Source: Mobula hypostoma (taxonomy: Eukaryota). Taken from it: a DNA stretch of 64,000 nucleotides. A program made the position numbers and the translations under genes. Positions within the stretch are counted from its first letter, which is position 1. Each line of letters opens with the position of its first letter. Shown in pieces: positions 1-64,000 of the stretch. The notes under the pieces are model-generated. The model was not told where the DNA came from. It ran no database searches and saw only the letters and a program-made list of their open reading frames with translations. The DNA lies in the NCBI RefSeq assembly GCF_963921235.1, contig NC_086128.1, positions 70,370,001-70,434,000 on the forward strand. The letters run 5' to 3'.

Positions 1-360
1 ATCATGGTGCTTCGTTTTGGCAGATACACTTGCTCTGTTGTGATATCCATTTGTGGTTCGGTATCCAAAGGCAGGTGTTCATATAGCAAGACAAGATTGC
101 AATGGATCTTCCCTTTCCTCGTTCACATTTTACTTCATAGATTGACACATCCTCCCCAACAAGTCAGACAATATGGATGTAGGCCTCCCAATAGTTTTGA
201 AGCATTCCCGGGCCGCTGTGTGGTGTCCAATTCCTTACTAGGACACAATTCCAAAGTTGTAACTCCATAAATCTCACTCTACTGTCATAATTTCTCTTAT
301 TTCTCCCCCATAGCTTTTGCATTTACTCCTTGGCAATCTGATAGTTCTTGTCCATTTCGC
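1..360 (-). mobile_element. Degraded Ty3/Gypsy integrase C-terminal fragment
   Basis: Minus-strand translation across frameshifts gives CVLVRNWTPHSGPGMLQNYWEAYIHIV*LVGEDVSIYEVKCERGKGRS..HCNLVLLYEHLPL. This resembles the fish Gypsy integrase tail (VLVRNxxxRGGPGKLxxYWE...YEVKxExGxGRxRxLHRNLLL). Confidence 0.7.
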
Positions 361-462
361 TGAGAGTGCTTTGGTGTAGATCTTGTCCATTTCCCTGGGG
401 TGGTACGGTGTAGATCTTGTCCATTTTCCTGGGGTGGTACACAGTAGTTCCTGTCCATTTCG

Positions 463-1035
463 CAATGGCCACCCATTTTAATTCCACTTCCCACTCCAAT
501 TCTGATATGTCAATCCATGGCCTCCCTTACTCTCACGATGAGGCCACACTCAGGTTGGAGGAGCAGCAGTTTATATTCTCTTCGGGTAGTCTCCAATCTG
601 ATGGCATGAACACCGGTTTCTCGAACTTCCAGTAATGCCACCCCCTCTTCACCATTCCTCATCCCCTTTTTCCCTCTCTCACCTTATCTCCTTGCCTTCT
701 CATCGCCTCCCTCTGGTGCTCCTCCCACTTTTCTTTTTTCCCTGGCCTTCTGTTCCCTCCTTTAGATTATCCCTTCTCCAGCCCTGTATCACTTTCACCA
801 ATCAACTTCTCAGCTCTCTATTTCACCCATCCCCCTCCCAGTTTCACCCATCACCTTGCGTTTCTCCCTCCCCTCCCCTACCTTTCAAATCTACTCATCT
901 TTTCCAGTCCTGCCGAAGGATTTCGGCCTGAAATGTTGACTAAGTTTTTCCATAGATGCTGCCTGCCCTTTTGAGTTCCTCCAGCATTTTCAGTGTGTTG
1001 TTTGGATTTCCAGCATCTGCAGATTTTCTCTTGTT
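463..1035 (+). mobile_element. Penelope-like element fragment (GIY-YIG C-terminus plus terminal repeat, degenerate hammerhead)
   Basis: ATHFNSTSHSNSDMSIHGL...LEEQQFIFSSGSLQSDGMN matches the better-preserved copies at 49470 and 55826. It is followed by a pyrimidine-rich tract and the shared end ...ccagcatctgcagattttctcttgttt. Confidence 0.85.
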
Positions 1036-1049
1036 TAAAATTTCAATCT

Positions 1050-2480
1050 TGTCACACTCACAATACTCCAAGTGCGGTCTGACCAGTACCTTACAAAGCC
1101 TCAGCAGTACATCCTTGCTTCTATATTCCAGTCGTCTCAAACTGAACGCTAACATTGCATTTGTCCTCCTCCCCATCAATTCAACCTGCAAATTAACCTT
1201 CGGGGAAAGCTGCATGAGGACCCCAAGTCCCTTTGCATCTCAATTTTTTAAAATTTTCTCCGTTTAGAAAATAGTCTGTGCTTTTATTCCTTCTACCGAA
1301 GTGCATGACCATACACTTTCTGACACTGTATTTCCTCTGCCACCTCTTTGTCTATTCTCCTGATCTGTCTAAGTCCTTTTGCAGCCTCCCTGCTTCCTGA
1401 ACAATTTCTGCTGCTGCACCTGTTTTCTATCATCTGCAAACTTGGTCACAAAGTCACATACAGCACTGTGGGCAAAATTCCTTTATATAGTGAGTGTGCC
1501 TTAGACTTTTGCACAGTACTGTATTTGTTAATATGGACTGGAGAGCGAGTTTGTAAATCTGGCGGGAGCAAAGGATGTTGGGAATGGTGAGGGTGGAGCG
1601 CCATGTGAGGGGTGTGGGGCAGGTGGCAGAGGAACAGTGTGAGGGGCAGGGGAGGGGGTAATACACCCAAACCCAAGATACCAGGCAAGGGCATTTAATT
1701 ACAAACAATTTGTTTATTGATCATTACAGAACATTTCTCCAGTGCTTCTGCTCCCCTCCCTCTCCCTTCCCCTTTTCCCATGAATCCCAGCTCCCTGCTC
1801 CCTTCCGATTCTCAGTCCACAGCTGAGACCCAAATCAGAATCAGGTTTATCATCACTCACATAAATCATGAAATTTGTTTTTCTTTTTGCGGCAGTAGTA
1901 TAGTGGACAGTAGCATAGAATTACTACAGTACTGTGCAAAAGTCCTAGCCACATATATGTGCCTAAGAATTTTACACAGTACTGTACAACGTACAAAGGA
2001 GCGGTTCTAACACCAACCCCTGAGGAACACCGGTAGTCACTGAAAGCCAGTGAGCAAAAGCTCCTTTTATTCCCACCCTTTTCCTCCAGCTCGTCAGTCA
2101 ATGCTCTATCCATGCCAGAATCTTTCCTGTAATATCAGGGCTCTTAACTTGTAAAGCAGCCTCCTGTGCAGCACCTTGTAAAAGGCCTTCTGAAAATCCA
2201 TCGATTCTCCTTTGTCTATCCTGATTGTTATTTCTTCAAAGAATTCCTACATTTTGCCTTAAAGGAAACTACGCTAACTTTGGTCCATTTTATCATGTGA
2301 CTCCAAGTCCTCGAAAATCACATCCTTAACAGTCAATTCCAACATCTTCCCAACCACTGAGGTCAGTCGAACTGGTCCATTGTTTCTTTTCTTTTGCCTC
2401 CCTCCCTTCTTGAAGAGTAGATTGACGTTTGCAACATTCCAGTTGTCTGGGATCATTCCAGAATCTGGTGATTCCAAAAT
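1050..2480 (-). mobile_element. CR1 LINE RT fragment, interrupted by the 1459-1986 insertion
   Basis: Minus-strand motifs VRPHLEYC, KFADD (about 1430), SGVPQG (about 2020) and DNWNVANVNLLFKKG are collinear on both sides of the insertion. Confidence 0.9.
1459..1986. mobile_element. Non-autonomous Tc1/mariner-like element with doubled TIRs
   Basis: Two mini-palindromes (1461-1521 and 1927-1984), each flanked by TA, with arms related to CAGTACTGTGCAAAAGTC, bracket a core of about 400 bp. The core recurs at 11605-12050. Confidence 0.65.
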
Positions 2481-2729
2481 TACAGGAAAGAGCCAGACCC
2501 CAGGCACCTCCTTCCCTCGCTGCTCACGTTGTCCAGGACACACCGAAACTACCAATCCCCCTTCATGCACTTCAAATGCCTTGACACCTCACATTAATTA
2601 ATGTTGATAGAGGGGAGGCGGATTTCCATCATGTGCTGGGCTGGTTCCACAGCTCTCTGCAGTTCCTTGTAGACATGCACAGAGCAGTCGCCACACCATG
2701 CTGTAATATATTCAGTTAGGATGCTTTCA

Positions 2730-3040
2730 ACAAGTACATTTAATGTCAGAGACATGTATGCAACATACATCCTGAAATTCGTTTTCTTCACAGACATCCA
2801 CAAAAACAGAGGAGCGCCCCAAAGAATGAATGACAGTTAAAACTTCAGAACCCCAAATCTCCCTCTCCAATTCCCCCTCCCATGCACATGCAACAGCAAG
2901 GCAACGACACCCCCAACCCACCAGCAAAACAGCATCAGCACCCTCCACTGAGCACTCAAGTGTGCAGCAAAGCATCAATAAAGACACAGACTTGCAGTAC
3001 CCCAAAAACTGCAGTTCACCCGATAATTCGACATACCACA

Positions 3041-3085
<45 letters not shown>

Positions 3086-3245
3086 ATAAGGGAAAAAGAG
3101 GTGTCCCTGTTTCACAGTGAGAGGGGAGACATAACAAACTGCTCGCTGATTTAACATGTTAAAAGTCTGTTGCGTCGCATTTCTCGAGCTCCGCGTCCAG
3201 AGAGTTGGCACCAAAAAGGCGCAGCTCTCCGGAGCTCTCAACACG
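2730..3245. repeat. Unclassified interspersed repeat with (CT)n at about 3043-3083
   Basis: Sits inside a Rex1-like fragment. No credible ORF; the ERERER run in the ORF track comes from the microsatellite. Confidence 0.4.
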
Positions 3246-3254
3246 TATTGTTGA

Positions 3255-5160
3255 AAATTAATCAGAGTCAATAGGGACTTGTCAAATTTCTTCAGCTTCT
3301 TGAGGAAGTAGAGCATTGGTGAACTTCCTTGACCATGGAGACAATGTGATTGGACCAGGACAAGGTATTGGTGATGTTCACTCCGAGAAACCTGAAGCTG
3401 CTAATGCTGTTGACCTCAATACCGGTGATGTGGACATCAGCACGTGAACCAGCCCTAGCCCCCGCCCACTCCTGAAGTTAATGATGGAGCTCTTTACTGT
3501 TGCTGACTTTGAGGAAAAGGTTGGCATCATGACACCATGTCACTGAGCCTCTACCACCTTCCTGTACTCCAGCTCATTGTTATTTAAGAAATGGCCCACT
3601 GCCGGGGTATCACCTGCAAACTTGTAGGTGGAGTTAGAGAGTAATCCGGCCATGAAGTCACGAGTGTTCAAGGAGTAGAATAGGGTCTGAGGGTCTGAGT
3701 GTAAAGGGAGCAGAGTAGGGTCTGAGGGTCTGAGTGTTCAAGGAGTAGAGTAGGGTCTGAGGGTCTGAGTGTAAAGGGAGGACAGTAGAGTCTGAGGGTC
3801 TGAGAGTTCAGGGAGTAGAGTAGGGTCTGAGGGTCTGAGTGTTCAAGGAGTAGAGTAGGGTCTGAGGGTCTGAGTGTAAAAGGAGTAGAATAGGGTCTGA
3901 GGGTCTGAGTGTAAAGGGAGCAGAGTAGGGTCTGAGGGTCTGAGCGTTCAAGGATTAGAGTAGGGTCTGAGGGTCTGAGTGTAAAAGGAGTAGAATAGGG
4001 TCTGAGGGTCTGAGTGTAAAGGGAGCAGAGTAGGGTCTGAGGGTCTGAGTGTTCAAGGAGTAGAGTAGGGTCTGAGGATCTAAAGGTCTGAGTGTAAAGG
4101 GAGTAGAGTAGGGTCTGAGGGTCTGAGTGTAAAGGGAGCAGAGTAGGGTCTGAGGGTCTGAGTGTAAAGGGAGGACAGTAGAGTCTGAGGGTCTGAGAGT
4201 TCAGGGAGTAGAGTAGGGTATGAGGGTCTGAGTGTTCAAGGAGTAGAGTAGGGTCTGAGGGTCTGAGTGTAAAAGGAGTAGAATAGAGTCTGAGGGTCTG
4301 AGTGTAAAGGGAGCAGAGTAGGGTCTGAGGGTCTAAAGGTCTGAGTGTAAAGGGAGTAGAGTAGGGTCTGAGGGTCTGAGTGTAAAGGGAGCAGAGTAGG
4401 GTCTAAGGGTCTGAGTGTTCAAGGAGTAGAGTAGGGTCTGAGGGTCTGAGTGTAAAAGGAGTAGAATAGGGTCTGAGGGTCTGAGTGTAAAGGGAGCAGA
4501 GTAGGGTCTCAGGGTCTAAAGGTCTGAGTGTAAAGGGAGTAGAGTAGGGTCTGAGGGTCTGAGTGTAAAGGGAGCAGAGTAGGGTCTGAGGGTCTGAGTG
4601 TTCAAGGAGTAGAGTAGGGTCTGAGGGTCTGAGTGTAAAGGGAGTAGAGCAGGGTCTGAGGGTCTGAGTGTAAAGAGAGTAGAGTAGGGTCTGAGGGTCT
4701 GAGTTTAAAGGGAGTAGAGCAGGGTCTGAAGGTCTGAGTGTAAAGGGAGTAGAGCAGGGTCTGAGGGTCTGAGTGTAAAGAGAGTAGAGTAGGGTCTGAG
4801 GGTCTAAGGGTTTGAGTGTAAAGAGAGTAGAGTAGGGTCTGAGGGTCTGAGGGTCTGAGTGTACAGTGAGTAGAGTAGGGTCTGAGGGTCTGAGTGTACA
4901 GTGAGTAGAGTAGGGTCTGAGGGTCTGAGTGTACAGGGAGTAGAGTAGGGTCTGAGGGTCTGAGTGTACAGGGAGTAGAGTAGGGTCTGAGGGTCTGAGT
5001 GTACAGGGAGTAGAGTAGGGTCTGAGGGTCTGAGTGTACAGGGAGTAGAGTTGGGGTTGACGACGCAGCCTTGTGGAGCACCAGTGTTAATCATTGTGGA
5101 GGTGTTCCTGATTGCAGTCTGTTGGTCAGGAATTTCTGAATCCAGTTGCAAAGGAAAATG
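3255..5160 (-). mobile_element. Rex1/Babar-like LINE RT relic split by a minisatellite
   Basis: INTGAPQGCVV lies right of the array. TRDFMAGLLSNSTYKFAGDT (compare THDCxxxxxSNxIxKFADDT) and LYFLKKLKKF lie left of it. Confidence 0.75.
3661..5050. repeat. 35-bp minisatellite, about 38-39 units (GGGTCTGAGGGTCTGAGTGTAAAGGGAGTAGAGTA)
   Basis: 35-nt period seen directly (gtacagtgag at 4861 and 4896). Some units carry an extra 8-mer. Confidence 0.97.
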
Positions 5161-5394
5161 CAGAGTACAAATCTGTGTTTCCTAACTCTATGACTATGAC
5201 TAAGTGATTAATGAACGTGACACACAAGGTACCCAACACTGATCCCTGTGGCACACCACTTGTCACAGGTCTCCAAATCAGAAAAACATCGCCACCTGCC
5301 TGCTACAAGCAAGAATATGCTGTTACCCGGTTGCCTAGCAGACTCTGTATTCACCACAGTGTGACGTTCTGGACCAGTCTACCATGTGGGACTT

Positions 5395-6040
5395 TGTCAA
5401 AGCAGCATCCATCATCAAGGACCACCAGCCCCCCACACCCCCACACCCCCACACCCCCACCACCATCCAGGCTTTGCTGAAGCAGCCGTCTCTTAACATT
5501 GAGTCTATGGCCCATAGTGTATGTTCCCTTAGCACTATCGCGTCAGAGGATCGTTCCTGGGTCCAAAACGTAAGTGCCTTCACAAAGAGGGCATAGCAGG
5601 ATCGCCACTTAGAAGTCTGTGCAGATTCAGCACCACATCTAAAACTTTGACAAACCTCTATAGATGTGCAGTGGAGGGCATCCTGAATGGATGCCTCGCA
5701 GTCTGGTATGGAAGCACCAATGTCCAAGGATGGGAAAGCTGACAAAAAGTGGTGGATACAGCCCAGTCCATCAGAGGGAAAGCCCTCCCCACCATTTCCC
5801 CAGGGTGCAGCATCCATCATCAAGGACCCCTATCATCCAGGCCATGCTCGCTTCTCACTGCTGCCATCAGGAAGAAGGTCCAAGAGCTTTAGATCCCACA
5901 CCACCAGTTTCAGGACCAGTTATTACCCCTCAACTACCAGGCTGCTGAACCAGCGTGGATAACTGCACTCACTCCAACACTGAACAGACTCACTTTCAAG
6001 GACTCTAGAGCTTCATGTTCTCAGTACTATTTACCTGCTA
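5395..6040. mobile_element. Rex1/L2-like LINE 3' fragments in both orientations
   Basis: AASIIKDPYHPGHARFSLLPSGRRSKSFRSHTTSFRTSYYPSTTRLLN on +, with a related minus-strand fragment at 5480-5700. Confidence 0.7.
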
Positions 6041-6143
6041 GCTATCAATTTATTTACATACTTTGATAATAAATTTACTTTGAACTTTGATGGCCTCCTC
6101 ACTGGGACAGTGATGCATGAGGAAGTACTGAAGTCACACCCCA

Positions 6144-6289
6144 CCCCGCCCCCGGCCCAAAGCCGGCCCCAGTTGCACAAGTTCAGCATTTTCAGCAGAC
6201 CAGGCAGTAGAAATCTGCTGACTTTGCTCACGCCAGCACTCACTGTTCTCGGAAGGAGCATAAAGTTCCTTCCTTATCACCATATAAAA
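6144..6289 (+). promoter_or_regulatory. Putative ENDOD1-like promoter: GC box (6144-6151) and TATA box (6283-6289)
   Basis: CCCCGCCC and TATAAAA lie about 290 and 150 bp upstream of the ATG at 6439, in non-repetitive sequence. Confidence 0.55.
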
Positions 6290-6438
6290 GTAAAACAAAG
6301 GAGCCTGAGTGAGTGTCTCGCTCTCCTTTGTGCTCCCTCATTCCAGAAGGTTCTGTCTTGCAGAACTTACCCCCGGGAAACTGCTGTGACACAGATCATC
6401 GGCTTGTCAACCAAGGGTTGAAGCCCCCTCTACTCAGC

Positions 6439-6747
6439 ATGGCCTTTGGGCTCAGCACTCTGGTCTGGTTCCTGCTCCTGGCAATCTCCCAACCTGGGAC
6501 AGTGCAGGGGAGAGTGGTTGCAGACTTCCGGGAATGTAATTCTTTCTTCAAGGACGGTAACCCACCGCAGGGATTCGAAAACATGGGCAACCTGGTCAGG
6601 ATCTGTCAGGTCTACAAAAACCAGTATCGTTTCGCCACTTTGTACCGGACAGACTTGAGGATCCCAGTCTACTCTGCCTACAAGTATCAGGGGAACAGAA
6701 GGATGGTGAAAGGTCAGAGAATCTGTAACTGGTGTCATGAGCCTCAG
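6439..6747 (+). CDS. ENDOD1: Endonuclease domain-containing 1-like protein, exon 1 (103 codons)
   Basis: Signal peptide MAFGLSTLVWFLLLAISQPGTVQG, then ECNSFF..GNPPQG..ICQVYKNQYRFATLY...RIPVYSAY...EPQ, typical of fish ENDOD1 proteins. Ends CAG|GTAAGA, phase 0. The symbol is family-level. Confidence 0.93.
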
Positions 6748-7044
6748 GTAAGATACAGCAGCTCCTAAGGTTTGTGTCCCCATGGGCATCGGGTTTATTT
6801 GCATACAAAAGCGCAGTCAAGGAGAGGCACAGTGGACCAGTGACTAGAACTATTGCCTCAGACTGCCAGAGACACAGGTTCGATCCTGATTCTGCCAATG
6901 TGTGTGTGGAGGCAGCTTGTCCTCCTTCTAACCACATTATTTCCTGCAAGTTTCTGTTTTCCCATGATGTGCAGTTTTGCAGAGTCACAGAGCACTGTAA
7001 AAGCAGCACCTTTCGTCAATCTAGACCATGCCAAACTATTTGAC

Positions 7045-7390
7045 CACATGACTATAAGATACAGGAGCAGAATTAGGCCATTTGACCCTTCGAGTCTGCT
7101 CGGCCATTGGCTGATCCATGTTTACACTCAATATCCTGTTTTTTTCAAGAATCCATCAACCTCCGCCCTAGATTATACATAAAGACATGTCCCCCACAGC
7201 TGCCTGTAGCAATGAATTATATAGATTCACTATCTTTGGCTAAAGATATTCCTCCTATCTCCATTCTAAAAGAACGCCTCTCTATTCTGAGGATGTGTCA
7301 TCTGCTCTTAGACTACCCACCATAGGAAAATCCACTTCATATGCACTCTATTGAGGTCTTTCACTATTCTATTGGTTTCTGTGAGGACCT
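7045..7390 (-). mobile_element. Degraded CR1 3' end
   Basis: Similar to the CR1 3' ends at 13417 and 15410 (ataagatacaggagcagaattaggccatt...). Confidence 0.65.
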
Positions 7391-7400
7391 CCTGCATTCT

Positions 7401-7720
7401 TCCATCCCCATTAGGTGGATGTCCAGTCCCGAGAACCCTCTATCCCCATCAGGTGGCTGTACATTCTCTATAATCCCTCCATCCCCATCAGGCGCCTGCC
7501 AGTCCCAACAACCCCTCCATCCCCATCTGATGGATGTCCATCCCTATAAACCTCCATCCACATCATGTGGCTGTCCAGTCCCTATACACCTCCATCCCCA
7601 TCAGGTGGATGTCCTGTCTCTATTACCCCTCCATCCCCATCAGGTGGCTGTCCAGTCTCTATTACCCCTCCATCCCTATCAGCTGGATGTCCAGTCCCTA
7701 TGCCCCTCCATTCCCTTATC
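7401..7720. repeat. 38-39 bp minisatellite, about 8 units (core CCTCCATCCCCATCAGGTGG)
   Basis: The core recurs every 38-39 nt. Confidence 0.9.
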
Positions 7721-8350
7721 AGGAAATTCACAAAGCTCTCCACTTATTTCAAAGGCAGAATTTCCACCCTGAACCTCACCTGTGCAGATTCAACATGACG
7801 TGACATGACATCTAAATATCTGACAAACCTCTATCCATGGAGTGTGGAGATTATCCTGACTGTTTCCATCCTGGTCAGGCATGCAAATACCAATGGCCAG
7901 GATTGGAAAGATTACAGAGAGTGGTGGATCCAATCCAGTCTATCACAGGCAAAGCCTTCCCGACCTTTGAGTACATTTACGTGGATTCCTACCACAAGAA
8001 AACAGCATTCATCATCAAGGCTCCTTTAACCAGTGTGGATAACTTCATTCACCTCAACTCTGAACTGATTCCACAACCTAAAGTCTCACTTTCAAGAACT
8101 CTTTACAACTCGTGTTCTCAGTATTATTTGTAGTGGTACAGTTTGACTTCTTTTGTACATCGATTGTCAGTCTTTTTTCATAAAATTCTATTGTATTTCT
8201 TTTTTCCCAGTCAATAACTTCAAGAAAATGAATCTCAAGATAGAATATGGTAATTTTGAACTTCGAGAAGATCTCATTATTGATCTAAGACAAGTTGAGT
8301 CAGGAAATACAGAGACTTCCTCTGTATGTGTATGAGACAGCAAGAGAAAT

Positions 8351-8390
<40 letters not shown>

Positions 8391-8489
8391 TGTGAGAGAG
8401 AGAGAGATGGTGTGTGTATATGTGTGTGCATGCGTGCATGTGTTTGTTAGTATGAGTGTATGTGTGACAGAGAGTGTATTAGTGTGAGT

Positions 8490-10960
8490 GTTGTTGTGTT
8501 CTAGTCAGCTGGGACTTCTAACATACAGTAACCGACTACAAAAAATTCAGAGTAGGTCAAATGATAGGCTCAATTATTATTTACTTACAAGTTAAGTCTG
8601 CTTCCCTACATTAAGTTCGTAGCTCAAAACAAACCACTTGTACAGGGACCAGTAATTAGTTTGTTCCATTCCATAACATTCCTTCCTTACCTGGAACCAT
8701 CTCTGGTTCCTGGCATTTATTCTCTAATCAGTCTATTTGCCTTTAGAGGCTTCTTCTCCCACGACAGTTCTGCCCTGTTTTACTCCGTTGTCTAAACATT
8801 CCTGCCATAAACATACATCTTGATATAAAACACATGCAGACTTCTTGTAAGCCTCCATCCAAACTAGCAAAGCACTCTGGAATCACACAGGTTCCATTTT
8901 GGCACATTGCATTTTACAGAAATTATAAACAGATAAAGACTTCAGGGTTACAGATATACTGTATTTCCACATTTCTCCTCGTTTGTCATTTCACAATAAC
9001 ACAATTATCTTCAATACACAACTGTTAGGTATGAGTACAGTAATCAAAGTGATTTTAAATATTACTATAATGATACAGTCTCAGAACTTCTGTTAAGCAT
9101 TTTTCTAGTCAGCACTGACAGATACCCATTTTCAATATCCCCTCCTTCTCCGTCCTACTATACTACACAAAATTCACAAAACAATAACAGCTATTATTAT
9201 TGTACCAATGATTATACCATAAAGTAGAATCATCGCCCACCATCCCCTTCCTAGAGAGTTACAATTGTGAAATTGATCTCCCACTGATTGGTAGCCTCTT
9301 GGATTTGAAACAGAAAGTTAGTTATGTCTTCGGATTCATCTGGTATGAAATACAATATTTTTGTCCAATCAGGGCACACTTGCCTCCTTTTTTGGATAAA
9401 ACAAACCCTTTGGTTTGCAATGCTACTGTACAGACCACCGCCGACTCTGTCGACAATTTATATATTTTTTATTTGATCAAGTGTATGTGCAGTTTCACTC
9501 GTTAATTTTTTCCAATGCTGATGCCATGCTAATCAGTTCCTGTGCTGCTTTACCAGTTCCATAGGCAAGTGTTACCTTTCCCCAAGGACGAGAAAAACTC
9601 CATTTACTCAGGGCTTGGCATTGCCGTATGGAGGTATACACTATCCTCTAAACCACTTGTTTCCAAATTAATATCTTCATCTTCCCCCAATGACATTCCT
9701 GCACCGAAAAGGTGAGCAAGGGGGTCTGTGTTTCTGAGTCTTATCATGTACCAAACGTTTCCAGGGCAGAGGGCTCGGACCAAATCGAGTAACAGTTCAT
9801 CTCTGTTTCACTAAAGGGTACAGGTAAAAGGGACACACCCATTTCTGCAAACCCAGCAGCTTGAGCTGTCCTGACGAAGGGTCTCGGTCTGAAATGTCGA
9901 CTGCACCTCTTCCTACAGATGCTGCTTGGCCTGCTGCGTTCACCAGCAACTTTGATGTGTGTAGCTTGAGATATTGGTCCTGTTTGCATGTTCGTAAGTC
10001 AATCATAAGACAGCTCTCAAGGCAGTTACATCTGTCAGAGAAAGGACACGTGCTAATCCAACCGCTGTCATTAGGACTCTGTTTTTTACATCGTTATGAA
10101 CTTTCTTACAGTCAGAGGCATGAAGTGGCGACGGCTTTTCTCTTACCTTGATGGTTGTATTGGTAACCAGTAACACCTGAAATGGTCCTTCAAATCGCAA
10201 TTCCAAATAATTATTTTTTTTCAAACGTCTGCATCACCACGGAATCTCTGGGCTCGATTTTGTGGGACTTATCGTCTGCAGGTGGTTGCTGGTCTTCCTT
10301 TACCCATTGATGATATCTGGTATTTTTTTTTAAGAGTAATGCAATGACTCAGAATCCAGGTTATTTACATCCATCTGCTTAACTCCCTGTGGCGTATCCG
10401 ATGATACGTAAGGCCCATCCCATGGTGATTTAGTGTCGGGATAAGCCAATGGTTCTATTAGTAGTGAAGTCATCAGGACCAAAAACAGAACCAGTCTCCA
10501 CTTCAGTCCCGTTTCCTCACACATTTTGTTAAATTTGTTTTATTTGTTCATTTCTTCCTTTCCACTAGGCCCGTTGATTGAGGATGGTAGCTACAATGGA
10601 AATTTTAATCCACCTGTAAGGCTTTGCATATTAATTTAATGACTTTACCAGTGAAATGGGTACCATTGTCCCTAGATAGTGTCCAGGCAATCCCAAATCG
10701 CGGGATTATTTCCTTTAACAAATATCTCGCCACTGTAACTGCATCATTCGTTCAACAAGGAAATGTTTCAACCCATCGTGAGAAGAGATTTATAATGACT
10801 AATACATACTTAGACCTTTCCCATTGAGGTGAATCAGTAAAGTCCATCTGTAAGTGTACAAAGGGGCCAACTGACGCCAGGGTATGAATCCCTGTTTTCC
10901 CCAGTTTAGAGACAGGAGACTGCAGATATTGGAATTGGGTGCAATGTACATTCAGTGTCA
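8490..10960 (-). mobile_element. Degraded class I (epsilon/gamma-like) endogenous retrovirus: integrase, env TM, PPT and probable 3' LTR
   Basis: Integrase: GPFVHLQMDF, YVLVIINLFSRWVETFPC, DNGTHF, HCSYHPQSTGLVER, FEGPFQVLLVTNTTIKV (about 10060-10900). Env TM-like: GTGKAAQELISMASALEK and TVALQ..FVLSKKGGKCALIGQKYC (about 9340-9570). PPT-like GGAGAAGGAGGGGA at about 9139-9152. The left LTR boundary is uncertain. Confidence 0.85.
9860..9970 (+). mobile_element. Short Penelope terminal fragment inserted in the ERV
   Basis: gtcctgacgaagggtctcggtctgaaatgtcgactg...caccagcaactttgatgtgt; the hammerhead is degenerate. Confidence 0.8.
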
Positions 10961-11604
10961 GTGTTTGAAATATGCTAAGAGCAACATACCTGTACATATT
11001 AAGGGGAGTCATGGATATTGGATTCATGCAGGAAAATGACACAGAAATGAAAGATCACCCATAGTCTTACTGAATTTTATGACAGGATTAAGGGGCTGAA
11101 TGGCATAATCCTGTGTTTCTGTTTGTTCTGCTCTAATAATGAAGGAAGTTGCATCCAGTTGCCACTTTATGGACACCTTCTCACTGTAAATTGTCCCCTC
11201 TGAAAATGCTGAGGAATGTGGAAAGTTACAGTGCAGGAGGAGACTATTCCACCTAGCAAGCCTACGTCAGTCCTGGGAGAGCTATCCCATCAGAACCATT
11301 CCCCAAATTTAAACAGATGTGAATATTTCCAGGATATTCTGTTTTTACCTCAGATTGTCGGCATCTGCAGTTACGTGAATTTCAATAGTTAATATTGTTT
11401 ATGGTCATCTACATGCGTACATGTACAGACAGGTGAAATGAAAAAGAAACTTTCTTGCAGCAGTGTCATAGGCACAAAGAATCAGATAAACAGCATTCAC
11501 GATAAAAACAAATTATATACATTTTTTTAAAAATTAGAAAGAACACAATTAGAACACAAGAAGTGGAAAGTTAGTGATCAGATTTTATATATATCTATAT
11601 ATTT

Positions 11605-12050
11605 CCTTGCTGCCTAAGACTTCTGCACTGGACAGTATTTGTCAACATGGAGCAGAGAGCAAGTTTGTAAGTCTGGCAGGAGCAAAGGTTATTAGTAACG
11701 GTGAGGGTGGAGCATTGCGGAGGGGTAGGGGACGAGTGGTAGAAAAGGAGTGCCAGGCGGGAGTTGTGCAAACATACCCAGCCTTGAGACACCAGGGGAA
11801 GTAATTTGATATTAAACCATTGGTTTATTGATCAGTACAGAATGTCTCTCTGGTGCTCCTCGCTCCCTTCCCTCTCCCTTCCCCTTTCCCTTCCCCTTTC
11901 CCCAACCATGAATTTCCATCTCACTGTCCCCTACCTACTCTCAGTCCACAATAATGACCCATATCAGAATCATTTTTATCGTAACTGACATATGTCGTGA
12001 GGTCTTTTTATGGTGGTGCAATGCATAAAGTGACTACAGTACTGTTCAGA
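11605..12050. mobile_element. Second, more degraded copy of the 1459-1986 element core
   Basis: Collinear with 1497-1945, including the inner TIR halves gcctaagacttctgcac and tacagtactgt. Confidence 0.75.
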
Positions 12051-12556
12051 GTCCACTGCTCTCTGCAGTTTCTTACTGTATGTGTCTGTGCATTCGAATT
12101 ACCATACCAGACCATGATACAGCCAGTTAGGACCCTGCTCTAGAAGCTCGTTTTAGTGTCGGTGATACTGACCATCCTTACCCTCTGTCCTTTCTTCTTC
12201 CCACATACATCTGCAACTTTCTCTCCCTGATGACACTGAATTCCTTTCGAAGGGCTTGGTTGACCCTCGGCCTCTTCCTGTTACCCATCCTCGGCCCTTA
12301 TTGCCATAAACATCTCCATCTCCTCATCTGCGTCTTGCACCACTGGTCACTGAGTCCTCCACTAATGGGAACTACTAGGAAACTAGTTACTGTCAAACAG
12401 AGGGTCAGAAGTGATCTTTGGGCAGATTACAATCAGTCTTCGTTAACCACTAGCCATGAGTATCCTTGATTGAGGAATTGAAGTTGATTGAGACCTCTCT
12501 TAGCTAATTTTATAAATAGTGAATATTTACTATGGACTAATTTCTGCTGGTTTTAG

Positions 12557-13225
12557 ATTGATGATCCGACCGCCAGTCCTGCAATGATTCACAGCAAGAA
12601 AAAGGCCAGTCAAAAACAAGCGATGGTCGCAGATTACAGAAAATCAGGTTATGAACAAGGACATCTGTACCCGTTTGACTTCAATGAAGGAGATGATCAG
12701 AGAGCCAGCTTCACCCTCACTAATGCAATCCCTATGAGTGGTTCTGCTAATAAGAAATGGTATCATTATGCGGAGAAATTCATTAAAATATTGGCGGAGA
12801 AATGTCAGAACAATGGCAGTCAGATGTACGTGGTAACGGGCTCTGCTAATTACACAGGGGGAAGTATGAGCAATAAGGTTGCGGTGCCTGAGCTGATATG
12901 GTCAGCTGCTTGCTGCACCTCATCTGGGAGTCCGGTTGTGCATAGTTCAACACTGAATACCAAGCTGGACTTTTCCATTGCATACATGAAAGAGTTGCTG
13001 ACCAATAAGAATGCAACACGGATATCAGTACGGCAGCTGCAGAGAAAACTGAACGTGACGATCTTTCAGCAGTGCAGGGGAACAAGTCAAAATGACGAAG
13101 TGGAGAACAATCGACTGGTGAACGCTTTGCTAAATGAAATACCAAGACCTAGGTTAAAAAGGAAGAGACAGAGTTCGTGTGTTGCTCAGTCGTATATTTT
13201 GCCCCGCCAGTCTAACAGCAAGTAA
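12557..13225 (+). CDS. ENDOD1: ENDOD1-like exon 2 (catalytic domain); 325 aa with exon 1 if the stop at 13223 is used
   Basis: Acceptor ttttag|ATT GAT GAT is in frame with ORF 12584-13225. Motifs QA..ADY..SGYEQGHLYP, SFTLTNAIP, YVVTG and VAVPELIWSAACC. Confidence 0.93.
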   Translation: MDDPTASPAMIHSKKKASQKQAMVADYRKSGYEQGHLYPFDFNEGDDQRASFTLTNAIPMSGSANKKWYHYAEKFIKILAEKCQNNGSQMYVVTGSANYTGGSMSNKVAVPELIWSAACCTSSGSPVVHSSTLNTKLDFSIAYMKELLTNKNATRISVRQLQRKLNVTIFQQCRGTSQNDEVENNRLVNALLNEIPRPRLKRKRQSSCVAQSYILPRQSNSK

Positions 13226-13416
13226 TAGTTGCTAGTCCCTTCTCCCGCTCTCCTTTTGCATTCCCCTCGTACTCCTTCTCTTCACCTCCCTCATGTGTCC
13301 CTTCTCCTTCCCTTTTTCCCCATAAAGCACTCTCCTCTCCTAACATATTCCTTCTTCAGTCCTTGGATTAGAAATAGGCCATTCAGCACATTGAATCTTT
13401 TCTGCTATATCCATCA

Positions 13417-14055
13417 TAAGACATAAGAAATAGGAGCAGGAGTAGGCCATCCGGCCTATCGAGCTTGCCCCGCCATTCAATAAGATCATGGCTGATCTGT
13501 CCGTAAACTCAGCTCCATCTAGCTGTCTTTCCCCATAACCCTTAATTCCCTTACTATGTAAAAATCTATCTAACTGTTTCTTAAATATATTTAGTGAAGA
13601 AGCCTCAACTGCTTCCCTGGACAGAAAATTCCACAGATTCACCACTCTCTGGGAGAAACAGTTTCTCCTCATCTTCGCCCTAAATCTTCTCCCCTGAATC
13701 TTGAGGCAATGTCCCCCAGTTCTAGTCTTACCTACCAGTGGAAACAACTTATCTGCTTCTATCTTATCTATCCCTTTCAAATTTTGCATGTTTCCATAAG
13801 CTCTCTTCTCGTTCATCTGAATTCCAGAGAGTATAGTCCCAGGCGACAAAATCTCTCCTCATAGGTTAACCCCTTCATCCCTGGAATCAACCTGGTGACC
13901 TTCCTCTGCACTGCCTCCAAAGCCAGTATATCCTTCCTCAAATATGGAGACCAGAATTGCACACAGTACTCCAGGTGCGGCCTCACCAGTACCCTGTATA
14001 GTTGCAGCATGACCTCCCTGCTCTTGAATTCAATCCCTCTAGCAATAAAGGCCAT
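13417..14055 (-). mobile_element. CR1 LINE 3' end
   Basis: LYRVLVRPHLEYCVQFWSP...FSQRVVNLWN, followed by the 3' UTR and short repeat tail. Confidence 0.93.
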
Positions 14056-14069
14056 TTCATTTGATGCAT

Positions 14070-14815
14070 TAACCCTTCAACCCCATTCCTTGCCTACCGA
14101 CACAACCGATCAACAGATGACGCAATAGCGACAGCTCTACACACTGTTCTTACATATCTGGAGAAATATAGGAAAATAGAAAAACTAGAGCACAATACAG
14201 GCCCTTCGGCTGACTATGCTGAACATGTACTTACTTAGAAATTACCTAAGGATGCTTATATGAGAGCACTGTTCAATATTCAACACCATAATTCCGTCCA
14301 GGCTTGACAAAAAGCTCAGAGACGTCGGCCTTCACCCTGCCTTGTGCAGCTAGATCCTGGACTTCCTGTCAGATCGCCAGCAGGTGGCAAGAGTGGTCTC
14401 CCTAACCTCTGCCCCTTTGATCCTCAACAAAGGTGCCTCTCAGGGCGGTGTCCAAAGCCGCCTCCTTTACTATCTGTTTATGACTATGTCGCCACCCACA
14501 GCTCTAACCTGCTAACTAAATTTGCTGACGATACTACATTGATTGGCCTAATCTCAAATAATAACAAGGCAGCCTACAGAGAAGTCATCACCCGGACACA
14601 GCGGTGTTAAGAAAACAACCTCTCCCTCAATATCACAAAAACAAAGGAGCTGGTTGTGGATTACAGGAGGAATGGAGATAGGCTAACCCCTGTTGGCATC
14701 AATGGATCTGGGGTTGAGAGGGTGAACAGCTTTCAATTGCTTGGCATCCACATCACCGGCTGTGTGGTGGAAAAAGCACAAGAGTGTCTCTTTCACCTCA
14801 GATGGTTGAAGAGTT
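14070..14815 (+). mobile_element. Rex1/Babar-like LINE RT fragment
   Basis: YDYVATHSSNLLTKFADDTTLIGLISNNN.AYRE, KTKELVVDYRR and VERVNSFQLLGIHIT. Confidence 0.85.
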
Positions 14816-14847
14816 TAGAAGCAAATCCCTTCCCCTTTTTGCTTTAG

Positions 14848-14905
14848 GAAGGAAGATGAAAATGGCCACATGAATCAGGAACAGCAGCTTCTGTCTTGCA
14901 ATTAA
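14848..14905 (+). CDS. ENDOD1: Putative ENDOD1-like terminal exon 3 (KEDENGHMNQEQQLLSCN*)
   Basis: Strong acceptor tcccttcccctttttgctttag|G is phase-compatible with donor CAA|GTAATA at 13221/13222. An AT-rich tract and AATAAA at 15306 follow. Confidence 0.5.
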
Positions 14906-15305
14906 CAAAAAATAACTTATTAGTAATTTTAAACTTTGTAAGTATTGATGCAAATCTATGCATAAGGTCCATTGGGAAGTGAATTCCTCCTGTAGATCTT
15001 ATGTTTTTTGCTTTAGGGATTCGATTTGTTGGTTTATATGCAATCCACATTACATAAATGGATTTAATCATCGGATACTTCTTGCACACATTTTTAATGT
15101 AGTTTGCATGGGCTTTGAGTTACCCAGTTTGCATATATTTACAGATGATAATTTTGTCAATCAATTGCCAATGAATTTTATTAATTAATGTCTGCCTCGT
15201 GAGGAAATCAGCGATAGCTGGACATTCAATGTAACACAACGAAAAGCGGAGAGTTCACAGATCATTAATAGTGAAGTTTGTAATCCATTGTGTGATTCTT
15301 CATCA

Positions 15306-15311
15306 AATAAA
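15306..15311 (+). terminator. Candidate polyadenylation signal for the ENDOD1-like gene
   Basis: AATAAA at the end of the unique AT-rich tract after putative exon 3. Confidence 0.4.
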
Positions 15312-15409
15312 AATCTACAATTTATATCCCTTGTGTTAATGTCTGCAAACTATCTTTGGCAGTCTCGGGGATCAAACCTGTCACACACAGATTCTAAGGC
15401 CAGGACACC

Positions 15410-15965
15410 ATAAAACCATGATTTAAGACTGAAAATAGGCCACTTGGCCCATCAGGTATGCTCCACCATTTAGTCATGGCTGATCCTTTCTCATTCCCAT
15501 TCTCTCACATTCTCTCTGTAACCCTCAACTCCTTTACCAATCAAGAAACTATTGACCGCTGCTTTAAATGCGCTCAATGAGTTGGCTTCCACAGGCACCT
15601 GTGCCAATGAATTCCGCAGATTCACCACCTTCTGGCTAAAGAAATTCCTGCTCATCTCTGTTCTAAAGGGATATTCCTTTATTCTGAGGCTGTAACATCA
15701 GACCCTAGACTCTCATACTAACGGAAACATCCTCTCCAAATCCACTCTATCCAGGCCTTCCATCGAACACAGGCTTGGAGTTTTCCAATGCTTCTTACAG
15801 GCTGATCTTTTCATTCCTGGGATCGTTCTCATGAACCTCCTCTGGATTCTCTTTATCTCTCCAATACCAGCTCATCCTTCCTTAAATATGGCCCAACTAC
15901 TTCAAATACAGTCTGAGCAAAGCCTTATAAAGCCTCAGCAGCACATCCTTAGTCCATATTTCAGT
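15410..15965 (-). mobile_element. Degraded CR1 3' fragment
   Basis: Reverse complement of the CR1 RT C-terminus (FFSQKVVNLRNS) and 3' UTR. Confidence 0.8.
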
Positions 15966-16254
15966 CATCCCAAAATTAGTGCCGACTGGGTCCTCCGGTT
16001 AGAGAATAGAAAGATGAACATTGCTTTGTCAAAGACACTGGCAATTTGTCAAAGTGAGAATTCTCCACGTCGGGAGAAGCAAAGGATGCAGAACGGCCAA
16101 GATAACTGTGCCTCTCTGAGAGGGGTTGAGAGGGAGGATGATGGGCTGATCCAAGGGAGTGATGGATGATCGAGGAGTGGACTAAACTTGGACTGACGAA
16201 GCGTAATGCACTGGTCTGGAAATACGGAAGTGTTAAAGGGTCCTGGGTGAATGA

Positions 16255-16820
16255 GTGCTGGAGAGTGAGGGAAGGGAGAGGGGCAGAGGGGGTGGAGGGA
16301 GGGAAAGAAAGAGAAGGAGAGGGAAGAAGATAGAGATAGGGGAGGGGGATGGAGGTGCAGGGAGATTGAAGGAGGTAGAGGAAGGGGGTGGAGGGGAGGG
16401 GTAGGAAAAGGGAGAGTGTGGAAAGGAGCGCAAAGGAAGATCGAGAGATAGAGAAGGAGGGGGACAGAGAGAGTGGGAGAAGGGAGGGCGAAGTAGGGGT
16501 GGGAGGGGGAGGGAGTGAGACTGAGGGGAGAGAGAGGGAAATGACTGATGCAAGAGGGAGGGTGTGTAACTGATGCAGGGAAGAGAGGGACTACAACTGG
16601 CTGATTCAGGAGTGAAAAAGAGTCGCAGGCTGATCCCAGAGAGTAACGGATCATAGTGTGGATAATAGGCAGCTCCAGGAGTGAGGGATAGGTTCATGTG
16701 GTGACTCAGGAGTGAAGTGAGAGAGTGGGAGTGGGAGTGAGAGTGCGTGCGTGTGTGAGAGAGAGAGTGAGGGTGAGAGACAGAGCGAGAGAGAGAGCGC
16801 GCGAGGGAGAGAATATGAGA
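16255..16820. repeat. Polypurine low-complexity tract and (GA)n/(GT)n microsatellites
   Basis: Almost pure G/A at 16255-16560; dinucleotide runs at 16715-16815. Confidence 0.85.
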
Positions 16821-17096
16821 GTATTGCCCGATCTATGAAAGTGGGCAGGTATCTAATGTGTCTTAAATAAGGAGTCTGAGCTTCATCCTTTGGAAGATTA
16901 ATTTGATTTCTTCATATCTGATGATTGCCCAAGCCTGGACACACAGTGTGTACAGATCAAATCAGCCATATAATTCTCCAAAAGCACCATCACCCAGCTG
17001 GCTCACCCGGGAACATTATCAGTGAGATATACACAACAATAAATATTACTAGAGGAGATGTCTTCTAGAGGGATTGTTTTCTGAGAACTCACATTT

Positions 17097-18245
17097 TGTT
17101 ACAAGGGGGATGTTGGGAGCGGATCCAAATGCAAGACACAGACACTGAAGTACTAGAAACTAGACTAGGCTTATCGAGATAGCAAGCAGAGTAAGGAAGA
17201 AGTGAAAAGGAAGAAGTGAAGCTGGACGTTGACACAGGCTCTGGACGAGACTAGGATTCAGGGCCTGGGCCAGGACTTGGACTAGAAACAGGGGACACGG
17301 ACGGGGAACCAGGAACAAGGAGCCTGGACTAGGAATACAGAACTCTGGAACCGGAGCTTGGAGCAGGGCCCGGAACCTCAGCCTTGGTTCGGAACCGGAA
17401 CCCAGGTCTAGGCTAGGACTCGGGACAAGGATCTTGGGAAGGACAGGACGTGGCTACAGGACAGGACGAGGTACCAGGCCGTGGCTTAGACTGGACGAGG
17501 TACTAGGACTAGGAAGTCCAGGGCAGGAAGAGGAACTCCAGGGCAGGACGTGGCTTTTGGACTAGGATTGGCTCGGGTCTTGGACTCGACTTGGTTAGGC
17601 TCTTGGGTACAGAGCCGGGACTCCTCCTTGGAGCGCAGGGCCAGGACCCTTTCTTGGATGCAGGGCCGGGATGACTGCCAAGGTAAACTGCCGAGGATTC
17701 GGATGGGTACGATCCAGCACAGGGCAAGGAATCTCCAGCACCAGGCTGGGCAAGGAACTGCTGGGCTGGGCGAGGAACCAGAACTGGATGAGGACACGAA
17801 GCTCGGACTTGGACAGGGCTGGAACACAGAGCCTTGGACTTGGAGCACAGGAACACAGAGCTGGGCCCCTCCTTGGGGACAGGACATAGGGCCGGGACTC
17901 ATACACAGAACACAGAGTCAGGACCCTTCCTTGGGAACAGGACCTAGGGCCAGGACTCTTCTTTGACACAGACACTAAACACGGGGACACAAAAGAGATA
18001 GTTCCTAACTCAACAACAGATAGTTCCTTATCTTAGCGTGACAAGGCTCAGGTCTCATTCCAGTGGTTGAACTTGACAGGGATTCAGGTGAGACTTCAGA
18101 AGGAAACAGTCCAGCAGGGATCCTTGGTTTGAGAGGTATTTATGTGCCAGCCACAATAAGAATCGGGTGCCTATGATTAAGCCCAAGTGAAACAAGGGAC
18201 AGCCGGAAGACCCGGAGTCCGGAGTCCACGGACCGAACCGTGACA
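17097..18245 (-). mobile_element. Solo LTR (Gypsy-type), about 1.15 kb
   Basis: Termini TGTTAC...GTGACA and 5-bp flanks CATTT/TATTT. The minus strand starts TGTCACG and has CATAAATA about 100 bp in. Homologous to 42949-45329. Confidence 0.8.
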
Positions 18246-19485
18246 TATTTTCCATTACACAAAACCCCATTTCACATTCTAATAAGTAGAAATATGTTCC
18301 AACCAAATTATTCTCAATAATACTCATAAGAAATATATTTATCATCAAAATAAGTACATGTCACCATATACTACCCAGGGACTAATTTTCTTGCAGGCAT
18401 TCACAGTAGATGCAAAGAAACACAATAGATTCAATGAAAAACACAGACAAACAACCAATGTGCAAAGGAAGACAAACTGTGCACGTAAATAAAGATAGAT
18501 AGATAGATAATCAATATTCGGAACATGATTTGCAGAGTCCTGACAGTGGGTCCATAGGTTGTGGACTCAGTTCAGTGTTGAGGTGAGTAAAGTTACCCGC
18601 ACTGGTACAGGAGCCTGACGCCTGAGAGGGATAATCACTGTTCATGAACCTGGTGTTGTGAGCCCTGAGGCTCCTGTTGGCAGCAGCAAGAAGAGAGCAT
18701 GTCTTGGGTAGTGAGGGTCCTCGATAATGAAGGCTGCTTTCCTGCGACAGCGCTCTGTGTAGATGTGCTTAATGGTGGGGAGGGCTTTACGTGTGGTGGC
18801 CTAGGCTGTATCCACTACTTTTTGTAGAATTTTCCATTCAAGGCGATTGGACAGCTTCTGTACACTGTTATAAGGTTAATATGATCAGGAGGATCCTCGA
18901 CTTCACAATCCACAGGCAGTCCCCATGTTACAACACGGATCCACTTTTGGGGACCATTTGTACACTGAATAGTTAGTAAACTGGGAATGGACAGCGTGGA
19001 TGGTGTGTGGGTGAAGGTCACCCATTGTCTGCCTGCACTGCACTTTCTCTGTAACTGCTACACTTCATTCTGTTTTCTCTTAATGCTCCACCTCTGTATG
19101 AACCGTACGCAAAACAAAGTGTTTCCACAGTCTCTTGGTACATGTGACAGCAATAAACCAATAGCAATGCCTTGACAACCATGGGTAATTCTGGGGTCAA
19201 AGACGATCTTTGAACCCTTGGGAGAACTCCTCCAGCCTCCTGGGGAGGTGATACCTGGAGTCTGATCTGTGTAAATGATGAAGTGACCGGTGTGAATACA
19301 GTTGGGGATAGTCAGTAATTGCAATCATTTGTAAGTATGCACACCCTTTCTGTGAATAAGCTTTCTCCGATCTGCCTTTTAACCTCTCACCTCTGATCTT
19401 ACACCCATATCGTCTTGTTTTTATCACCTACCTCTGTGGGAAAAGAACTATGTGCTTCACCCTGTCTATGCCCCTTGCAGTCATC

Positions 19486-19846
19486 TTATAGGTGTATAAG
19501 ATGGTGAGAGGCATTGATCGTGTGGATAGTCAGAGGCTATTTCCCCAGGGATGAGATGGCTAGCAGGAGAGGGCACAGTTTTAAGGTGCTTGGAAGTAGG
19601 TAGAGAGGAGACGTCAGGAGTAAGTCTTTTACTCAGAGAGTGGAGTATGCATGGAATTGGCTGCCGGCAACGGTGGTGGAGACAGATACGATAGTGTCTT
19701 CTAAGAGACTTCTAGACAGGTACATGGAGCTCAGAGAAGTAGATGGCTATGGGTAACCCTAGATAATTTCTAAGGTAAGGACATGTTAGGCACAGCTTTG
19801 TGGGCCGAAGGGCCTGTATTGTGCTGTAGGTTTTCTATGTTTCTAT
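19486..19846 (+). mobile_element. CR1 3' end
   Basis: LIGVYKMVRGIDRVDSQRLF... with a ttctatgtttctat tail. Confidence 0.9.
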
Positions 19847-20450
19847 CTACCTCGATCAGGCCCTACTGAATATGTAGGACCTGTACTACATATCTTGGAG
19901 GACCCGATTGAACATCAACCCTCTGACCAACACTGTAAATGTCTATTCTAAGGATCAGATACTGGAGATGAGAACTGACAGTCACCTTGCAATCTCCACT
20001 ATTCTGGTGGGTCCATTTTAGTGTTAACAAAGACGAAATGGGCGCTGTCCATTCAGAGCCACCGGGTAATGACACGGTTTTATTCCTAGTTACCATTTGT
20101 ACGCTGAAGAGTTGGTAAATGGGGAATGGACAGCATTGACGGTGTGTGGGGGAAGGCCACAGAAACAGCCAGCACCCCCGATTCGGTGAGTGAGCGAGTG
20201 TGTCTGGACAGTGCTCCTGGCTCTGCTCAGCTCCAGGGACGGGAGACAGAGCACACGGAAATGCCCCATTTCCATCCGGCAGATTATGCCTGCAGCCTCA
20301 CAGTAACCGGCAAACCCCTATTGTCGGTCTCTGAACACTCGATCACATGTGGAGACTGCCCGAAATTCTGGTGTTTGTAACTCAGGGAGGTCCGGCACTT
20401 AGCAAGATCATTTAGTCTCTCTGCTAGAAACTGGCGAATTTCCGCCTCCA

Positions 20451-21031
20451 CGAGGAATTCTGCAGATGCTGGAAATTCAAGCAACACACATCAAAGTTGC
20501 TGGTGAATGTCATGCCATCAGGTTGGAGGCTGCCCAGACGGAATATAAGGTGTTGTTCCTCCAACCTGAGTGTGACACACTCAGGTTGTAGGAACAACAC
20601 CTTATATTCCGTCTGGGCAGCCTCCAACCTGATGGCATGAACATTGTCTTCTCTAACTTCCGCTAATGCCCCACCTCCCCCTCGTACCCCATCCGTTTTT
20701 TATTTATATACACATATTCTTTCTCTCTCTCTCCTTTTTCTCCCTCTGTCCCTCTGTCCCTTGTCCATCCTCTGGGTTTTCTCCTCTCCCCCTTTTCCTT
20801 CTCCCTGGGCCTCCTGTCCCATGATCCTCTCATATCCCTTTTGCCAACCACCTGTCCAGCTCTTGGCTCCATCCCTCCGCCTCCTGTCTTCTCCTATCAT
20901 TTTGGATCTCCCCCTCCCCCTCCCACTTTCAAATCTCTTACTAGCTCTTCCTTCAGTTAGTCCAGCCCGAAACGTCGACTGTACCTCTTCCTAGAGATGC
21001 TGCCTGGCCTGCTGCATTCACCAGCAACTTT
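20451..21031 (+). mobile_element. Penelope insertion with 5' inversion and 14-bp TSD
   Basis: TSD AATTTCC(G/A)CCTCCA at 20437-20450 and 21032-21045. An inverted terminal piece precedes the GIY-YIG tail and terminal repeat. Confidence 0.88.
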
Positions 21032-21194
21032 AATTTCCACCTCCAATCTGGTTTCACTGGCAGAGGCACCAACCTTATTTTGAAGATGGATCTGATGGTG
21101 TGTTAGTATTAACCAGTGTTTCAGACAATCCCTGAAAATAACTTCACCAATACCTGTCAGTGATATTCCTCAGTCCAAGGAATGTTTTCCCCAG

Positions 21195-21498
21195 CAACAC
21201 ACACAAAATGCTGGAGGAAATCCGCAAGGCAGGCAGTATCTATGGAAATGAATAAACAGTCAACATTTCAGGCCAAGATCCTTCTTCAGGACTGGAGACG
21301 AAGGGGCCAGAAGCCAGAATAAGAAGGTGGGGAGGGGGGATAGGTGGAAGAGGTAAAGGCCCGAAGAAGAAGGATTTTGATAGGAGAGAATAGAGCACAA
21401 AAGAAAGGGAAGAAGGAGGGGCACCAGAGGCAGGTGGTAGGCAGGTGAGGAGAAGACAAGGGGTGAGTGAGGAGTCAGAACGGGGAATGGAAAAAGAG
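21195..21498 (-). mobile_element. Penelope terminal-repeat fragment
   Basis: Related to 463-1035 and flanked by the direct repeat GGAATGTT (21179 and 21499). Confidence 0.75.
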
Positions 21499-21769
21499 GG
21501 AATGTTCTTCGGCCTGCCTCTTCCCACCAGGTTGGGTCGGATCGTGCCATAACTACTCAAGATGTTCCAATCTATATTTACTGCTTCATTGACACCTCAG
21601 TAATTCCAGCCACTTCAACATTTTCATCACAGCATGTTTTCAGATCGAGCTGTAGTGTTTTAAATTCAGCTGTTTCCGTTCACTCGGTTCCATACTTAGT
21701 CTCGCTCATTGGTGTCACTGCATACTGTCTCAATCTCAGAGTCACATCCCCTCCATTCACTTTCATCTG

Positions 21770-22125
21770 AAGATGAGAGGTGACTTGATAGAGGTGTACA
21801 GGATAATAAGAGGCACAGATCGACTGGGCAGGAGGAGACTTTTTCCCAAGGAGGAAATGGCTAATACCAGAGGGCATAATTTTAAGCTGATAGACGGAGA
21901 ATGTACGGGAGATATCAGAGGTAAGTTCTTTATACAGAGAGTGATGGATGTTGTTCGAGGCTGGTACATTAGCGAAATTTAAGAGACTGTCAGATAGGCA
22001 CATGGATGATAGAAGATGGAGGATTATGTGGGAGGGAAGGGTTAGGCTGATCTCAGAGTCGGTTAAAAAGTGAGGACAAGATGGTGGACTGAAAGCCTGT
22101 ACTATGCCTAATGTTCCATGTATTT
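21770..22125 (+). mobile_element. CR1 3' end
   Basis: MRGDLIEVYRIIRG..NTRGHNFK..FFIQRV. Confidence 0.88.
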
Positions 22126-22204
22126 TTGTTAAATCAGCTGACTTGTCATCAAACACCGTGAATTCTTGGCTCAACATTATGATCCACATTTGCATCCTAT
22201 AACA

Positions 22205-22878
22205 ATATTAGATTAGATTATGAGAACACTCAGCCCTCTCTTATTGTCATTTAGAAATGCATACATGCATTAAGAAACGATACAATGTTTCTCCGGAGTG
22301 ATATCACAGAAAACAGGACAGACCAAAGACTAACACTGACAAAACCACATAATTATAACATATAGTTACAGCAGTGCAAAGCAATACCATAATTTGATGA
22401 AGAACAGTCCATAGGCACAGTAAAAAAAAAAGTCTCAAAGTCCCCAGGTCGATCAACTCCCGAGTCCCCGATAGTGGCGGCAAAAGGGAGAAACTCGCTG
22501 CCATAAACCTCCAGGCACCGTCAACTTTCCGATACCTTGGAAGCAGCCGACCACAGCCGACACTGAGTCCATCCGTTCGAAAATTTCGAGCTTCCGAACA
22601 GCCTCTCCGATACAGCCTCCCGAGTGCCATCCTCTGCCGAGCGCCTTTGACCTCTCCCTGGCCGTTGAAACACGCAAAGCCGAGGATTTCGAGGCCTTCA
22701 GCTCCAGAGTTTCTGGTTACCACACAGTAGCAGCGGTAGCAAAGCAGACATTTCAGAAGTTTTCCAGATGTTCCACTATGCACTCACGTCTGTCTCCATC
22801 AAATCAGGAATTGTGCACGGTCCCCTACTTGACAGATAACAGATATTCATCACCGGAGAGGCCGCGCGCGCTGTCGTA
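22205..22878 (-). mobile_element. Unclassified non-autonomous retroposon with a (TCTAA)n tail
   Basis: Second copy at 29420-29972, short-repeat tail on the minus strand, no coding capacity. Confidence 0.6.
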
Positions 22879-23570
22879 ACCATATAACCATATCATAGTT
22901 ACAGCACGGAAACAGGCCATCTGGGCCCTTCTAGTCTGGGCCGAACGCATTACTCTCACCTAGTCCCACCGACCTGCACTCAGCCCATAACCCTCCATTC
23001 CTCTCCTGTCCATATACCTATCCAATTTTTCTTTAAATGACAATATCCAACCTGCCTCCACCACCTCTACCGGAAGTTCGTTCCACACAGCCACCGCTCT
23101 CTGAGTAAAGCAGTTCCCCCTCGTCTTACCCCTAAACTTTTGGCCCCTAACTCTCAACTCATGTCCTCTTGTGTGAATCTCGTCTACTCTCTACGTAAAA
23201 AGCCTATCCATGTCAACTCTATCTATCCCCCTCATAATTTTAAATACCTCTATCAAATCCCCCATCAACCTTCAACGCTCCAAAGACTAAAGACCTAACT
23301 TGTTCAATCTTTCTCTGTAACTTAGGAGCTGAAACCCAGGTAACATTCTAGTAAATCTTCTCTGTACTCTCTCTATCTTGTTGACATCTTTCCTACAATT
23401 CGGTGACCAGAACTGAACACAACACTCCCAATCTGGCTTTACCAATGCCTTGTACAATTTTAACATTACATCCCAACTCCTATACTCAGTGCTCTGAATT
23501 ATAAAGGCCAGCATACCAAAAGCTTTCTTCACCACCCTATCCACATGAGATTCCACCTTCAGGGAAGGTT
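22879..23570 (-). mobile_element. CR1 3' fragment
   Basis: VDRVVKKAFGMLAFI...CVQFWSP; same subfamily as 51800-52700. Confidence 0.92.
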
Positions 23571-23669
23571 TTACTACTTTACCACTTTAACTTTACTATT
23601 TCAATATTAGTACCTAACGATTGAACCTTCCTAACTAACCTTTTGTGTAGAACCTTGTCAAAGGCCTTA

Positions 23670-26600
23670 CTGACATGGGTAGGAAAAGGGATGAGGTCCT
23701 GAAAGGAGAATATAGGGAGCTAGGAAGGGAGTTGAGAAAAAGGGCCGCAAAGGTAGTAATCTCAGGATTACTGCCTGTGCCACGCGACAGTGAAAGTAGG
23801 AATGCAATGAGGTGGAGGATAAATGCGTGGCTGAGGGATTGGAGTAGGGGGCAGAGATTCAAGTTTTTGGATCATTGGGACCTCTTTTGACGCAGGTGTG
23901 ACCTGTACAAAAAGGACAGGTTACACTTGAATCCCAGGGGGACCAATACCCTGGCGGGGAGATTTGCGCGGGCTACTGAGGTGACTTTAAACTAGAATGG
24001 TTGGGGGGTGGGAATCAAATTAAAGAGGCTAGGCGTGAGGAGGTTAGTTCACAACAGGGGGATGGGAACCAGTGCAGAGAGACAGAGGGGTGTAAAATGA
24101 GGGTAGAAGCAAAAAGTAGTAAGGTGAAAAGTAACAGTGGCAGGCCGACAAATCCAGGGCAAGCATCAAAAAGGGCCACTTTTCAACATAATTGTACAAG
24201 GGCTAAGAGAGTTGTAAAAGCGCGCCTGAAGGCTTTGTGTGTCAATGCAAGGAGCATTCGTAACAAGGTGGATGAATTAAGAGTGCAGATTGTTATTAAT
24301 GAATATGATATAGTTGGGATCACAGAGACATGGCTCCAGGGTGACCAACGATGGGAGCTCAACATTGAGGGATATACAATATTCAGGAGGGATAGACATG
24401 AAAGAAAAGGAGGTGGGGTAGCATTGCTAGTTAGAGAGGAGATTAACACAATAGAAAGGAAGGACATTAGCCGGGAGGATGTGGAATCGTTATAGGTAGA
24501 GCTGCATAACACTAAGGGGCAGAAAGTTGTGTGGGAGTTGTGTACAGGCCACCTAACAGTAGTAGTGAGGTTGGGGATGGTATTAAACAGGAAATTAGAA
24601 ATGTGTGCAATAAAGGAACAGCAGTTATAATGGGTGACTTCAATCTACATATAGATTGGGTGAACAAAATTGGTAAGGTGTTGAGGAAGAGGATTTCTTG
24701 GAATGTATGTGGGATGGTTTTTTGAACCAACATGTCGAGGAACCAACTGGAAAGCAGGCTATTCTAGACTGGGTATTGAGCAATGAGGAAGGGTTAATTA
24801 GCAATCTTGCCGTGAGAGGCCCCTTGGGTAAGAGTGGCCATAATATGGTGGAATTCTTCATTAAGATGGAGAGTGACATAGTTAATTCAGAAACAAAGGT
24901 TCTGAATTTAAAGAAGGGTAACTTTGAAGGTATGAGATGTGAATTAGCTAAGATAGACTGGCAAATGACACTTAAAGGGTTGACGGTGGATATGCAATGG
25001 CAAGCATTTAAAGATCACATGGATGAATTACAACAATTGTTCATCCCAGTTTGGCAAAAGAATAAATCAAGGAAGGTAGTGCACCCATGGCTGACAAGGG
25101 AAATTAGGGATAGTATCAATTCCAAAGAAGAAGCATACAAATTAACCAGAACATGTGGCTCACCTGAGGACTGGGAGAAATTCAGAGTCCAGCAGAGGAG
25201 GACAAAGGGCTTAATTAGGAAGGGGAAAAAAGATTATGAGAGAAAACTGGCAGGGAACATAAAAACTGACTGTAAAAACTTTTATAGATATGTGAAAAGA
25301 AAAAGATTGGTTAAGACAAATGTAGGTCCCCTACAGACAGAAACAGGTGAATTGATCATGGGGAACAAGGACATGGCAGCCCAATTGAATAACTACTTTG
25401 GTTCTGTCTTCACTAAGGAGGACATAAATAATCTTCCGGAAATAGTAGGGGACAGAGGGTCCAGTGAGATGGAGCAACTGAGGGAAATACATGTTAGTAG
25501 GGAAGTGGTGTTAGGTAGATTGAAAGGATTAAAGGCAGATAAATCCCCAGCATCCCAGAATGCTTAAGGAAGTAGCCCAAGAAATAGTGGATGCATTAGT
25601 GATAATTTTTCAAAACTCTTTAGATTCTGGACTAGTTCCTGAGGATCAGAGGGTGGCAAATATAACCCCACTTTTTAAAATAGGAGGGAGAGAGAAACCG
25701 GGGAATTATAGACCGGTTAGCCTAACATTGGTGGTGGGAAAAATGCTAGAGTCAGTTATCAAAGATGTGATAACAGCACATTTGGAAAGCGGTGAAATCA
25801 TCGGACAAACTCAGCATGGATTTGCGAAAGGAAAATCATGTCTGACGAATCTCATAGAATTTTTTGAGGATGTAACTAGTAGAGTGGATAGGGGAGAACC
25901 AGTGGATGTGGTATATTTGGATTTTCAAAAGGCTTTTGACAAGGTCCCACACAGGAGGTTAGTGTGCAGACATAAAGCACACAGTATTGGGGGTAAGGTA
26001 TTGGTGTGGATAGAGAATTGGTTGGCAGACAGGAAGCAAAGAGTGGGAATAAACAGGATCTTTTCAGAATGGCAGGCAGTGACTAGTGGGGTACCGCAAG
26101 GCTCAGTGCTGGGACCCCAGTTATTTACAATATATATTAATGACTTAGATGAGGGAATTAAATGAAGCATCTCCAAGTCTGTGGATGACACGAAGCTGGG
26201 TGGCAGTGTTAGCTGTGAGGAGGATGCTAAGAGGATGCAGGGTGACTTGGATAGGTTAGCTGAGTGGACAAATTCATGGCAGATGCAATTTAATGTGGAT
26301 AAATGTGAAGTTATCCACTTTGGTGGCAAAAACAAGAAAACAGATTATTATCTGAATGGTGGCCAATTAGGAAAAGGGGAGGTGCAGCAAGACCTGGGTG
26401 TCATACACCAGTGATTGAAAGTGGGCATGCAGGTACAGCAGGCGGTGAAAAAGGCGAATGATATGCTGGCATTCATAGCAAGAGGATTCGAGTACAGGAG
26501 CAGGGAGGTACTGCTGCAGTTGCACAAGGCCTTGGTGAGACCACACCTGGAGTATTGTGTGAAGTTTTGGTCCCCTAATCTGAGGAAAGACATCCTTGCC

Positions 26601-26945
26601 ACGGAGGGAGTACAAAGAAGGTTCACCAGATTGATTCCTGGGATGGCAGGACTTTCATATGATGAAAGACTGGATCAACTAGGCTTATATCGTTGGAATT
26701 TAGAAGATTGAGGGGGGATCTTATTGAAACGTATAAAATCCTAAAGGGATTGGACAGGCTAGATGCAGGAAGATTGTTCCCGATGTTGGGGAAGTCCAGA
26801 ACGTGGGGTCACAGTTTGAGGATAAAGGGGAAGCCTTTTAGGACCGAGATTAGGAAAAACTTCTTCACACAGAGAGTGGTGAATCTGTGGAATTCTCTGC
26901 CACAGGAAACAGTTCAGGCCAGTTCATTGGCTATATTTAAGAGGG
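23670..26945 (+). mobile_element. Near full-length defective CR1 LINE (ORF1 esterase-like end, ORF2 APE and RT)
   Basis: ORF1 VVISGLLPVP...LHLN. ORF2 [52 protein letters not shown]. Several stops and frameshifts; FADD has become SVDD. Confidence 0.96.
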
Positions 26946-26989
26946 AGGAGAGGAAGGTGGGGTGACTGGGGCCAGGGGAGAGGTAGTAA

Positions 26990-27440
26990 CCGGCTTGAGC
27001 TGGGTGGATCTTCAGTGATCCTGGTAGACGCAATCTATATGACACCTTGTTGTCAGCCATTTCCACTACAAACGGTCCCACCTAGCGCGGTGCTAAATTC
27101 CGGTTCTCGACTTTCAGGGGAGGATCCCCTGATGCCAACCAGGCCTCCTCTCCTGTCAGTCAACCAGGCATCCTCGCCAATCAGCCCGCCGGGAATGCTG
27201 TTTCAGGGCGCGCAGCACACAAGCCCTGGCTCGTCTCCAGGTGCGCTTGTCGCGCTGGATCAGCTGCTCAGCAGCAGGAACCCCTACGCCGATCTCCTGA
27301 TCAGGGAAGAGCGGGGACTGGAATCCCTTCTGGCATTCAAAGGGAGACATACCTGTAGAGGACGACTGGAGGGTATTGTGGGCGATCTCTGCCCAAACCA
27401 GTTGGGAGCTTCAAGACGTGGGGTTGGAAGAAGCAAGACA
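26990..27440 (-). mobile_element. Degraded Ty3/Gypsy integrase C-terminal fragment (GPY/F region)
   Basis: SPFECQKGFQSPLFPDQE..VGVP...RTWRRARA, then WLASGDPPLKVENRNLAPR*VGPF....NKVSYRLRLPGSLKIHP. Confidence 0.8.
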
Positions 27441-27444
27441 GCGC

Positions 27445-27517
27445 ACTAAAACGCGCAGCGTTGAGTAGCAGAATCCCAGCGAAAGGGAGGAATGGAGTTG
27501 AGACAGAATCGATCTAT
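27445..27517 (-). pseudogene. Relic of a diverged GPR139-like paralogue (TM5 piece)
   Basis: Translates IDSVSTPFLPFAGILLLNA versus LDSVLSPFLPFAGILLLNA in gene A. Aligns to about 33346-33420 with an 11-nt deletion. Confidence 0.75.
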
Positions 27518-27799
27518 TATTGATGCTGATCAGACGTCTCCAGCAAAGGCTGATATACGTTATTGTGTGATTAGACGTATGACTGACAACCAACTTGAGA
27601 TAATAAAATTTTTGAATCGTATTTAGAGGTCAGACCATCTTCGTTCCTCATGGAATTGGAGTGGTGCTGCCTAATCTAAAATCTGTGAGCGCCCCGTTGA
27701 ATAGTTGTACACCAATATCGTCAATGTCTCATTGATGTAAACTTATGCAACGTCTGGTAATCCAGCGCTTCAATTATATTTTGGGAAAGAGAGATGATA

Positions 27800-28205
27800 T
27801 AGTGTTTTAAGCGAACTAGGGCTTTACTCTTTGGAGAGAAGGAGGATGAGAGGAGACATGATAGAGGTGTACAAGATAATAAGAGGAATAGATAGAGTGG
27901 ATAGCCAGCGCCTCTTCCCCAGGGCACCACTGCTCAATACAAGAGGACATGGCTTTAAGGTAAGGGGTGGGAAGTTCAAGGGGGATATTAGAGGAAGGTT
28001 TTTTACTCAGAGAGTGGTTGGTGCGTGGAATGCACTGCCTGAGTCAGTGGTGGAGGCAGATACACTAGCGAAGTTTAAGAGACTACTAGACAGGTATATG
28101 GAGGAATTTAAGGTGGGGGGTTATATGGAAGGCAGGGTTTGAGTGTCGGCACAACATTGTGGGCCGAAGGGCCTGTACTGTACTGTACTATTCTATGTTC
28201 TATGT
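27800..28205 (+). mobile_element. CR1 3' end
   Basis: LERRRMRGDMIEVYKIIRG...FFTQRVVGAWNALP with a ttctatg tail. Confidence 0.93.
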
Positions 28206-30960
28206 TTATCGTGGACTTTGGAAGGGTAGAATGACATTCGATTCAGTTTTATGTTTGGAAGCACAGTTAAATAAAAAGTGTAAAAGCTGATATTGAAAAG
28301 GCCGATGGTACGCTATGGAAGGACCGACTTTTGCTGAGATTACGGAAATCAGGAATGAGAGAGAGATTGTGTCTCTTTTTCTGAGTTGTTTATTTGGACG
28401 TCCTGTGCAGGGAGGGTGGGCAAGTTTTATCTGTGTTTCAATGAGGTAGAGAATGGGACCGAACAAGGCAGCATTTGTAGACATCTAATATATATTATTT
28501 AATATCGCGATTCATGATATTTACTCTGAGACGGTGATGGGGTAGGTAAATCACGATATGCAGATGATGGAGCTTTATAGATGAGAGGTAGAAATTTCTA
28601 TTTTACTGTATATAGGATGCAATTCGCAATTAATGAGGTCGAACAGGAGGCAAATACACTAGTGTATTTGAAAGTGTATGGTCAAACTCCTGAGATGTCA
28701 ATGGTAAGAATTCCAGGCTTGTGCGAGGATAATATGCTCACATGGAAGCACCATCTCAGTAAACTAATTGATAACTAAGGAGCGTTAAATATTCTCAGGC
28801 GTATCTGTGGGTATTCTTGGGGTGCTGCACGAAAATCTTTGCTGACCGTTTATATTCGCTTCATTATATCTGTTCTTCATTGTGGCTGTCTGCCTCATGG
28901 ATCAGCTTCATCTTCAACTTCAAAATATTTGGATGTGACACAAGCACAGGCTGCAGATAATTCTGCTCACACAATGTGACATTCTTAGGGTACTACACGA
29001 AAATAATTGTTGACCTGACCATTTTTATTTGTTTAATTAGATCTGTTCTTGATTATGGCTGTGTGGCTTATGGATCAGCTTCATCTTCAACTTTAAATTG
29101 GTTGGATGTTATACAAGCCGAAGCTTTAAGGCTGCGCTGTGGTGCAGTAAGTTCATCCCCTTTTCCGGCTTTACTGGTTGAAATGGGGCAATTACCCGTA
29201 CAGTTTCGGATGTTGAATTCGATGCTAACTATAGGGGATTAATTTGAGGGGGCAAAGAAATGATCATTCTGTTAAAGTGTGCTGTAGGACTGTTGGTAAC
29301 ATCACACAAAGAGTGCTTTTAGTTTCGGGTGGCTGGGATATTATCACGCTTCTATGTGAATATGCAACATGTCCCACTGTCGTGTTTTTTAACGCCACCT
29401 TGTTTTTTCCAATGAATTTAGATGAGATTAGATTATGAGGACACTCAGTCCTCGTTTAATGTCATTTAGAAATGCATGTATTAAAAAATGATACAATATT
29501 CCTCAAGAATGATATCACAGAAACACAGGGCAAACCAAGACTAACACTGACAAAACCACATAATTATAACATATAGTTACAGCAGTGTAAAGCAATACCG
29601 TAATTTGATAAAGAGCAGACCATGGGCACGGTAAAAAAAAAGTCTCGAGGACCGATAGCCCCATCATCTCACGCAGACGGTAGAAGGGAGAAGCTCTTCC
29701 TGCCATGAACCTCCGAGCGCCGCAAACTTACCGATGCCGCACCATTGGAAGCACCCGACTGCAGCTGAGTCTGGGTCCGTCCGAAAACTTCAAGCCTCCG
29801 ACCAGCCCTCCAACACCGAGCACCGAGCGCCATCCTCTGCTGAGCGCTTCGACTCCGCCCCGGCCGCCGAGCAACAAGCAAAGCCGAGGACTCTGGGCCT
29901 TCCCCTCTGGAGATTCTGGATCACACAGTAGCAGCGGCAGGGAAGTAGGCATTTCAGAATTTTCACGAGATGGTTTTAGCTTACACGATTTAATAAAGTC
30001 TAATGAATCTGTTATGCCTGAGAGTCTGTTGGTTTATCAGTATATTATGGAAAATTAGTACGATATGTTAGCCGTTTTTACAGGTGGGTCAAAAGATAAT
30101 TCAACTGGGAATATTGGTGCAGCTGTTTTGGGCCGGAATTACAGGTAACGATAAAGACACAACTTATGAACAATCTATCAGTAAATACAGCAGATTTGGT
30201 TGCCATCATTTTAGGGTTAAAGTGGGGGGGGGGGAGAAATTTATTCATATAAAGTTGTACGCAATAGGTCAGATTTATTGTTGGAAACTAATCAAACATC
30301 ATTTCATTTACAAAGTATCGGTTTGCATGACAACTACTTATGGGTCCCTGCAGATCGAGCTGTTGAAAGGAATGAGGGGTTGATCGTTCAACTACAAAAG
30401 CTGATAAAAGTTCCACTGCGGATAAAGACCTCCACTGAGCAAATCGGAAGCGAGGGATTTGGTAGGGTTCACAATTAGGGGCTTATAGCAAGACAGCTGG
30501 GATAATGGGCATAAGGGAAGAAATTCTTACAGAATACCGAAACTGTTGGTATTGTAGGCGAAGGGGTAAATCAAGAATGGTAAATTATATTGACGTGGCT
30601 GAGCACACGATGCTTAATTTTTCCTTATACCTTGTTGGAAAACATCATTTTGTGTCGTGTAGGTTTTGTCATTGTGAAGATGTTTAACACATACATTCAA
30701 CTTTAGGTTGAAATAAATCAAACACAGTCTTCATTACAATCTTCGTGGGTTAATATTTTTCATCAAAAAACCTTATTAATTTATGCACTGACTTTAATTT
30801 AATTCACAGTATTGTATTTCATTACGTTTTGGTGTAATTTAGCCTTCATTTGAAGAAAAGAGTAGTAAGGGATTTATTTCCCAATTCTCTGTACAACACT
30901 CCAGTCCTTTTGATGGCGGGAATGCGCCTTAAAGTTGGAGAGTTAGCCGCCATTTATCCA
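28205..30960 (+). mobile_element. Highly degraded Nimb/I-clade LINE (RT, RNase H, 3' UTR)
   Basis: YADDGAL; IRSVLDYGCVAYGSASSSTLNWLDVIQAEALRL.CGA..SSP..ALLVEMGQLP; RNase H-like FTGGSKD; 3' end shared with 51130 and 53770. Confidence 0.8.
29420..29972 (-). mobile_element. Second copy of the 22205-22878 retroposon
   Basis: Homologous sequence; absent at the equivalent site of duplicon B (about 52860). Confidence 0.7.
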
Positions 30961-31235
30961 AATCCCGCCCTATTCTTTCACGTCAGCCAATCATTCAAAG
31001 GGAAGACGGACACAGTTGCAATTGACATTGGATTAGTCCACCAGCATCATCTAGCCTCCTGCCGTCCTCTGGAAACTGTGAAGTTGGTGGATGTGAATGG
31101 GAATACATGGACATATCCATAGACCAATAGATGGGCTGTATTCCGGAGTGGTCCTTTGATTTACATCTGGTAGGGTCAATGAATCGCCGGGACGGTGATC
31201 TGCCAGGCAACCCCTGCCTCACACCCCTCCCCCCA

Positions 31236-31289
<54 letters not shown>

Positions 31290-31349
31290 TACCCTCATGT
31301 CCTGGAGATGCCGATCGATGGGACAATCCTCCCGGGATAACAACTGGGA

Positions 31350-32925
31350 GATAAGGTGGAAAGCATTAAGTTAAATAAGTCGCGGGGACCAGATAAGATG
31401 TACCCCAGGCTACTGTGGGAGGCGAGGGAGGAGATTGCTCAGCTCTGGCGATGATATTTGAATCATCAATGGGGACGGGAGAGGTTCCGGAGGATTGGAG
31501 GGTTGCGGATGTTGTTCCTTCATTCAAGAAAGGGAGTAGAGGTAGCCCAGGAAATTATAGATCAGTGAGTCTTACTTCAGTAGTGGGTAAATTGATGGAG
31601 AAGATGCTGAGAGGCAGGATTTATGAAGATTTGGAGAGGTATAACATGATTAGGAATAGTCAGCATGGTTTTGTCAAGGGCAGATCGTGCCTTATGTGCC
31701 TCATTGTATTTTTGAGGATGTGACTAAACACATTGATGAAGAAAGAGGAGTAGATGTAGTGCATATGGGTTTCAGCGAGGCATTTGATAAGGTAACCCAT
31801 GCCAGGCTTATTGAGAAAGTAAGGAGGCATGGGATCCAAGGGGACATCGCTTTGCGGATCCAGAACTGGCTTGCCCACAGAAGGCAAAGAGAGGTTGTAG
31901 ACGGGTCATATTCTTCATGGAGGTCGGGGACCAGTGGTGTGCCTCAGGGATCTGTTCTGGGACCCTTACTCTTCGTGATTTTTATAAATGACCTAGATGA
32001 GGAAGTGGAGGGATGGGTTAGTAAGTTTGCTGATGACACAAAGGTTGGAGGCGTTGTGGATAATGTGGAGGGCTTTCAGAGGTTACAGTGGGACATTGAT
32101 AGGATGCAAAACTGGGCTGAGAAGTGGCAGATGGAGTTCAACACAAATAAGTGTGAAGTGGTTCATGTTGGTAGGTCAAATATGATGGCAGAATATACTA
32201 TTAATGGTAAGACAATTGGCAGTGTGGAGTATCAAAGGGATCTTGGGGTCCGAGTCCATAGGACACTCAAAGCAGCTGCTCAGGTTGACTCCGTGGTTAA
32301 GAAGGCATACGGTGCATTGGCCTTCATCAACAGTCAATTTAATTTAGGAGCCGAGAGGTAATGTTACAGATCTATAGGACCCTGGGCATCCCACTTGGAG
32401 TACTACACTCAGTTCTGCTTGCCTTACTAGAGAAAGGATGTGGAAGCCATAGAAAGGGTGCAGAGGAGATTTACAAGGATGTTGCCTAGATTGGGGAGCA
32501 TGCCTTATGAAAATAGGTTGAGTGAACTCGGCCTTTTCTCCTTGGAGCGACGGAGGATGAGAGGTGACCTGACAGAGGTGTATAAGTTGATGAGAGGCAT
32601 TGATCGTGTGGATAGTCAGAGGCTTTTCCCCAGGGCTGAGATGGTTACCACAAGAGGACACAGGTTTAAGGTTCTGGAGAGTAGGTACAGAGGAGATGTC
32701 AGGGGTAAATTTTTTACACAGAGAGTGGTGAGTGCGTGGAAAGGGCTGCCGGCAACGGTGGTGGAGGCGGATACGATTGGGTCTTTTAAGAGACTTTTGG
32801 ATAGGTACACGGAGCTTAGAAAAATAGAGGGTGAGCACAGTAATTTCTAAAGTAGGAACATGTTCGGCACAACTTTGTGGGCTGAAGGGCCTGTATGGTG
32901 ATGTATGTTCTCTGTGTTTCTATGT
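31350..32925 (+). mobile_element. 5'-truncated CR1 inserted about 50 bp past the stop of receptor A
   Basis: RT motifs [11 protein letters not shown] and KFADDTK; absent from duplicon B. Confidence 0.95.
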
Positions 32926-32974
32926 GAAGAACTGAAGACCGGACTAGAGACACACTTCCATCTCTGGCTTGTGC

Positions 32975-33882
32975 TCAGTACACGGTTTTTTTAATGTACT
33001 GAAGTAACGAGGTGACTAGATATTTCACCGCGCTGATCATTTGCTCCCTGAATTTCGACTGAGTCACCGAGTAAATAAATGTGTTCGTGCAGCAGCTGAA
33101 ATCCCTCAGTAAAACCCCGATATAGTGAAATATCCATTCAGAATCATTGAAATCGAATCCTTTTCCTGAGACCTGATAATATATGAACTTTACAACCAGT
33201 GTTAACCACAGGAGGATGAAGTTGCCGGAGAGGGTGAAGAGTAAAACCACAGACCTCCTCCTGCTCTCCATCTCCGGGTCACTGCGGATCTCCCCCTTGC
33301 TCTGACCCTTCAGCCCCTTGCGGGCCCGACTGGAGACTAAAATGTGTCTGACTGTCAGAGCGTTGAGCAGCAGGATCCCAGCGAAAGGCAGGAACGGTGA
33401 TAAAACCGAGTCGAGCCAGTCATAGGCTACCCACCCGGGGTCAGTGAAAACATTGTCCATGAGATCACAGAACCACGGTACACTGTCGATGATCTCCTTG
33501 GGCTCCCATGTGAAATATCGGGGAATATTTTTCATGCAGAACAGTATGCCGGTTATTGTTAGAAACACAGTCGCGGTTTTCCCGGTGCAGTATTTTATTT
33601 TCAGCTTCTGGCAGCAAATGGCGACAAACCGATCAAAGGTGAAAGTAACGGTGAACCAGACAGAACAGTCTGTGGCTGTGTATCTCACTGTATCAATAAC
33701 ACTGCACACTGGGGTGATGCTCAGAAAACTCCACGGGAAGTAATACAAATTGATTTGATTCAAAATTACCTGGGTGACAACGGTCAGTAGATCCGCCGCT
33801 GCCATGGCCACCAGGTAGCGAGTGGTGCAGGTAGAGAGGCCGCACTTCCCCCGGGACAGGATCGCAATCGCTACTAAATTCA
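32975..33882 (-). CDS. GPR139: GPR139-like class A GPCR gene A, exon 2 (327 aa with exon 1)
   Basis: TM2 YLVAMAAADLL, TM3 CSVWFTVTFTFDRFVAIC, TM5 PFLPF..ILLLN, TM7 SCCTNTFIY. Acceptor (CT)n-ctag|TGAAT, phase 1. The symbol is a family label, not an orthology claim. Confidence 0.92.
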
Positions 33883-33885
33883 CTA

Positions 33886-33928
<43 letters not shown>

Positions 33929-34841
33929 TGAAGACATGTACTGGGCATGGCTGAAATGACTGGACATACAATCCGAAAATTAACGCGGGCTCGTGTTTCA
34001 GCCGAAGATCAGGAGTGCTCGAGTGTGAACGGCTGCTAATCTAACATCAGACAGGAGCCACAGTGCCCCTGACCTGCCGGCTTCAGTGTGGAGATAACAC
34101 GATGTGTGGGAAATCATCAGCGATAAAAACGAGCTGCACGAACAACAACGATCGGAGCTCTACCCGATTCCCGTCGCTGATGGGGCCGGTTTGACTGATT
34201 TAACCGTGACTGACCAGGCCTCTGGAAACTCAGCACCTGATGTGGCCGAGAAGGGATACAGAGGGGAGAAACACACACAAAGCCCTGGAAGAACTCAGCA
34301 GGTCAGGCAGCATCCATGGAATTGAACAAACTCACGTTCTGGGCGAGATCCTTCTTCAGGACGAAGGTACCCCAATTTGGGACGAGTCTCAAACAGACAG
34401 CAGGGATAACTTAGTTACCAGAGACCGGGTGGTTCCGTGAACGGATTAATTCTACAGCGCAGTTCGGCAGATCAGTGGACACTGGTTCAGTTGATGAAAC
34501 CCAATTAATGACTAACAAGTAGTGGGATCCGACTGTGACAGACTACAGGGAACCGTGACACAGAACTAGGGGTTCAATCCGCTCAATAACTCAGAAACAG
34601 TGAACTTCCCAACGTAAACCCTTCTCAGTGAACTTTATAAAGTATACCCTTCCCAGGGTTTTAAATTCCCATTCATTGCCTCCTAGTCAGCCCTTCCCGG
34701 AAAGCTGCCTGTCTCCAGCACTGGTACAAATCTGAACAAAGTATCATTAAAGACAAGAACAACGTTCGATTTGATCCCGTCAGTTCGAGGAGAGACAGAG
34801 GATTCGTTTCGTTTGCCATTAATTCTGAAAAATCAGAATGT

Positions 34842-36007
34842 CAAATAATAACGATGTACAATTTTAAATTGAATTAGAGAATGACTGGCACAAATCGAAG
34901 AAGAGTTAACCAGCTTCAAAATTCGCAACCAATCCTCTGTTATCAAGGTCATATTAAGCTCTCTTTCCAATCTTACTTGATCTTAAGTAAAGGATAATTG
35001 TCCTGTTGTCCTGTAAATCATAAATGTTCCAAATAAAGGCTTTCACTAAAAGGTTCATTTTTAAAATAATGTCTAGCAGGTCAGAATCTTGTATATATGG
35101 AAAATTACTTAAATATTCTTGTAAAAAATGTCTGACCTGAAGATATTGCAAAAAATGTGAATATGAGAATATGTCTAAAAATTTTTCCTAATGTAAATAG
35201 TCAGTGTGATAGATGCAAAACTGAGATAGCTGCATTGACACATATGTTTTGGTCGTGTTCTGTACTGGAACAATTTTGGAAATCTATTTTTTCTATAATC
35301 TCTAAAACTTTAAGAATCAATTTACAACCTAATAAATTGACAGTTTTGTTTGGTGTAATTCCTCAACATATTCACGGTATTTCTATTTCTGACCAATATG
35401 TAATTGCATTTGTCACATTATTGGCTAGAAGGGCTATTTTACTAAAATGGAAAGATGCCTCTGCTCCCATTTTGATACAATGGTTCTCTCAGGTGATGTT
35501 ATGTCTTAGTTTGGAAAAAATTAGAAGTCGAACTTTTGATCCTAGAGGTGATGTTATGTCTTAGTTTGGAAAAAATCTGAAGTCGAACTTTTGATCCTAG
35601 ATTTGACTTCGAGAAAAGGTGGGGTTCTTTTGCCCGTTATTATCATTTGACTTGAGTTAATAAAGATGGTCCTTTTCTGATGCTTGGTTATATGGGTTTG
35701 GTTGGCGGTTTGATGTCTTTTTTTTATGGAAGATTGTATGGCGTATAGCTCCGGGGTTGTGCTCCAAATGGGGTTTTTCCCCTTTTTTTTGTTATGAGGG
35801 TTTTTCTCTGTTTTAGTTAGTAGGGGTTCTTTTTTCCATAAAAAAAGCTTTAATACTTTGTTTTTGATTATTATTGAAATACTGTTTAGCCTGGTTGATA
35901 GGTTAACTTTTACTCTACGTATGGATATGTTATCTTGATTATTTTGATGTATTTTTCTCTGTAGTTGATTTTCAATAATAATTAATAAAAAGATTTAAAA
36001 TGAAAAA
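34842..36007 (+). mobile_element. 5'-truncated, 5'-inverted L1-clade LINE in the intron of receptor A
   Basis: 15-bp TSD GAAAAATCAGAATGT (34827-34841 and 36008-36022), empty in gene B. The minus piece runs QYLQVRHF...IQFKIVHRYYL; the plus piece has CDRCK....LTHMFWSC and then an A-rich tail. Confidence 0.92.
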
Positions 36008-36158
36008 GAAAAATCAGAATGTTGAATTGACCGGGTCGATATCTCTGTCGGATATTTGTGCAATGATCATTAAGTTGAAAGCTTGTAAAATGACCATAAA
36101 CAGGATCAGACCGGTTAACACACAGAAGTACTAAACATCAATTGCTCTACTCACTCAC

Positions 36159-36234
36159 CAGGAACTCCAACGACGGCAATGAACACGTACAATATTCTGT
36201 GCACACTCAGATACCTATCCAACAATGCAGCCAT
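36159..36234 (-). CDS. GPR139: GPR139-like gene A, exon 1 (MAALLDRYLSVHRILYVFIAVVGVP)
   Basis: 76 nt from aaaATGG to CCTG|GTGAGT. It supplies the first half of TM1, and 76+908 nt = 328 codons. Confidence 0.9.
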
Positions 36235-36619
36235 TTTCTCTGTCCGGTGATTTGTCTCCCAGTGCTACAGGCGACCTCTGGGACAGAAATGTTGAGGCAA
36301 CACATACCTGGGGTTTTAATACCTTTTAGCGACTCCACAGGGACAGATTTCAACAGATTTAAAAATAAAAATTTTCCAGTTATTTATAAACCGATTACGT
36401 CAGACAAGTGCAATTCCCTGGGTGATCGATTGTATTGTTGTGCTTATACATGTATGTGTGTTTGTGCTTGTGTCTGTGTATGTGTTTTTCTGTCAGTGTT
36501 TGTCATTCTATCTGTCTATGTGTGTTACTGTGTGTATACGTGTGTGTGTGTATGTGTGTGTGTGTGTGTGTGTGGGCGTGTGTGGGTGGGCGGGGGGGTT
36601 TGCACTCGTGGGGTAGGAA

Positions 36620-36890
36620 TAGACCCATTGTCTCTGCCTGCTTCTGCCCGACTGAACTCGTGTCTGTATACCCCGAATTCATTTTGTCCCCCTTGGTTCA
36701 GTCCCGTCCCATTTAACTCCACGAACTGCACATGCTCCCGAACTCTTCAGCAACTTTAATAATCCCTGGTCCTGATTGCCATGGATTATTTTGACCATGG
36801 ATATCCAGTAACTATACACCTCTGTCCCAAGAAGGTCTTAAGCACTCCGCTTCTTTCTCGACAACACATCCAACCAGTTCAGCTTCAACG
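36620..36890 (+). mobile_element. Old Penelope RT fragment (paralogue at 58100-58370)
   Basis: PIVSACFCPTELVS...ILSPLVQS, TMDIQ.LYTS and EGLKALRFFL. Confidence 0.75.
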
Positions 36891-36919
36891 ATACTTTATT
36901 TGGAATCAGAGAGCACCAT

Positions 36920-37620
36920 AACAAAGAAGCAGAACCTTTTGCCATTTCGTCCGCATCGAATTGTTATTCTGCCGAGTCCCATAACCGTACCTGGAGCATA
37001 GTCCTCAATTCACCTCCCGTCTATGTACTTACCCAAACCTCTCTTCAATGTAATCAAACCCACATCCACCACTGCTACTGGCAGTTTTTCCCCATGCCCG
37101 CACCCCACTCTGAGTGAAGAAATTCCCATTCAGGTTCCCCTTAAATATTTCACCTTTCACCCTTACACTGTGACTTCCAGTGACAGTCTCACCAACCTCA
37201 GTGGAAAAATCCTGCCTGCATTTACTCTACCAATAACACTCATATTTTTGTATACCTCTGTGGAATCCTCCATCATTTTCCTACCTTCCGGGGAATAAAG
37301 TCCTAACCTTTTCAACCTTTCCCTGCAACTTATGTCCTCAAGTCCCAGCAAACGTATTGTCAATTTTCTCTGCACTCTTTCAACTTTATTGATATTTTTT
37401 TCAGCAGGGAGGTAACGCAAATTGCACAGATTACTCCAAATGAACCCTCAACAACAACTTATACAACTTCAACATAGCACCCAGTCTCCTGATTTATGGT
37501 ACTCTCTCCTGGTACTTTGATTTATGAAGGCCAATGTGACAAAAGTTTTCTACACGACACCACTTTCAAGTAATTGTGAATCTGTGTTCCCAGATCCCTC
37601 TGTTCTGCAACACTCCTCGG
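36920..37620 (-). mobile_element. Degraded CR1 3' fragment (paralogue at 58400-59110)
   Basis: INKVERVQRKLT..L.GL....ERLKRLGLYS. Confidence 0.8.
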
Positions 37621-37639
37621 AGCCCTATTGGTCGCCGTG

Positions 37640-40600
37640 TCTTCATGCACCCCCAAATACATGCGCATCAAACCTCTGGCACACCCCACATGGAAATTAG
37701 ATTGTCCTAGATTATCATTATATCATTTCAAACAGTTCACAAATTGGCTGCCTCCACCTTAAAAAATTGCAAGAACGAAGATAAACGTGCATTAATTAAT
37801 AAAGTACCTGTAATTAAAACAACCTTGAAATTCCTCATACTTCCAAATCCACAGACACTCCAAATCCGTGAAAAGCTCGAAATTCGTGTGCGTCCGCAAA
37901 TCTACTCTCAATTTACTGACAACCCGACATGAAAATTGGATTATACCAGAGGAAGAAACATTTCAAACATTTCACAAAATGGCTGCCTCCACTTTGAAAA
38001 TAGCAAGAACAACGTGCATTTATTATTAAAGAATCCAGAAATGAATCGACCTCGATATTCGAAGCACCTCCAAATCCGCAGGCACCGCCAAATATGATTG
38101 CACCTGCACTCCGAAGACATCCACAAATCTATACACATTCCTAAATCCATGTGCACCCCCATACCTGCTGACAAGCCCACGTGCAGATTACACTATCAGA
38201 AATAAAAAACCATTTTCAAACAGTTCAAAAAATAGCTTTGTCCAATTAAAATGCAGAAACATAGAGACATAGAAAACCCACAGCATAATATAGGCCCTTC
38301 GGCCCACATTGCTGTGCCGAACATGTCCTTACCTGAGAAATTACCTAGGGTTACCCATAGCCCTCAACTTTTCTAAGCTCCATGTACCTATCCAGGAGTC
38401 TCTTAAAAGACCCTATCGTTCCTGCCTCCACCACCATCACCAGCAGCCCATTCCACACACTCACCACTCTGCGTAAAAAACATACCCCTGACATCTCCTC
38501 TATACCTACTTCCAAGTACCTTAAAACTGTGCCCTCTCGTGTTAGCCACTTCAGCCCTGGGAAAAAGCCTCTGACTATCAGTTAGCAAGAACAACGTTCA
38601 AAATTCAAAGACGCCCCAAAATCAGACTGCATACTCAATTCCACCAACACACTATCTGCAACGCAAATCCCTATACATCGCTAAATCCATGTGCATCCCA
38701 GAAACTGTGTGCACCCCCAAATATGCCATGAAACCCCCAGATCAGTTTTCACCCTCAAATTCACACACACACATCCCTCAGTCCGTGTGCCCTCCCAAAT
38801 CTTGCGCTGTCCCCGAATCTGTATGCAGCCCCAAATCGACCATGTTTGCTCACACACTACTAAACCTGCTCACATCCCCAAATCCACACGCAACATTAAA
38901 ACCGTTTGCTACCCGAATTCCGAGTGTATGGCCATATTCGCCAACGCTCCCCTGAAGCTATAAACATCTCCAAATCTATGTGCACCCCCAAATCTGTGCG
39001 CACTCCTACTTTCATATTAGAAACCCCAGAGCAAAAATAATTTCAAACATTTACAAAATAGCTGCCAGATAACCCTTAAATGATAGCAAAAATAAAGTTC
39101 AATGTTCAAAGTGTAGTTATTACTAAATTATGCATAAATAAAACAACCTTGCAATTCATCACTCCCCAAATCCACCAATACCCCTAAATCTACCAACATT
39201 CCTAAATTTGTGCTCAATTTCAAATTCACGTGTACTCCCCCAAAGCCGTCAACCTCCCCTAAATAACTGTACATCACCAAATCCACTGACATCCACAAAT
39301 AATGGTGCACCCAAGAGGCAACCGACACCCTCAAATCGGCATTAACCCACATATCCGTTGACATACCTCTGAATCTCTATAATCCCCAATTCAGTGCGCG
39401 ACAAGTCTGTGAACCACCAAATCAGTGAGCACCCCAAGCCTGCTGACACCCCATGCACGTTAGATGATCCCAGAGCGAAAATGATTTCAATCAGTTCACA
39501 AAGTAGCTGCCTCCACCTTAAACAAGCAAGAACAGATTTCAAATTTCAGAGTGTACTTATTACTAAAGTATCTTTAAATGAATCACTCTCGAGATTAGTC
39601 ACATCTCCAAATCTGTGAGAACCCCAACATATGTGCACAACTCAAATCCAGATACTTCCCAAAATCTGTGTGCAGCCCAAATCAGCGGAGCCTCCAACTC
39701 TGTGTGTAACCCCAAATCCGCATGTCCAACCTGTGCATCCCCAAATCCGCTAAAACCCCCATGTTCGCTGACACGCCACTAAATGTTCCCATATCCCTAA
39801 ACCCTTACACATCACTAAATCCGTGTGCATCCTAATATGAGAGTGCACACACACATTCGCCAATGTTACCCTAAACTTGCGCACACTCCCAAATTCGTGT
39901 GCACCCCAAATCCTTTCGATCAGTTCACAAAAAATCTGCCTCCACATTAAATGCAGAGCAAGAAAATGTTTCAAATTTCAAAGTGCAATATTGAAGTATC
40001 TAGAAATGAAATAACCTGAAGATAAGTCACCCCCAAAATCCACCAACAACCACAAATCCGTGCGCACCCCCACACCCGCTGACACCCCCACATCCACGTT
40101 AGATTATCCAAGAGCAAAGATAATTTCGAATAGTTCATAAAATGGCTGCCTCCACCTTAAAAATAACAAGAATGGAGTTCGAAGTTCACAGACACTCTGA
40201 AATCCAACTACCCCCCCAAACCCGTGTGCACACCCAAATCTCCAAATCTGTGCGCAACCCCAAAACCGTGGGCACATCCAAATCATTGTGCATCTCCAAA
40301 TCCACTTGCACACCTAAAAAAGTGTGCCCCACCAAAGCAAGCGACATCCATCCCCAAATCCGTGCACACCCACGCCTTTGCTGACACATCTCTAAATTGC
40401 GCACATCCCCAAATCCATGTGCACTCCAAAAGACGAGTGCACCACCAAATTCACTGACAATCCAGAATCCTTGTGCAGCCCCAAATCTGCCGACAGACTC
40501 AAATCTAGGCGCAAACCCAAATCCGGATGCACCCCTGAATCCACAGATACCTCATGTTCAACCGACACACTCCGACAACTGGGTAGATCCCAATTCCCTG

Positions 40601-42480
40601 TGCACTCCCATATTCTCCAACAAACTCCTACTTCCGCGTACATCTCCAAATCCGTGTGCAGCCCAAATCCACAGTCACCCTAAATCCGTGTACACTGACA
40701 AACCACAAGTCCAAGTGCATCGCCAAGTCAGTGATTGCTCCCAAGTCTGCTGACATTCCCAAATCTCCGCACATCCCCAGTTCCATGCGCACCCCCACAT
40801 GCACATTAGATTATCCCGAGTAAAGATCATATCAGTCACAAAATGGCTGCCTCCAATGATGTTTCAAAATAGCAGGAATAAAGTTCAAATTTCAAAGTGT
40901 ATTCAATATTATTTATGAATGAAATAGCCTTGAAATTCATCACCCCCCAAATCCAACAACATCCCTAAATCTACCGACGCTCCCACATCCGTGTGCACTC
41001 CAAAATCTACCCACACAGCAAAACTAATTCCACCAACACGTATAAATACATGCAAACACACAAACCTGCATGCAACCCGCAAGCTATCGTGCGCCTGCAA
41101 ATTCATGTGCACCCACACATCCACTGACATCTGCAATAATGGCGCACCCTAAAGCAAGCAACACACCTCCGTATCTGTGCAATCCCCATTTCAGTGCGCA
41201 CCGTCTGGGTTAACCCCCAAATCAGTGCGCACCCTAATCCAGCTGACACCCCAATATGCGCATTAGATTATCCCAGAGCAAGACTCTCCAAAACCATGTG
41301 CACTCACGTATGGATTCACCGACAAATTGCTAAATCTGAGCACATCCCCAATTTTGTGTGCAGCCCCAGAACTGTGTGCACCCCAAATCCGTGAACACCT
41401 CCAAAGGACATCTCCAGCCCACATGCACATGAGACACCCCGAAATCTAAGTGCATCCCCAAGTCCGCGTGCACCCCAAATTTGTAATGCAACCCCCAAAT
41501 CCGTATGCACTCCCAAAGCTGTGTGCACCCCAAATCTTTATTCAAACTTCGAATGTGCATCTATAAATGAAGCAACCTTGAGATTCAACACATCTCCGGA
41601 TTCACCGGACACACCGAAATCTGTGTGTATTCCCAAATCTGCCGACGCACTAAAATCCGTGCACATCCCACATCCCTGTTCACCCTCATATTCACCGACA
41701 AACTCCTAAATCTGCGCACATCCCCAATTCTCTGTGAACCCCCAAATCCTTAGAGAGAATCCGTGTGTGCCACATATACGCCGACATACCCTTATATCTG
41801 TGCAAGGCCAAATCAGTGATCTCTCCCAAGTCCACTGACACCCCCAAATCTACGCACATCCTCAAATCTGTGTGAGCCCCCAGTCTATGCAAGAATAATT
41901 TCAAACAGCTCGCAAAACAGCTACAAACACGAGAAAATCTGCAGATGCTGGAAATTCAAGCAAGACACACAAAATGCTTGTGGAAAACAGCAGGCAAACA
42001 GCTGCCTTCTTCCTTAAAAAAAATGTTCAAAAGTTGAAAGTTCAAAGTTTGAAGTGCTTTTATTATTAAAGTATGTATAAACAATCTTGAGATTCAATAT
42101 ACCTCCAGTTCTGCCGACACACCGAAATCTCTGCATCCCCAATCCCACCAACGCTCCGGAATCCGTGCACTGCCCCAAATCGGTGTGCACCCCCAATCCG
42201 CATGCACACTACTAATCAGTGAGCACCCTGAAATCACCGACATATCCAATCCGTACACACCCCCGAATGCATGTTTACCCCCAAAACCGTGTGCACCTCA
42301 AAATCTGCATGTGGCCTCCAAACCAGTGTGTGCCCCAAATCAACCAACACCCAAATCCATGTGCTCCCCTAAATCCAGGTGTAGCCCCAAATATGTCCGT
42401 ACCCTAAAACCACGGAAACACTCGCATGCACATCAGATTATCCCAGAGCAAGAATAATTTCAAACAGTTCACAAAACAGT
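37640..42480. repeat. Degenerate two-level satellite-like array
   Basis: Dense short motifs (CCCCAAATC, GTGCAC) punctuated about 10 times by a roughly 100-bp module TTAGATTATCCCAGAGCAA...TTCAAACAGTTCACAAAATGGCTGCCTCCACCTTAAA. Confidence 0.85.
38255..38580 (-). mobile_element. CR1 3' end inside the satellite (paralogue at 59735-60020)
   Basis: DSQRLFPRAEVANTRGHSFKV. Shared by both duplicons, so it predates the duplication. Confidence 0.88.
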
Positions 42481-44917
42481 CGGAGAACAAACTGTGAAGT
42501 CAGTGGATATTTGTCAGTAGCGCAGTTCTCTTATTCAATCTACTTTACTGATGGATAAAATTAAGTTTGTGATGTTTATAAGATGTTCATGTGGTGAATT
42601 GTACTGCTCAGTCATCTAGTCGTACTTAAGGAAATTAAAATTATTGTGGAAGCTGCAATAATTGGTTTAACTGGTAAATGAAACTTTAAGTAAAGTTCTG
42701 ATGGGTGAGCTATCTGTATCCCAGTCTACTTGTGAAGGAACATAATAGGATTAAAATATTGCAGTGGTATAAGAAAAACCTGATTTCTAATGGTCAAGAC
42801 ATGAAGAAGTTTATTTGTCAAATCCTCGCGATTATATATATATTCTGGAAACCTGGTTGCTCGCACATTTACGTTTTTTTTCTGTGCTGAATTATATTGC
42901 TATTTGGCGTGAGAGGCACTTGTAGGGTGAAAACTTGATTCAACAGTTTGTCATGGTCCGGTCCATGATATCCACATTCTGGTTCATGGTCCAGTCCATC
43001 GATCCCTGCTCCGGTTTTTCCTGTTTTCTCCCTTGTTCTGTTTTGTGCCTTAATTGAGGCACCTGATTCTCATTTCAGGCTGGCACATAAATGCCTCTGT
43101 AAATCAAGGATTTGCGGCTGGGTTGTTCTGTCATAAGGAGGCATTGGGAGCGCACCCAAATGCAAGACATAGACACTGAAGTACTAGGAACAGGACTAGG
43201 TTTGACAAGAAAGCAAGGGAAAGAACAATGCTGGACATTGACACAGGCCCTGGACGCGAATAGGATTCAGGGCCTGGGCTAGGACTTGGGCTAGAAGCTC
43301 GGGACGCGGACATGGAACTAGGAACAAGGAGCCTGGACTAGGAACTCGGAACTCTGGAACCAGAGTCTGGACAAATACCCGGAACTTGGGTCTTGCTTGG
43401 GACTCGGAACCTGGGTCTTGACCCGTAACTGGAGGCCAGGTCTGGGCTAGGACTCTGGACTAGGATCTTAGCAAGGGCTCGGGACTAGGATCTTGGCAAG
43501 GACAGGACGAGGTACTCCAGAACAGGACGAGGTATCCCAGTACAGGACGAGAAATCTCCAGCACCGGGCTGGGCGAGGTTCTCCAGGGCAGGAGGAGGTA
43601 CTCCAAGGAGGAGTCTTGTGCTGGAGATTCCTCATCCTCTGCTGGATCGTCCCCATCCGAATCCTTTGGCAGTTTATCTCAACAGTTACTTCGGCACCAA
43701 CCTTCGTCTGTAATCTTCGTCTGTTACTTTCGCCTGCAACCTTGCCTTCGTCTATTAACTTTGCCTGCAACCTCCCCTGCCGTCCACGCCTGTATCGCCA
43801 TCTAGTGCAACCACCGAAGTGAGACCGGAGCCTTGCCATGCCAAGATAAGTAACTATCTATCGTTGAGTTTGGAACTGTCTCTTTGTGTCCCTGTGTTTA
43901 GTCTCTGTGTCAAAGAAGAGTTCCGGCCCTAGTCCTGTTCCCTAGGAAGGGTTTTGTCTCTGTATTCTGCGTACGAGTGCCGGCAGTAGGTCCTGTTCCC
44001 AAGGAGGGGTCCCGGCTCTGTGTTCTGTGTTCCTGTGTTCCAAGTTCCAGGCGCCGTGTTCCGGTCCTGTCCAAGTCAAGGCTTCGTGTTCTCGTCCTGT
44101 ACATGTGCCTCGCCCAGCCCAGGAGTACCTCGCCCGGCTCGGTGCTGGAGATTCCTCGTCCTGTGCCGGAGGTTCCTCGCCCAGCTCGGTGCTGGAGGTT
44201 CCTCATCCTGTGCTGCATCATCCCCATCCGAATCTTCGGCAGTTTACCTCGGTAGTCATCCCGGCACTGCGTCCAAGAAAGGGTCCCGGCCCTGCGCTCT
44301 AAGGAGGATTCCCGGTTCCGTACCCAAGAGCCTAACCAAGCCGAGTCCAAGAACCGAGCCAAACTAGTCCAAGAGCCTCGCCCTGCCTTGGAGTACCTCG
44401 CCCTGCCCTGGAGTACCCCGTCCAGTCTACGTCCAAGGCTCTGAGCGTCAACTGCACGTCCAACGCTCTGTGCTCCTGTGTTCCAAGACAAAGTCCAGGC
44501 GCCGTGTTCCAGCCCTATCCAAATCTGAGCTTCGTGTCCTCATCTAGTGCTGGTACCTCACCCAGCCCAGGAATTCCTCGCCCAGCCCGGTGCTGGAGAT
44601 TCCTGGTCTTGTGCTGGGGTACCTCGTCCTGTGCTGGAGTGCCTCGTCCTGTCCTGTAGCCACGTCCTGTCCTTGCCAAGATCCTATTCCCGAGTCCTTG
44701 CCAAGTTCCTAGTTACGAGTCGTTGCCAAGTTCTTAGTCCCGAGTCCTAGCCTAGACCCGGGTTCCGGTTCCGAGGCAAGACCCAGGCTCCGAGTCTCAA
44801 CCAAGACCTAGGTTCCGGGTCCTTGTCTAGACTCTGGTTGCAGACCTCCTTGTTCCTAGTTCCACGTCCGGATCCCTTGCTTCTAGCCCTAGTCCTAGCC
44901 CAGGCCCTGAATCCTAG

Positions 44918-45187
44918 AAAGCAAACACGAGGAAATCTGCAGATGCTGGAAATTTAAGCAACGCACACAAAATGCTGGTAGGACGCAGCAGGCCAGGCGG
45001 CATCTATAGGAAGAGGTACAGTCGACGTTTCGGGCCGAGACCCTTCGTCAGGACTAACTGAAAGAAGAGATAGTAAGAGAAGTGGGAGGGGGAGGGGGAG
45101 ATACGAAATGATAGGAGAGGACAGGAGGGGGAGGGATGGAGCTAAGAGCTGGAAAGTTGATTGATAGAAGGGATAGAAGGCTGGAAT
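44918..45187 (-). mobile_element. Penelope terminal-repeat insertion in the LTR
   Basis: TSD CTGAATC(C/A)TAG at 44907-44917 and 45188-45198. Confidence 0.85.
45020..45055 (-). ncRNA. Minimal type I hammerhead ribozyme motif
   Basis: AGUC-CUGACGA-A-GGG(UCUCGG)CCC-GAAA-CGUC-GACU: intact core, stem I AGUC/GACU, palindromic stem III ACGU. Confidence 0.8.
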
Positions 45188-45819
45188 CTGAATCATAGTC
45201 TCGTCCAGGGCCTGCGTCAATGTCCAGCGTCGTTTCTTCCCTTGTTTTCTTGTCAAACCTAGTCCTGTTCCTAGTCCTTCAGTGTCTGTGTTTTGCATTT
45301 GGGTCTGCTCCCAACGCCTCCTTATGACAAAGTTAAGTGTCAGTGTCCGAGAGATCGAATTACGTATAAAAGGGCACAAGCCCTGGTGAGGAAAGTGGCG
45401 AAAGTTGAGAAAACGGTTTCACAACGTCATATTGTGATAATATTGGAAGGGATACAAAACTTGAAGATGTCTGGGGAATAATAAAGAGAATGGAGAATGG
45501 AGGATTCGTAGGGGTAATATATTCCAGTATTGATTTATCAGGTTGTCACTGAAATAGGTAGGTTGAGTTACTGACTGCGTCATTTGCGGCGATTCACAAT
45601 CAAGATAATTTAAATGAAGATGTTAAACAATGTAAGTTTAAGGCTCTCAGTGAATACCCTGATGTACTGAAAAGTCAAACAGTAGCCAAATGGACGCGGA
45701 TTTAAGCTTCAGTAGCTGGAACACAAGTTATGTGTTTCACGAGTAGGATTAATAAAACCTCACTTGATCAAACTCTTGAGATGTCAACGGTAAGATTTTC
45801 AGGCATCTGGATGGACTAT

Positions 45820-48800
45820 AAGCTGAATAAGTTTAATAGAGCTGTTAGGGAGGGTTTAAACTGATTTAGCAGAGAAATGGGAACTGGAGTGATAGAACAA
45901 AGGAAGGGGAAAACAGAAATAAATCTAAGATAGTGAGCGGTAAAGATGTCAGGAAAGACAGGCAGGTGATGGGGCAAATTTGCAGCCATTGGGATGAGTT
46001 GCAGTGCAATCAAAGCAAAAAATACTAAATACTGGTCTTAAGGTGTTATACTTCAATGCACGCAGCATGAGGAATAAGGTGGATGATCTTGTCGTACAGC
46101 TACAGATTGGCAGGTATGATGTTGTGGCTATCACTAAGACGTGGCTAAAGGATGCATGTCTCTGGGAGCTGAACGTCCAAGGATACAAGGTGTATCGGAA
46201 GTAGAGGCAGGTAGGCAGAGGGGGTGGCGTGGCTTTATTGGTCAGAAATTATATCAAATCATTAGAAAGAGGTGACATAGGATCGGAAGGTGCAGAATCT
46301 TAAATTGATTGAGCTAAGAAATCGCAGGGGTAAAAGGACCCTAATGGTAGTTATATACAGGCCTCCAAATAGCTGCAGTGATGTGGACTACAGATTACAA
46401 CGGGTAATAGAAAAGGCTTGTCAGAAGGGCAGTGTTATGATCATTGTGGGGGATTTTAACATGCGAGTGGATTGGGAAAATCGGGTCGGCACTGGATCTC
46501 AAGAAGAGAATTTGTAGAATGTCTGCGAGATGGCTTTTTAGAACAGCTTGTTGTTGATCCCACTAGGGGATCGGCTGTACTGGATTGGGTATTGTGTAAT
46601 GAACCGGAGGTGATTAGAGAGATTGAGGTGAAGGAACCTTTAGGGGACAGTGACCGTAACATGATTGGGTTCACTGTGAAACTTGAAAAAGAGAAGCCGA
46701 AATCCAACGTGTCGGTATTTCAGTGGAGTAAAGGAAATTACAGTGGCATGAGAGAGGAATTGACCAAAGTTGAGTGGAAAGGGATACTGGCGGGAAAGAC
46801 GGCAGAGCAGCAGTGGTTGGAGTTTATGTGAGAAGTGAGGAAGGTGCAAGACAGGTATATTCCAAAAAAAAAAATAAATTTTCGAATGGAAAAAGAATGC
46901 AACCGTGTTTGACAAGAGAAGTCAAAGCCAAAGTTAAAGCAGAGGAGAAGGCATACAAGGAAGCAAAAATTAGTGGGAAGACAGATGATTGGGAAGTTTT
47001 TAAAAGCTTACAAAAGGAAACTAATAAGGTCATTAAGAGGGAAAAGATGCACTATGAAAGGAAGCTAGCAAATAATATCAAAGAGGATACTAAAAGCTTT
47101 ATCAAGTATATAAAGAGTAAAAAACAAGTGAGTGTAGATAGAGGACCGATAGAAAATGATGCTGGTGGAATTGTAATGGGAGATAAGGAGATGGCAGAGG
47201 AACTGAACGAGTACTTTGCATCAGTCTTCACTGAGGAAGACATCTGCTGTATACAGGACACTCAAGGGTGGCAGGGAAGAGAAGTGTGCGCGGTCACAAT
47301 TACGACAGAGAATGTATTCAGGAAGCTGAATAGTAGATAAATCTCCCGGCCCAGATGGAATGCACCCTCGTGTTCTGAAGGAAGTAGCTGTGGAGATTGC
47401 GCAGGCATTAGCAATGATCTTTCAAAAGTCGATGGATTCTGGCATGGTTCCGGAGGACTGGAAGATTGCAAATGTCACTCCACTATTTAAGAAGGGGACA
47501 AGGAAGCAAAAAGGAAATTTTGATCTGTTAGCTTGGCATCGGTGGTTGGTAAGTTGTTGGAGTCGATTGTGAAGGATGAGGTTACAATTTTTTGAGGAAA
47601 TTACAAGTAGGCAAGACAAGGGAGATGCACTAGATGTTGTATATTTGGATGTTCAGAACGCCTTTGACAAGGTGCCACACATGAGGCTGTTTAACAAGAT
47701 AAGAGCCCATGGAATTACGGGAAAGCTAAATACCTGAATAGGGCGTTGGCTGATTTGCAGGAAACAGAGAGTGGGAATAAAGGGATCCTATTGTGGTTGG
47801 CTGCCGGTTACCAGTGGTGTTCCACAGGGGTCCGTGTTGGGGCCCCTTCTTCTTACCTTGTACATCAACGATTTGAATTATGGAATATTTGGCTTTGTGC
47901 CTAAGTTTGCTGATGATATAAAGATGGGTGGAGGGGCCGGTAGTGCTGAGGAAACAGAGAGTCTGCAGAGAGAGTTGGTTAGATTGGAAGAATAGGCAAA
48001 AAAGTGGCAAATGAAATACAGTGTTGGAAAGTGTATGGTTATGCACTTTGGCAGAAGAAATAAGTGGCAAGACTATTATTTAAATGAGGAGAGAATTCAA
48101 AGTTCTGAGATGCAACAGGATTTGGGAGTCCTCGTACAGGATACCCATAAAGTTAACCTCCTGGTTGAGTCAGTAGTGAAGAAGGCGAATGCAATGTTGG
48201 CATTCATTTCTAGAGGAATAGATTATACGAGCAGGGATGTGATGTTGAGGCTCTGTAAGGCACTGGTGAGACCTCACTGGAGTACTGTGGGCAGTTTTGG
48301 GCTCCTTATTTAAGAAAGGATGTGCTGATGTTGGCAAAAGTACAGAGAAGATTCACTAGAATGATTCCGGGAATGAGAGGGTTAGCATATGAGGAACGTT
48401 TGTCCGCTCTTGGACTGTGTTCCTTGGAGTTTAGAAGAATGAGGGGGGACCTCATAGAAACATTTCGAATGTTGAAAGGCATGGACAGAGTGGATGTGGC
48501 AAAGTTGTTTCCCAAGATGGGGGAGTCTAGTACGAGAGGGCATGACTTAAGGATTGAAGGGCGCCCATTCAAAACAGAGAGGCGGAAAATTTTTTTTAGA
48601 GGGTGGTGAATCTGTGGAATTTATTGCCACGGGTGGCAGTGGAGGTCAAGTCATTGGGTCTGTTTAAGGCAGAGATTGATAGGTATCTGAGTAGCCAGGG
48701 CATCAAAGGTTATGGTGAGAAGGCGGGGGAGTGGGACTAAATGAGAGAATGGATCAGCTCATAATAAAATGACGGAGCAGGGTTGACGGGCCAAATGGCC

Positions 48801-48835
48801 AACTTCTGCTCCTTTGTCTTATGGTCTTATGGTCT
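45820..48835 (+). mobile_element. Defective CR1 LINE (ORF2 APE and RT, 3' UTR)
   Basis: [32 protein letters not shown]; many stops; (cttatggt) tail. Confidence 0.95.
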
Positions 48836-49429
48836 AATCCTGAAGCTCAAAACTAATAGAATGGCCAAAGCTGGAGGACTGTCGGGGACATCACTAGAAG
48901 AGTATTTTTATATTTTGATGGCTCGGTTCTTATCATACTACAGATATGGGATTGTCGGGTTATGCAATGTGTCCTACTGCCGTGTTCTGTAATCCCACCT
49001 TGTTTTTTTCAAATGACCTTAGTTGATTTTATCTTACATAATTTAATAAAGTTTACAGATTTTGTTATGCCTGAGAGTCTGTTGATTTATCAGTATATTA
49101 AGAACGATTATTGTGGAATGTTAACCGCTTTTGCAAATGGATCAAAATATAATTTAAGAAGGAATGTTGGTGTGTCTGTTTTTGTGCCTGAATTACAGGT
49201 AGCGATAAATAAACAACTTAAAAACCATTTACAGGATAGACAGCAGAACTGGTTGGCATAATTTTAGGCTTACACTGGGTGGAGGAAATTTGTTCATGAA
49301 AGTTGTAATTTGTTCAGATTACTTTTCGGTTTTGATGAGTCTAAAAAAAGGCCATTACTACAGGAGGTCAGAATTACTGTTGGAAACTCATCAGACTGTT
49401 ATTTCATATACAAAGTATTGGTTTATATC

Positions 49430-50190
49430 ACAAACAAGAGAAAATCTGCAGATTTTCAGGTCTACAGATCACAGGCGACACTTCACCTGTGAGTCGGCTG
49501 GGGTGATATACTGCGACCGGTGCTCCCGATGTGGCCTTCTATATATTGGCGAGACCCGACGCAGACTGGGAGACCGCTTTGCTGAACACCTACGCTCTGT
49601 CTGCCGGAGAAAGCAGGATCTCCCAGTGGCCACACATTTTAATTCCACATTCCATTCCCATTCTGACATGTCTATCCACGGCCTCCTCTACTGTAAAGAT
49701 GAAGCCACACTCAGGTTGGAGGAACAACACCTTATATCCCGTCTGGGTAGCCTCCAACCTGATGGAATGAACATTGACTTCACAAACTTCCGCTAAAGCC
49801 CCACCTCCCCCTCTTACCCCATCCGTTATTGATTTTTATACACATATTCTTTCCCTCACTCTCCGTTTTCTCCCTTTGTCCCTCTGACTATACCCCTTGC
49901 CCATCCTCTGGGTTCCCCCCTTGTCTTTCTCCCTGGGCCTCCTGTCCCATGATCCTCTCATATCCCCTTTGCCAATCACCTGTCCAGCTCTTGGCTCCAT
50001 CCCTCCCCCTCCTGTCTTCTCCTATCATTTTGGATCTCCCCCTCCTCCTCCAACTTTCAAATCTCTTACTAGCTCTTTCTTCAGTTAGTCCTGACAAAGG
50101 GTCTCGGCCTGAAACATCGACTGTACCTCTTCCTAGAGATGCTCCCTGACCTGTTGCGTTCACCAGCAACTTTGATGTGTCTTGCTTGAA
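49430..50190 (+). mobile_element. Penelope element 3' part with GIY-YIG endonuclease
   Basis: FTCESAGVIYC.RCSRCGLLYIGETRRRLGDRFAEH...VATHFN...EQHLI.RLGSLQPDGMN, with a short inverted terminal piece at the 5' end. Confidence 0.92.
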
Positions 50191-50555
50191 AATCTGCAGA
50201 TGCTGGAAATTCAAGCAGCACACACAAAATGCTGGAGGAACTCAGCAGGCCAGGCAGCATCTATGGAAAAAAGCACAGTCGATGTTTCGGGCCGAAACCA
50301 TTAAGCAGGACTGGATTTAAAAAAAAAAAGCTGAGGAGGACATTTGGAAGGTGGGTGAAGGGGAGAGCGGAACACCAGACGCTTGGAGTGGAAGGTATGA
50401 AGCAAAGAGCAGAGAGGTTGATTGGTGAAAGAGAATGAAGGTCATGGAAGAAAGAGAATAGGGAGTAGGGGGAACGAGGAGCGGCAAAGGGAGGAGATGG
50501 GAGAGATAACATGAGAGAGGGAAAGGGGGATGTGAAATGGTGAAGGTGGGTGAAG
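50190..50555 (-). mobile_element. Penelope terminal-repeat fragment, tail-to-tail with the previous element
   Basis: aaatctgcagatgctggaaattcaagc... with a degenerate hammerhead at about 50276-50312. Confidence 0.75.
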
Positions 50556-51694
50556 GCATTTTGGGGTTCCTTCACACAGAGCTGTTGAGCGGAATGAGAG
50601 GGTTAACTGTTTAGCTAGAAAAGCTGTTAAAAATTCATTTGTGGATACTAACCTTCCCATTAAGCTAAGGAGTTGGTATGGTTAACAACTAGGGGCTAAT
50701 GGAAAGTCTTGTGGGAGAATGGGCGTAAGGAGAGACACCTTTACAGAATACATAACAGTGTTGGGTTTCTGGGAGAAGAGGGTAAAACACGAATGGGAGG
50801 AATTAAATTGACACGACTGAGAATTCGGCTTGCTACGCTTAATTATTCCTTATATCTCTTTGGAAAGCATAATTCTGGGTCTTGTATGTTTTGTCCTTAT
50901 GAAACAGATGAGCACATACTATTACAGTGAGCAGCATATCACGTTGAAAAATGGTTGAAAGATGAAAGATGGCTGATAGTTTTCATCTAAAAACTTTATT
51001 AATGTATGGCAGTGAATTTAATCTAATTCACAGTATTGTCTTTCAATACTTACAATCTATAGGGTTTTTGCAGTAAGTTGGCTTTCATTTGGGGGAAAAA
51101 AGGATGCAGGAAGGATTTTATTTCCGAATTTTCTGCACCACACTTCAGACAAGTTGGTGGTGGGAATGCACCTTTAAGTTGGAGTGTCGACCACTATTTA
51201 CCCCAAACCGCGCCCTATTTCTTCACTTAGACCATAAGACCATAAGACAAAGGAGCAGAAGTCGACCATTCTGCCCGTCGAGTCTGCTCCGCCATTTTAT
51301 CATGAGCTGATCCATTCTTCCATTTAGTCCCACTCCCCCGCCTTCTCTTTAGCCAATCATTTAAGGGGAAAGCGGAGACTGGTGTGAATGACATTGGATG
51401 AGCCAACCAGCATTAGGCTAGGCCCCTGCCGTGCTCTGAGAACGTCGGATTGTGAGGTAACTGGGCGTGAATGGGAATGGATGGATATATCCACAGACCA
51501 ATGGGTGGGCAATATTGTTTGACTGACACCTGGCGGGCCAATGAAGTACAGAGTCGCCAAAATGGTGCTTTGCCCTGCTCCTCTCCCACACAATGCTAAT
51601 CTCCGGAGCTGTCTGTCGATGGGACAATCCACCCAGGAATAACATCTGCGAGGTCAGGCAGTGAAAGGGAGAAGACAATGTAGCCGCATTTGCT

Positions 51695-51797
51695 TTGTGC
51701 TTAGGACGTGGTTTAGTTAATAAACTGAAGCACCGTACTGACCGGATATTTTACCGAGCCAATCACCTGCTCTCTGAATTTCGACTGAGTCACTGCT
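51695..51797 (-). pseudogene. 3'-end relic of another GPR139-like paralogue, truncated by CR1
   Basis: AVTQSKFREQVIGSVKYPVSTVLQFIN* aligns with the helix 8/C-tail of A and B. It has the same downstream module at 51355-51640. Confidence 0.85.
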
Positions 51798-51799
51798 TT

Positions 51800-52700
51800 C
51801 TGGATGATGGGGTGGTAAATTGGATTATTAAGTACGCAGATGCTACTAAGATAGGTGGAGTTGTGGATAATGAAGTAGGTTTTCAAAGCTTGCAGAGAGA
51901 TTTAGGCCAGTTAGAAGAGTGGGCTGAAAGATGGCAGATGGAGTTTAATACTGATAAATGTGAGGTGCTACATTTTGGTATTGTAGAATGCAGTAGAACA
52001 GAGGGATCTAGGAATAATGGTGCATAGTTCCCTGAAGGAGTAATCTCATGTGGATAGGGTGGTGAAGAAAGCTTTTGGTACGCTGGCCTTTATAAATCAG
52101 GGCATTGAGTTTAGGAGTTGGGATGTAATGTTGAAATTGCACAAGGCATTGGTGAGGCCAAATTTGGAGTATTGTGTACAGTTCTGGTCATCGAATTATA
52201 GGAAAGATGTCAACAAAATAGAAAGAGTACAGAGAATATTTACTAGAATGTTACCTGGGTTTCATCACCTATGTTACAGAGAAAGGTTGAAAAAGTTGAG
52301 TCTTTATTCCTTGGAGCGTAGAAGGTTGAGGGGGGACTTGATAGAGGTGTTTAAAATTATGAGGAGGATAGATAGAGTTAAAGTGTTTAGGCTTTTTCCA
52401 TTGAGAGTAGGGGAGATTCAAACAAGAGGACATGATTTGAGAGTTAAAGGACAAAATGTTTAGGGGTAACATGAGCGGGAACTTCTTTACTCAGAGAGTG
52501 GTAGCTGTGAGGAACAAGCTTCCAGCAGAAGTAGTAGAGGCAGGTTCGATATTGTCATTTAAAGTTAAATTGGACAGCTATATGGATAGGAAAGGAATGG
52601 AGGGTTATGGGCTGAGTGCAGGTCGGTGGCACTAGGTGAGAGTAAGAGTTCGGCACGGACGAGGGCCGAGATGGCCAGTTTCTGTGATGTAATTATTATA
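51800..52700 (+). mobile_element. 5'-truncated CR1
   Basis: KYADATKIGG and LVRPNLEYCVQFWS. Confidence 0.93.
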
Positions 52701-52704
52701 TATG

Positions 52705-53850
52705 GTCACGCTGATAAAGTGTGCTGTAAGACTGTTGGGAACATCACACGAAGGGGGCTTTTAGTTTTGGGTGGCTGGGTTCTTATCACACTTGAAGATG
52801 AATATGCAATATGACCCACTGTCGCGTTCTCTAACCCACCTTGTTTTTCCCATGAATTTAGATGACTTTAGCTTACACGATTTAATAAAGTCTAATGAAT
52901 TTGTTATGCCTGAGATTTTGTTGGTTTATCAATACATTACGGAAAATTAGTACAAATGTTACCCGTTTTTACAGCTGAGTCAAAAGATAGTTCAACTGGG
53001 AATATTAGTGTGGCTGTTTTTGGGCCGGAATTACAGGTAATGATAAAAAAACAATTTATCAGTACATACAGCAGATTTGGTTGCCATGATGTTCGGCTTA
53101 AAGTTGGGGGGGGGGGGAATTTGTTCATGTAATGTTGTACGCAGTAGGTCCGGTTTATTGTTGGAAACTAATCAAACATCGTTTCATATACAAATATATC
53201 GGTTTACATGATAACTTTTTAGGGATTCCTGCAGATCGAGGTGTTGACAGGAATGAGTGTTCAGCTACAAAAGCTGGTAAAAGTTCAACTGCGGATAAAG
53301 ACCTTCACTTAGATAATCGGAAGCGAGGGGGTTGGTAGGGTTCACAATTAGAGGCTTTTGGCAAGACAGCTGGGATAATGGGCATAAGGGGAGAAACTCT
53401 TACAGAATACCGAAACTGTTGGGATCGTAGGAGAAGGGGGTAAAACAAGAAGGTAAAAATTATACTGACATGGCTGAGCACACGATGCTTAATTTTTTCC
53501 CTATACTTTGTTGGAAACCATCTTTTTGGGTCCTGTAGGTTTTGTCATTGTGAAGCAGTTGAACACGTACATTCAACGTAAGGTTGAAAGAAATCAAACG
53601 CAGTCTTCATTACAATCTTTGCGGGGTAATAGTTTTCATCAAAAAACTTTATTAATTTACGGCAGTGACTTTAATTTAATTGACAGTGTTGTGTTTCAAT
53701 ACGTTTCCGTGTAATTTAGCTTTCATTTGAAGATAGAAGTAGTAAGGGATTTATTTCCCGATTCTCTGCACCACCCAATTCTCTGCAATCCTATTGATGG
53801 TGGGTATGAGCATTTAAGTTGGAGAGTTAACCGCCATTTATCCAAATCCA
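52705..53850 (+). mobile_element. Nimb/I-clade LINE 3' fragment (paralogue of 29260-30960)
   Basis: Collinear with unit A and has the same 3' UTR. Confidence 0.8.
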
Positions 53851-54149
53851 GCTCTATTTCTTTACGTTAGCAAAGCATTCAAAGAAAAGGTGGACACTAT
53901 TGCAATTGACATTGGATTAGACCACCAGCATCATACTAGCCTCCTGCCGTCCTCTGGTAACGTCAGACTGTGAGGTTGTTGGGCGTGAATGGGAATAGAT
54001 GGACATATCCATGGACCAACGGATGGGCTGTATTCGGAGTAGTTCTTTGACGGACATCTGGTGTGGTCAATAAGTCGCCGGGAAGATGCTCTGCAATGCC
54101 CCCCGCCCACCTGCTCCAACACACACACACGCACACAGTGGAGACCGGA

Positions 54150-55090
54150 CTAGAGACACGCCGGCCGCCTCTGGCTTGTGCTCAGAACGCGTTTTCTTTT
54201 AATGTACTGAAGTAACGAGGTGAACGGATATTTCACCGCGCTGATCATCTGCTCCCTAAATTTCGACTGAGTCACCGCGTAAATAAATGTATTCGTGCAG
54301 CAGCTGAAATCCCTCAGTAAAACCCCGATATAGTGAAATATCCATTCAGAATCATTGAAATCGAATCCTTTTCCTGAGACCTGATAATATATGAACTTTA
54401 CAACCAGTGTTAGCCACAGGAGGATGAAGTTGCCGGAGAGGGTGAAGAGTAAAACCACAGACCTCCTCCTGCTCTCCATCTCCGGGTCACTGCGGTTCTC
54501 CCCCTTGCTCTGACCCTTCAGCCCCTTGCGGACCCGACTGGAGACTAAAATGTGTCTGAATGTCAGAGCGTTGAGCAGCAAGATCCCAGCGAAAGGCAGG
54601 AACGGTGATAAAACCGAGTCGACCCAGTCATATGCCACCCACCCGGGGTCAGTGAAAACATTGTCCATGAGTTTACAAAACCACGGTACACTCTCGATGA
54701 TCTCCTTGGGCTCCCATGTGAAATATCGGGGAATATTTTTCAGGCAGAACAGTACGCCGGTTATTGTTAGAAACACAGTCGCGGTTTTCCCGGTGCAGTA
54801 TTTTATTTTCAGCTTCTGGCAGCAAATGGCGACAAACCGATCAATGGTGAAAGTAACGGTGAACCAGACAGAACAGTCTGTGGCTGTGTATCTCACTGTA
54901 TCAATAACACTGCACACTGGGGTGATGCTCAGAAAACTCCACGGGAAGTAATACAAATTGATTTGATTCAAAATTACCTGGGTGACAATGGTCAGTAGAT
55001 CCGCCGCTGCCATGGCCACCAGGTAGCGAGTGGTGCAGGTAGAGAGGCCGCACTTTCCACGAGAGAGGATCGCAATCGCTACTAAATTCA
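54150..55090 (-). CDS. GPR139: GPR139-like class A GPCR gene B, exon 2 (338 aa with exon 1)
   Basis: Same motifs as gene A, with 14 amino-acid differences before the tail. Acceptor tttctag|TGAAT. The C-tail is extended by a +1 indel. Confidence 0.92.
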
Positions 55091-55382
55091 CTAGAAAGAG
55101 AGAGAGAGAGAGAAAGGAGAGATGAGGACAGGTACTGGGCATGGCTGAAATTACTGAACATATAATCCGAAAATTAACACGGGATCGTGTTTCAGCTAAA
55201 GATCAGGAGTGCTAGAGTGTGAATGGCTGCTAATCTAACATCAGACAGGAGCCACAGTGTCCCTGACCTGTGGAGATAAGAAAATAACACGAGAATTTTT
55301 GCAGATGCTGGAAATTCAAGCAACACATATTAAAGTTGATGGTGAACGCAGAAGGCCAGGCAGCATCTCTAGGAAGAGGTAC

Positions 55383-55418
55383 AGTCGACGTTTCGGGCCG
55401 AGACCCTTCGTCAGGACT
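55383..55418 (-). ncRNA. Minimal type I hammerhead ribozyme motif, sense to receptor B pre-mRNA
   Basis: Identical to the 45020-45055 motif. Confidence 0.8.
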
Positions 55419-56438
55419 AACTGAAGGAAGAGCTAGTAAGAGATTTGAAAGTGGGAGGGGGAGGGGGAGATCCAAAATGATAGGAGAAGACAGGAGGAGG
55501 AGGGATGGAGCCAAGAGCTGGACAGGTTATAGGCAAAAGGGATATGAGAGGATCATGGGACAGGAGGCCCAGGGGGAAGGAAAAGGGGCAGGGGGGGAAA
55601 TCCAAAGGTTGGGCAAGGGGTATAGTCAGAGGGACAGAGGGAGAAAAAGGAGAGAGAGAGAAAGAATGTGTGTATATAACTAAATAACGGATGGGGTACG
55701 AGGGGGAGGTAGGGCATTAGCGGAAGTTAGAGAAGTCAATGTTCACGCCATCAGATTGGAGGCCACCCAGACGGAATATAAGGTGTTGTTCCTACAACCT
55801 GAGCGTGGCTTCCTCTACTGTAAAGATACCTGTGAGTCGGCTGGGGTGATATACTGCGTCCGGTGCTCCCGATGTAGCCTCCTATATATTGGCGAGACCC
55901 GACGCAGACTGGGGGATCGTTTTGCTGAACACCTACGCTCTGTCCGCCGGAGAAAGCAGGATCTCCCAGTGGCCACACATTTTAATTCCACATCCCATTC
56001 CCATTCTGATATGTCTATCCACGGCCTCCTCTACTGTAAAGATGAAGCCACACTCAGGTTTGAAGAACAACACCTTATATTCCGTCTGGGTAGCCTCCAA
56101 CCTGATGGCATGAACATTGACTTCTCTAACTTCCACTAATGCCCCACCTCCTCCTCGTACCCCATCCGTTATTTATTTATATACACACATTCCTTCTCTC
56201 TCTCTCCATTTTCTCCCTCTGTCCGTCTGACTATACCCCTTGCCCATCCTCTGGGTCCCACTCCCCCCCCCCTTTTCCTTCTCCCTGGGCCTCCTGTCCC
56301 ATGATCTTCTCATATCCCTTTTGCCAATCACCTGTCCAGCTCTTGGCTCCATCCCACTCCCTCCTGTCTTCTCCTATCATTTTGGATCTCCCCCTCAGCC
56401 TCCCACTTTCAAATCTCTTACTAGATCTTCCTTCAGTT

Positions 56439-56474
56439 AGTCCTGACGAAGGGTCTCGGCCCGAAACGTCGACT
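56439..56474 (+). ncRNA. Minimal type I hammerhead ribozyme motif
   Basis: agtc ctgacga a ggg tctcgg ccc gaaa cgtc gact. Confidence 0.8.
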
Positions 56475-57406
56475 GTACCTCTTCCTAGAGATGCTGCCTG
56501 GCCTGCTGCGTTCACCAGCAAATTTGAGGAGATAGGACGATATGTGGGGAATCATCAGCGATAAAAACGAGCTGCATGAATAACAACGATCGGAGCTCTA
56601 CCCGATTCCCGTCGCTGATGGGGCCGGTTTCACTTATTTAACCGTGACTGACAGGGCCTCTGGAAACTCAACATTTGATGGGGTCGAGAAGGGATACAGA
56701 GGGGAGAAACACACACAAAACACTGGAGGAACTCAGCAGGTCGGGCAGTTTCCATGGAATTGAACAAATTCACGTTTTGGGCGAGATCCTTCTTCAGGAC
56801 GAAGGTACCCCAATTTGGGACGAGTCTCAAACAGACAGCAGGAACAACTTAGTTACCAGAGACTGGGTGGTTCCGTTAATGGGTTAATTCTACAGCGCAG
56901 TTCAATTCGATAACACACGTCGGCAGATCCATGGACACCGGTTCAGGTGATCAAACCCAATTAATGACCAACAAGCAGTGGGACCCGATTGTGACAGACT
57001 GCAGGGAACCGTGACACAGAACTAGGGGTTCAATCCGCTCAATAACTCAGAAACAGTGACCTTCCCAATGTAAACCCTTCCCAGGATTTTAAATTTCCAT
57101 TCATTACAGCCCAGTCAGGCCTTCCCGGAAAGCTGCCTGTCCCCCAGCACTGGTACGATTCTGAACAAAGTATCATTAAAGACAAGAACAATATTCGATT
57201 TGATCCCGTCAGTTCGAGGAGAGACAGAGGATTAGTTTCGTTTGCCATTAACTATGAAAAATCAAAATGTTGAATTGACCGGGTCGATATCTCTGTCGGA
57301 TATTTGTGCAATGATTATTAAGTTGAAAGCTTGTAAAATGACCATAAACAGGTTCAGTCCGGTTAACACACAGAAGTACTAAACATCAATCGCTCTACTC
57401 ACTCAC

Positions 57407-57482
57407 CAGGAACTCCAATGACAGCAATGAACACGTACAATATTCTGTGCACACTCAAATACCTATCCAACAATGCAGCCAT
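57407..57482 (-). CDS. GPR139: GPR139-like gene B, exon 1 (MAALLDRYLSVHRILYVFIAVIGVP)
   Basis: 76 nt with donor CCTG|GTGAGT; 76+941 nt = 339 codons. Confidence 0.9.
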
Positions 57483-57696
57483 TTTCTCTGTACCAGTGAT
57501 TTGTCTCCCAGTGCTACAGGCGACCTCTGGGACAGAAATGTTGAGGCAACACATACCTGGGGGTTTTAATGCCATTTAGCGGCTCCACAGGGACAGATTT
57601 CAACAGATTTTAAAATAAAGATTTTTCAGTTATTCATAATCCGATTACGTCAGACAAGTGCAATTCCCAGGGTGATCGATTGTGGTATTGTGTTTA

Positions 57697-57754
<58 letters not shown>

Positions 57755-57758
<4 letters not shown>

Positions 57759-58021
57759 GGAGCGTGTTGTGGAGCGGGGTGGGGGGAGGGGCATTGCAGA
57801 GCATCTTCCCGGCAATTTATTGACCACACCAGATGTAATTCAAAGAACTACTCCGGAATACAGCCCATCCATTGGTCCATGGATATGTCCACCTATTCAC
57901 GCCCACCAACTTCACAGTCTGACGTTCCCAGAGGACGGCAGGAGGCTGGTATGATGCTGGTGGTCTAATCCAATGTCAATTCCAATAGTGTCCGCCTTTT
58001 CTTTCAATGCTTTGCTAACGT
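57755..58021. repeat. Inverted copy of 53864-54120, lying between two (TG)n tracts
   Basis: Reverse-complement match along its length; absent upstream of gene A. Confidence 0.92.
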
Positions 58022-59109
58022 GTGCCTGTGTGAGTGTGTGTGTGTGTGTGTGTGTATGTGTGCCTGTGTGTGTGTGTGGGTGTGTCTGTGCTGGTGGGAT
58101 AGACTCATTGTCTCTGCCTGCTTCTGCCCGACTGAACTCGTGTCTGTCTACCCCGAATTCATTTTGTCCCCCTTGGTTCAGTGCCTTCCCATCCAGCTCC
58201 GCGAACTTCACATGCTCCCGAACTCTTCAACAACTTTAATAATAGGTATTATACCTATAGGTCTAATAGGTATCATAGGTATCCCGTACCGATACATTTT
58301 TATCTACCACCAAGAGGGCCTTAAAGCACTCCGCTTCTTTCTCCACAACAGACGCAAGCATTTAGCTTCTGCTGCACTTTATTTGGAATCAGAGAGCGCC
58401 ATAACAAAGAAACAGAACCTTTTCCCGTTTCGTCCGTACCGAATTGTTGTTCTGCCGAGTCCCATAACCGACCTGGAGCATATTCCTCAATACCTCTCCC
58501 GTCTATGTGCTTATCCAAATTTCTCTTCAATGTAATCAAACCCACATCCACCACTCCTACTGGTAGCTCTCCCCCCGCCCGCACCCCACTATGATTGAAG
58601 AAATTCTCATTCAATTTCCCTTTAAATATTTCACCTTTCACCCTTACACTGTGACCTCCAGTGACAATCTCACCAACCTCAGTGGAAAAATCCTGCCTGC
58701 ATTTACTCTACCGATAACACTTACAATTTTGAAATACCTCTGTGAAATCTCGCATCATTTTCCTACATTCCAGGGAATAAAGTCCTAACCATTTCATCCT
58801 TTCCCTGCAATTCTAGTCCTCAAATCCAAACAAACTTATTGTAAATTTTCTCTACACTCTTTCAATTTGATTGATATTTTTTCCTGCAGGCAGGTAAAGC
58901 AAATTGCACAGATTACTCTAAATGAGCCCTCAACAACATCTTATACAACTTCAACATAGCACCCAATCTCCTGTACTCAGTACTTTGATTTATGAAGGCC
59001 AATGTGACAAAAGCTTTCAACACGACGCCACTTTCGTGTAATTGTGAATCTGTGTTCCCAGATCCCTATGTTCTGCAACACTACTCGGCTACCCTATTGG
59101 TCACCGTGT

Positions 59110-62100
59110 CTTCATGCACCCCCAAATCCATGCGGATCAATGCGGTAACACCCCCACATGAAAAGTAGATTGTCCCAGATTATCATTTTATCATTTCAAA
59201 CAGTTCACAAAATGGCTGCCTCCACCTTAAAAATTGCAAGAACGAAGTTAAACGTGCATTAATTATTAAAGTACCTGTAACTAAAACAACCTTCAGATGT
59301 CTCATACTTCCAAATCCATAGACGCTCCAAATCCGTGAAAAGCCCGAAATTCGTGTGCATACGCAAATCTATTCGCAACTTACTGACAATCTACATGCAC
59401 ATTAGATTACACCAGAGGAAGAAACATTTCAAACACTTCACAAAATGGCTGCCTCCACTTTGAAAATAGCAAGAACAATGTGCGTTTATTATTAAATAGT
59501 CGAAGCACCTCCAGATCCGCGGGCACCACCAAATATGTGTGCAGCCGCACTACGAAGACATCCACAAATTTGTATACACCTAAGTCCATGTGCACGCCCA
59601 TATTCGACAGCACACCACTAAATCTGTGCAAACCCCAAATCCATACCTATTGACAAGTCCACATGCAGATTACACTCTCACAAATCAAAAACCATTTCGA
59701 TCAGTTCACAAAATAGCTTTGCCCAAATAAAATGCAGAAACATAGAGACATAGAAAACCTACAGAACAATACAGGCATAAGAACATGTCCTTACGTGTGA
59801 CATTACCTAGGATTATCTATAGCCCTCTATTTTTCTAAGCTCCATGTACCCATCCAGGAGTCTCTTAAAAGACCCTATCGTATCTGCCTCCACCACTGTC
59901 GCCAGCAGCCCATTCCACGCACTCACCACTCTCTGCGTGAAAAACATATCCCTGAAATCTCCTCCATAGCTACTTCCAAGCACCTTAAAACTGTGCCATC
60001 TCGTGCTAGCCATTTCAGTTAGCAAGAACAACGTTCAAAATTCAAAGACACTCAAAACTCCGATTGCATAACCAATTCCACCAACACACTGTCTGCAACC
60101 CCAAATCCCCATACACCGCTAAATCCATGTGCATCCCAGAATCTGTGTGCACCTCCAAATATGCCATGTAACCCCCAGATCAGTTTCCGCCCTCCACATT
60201 CACAAACATCCCTAAGTCCGTGTGAAGTCCCAAATCTTGAGCTGTCCCCAAATCTGCATGCAACCCCAAATCGACCAAGACTCCCATGTTAGCTGACACA
60301 CCATTAAACCTGCTCACATCCCCAAATCCACACGCACCATTAAAACCATAGGCTACCCGAAATCATAGTGTACAGCCATATCGCCAACGCTCCCCTAAAG
60401 CTTCGAACATCTCCAAATCTGTGTGCACCCCCAAATCTGTGCACACCCCTACTTGCAGATTAGATTACCCCAGACACTTCAAACACTTACAAAATGGCTG
60501 CCCCAATAACCTTTAAATGATAGCAAGATTAAGTTCAATGTTCAAAGTGTATTTATTATGAAATTATTCATAAATAAAACAACTTTGAAATTCATCACTC
60601 CCCGAATCCACCGACAACCCCTAAATCTACCGACCCTCCTAAATCTGTGCGTACACTCCCCCAAAGCCGTCAACCTCCCCTAAATAACTATGCACCACCA
60701 AATCCACTGACGCCCCCCCCAAATAATGGTGCACCCAAAAAGCAACCAACACCCCCAAATCGGCACTAACCCACATATTTGTTGACATACCGCTGAATCT
60801 CTGCAATCCCCAATTCAGTGCGCATGAAGTCTGTGTGAATCCCCAAATCAGTGAGCACCACAAGCCTACTGACACCCCATGCACGTTAGGTGATCCCAGA
60901 GTGAGAATCATTTCAATCAGTTCACAAAGTAGCTGCCTCCACCTTAAACAAGCAAGAACAGATTTCAAATTTCGAAGTGTATTTATTACTAAACTATCAT
61001 TAAGTGAATCAATCTTGTGATTAGTCACATTTCCAAATCTGTGAGAACCCCAACATAAGTGCGCACCCCTAAATCCACAGACTTCCCAAAATCTGTGTGC
61101 AGCCCAAATCAGCGAAGCTACCAACTCTGTGTGTAACCCCAATTCCGCATGCACAATGTGTGCATCCCCAAATCCTCTAAAACCCCCGATGTTCGCTGAC
61201 ACATATCCCCATATCCCTAAAACCTTACACATCACTAAATCCGTGCGCAAACTAATATCAGAGTGCACACACATATTCCCCAATGTTACTCTAAATTTGT
61301 GCACATCCCCAAATTCGTGTGCACCCCAAATCATTTCGACCAGTTCACAAAAAAGCTGCCTCCACCCTAAATGTAGAGCAAGAACAAGTTTCAAAGTTCA
61401 AAGTGCATTTATTATTGAAGTAAATAAGCTGAAGATAAGTCACCCCCAAATTCCACCAACACCCATAAATCCGTGTGCACCCCCACACCCACTGACACAC
61501 CCCACATGCACGTTAGATTATCCCAGAGCAAAGATAATTTCTAATAGTTCATCAAATGGCTGCATCGACCAAGTCAGTGATCGCTCCCTAGTCTGCTGAC
61601 ATCCCCAAATCTGCGCACATCCTCAAATCTGTGTGAGCTCCCAAATCTATGCAAGAATAATATCAAACAGTTCACAAAACAGCTGCCTCCACCTTACAAA
61701 AATAGCAAGAACAAAGTTGAAAGTTTAAAGCGCATTTATTGTTAAAATATCTATAAATGCGTATCCCAAAATCAGAGTGCACACACATATTTGGCAACAC
61801 TCTCCGACTTCTGCGCACATCCCCAGATCCGTGCGCACCCCTGCATGCACATTACATTATCCCCGAGTAAAGATCATATCAAAGAGTCACAAAATTGCTG
61901 CCCCCCACTGACCCTTCAAAATAGCAGAAATAAAGTTCAAATTTCAAATTGTATTCAATATTATCTATAAATGAAACACCTTGAAATTCATCACCCCCCA
62001 AATCCAACGACACCCCTAAATCTACCGACACAGACAAAACCTTGTGAACCCCCAAATAAGTTTGCACCACTAAATCCACAGACACGTTTAAATCCGTGCA

Positions 62101-62980
62101 AACACGCAAACCTTCACGCAACCCATAAGTTATCGTGCGCCCACAAATCCACTGACATCCGCAATAATGGCGCACCCCAAAGCAAACAACACCCCCATAT
62201 TAGTGTGCACCCATGTATTTGCCGACACACCTCCGTATCTGTGCAATCCTCAATCAGTGCGCTCCGCCTGGGTGAACCCCCAAATCAGTGCGCACCCTAA
62301 TCCAGCTGACACCCCAACATGCACATTAGGTTATCCCAGAGCAAGACGCTCCACAACCGTGCGCACTCACATATGGATTCACCGACAAACTCCTAAATCT
62401 GTGCACATCCCCAAATTAGTGTGCAGCCCAATAACTGTGTGCACTCCAAATCCGTGGACGCCTCCAAAGCCAATGACAGCCCACATTAGGTGCTCCGAAA
62501 TCTAAGTGCATCCCCAAGTCCACAAACACCCAATTTGTAATGCAACCCCTAAATCTGTGCGCACCCCAAATCTTTCTTCAAAGTTCAAATGTGTATTTAT
62601 TATTAAAAGCATGCAGGAATGAAGCAACCTTGAGATTCACCATATTTCCAGATCCACCGGGCTCACCAAAATCTGTATGCATCCCCAAGTCTGCCGACGC
62701 ACTAAAATCCAAGCACATCCCACATCCCCGTGGACCCTCATATTCACCAACAAACTCCTAACTCTGCTCACATCCACAAATCTCTGTGAACCCCCAAATC
62801 TTTAGACACCCTAAATCCGTGTGTGCCACTTATACGCCGACAAACCCCTATATCTGTGCACGTCCCCAAGTCCATGTGCATGGCCAAATCAGTGATCTCT
62901 CCCAAGTCCACTGACACCCCCAAATCTACACACATCCTCAAATCTGTGCAAGAATAATTTCAAACAGTTCACAAAACAGT
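59110..62980. repeat. Degenerate two-level satellite-like array (paralogue of 37640-42480)
   Basis: Same motifs and modules, collinear apart from internal indels. Confidence 0.85.
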
Positions 62981-63890
62981 CAGAGAACAGACTGCGAACT
63001 CAGTGGATATGTGTCGGTAGCAAAGTTCTCTTATTCAACCTAATTTACTCATGGACAAAATAAAATTTCTGATGTTTATAGCATGCTTCTGTGGTGAATT
63101 GTACTACTCACACATCTAGTCGTCCTGAGGAAATTAAAATTATTGTGAAAGCTGCAGAAAGGTATCTTGGTATATCTGGTAAATGAAGCTTTAAATGAAA
63201 CTCTGATGGGTGGGGTATCTGTATCCCAGTCTACTTGTGAAGGAACATAGTGGGATTAAAACATTGCAGTGGGATAAGAAAAGCCTGATTTCTAATAGTC
63301 AAAAGTCATGAAAAAGTTTATTTTCTGATTTGTCAAGCCCTCGCGTTTTTATATGTGTTCAGGAAACCTGATTGTTCGCACATTTACATTTTTTTCTGTG
63401 TAGGATTATATTGCCATTAGGCGTGAGAGGCATTTGTAGGATGAATACTTGATTCAACAGATATGGGTATTAGTGGTTAATTTTTACAACCTGTGGAAAA
63501 TGGCTGATCCTAGGCCTATATTGTTAATGTCTCGTTTTCATAAAGCTATGGAACCTGTGGTAATCGAGCACTTGAATTACCTTCTGGAAAAAAAAAGAGT
63601 TGATTTAGCGTTTTACCAGAGTCGATTTTGGAAGGGTAGAATGATAGTGGATTTAGTTTTATGTCAGGAAAGTTAAGTGTCCGTCTCCGAGTGTCCGTAT
63701 TAAGTATAAAACGGGTGCAGGCCGTGGTGAGGAAAGTGGTGAAAGTTGAGAAACCGGTTTCCTGGAGGTCATATTGTAATAATATTGGAAGGGATACTAA
63801 ACTTGAATATGTTTGTGAAATGATTAATGGAATGGGCGATTCGTAGGGGTAATGATATTCCAGCATTAATTCAGGAGGGTAAAATGATTC
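62980..63890 (+). mobile_element. Nimb/I-clade LINE 5' fragment (paralogue of 42480-45530, without the LTR)
   Basis: LQWDKKSLISN, QETW-like segment and YQSRFWKGRM. Confidence 0.7.
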
Positions 63891-63944
63891 ATGCACAACA
63901 CGCTGGAGGAACTCAGCAGGTCGGGCAGCATCTGTGGAAATGAA

Positions 63945-63982
63945 CAGTCAACGTTTCGGGCCGGGACCCTTCGTCAGAACTG
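63945..63982 (-). ncRNA. Variant minimal hammerhead motif in a Penelope end (element 63890 to window end)
   Basis: CAGUU-CUGACGA-A-GGG(UCCCGG)CCC-GAAA-CGUU-GACUG. The core is intact and stem I extends to 5 bp including a G-U pair. Confidence 0.72.
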
Positions 63983-64000
63983 AAGAGGGAGGGGACAGGG

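What the first reader, a model, noticed from the sequence alone, without database searches (positions are those of the whole stretch)
27445..57482. Birth-and-death tandem array of divergent GPR139-like orphan receptors (2 intact genes, 2 relics)
Seen: four same-strand paralogue traces in 30 kb; three share the same downstream module (Nimb 3' end plus about 260 bp). The intact genes have a very short N-terminus, DRF instead of DRY and NTFIY instead of NPxxY. Known: mammalian GPR139 and GPR142 are single-copy receptors activated by aromatic amino acids. Inference: this is part of a lineage-specific multigene repertoire evolving like chemosensory or immune receptor families. I know of no established function for it, which makes it the best candidate system in the window.
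Basis: partly seen in the sequence, partly recalled or inferred. Interest (0 to 1): 0.72.

Follow-up and report, generated by a model that had tools for sequence, protein, structure and literature searches.

The report
Duplicated orphan receptor genes in ray
This stretch of devil-ray DNA carries two working-looking copies and two broken scraps of a cell-surface receptor gene from a very large shark-and-ray gene family that no searchable paper describes; it may be a set of sensing receptors, but nobody has yet shown where the genes are switched on or what they detect.

Summary
On the minus strand lie two intact class-A GPCR genes and two short relics: 51683-51838 (end of TM7 to the stop codon) and 27457-27513 (part of TM5).

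- Each gene has two coding exons. g1 is 36159-36234 plus 32975-33882 (327 aa). g2 is 57407-57482 plus 54150-55090 (338 aa).
- The two genes are about 95% identical to each other. They sit in a roughly 23-kb tandem segmental duplication.
- dN/dS is 0.29, and both copies have the same pocket residues.

The genes belong to a family with more than 2000 database proteins, all from cartilaginous fishes wherever a name was given. Human GPR139 is the best solved match, but only at about 20% identity. Only one of its six agonist-contact residues is kept. Four of those six positions are among the 23 most variable of 327 in the family.

New here: a maximum-likelihood tree places the family as sister to a gene that appears single-copy in amphibians and sturgeon (support 100/99; alternative placements rejected, p-AU ≤0.002). 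The intron position and ICL3 motifs are shared with that gene.

The promoter is conserved between this ray and skate paralogues.

I found no RNA data and no paper, so a sensory role remains untested.

The scan has reported this same family before, on other pieces of this genome.

The parts
36159..36234 (-). g1 coding exon 1 (ATG at 36234). It encodes 25 codons plus the first base of the split Val26 codon: MAALLDRYLSVHRILYVFIAVVGVP.
   Evidence: A tblastn search with family N-termini gives 100% identity to P0001 residues 1-25. The donor is CCTG|GTGAGT.
33883..36158 (-). g1 intron (phase 1, 2276 nt). It holds a multi-copy repeat insertion at about 34842-36007. Its 3' end is conserved and ends in a (CT)n tract.
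   Evidence: The repeat is covered at high depth in related genomes.
32975..33882 (-). g1 coding exon 2, from Val26 to the stop codon. The spliced product is 327 aa.
   Evidence: Pfam 7tm_1 hit at E 5e-20. The spliced translation is open. It is 94% identical to P0001.
36235..36450 (-). g1 5' UTR and promoter, with conserved boxes: GGGAATT..CTGACGTAA (bZIP/CRE-like), ATTTTTAAATCTGTTGAAA, CTGTCCCTGTGGAG and TATTAAAAC (TATA-like).
   Evidence: Alignment A2 with g2 and three skate paralogue promoters. Sequence shown.
57407..57482 (-). g2 coding exon 1 (ATG at 57482).
55091..57406 (-). g2 intron (2316 nt), with an inverted Penelope-like insertion (GIY-YIG) at about 55271-56524.
54150..55090 (-). 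g2 coding exon 2. The spliced product is 338 aa. A 1-nt insertion in the last codons replaces the final 4 aa with a 15-aa tail.
57483..57700 (-). g2 5' UTR and promoter, with the same boxes as g1.
51683..51838 (-). Relic 3: the 3' end of a family gene (end of TM7, helix 8 and the stop codon). The 5' part is missing.
   Evidence: tblastn 51-55% identity, HMM E 3.6e-8, blastn 77% over 99-115 nt.
27457..27513 (-). Relic 4: a 57-nt fragment of TM5.
   Evidence: blastn 80-82% identity, E 4e-9; HMM E 6e-4.
29968..31254 (-). Downstream module of unit A (g1).
   Evidence: Self-BLAST gives 84% identity to 52860-54137; a MAFFT realignment gives 86.9% identity, K2P 0.145. It is 70-78% identical to 49021-51516.
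52860..54137 (-). Downstream module of unit B (g2). It starts 12 nt after the stop codon.
49021..51516 (-). Downstream module of the older unit C (relic 3).
31255..32932 (+). 5'-truncated LINE fragment, inserted between g1 and its downstream module.
   Evidence: RVT_1 hit at E 3e-19. It is absent from unit B.
36541..45535 (-). Duplicated upstream block of unit A. Its counterpart in unit B is 58027-63871.
   Evidence: Colinear self-BLAST blocks at 78-84% identity, K2P 0.13-0.14.

Best explanation
The locus is a small tandem array from a class-A GPCR family that is hugely expanded in cartilaginous fishes and that databases label 'probable GPR139'.

How the array arose. A segmental duplication of roughly 23 kb copied a whole two-exon gene with its promoter and flanks, giving g1 and g2. 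Two older copies decayed into fragments. Transposable elements then landed in the introns and flanks.

State of the two genes. Both keep an open reading frame, intact splice sites and the family's conserved promoter. They evolve under purifying selection and have identical residues at the predicted orthosteric pocket. They are therefore most likely two functional and nearly redundant receptors.

Family picture. The intracellular face is almost invariant: ICL1, DRF-ICL2, TM5-ICL3 with RVRKGLKG...DPEMESRRRS, NTFIY and helix 8. The extracellular half varies about twice as much, with the peak at positions homologous to the GPR139 agonist contacts.

Inferred mechanism (not shown). Many paralogues each bind a different small ligand in the classical transmembrane pocket. 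All signal through one common transducer and are driven by a shared promoter logic. This would make the family a ligand-diverse, probably chemosensory, repertoire.

Origin. The family descends from an ancient jawed-vertebrate gene that survives, apparently as a single copy, in amphibians and sturgeon.

My odds. About 0.85 for the gene, duplication and family account. About 0.35 for a chemosensory role specifically. The confidence figure given for this explanation refers to the first of these.
For: Gene models:
- The exon 1 peptide is 100% and 96% identical to the N-terminus of P0001.
- GT-AG splice sites are present and the spliced ORFs are open.
- The same acceptor position is seen in skate-type loci L001-L003 and L005 and, with the same phase, in the sturgeon sister gene L006.

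Duplication:
- Colinear blocks link 29968-45535 to 52860-63871.
- K2P divergence is 0.13-0.145 in the flanks, 0.085 in the intron and 0.041 in exon 2.

Selection:
- There are 15 synonymous and 15 nonsynonymous changes; dS is 0.071, dN is 0.021 and omega is 0.29; Fisher p = 0.0013.
- None of the substitutions falls at a pocket-homologous position.

Family:
- 2081 hits at E<=1e-5, and 112 clusters at 50% identity with E<=1e-30. All named hits are chondrichthyan, including Callorhinchus.

Fold:
- The AF2 model has pLDDT 90.2 and pTM 0.86, with seven TM helices plus H8.

Variability:
- Entropy is 1.82 bits in the outer half and 0.90 bits in the inner half, p = 6e-19.
- Positions 3x32, 3x33, 6x51 and 7x38 rank 7, 23, 20 and 15 of 327 for variability.
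- In close skate paralogues omega is 1.64 (outer) against 0.34 (inner); the N:S contrast gives p = 0.004.

Promoter:
- It is conserved across five ray and skate paralogues.

Sister group:
- The tree supports it at 100/99*, and the AU test rejects both alternatives at p = 0.0017 and 0.0009.
- The search is reciprocal.
- The motifs KYCTxKT, RVRxGLK and DPEMxxRRxS and W6.48 are shared.
Against: - No transcript evidence. No RNA run holds the locus, and the contigs laid on it are genomic and show no exon1-exon2 joint.
- No ligand, tissue or cell-type data exist, and I found no paper on the family.
- An outer omega above 1 is not significant (p = 0.12). The variable pocket could therefore reflect relaxed constraint rather than selection for new ligands.
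- The low divergence of the gene body, intron included, could partly be gene conversion rather than selection.
- Each copy carries two or three substitutions at fairly conserved positions, and g2 has a frameshifted tail. One copy could therefore be sliding towards loss.
- A more variable extracellular half is common to many GPCR subfamilies.
Confidence: 0.8

Rival explanations
1. The family is an internal (neuro)endocrine or metabolite receptor set, for example for peptides, amino acids or amines. It would be expressed in brain, gut or endocrine tissue, as GPR139 and GPR142 are, and would not face the outside world.
For: - The nearest solved relative is GPR139, a brain receptor, and its close homologue GPR142 is a gut and pancreas receptor (PMC7318219).
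- By Foldseek the fold is closest to peptide receptors such as GHSR, AT2R and GALR2.
- The sister gene appears single-copy and is conserved at 66-74% among amphibians. This is typical of a housekeeping signalling receptor.
Against: - Endocrine receptors rarely expand to around a hundred tandem paralogues with many pseudogenes.
- The pocket positions are hypervariable.
- Only one of the six GPR139 agonist contacts is kept.
Confidence: 0.3
2. The family is an immune or leukocyte receptor repertoire, chemokine- or formyl-peptide-receptor-like, that diversifies under pressure from pathogens.
For: - It shows birth-and-death dynamics and a variable extracellular half.
- Some members are auto-named 'C-C chemokine receptor type 3-like'.
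- CCR8 appears among the Foldseek hits.
Against: - The automatic names are inconsistent: capa receptor, vasopressin V2 and tachykinin also appear.
- There is no sequence affinity to chemokine receptors beyond the generic class-A level.
- There is no immune-type regulatory or expression evidence.
Confidence: 0.1
3. The copies here, and much of the family, are functionally dispensable products of genomic drift in a TE-rich, duplication-prone region. Their apparent conservation would be due to recent gene conversion rather than selection.
For: - The gene body, including the intron, is less diverged than the flanks (0.085 against 0.14).
- Relics and TE insertions are abundant.
- g2 has a frameshifted C-tail, and both copies carry changes at conserved sites.
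Against: - dN is four times lower than the intron divergence, and omega is 0.29 with p = 0.0013.
- The ORFs, splice sites and a promoter conserved between rays and skates are all intact.
- The intracellular face is nearly invariant across 111 paralogues.
Confidence: 0.1

Closest known systems
GPR139 (and its close homologue GPR142), vertebrate class-A orphan receptors activated by L-Trp and L-Phe
   Same: - GPR139 is the best, and at E<=1e-5 the only, solved-structure match (7vug).
- Both have two exons (PMC7318219).
- Both have a TM7 motif NxxxY without the usual proline: NFFLY in GPR139, NTFIY here.
- Both have W6.48.
- Amphioxus 'GPR139' proteins serve as the outgroup to the whole group.
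   Different: - Identity is only about 20%, at 34 bits. True GPR139 orthologues are 70% identical between human and zebrafish (PMC7318219).
- The agonist contacts E108, F109, H187, R244 and N271 are R92, Y93, D183, L254 and V282 here.
- The motif is DRF, not DRY.
- GPR139 is single-copy in other vertebrates. This family has hundreds of copies.
- I could not include GPR139 or GPR142 sequences in the tree, because none was retrievable as a reference.
Apparently single-copy 'probable GPR139' gene of amphibians and sturgeon (P0231 Pleurodeles, P0413 Xenopus, P0415 Microcaecilia, P0429 Acipenser), an unstudied gene
   Same: - It is the sister clade of the chondrichthyan family (support 100/99*; alternatives rejected by the AU test).
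- It is the reciprocal best match.
- It shares the ICL2 motif KYCTxKT, the ICL3 motifs RVRxGLK and DPEMxxRRxS, and W6.48.
- The intron position and phase in TM1 are the same in sturgeon.
   Different: - Identity is about 31%.
- It has DRY rather than DRF, and NMCIY rather than NTFIY.
- It appears to be one gene per genome, conserved at 66-74% among amphibians, so it is not expanded.
- Its function is also unknown.
Conserved jawed-vertebrate 'GPR139-like' gene, next to TMEM183A to judge from fused gene models (P0234 coelacanth, P0281 catshark, teleosts, amphibians, turtles, squamates)
   Same: It belongs to the same wider GPR139 group, has the proline-less NxxxY motif, and is the next clade out in the tree.
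   Different: - Sharks have their own orthologue of it, 66% identical to coelacanth. The expanded family is therefore a separate paralogue lineage.
- It has ERF instead of DRF and lacks W6.48.
Vertebrate chemosensory class-A repertoires (OR, TAAR)
   Same: - Large tandem clusters with intact genes and pseudogenes.
- A conserved signalling face with a hypervariable transmembrane pocket.
- A promoter motif set shared by the paralogues.
- A short N-terminus.
- Cartilaginous fishes have notably few ORs (PMC8455134).
   Different: - There is no sequence relationship beyond class A.
- The coding region is split by an intron, whereas OR and TAAR coding regions are intronless (from my own knowledge).
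- There is no evidence of expression in sensory neurons or of one-receptor-per-cell choice.

Membership tests
Class A (rhodopsin-like) GPCR, Pfam 7tm_1 | Seven transmembrane helices plus helix 8, and a match to the 7tm_1 profile | tested here: met
   The PF00001 hit has E 5e-20 and 3e-20, above the curated cut-off. The AF2 model has pLDDT 90.2 with TM1-7 and H8.
Class A (rhodopsin-like) GPCR, Pfam 7tm_1 | Canonical micro-switch motifs E/DRY, CWxP and NPxxY, and the TM3-ECL2 disulfide | tested here: inconclusive
   The motifs are variants: DRF (109-111), LLWLT (W6.48 present, but no C6.47 and no P6.50) and NTFIY (no P7.50). The Cys85-Cys164 pair is conserved. Such variants also occur in GPR139.
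GPR139 orthogroup | High sequence conservation across vertebrates (human-zebrafish 70%) | tested here: not met
   The match to human GPR139 is 34 bits, E 1.7e-7, about 20% identity. The 70% figure is from PMC7318219.
GPR139 orthogroup | Agonist pocket residues E3x32, F3x33, H5x43, W6x48, R6x51 and N7x38 | tested here: not met
   g1 and g2 have R92, Y93, D183, W251, L254 and V282, so only W6x48 is identical (alignment plus counting).
GPR139 orthogroup | Two-exon gene | tested here: met
   There are two coding exons, with a phase-1 intron in TM1. The literature statement is in PMC7318219. The exact intron position in GPR139 was not compared.
Chondrichthyan expanded 'GPR139-labelled' family (as seen repeatedly by this scan) | Placement inside the family clade and possession of its signature motifs (SRGKCGLS, DRFVAICCQKLK, RVRKGLKG..DPEMESRRRS, CCTNTFIY) | tested here: met
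   g1 and g2 fall in a batoid subclade with P0001 (100/100*), inside the family clade (93/93). All the motifs are present.
Chondrichthyan expanded 'GPR139-labelled' family (as seen repeatedly by this scan) | Conserved family promoter upstream of exon 1 | tested here: met
   Alignment A2 shows invariant blocks shared by g1, g2 and three Rhinoraja paralogues.
Chemosensory receptor repertoire (functional class) | Large, clustered family evolving by birth and death, with its variability in the ligand pocket | tested here: met
Chemosensory receptor repertoire (functional class) | Expression in sensory neurons or cells, ideally one or a few genes per cell | not testable with these tools
   No RNA run holds the locus, and the contigs laid on it are genomic. 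No supplementary expression tables are held for the catshark atlas.
Chemosensory receptor repertoire (functional class) | Activation by external chemical cues | not testable with these tools
   This needs heterologous expression and ligand screening.

The most novel reading that the evidence does not exclude
The family, including g1 and g2, is a previously undescribed main chemosensory (olfactory-type) receptor repertoire of sharks, rays and chimaeras. It would compensate for their near-absence of OR genes. It would have been built by expanding an ancient jawed-vertebrate receptor that survives, apparently as a single copy, in amphibians and sturgeon. Its conserved promoter would enforce a common, possibly one-gene-per-cell, expression programme.
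Probability: 0.3. Interest if true: 0.85.

Novelty: new variant of a known kind. Interest (0 to 1): 0.55.

Why it matters
Cartilaginous fishes are renowned for their sense of smell. Yet their genomes hold very few classical odorant receptors, and GPCRs are described as relatively scarce in them (PMC8455134).

A class-A family of roughly a hundred or more genes per genome is an obvious candidate for the missing receptors, or for some other ligand-diverse system. It has a fixed signalling face and a pocket that varies exactly where GPR139 binds its agonists. In databases it is hidden under the misleading name 'probable GPR139'.

This window adds three things:
- a clean example of how the family grows, by a whole-gene segmental duplication that carries the promoter, followed by decay of the older copies;
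- the correct two-exon gene model;
- an apparently single-copy sister gene in Xenopus, axolotl and sturgeon. These laboratory animals have rich public expression atlases and genetics, so the ancestral function becomes directly testable.

Tried and rejected
Expression:
- Two searches of public sequencing runs found no run on record as RNA.
- Four runs laid on 32700-36600 gave only short genomic contigs from related species. These covered the introns too, and none of the joints listed joins exon 1 to exon 2 (68 further joints were not shown). The apparent bias towards exons is explained by the many paralogues.
- Short Logan and ENA contigs carrying family ORFs (L001, L002) turned out to be genomic, because intron sequence precedes the acceptor site.

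Literature:
- Eight full-text searches and three papers read found no description of the family.
- The catshark atlas has no supplementary tables held.

Orthologue DNA:
- The Mobula birostris, M. hypostoma, Heterodontus and Cetorhinus loci could not be fetched because the assembly files are too large.
- P0026 is not on record.
- As a result, the duplication could not be dated against speciation, and gene conversion could not be tested.

Bona fide GPR139 and GPR142:
- No sequence reference was obtainable.
- P0234, P0231, P0251, P0261 and P0267 were each tested against the PDB and are not GPR139 orthologues.
- The tree is therefore rooted on amphioxus proteins and lacks GPR139 and GPR142.

Other checks:
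- The structure search does not single out GPR139, which ranks 29th among generic peptide receptors.
- Transcription-factor assignment of the promoter boxes (O/E, RFX, CTCF) was tried by eye only. No convincing match was found and none is claimed.
- The 330-aa single-exon ORFs were rejected as gene models.
- The window has no tRNA or Rfam hit, so the ~275-bp repeat next to the genes remains unclassified.

Full report
**What is in the window**

Two 330-aa ORFs on the minus strand (32975-33967 and 54150-55142) match Pfam 7tm_1 at E about 1e-20. They are 93% identical to each other.

tblastn with these ORFs, and a family HMM run against every stop-to-stop segment of all six frames, find only two more traces. 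Both are on the same strand:
- 51683-51838: the end of TM7, helix 8 and the stop codon, reading 'AVTQSKFREQVIGSVKYPVSTVLQFIN*' (HMM E 3.6e-8).
- 27457-27513: a 57-nt piece of TM5 (blastn E 4e-9, HMM E 6e-4).

So 'two intact genes, two relics' is correct. The relics are small, however, and the two intact genes are near-copies of each other, not divergent.

**Gene model**

Alignment with database relatives showed that homology starts only at 'VNLVAI'. The residues before that point in both ORFs come from a (CT)n run.

The DNA there is a polypyrimidine tract ending in CTAG|TG, which is a splice acceptor. A search with the 25-aa N-termini of relatives found the missing exon about 2.3 kb upstream of each gene. 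The peptide is MAALLDRYLSVHRILYVFIAV(V/I)GVP, 100% and 96% identical to Mobula birostris P0001. It is followed by the donor G|GTGAGT.

The spliced genes are open:
- g1 = 36159-36234 plus 32975-33882, 327 aa.
- g2 = 57407-57482 plus 54150-55090, 338 aa.

A 1-nt insertion in the last codons of g2 replaces the final KTVY with a 15-aa tail.

The same acceptor position is seen in skate-type loci. In the sturgeon sister gene the position and the phase are the same. GPR139 is also reported to be a two-exon gene (PMC7318219).

AlphaFold2 on the 94%-identical P0001, with a 54-sequence alignment, gives a confident seven-helix model (pLDDT 90.2, pTM 0.86). TM1 starts at residue 2, so the extracellular N-terminus is only a few residues long. 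DRF (109-111) and NTFIY (292-296) are confirmed.

**How the array arose**

Self-BLAST shows two colinear units, 29968-45535 and 52860-63871. They share the downstream module, the gene, the promoter and about 9 kb of upstream sequence.

An older third unit keeps only relic 3 and a diverged copy of the module (49021-51516). Unit-specific insertions are:
- a LINE fragment with an RVT_1 hit between g1 and its module (31255-32932);
- a multi-copy repeat in the g1 intron (about 34842-36007);
- an inverted Penelope-like (GIY-YIG) element in the g2 intron (about 55271-56524).

K2P divergence between the two units varies by region:

| Region | K2P |
|---|---|
| Flanks | 0.13-0.145 |
| Promoter | 0.10 |
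| Mid-intron | 0.085 |
| Exon 1 and adjoining intron | 0.034-0.041 |
| Exon 2 | 0.041 |

Within the coding sequence there are 15 synonymous and 15 nonsynonymous changes. dS is 0.071, dN is 0.021 and omega is 0.29 (Fisher p = 0.0013).

dN is therefore about four times lower than the intron divergence, which indicates purifying selection. Because the whole gene body is less diverged than the flanks, I cannot exclude a contribution from gene conversion.

The 14 amino-acid differences are not concentrated in the pocket: 5 are in the outer half, 7 in the inner half and 2 in the tail. The most radical change, D165K, sits at the most variable ECL2 position.

**The family**

- g1 has 2081 database relatives at E<=1e-5. 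The best 120 are all from sharks, rays and skates, and almost all are auto-named 'probable GPR139'.
- An exhaustive profile-free search finds 112 clusters at 50% identity with E<=1e-30.
- Every representative I looked up is chondrichthyan, including a Callorhinchus protein at 48% identity.
- Across 111 full-length members, entropy is 1.82 bits per site in the extracellular half and 0.90 in the intracellular half (p = 6e-19). ICL1, TM3-ICL2 and TM6 are the most fixed.
- For the closest skate-type paralogue pair, omega is 1.64 in the outer half and 0.34 in the inner half. The N:S contrast is significant (p = 0.004), but an outer omega above 1 is not (p = 0.12).
- The about 200 nt upstream of exon 1 is conserved between g1, g2 and three Rhinoraja paralogues. 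It contains a GGGAATT..CTGAYGTMA bZIP-like box, ATTTTTAAMTCTGTTGAAA, CTGTCCC.GTGGAG and a TATA-like element.

These results reproduce, on independent DNA, what earlier agents of this scan reported for the same family.

**Relation to GPR139**

Human GPR139 is the best solved match and the only one at E<=1e-5. The match is weak, however: 34 bits and about 20% identity. Foldseek ranks GPR139 29th, among generic peptide-type receptors.

Of the six agonist-contact residues defined by mutagenesis (E108 3x32, F109 3x33, H187 5x43, W241 6x48, R244 6x51, N271 7x38; PMC7318219), g1 and g2 keep only W6x48. The others are R92, Y93, D183, L254 and V282.

Four of these six positions (3x32, 3x33, 6x51 and 7x38) rank 7th, 23rd, 20th and 15th of 327 in family variability. 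So the family diversifies precisely in the pocket that GPR139 uses.

The genes are not GPR139 orthologues. They are distant members of the wider GPR139 group, whose members shown here (GPR139, this family, the amphibian-sturgeon clade and the conserved jawed-vertebrate clade) all have the proline-less NxxxY motif.

**New result: a sister group outside cartilaginous fishes**

The best non-chondrichthyan hits are salamander proteins (P0231; 31% identity, 128 bits) and a coelacanth protein (P0234).

P0234 belongs to a conserved jawed-vertebrate gene that sharks also possess, with 66% identity between catshark and coelacanth. The expanded family is therefore not its orthologue.

P0231 belongs to an orthogroup in frogs, salamanders, caecilians and sturgeon, with what looks like one gene per genome. 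Its next-best matches are members of the shark and ray family.

A careful maximum-likelihood tree, rooted on amphioxus 'GPR139' proteins, gives this topology:
- (chondrichthyan family + amphibian/sturgeon clade), support 100/99*;
- sister to the conserved clade, support 100/97*.

Forcing either alternative grouping is rejected (p-AU 0.0017 and 0.0009). One caveat is that I named the groups after seeing the first tree.

Shared motifs (KYCTxKT, RVRxGLK, DPEMxxRRxS, W6.48) and the shared intron position and phase support the grouping.

The family is therefore a chondrichthyan expansion of an ancient gene. That gene was not recovered from amniotes or teleosts, within the limits of these searches.

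**What could not be shown**

No RNA run holds the locus, and the contigs laid on it are genomic. No paper in the searchable library describes the family. Tissue, cell type, ligand and G-protein coupling are all unknown. I could not place bona fide GPR139 or GPR142 in the tree.

**Verdict**

The locus itself is an ordinary, fairly recent duplicate pair with decayed neighbours. Its interest lies in the family, which is large, undescribed and built like a ligand-diverse sensor set.

The scan has already reported this family on several other pieces of this genome. This report adds the two-exon model, the pocket-position test and the amphibian-sturgeon sister gene.

Noticed in passing
window 33883-34070 (also 55091-55270); L001 1-162; L005 about 12160-12405: About 130 nt at the 3' end of the intron is conserved between the Mobula genes and skate-type paralogues. 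The shared stretches include ACTCCTGATCTT..GCTGAAA..CGAGCC and ATGCCCAGT. This extends well beyond the branch-site and polypyrimidine region. It could be a splicing element or an internal promoter.
   Followed up: partly
window 33884-33930 and 55092-55115: The polypyrimidine tract of the acceptor site has grown into a (CT)n microsatellite, with about 17 units in g1 and about 9 in g2. It happens to be in frame, and this creates the spurious 330-aa single-exon ORFs.
   Followed up: yes
window 53864-54137, 30979-31254, 51320-51516 and, inverted, 57739-58021: A repeat of about 275 bp lies just 3' of the receptor genes. In unit B only, an inverted copy sits inside a (TG)n run upstream of the g2 promoter, so g2 is bracketed by inverted repeats. 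The element has no tRNA or Rfam match and remains unclassified.
   Followed up: partly
window 3672-5055: A 35-bp satellite array of about 38 copies, with 86% matches between copies.
   Followed up: no
window 7401-7715: A tandem repeat with a 38/77-bp period and about 8 copies.
   Followed up: no
window 49290-49796 and 55756-56139 (+): ORFs with a GIY-YIG domain, typical of Penelope-like retroelements. The element around the second ORF is present as an inverted pair (55332-55816 against 56525-56040, 92% identical).
   Followed up: partly
exon 2 coding sequences of g1 and g2 compared with L001-L005: The synonymous divergence estimated by the Nei-Gojobori method is two to three times lower in the intracellular half than in the extracellular half in every ray-skate pair. 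This could be a bias of the method or a constraint at the nucleotide level.
   Followed up: no
proteins P0234, P0281, P0284 and P0382: A separate, conserved 'GPR139-like' gene is present from sharks to squamates and turtles. Gene models sometimes fuse it to TMEM183A, which suggests the two are neighbours. It has ERF instead of DRY and lacks W6.48. It also appears to be unstudied.
   Followed up: partly
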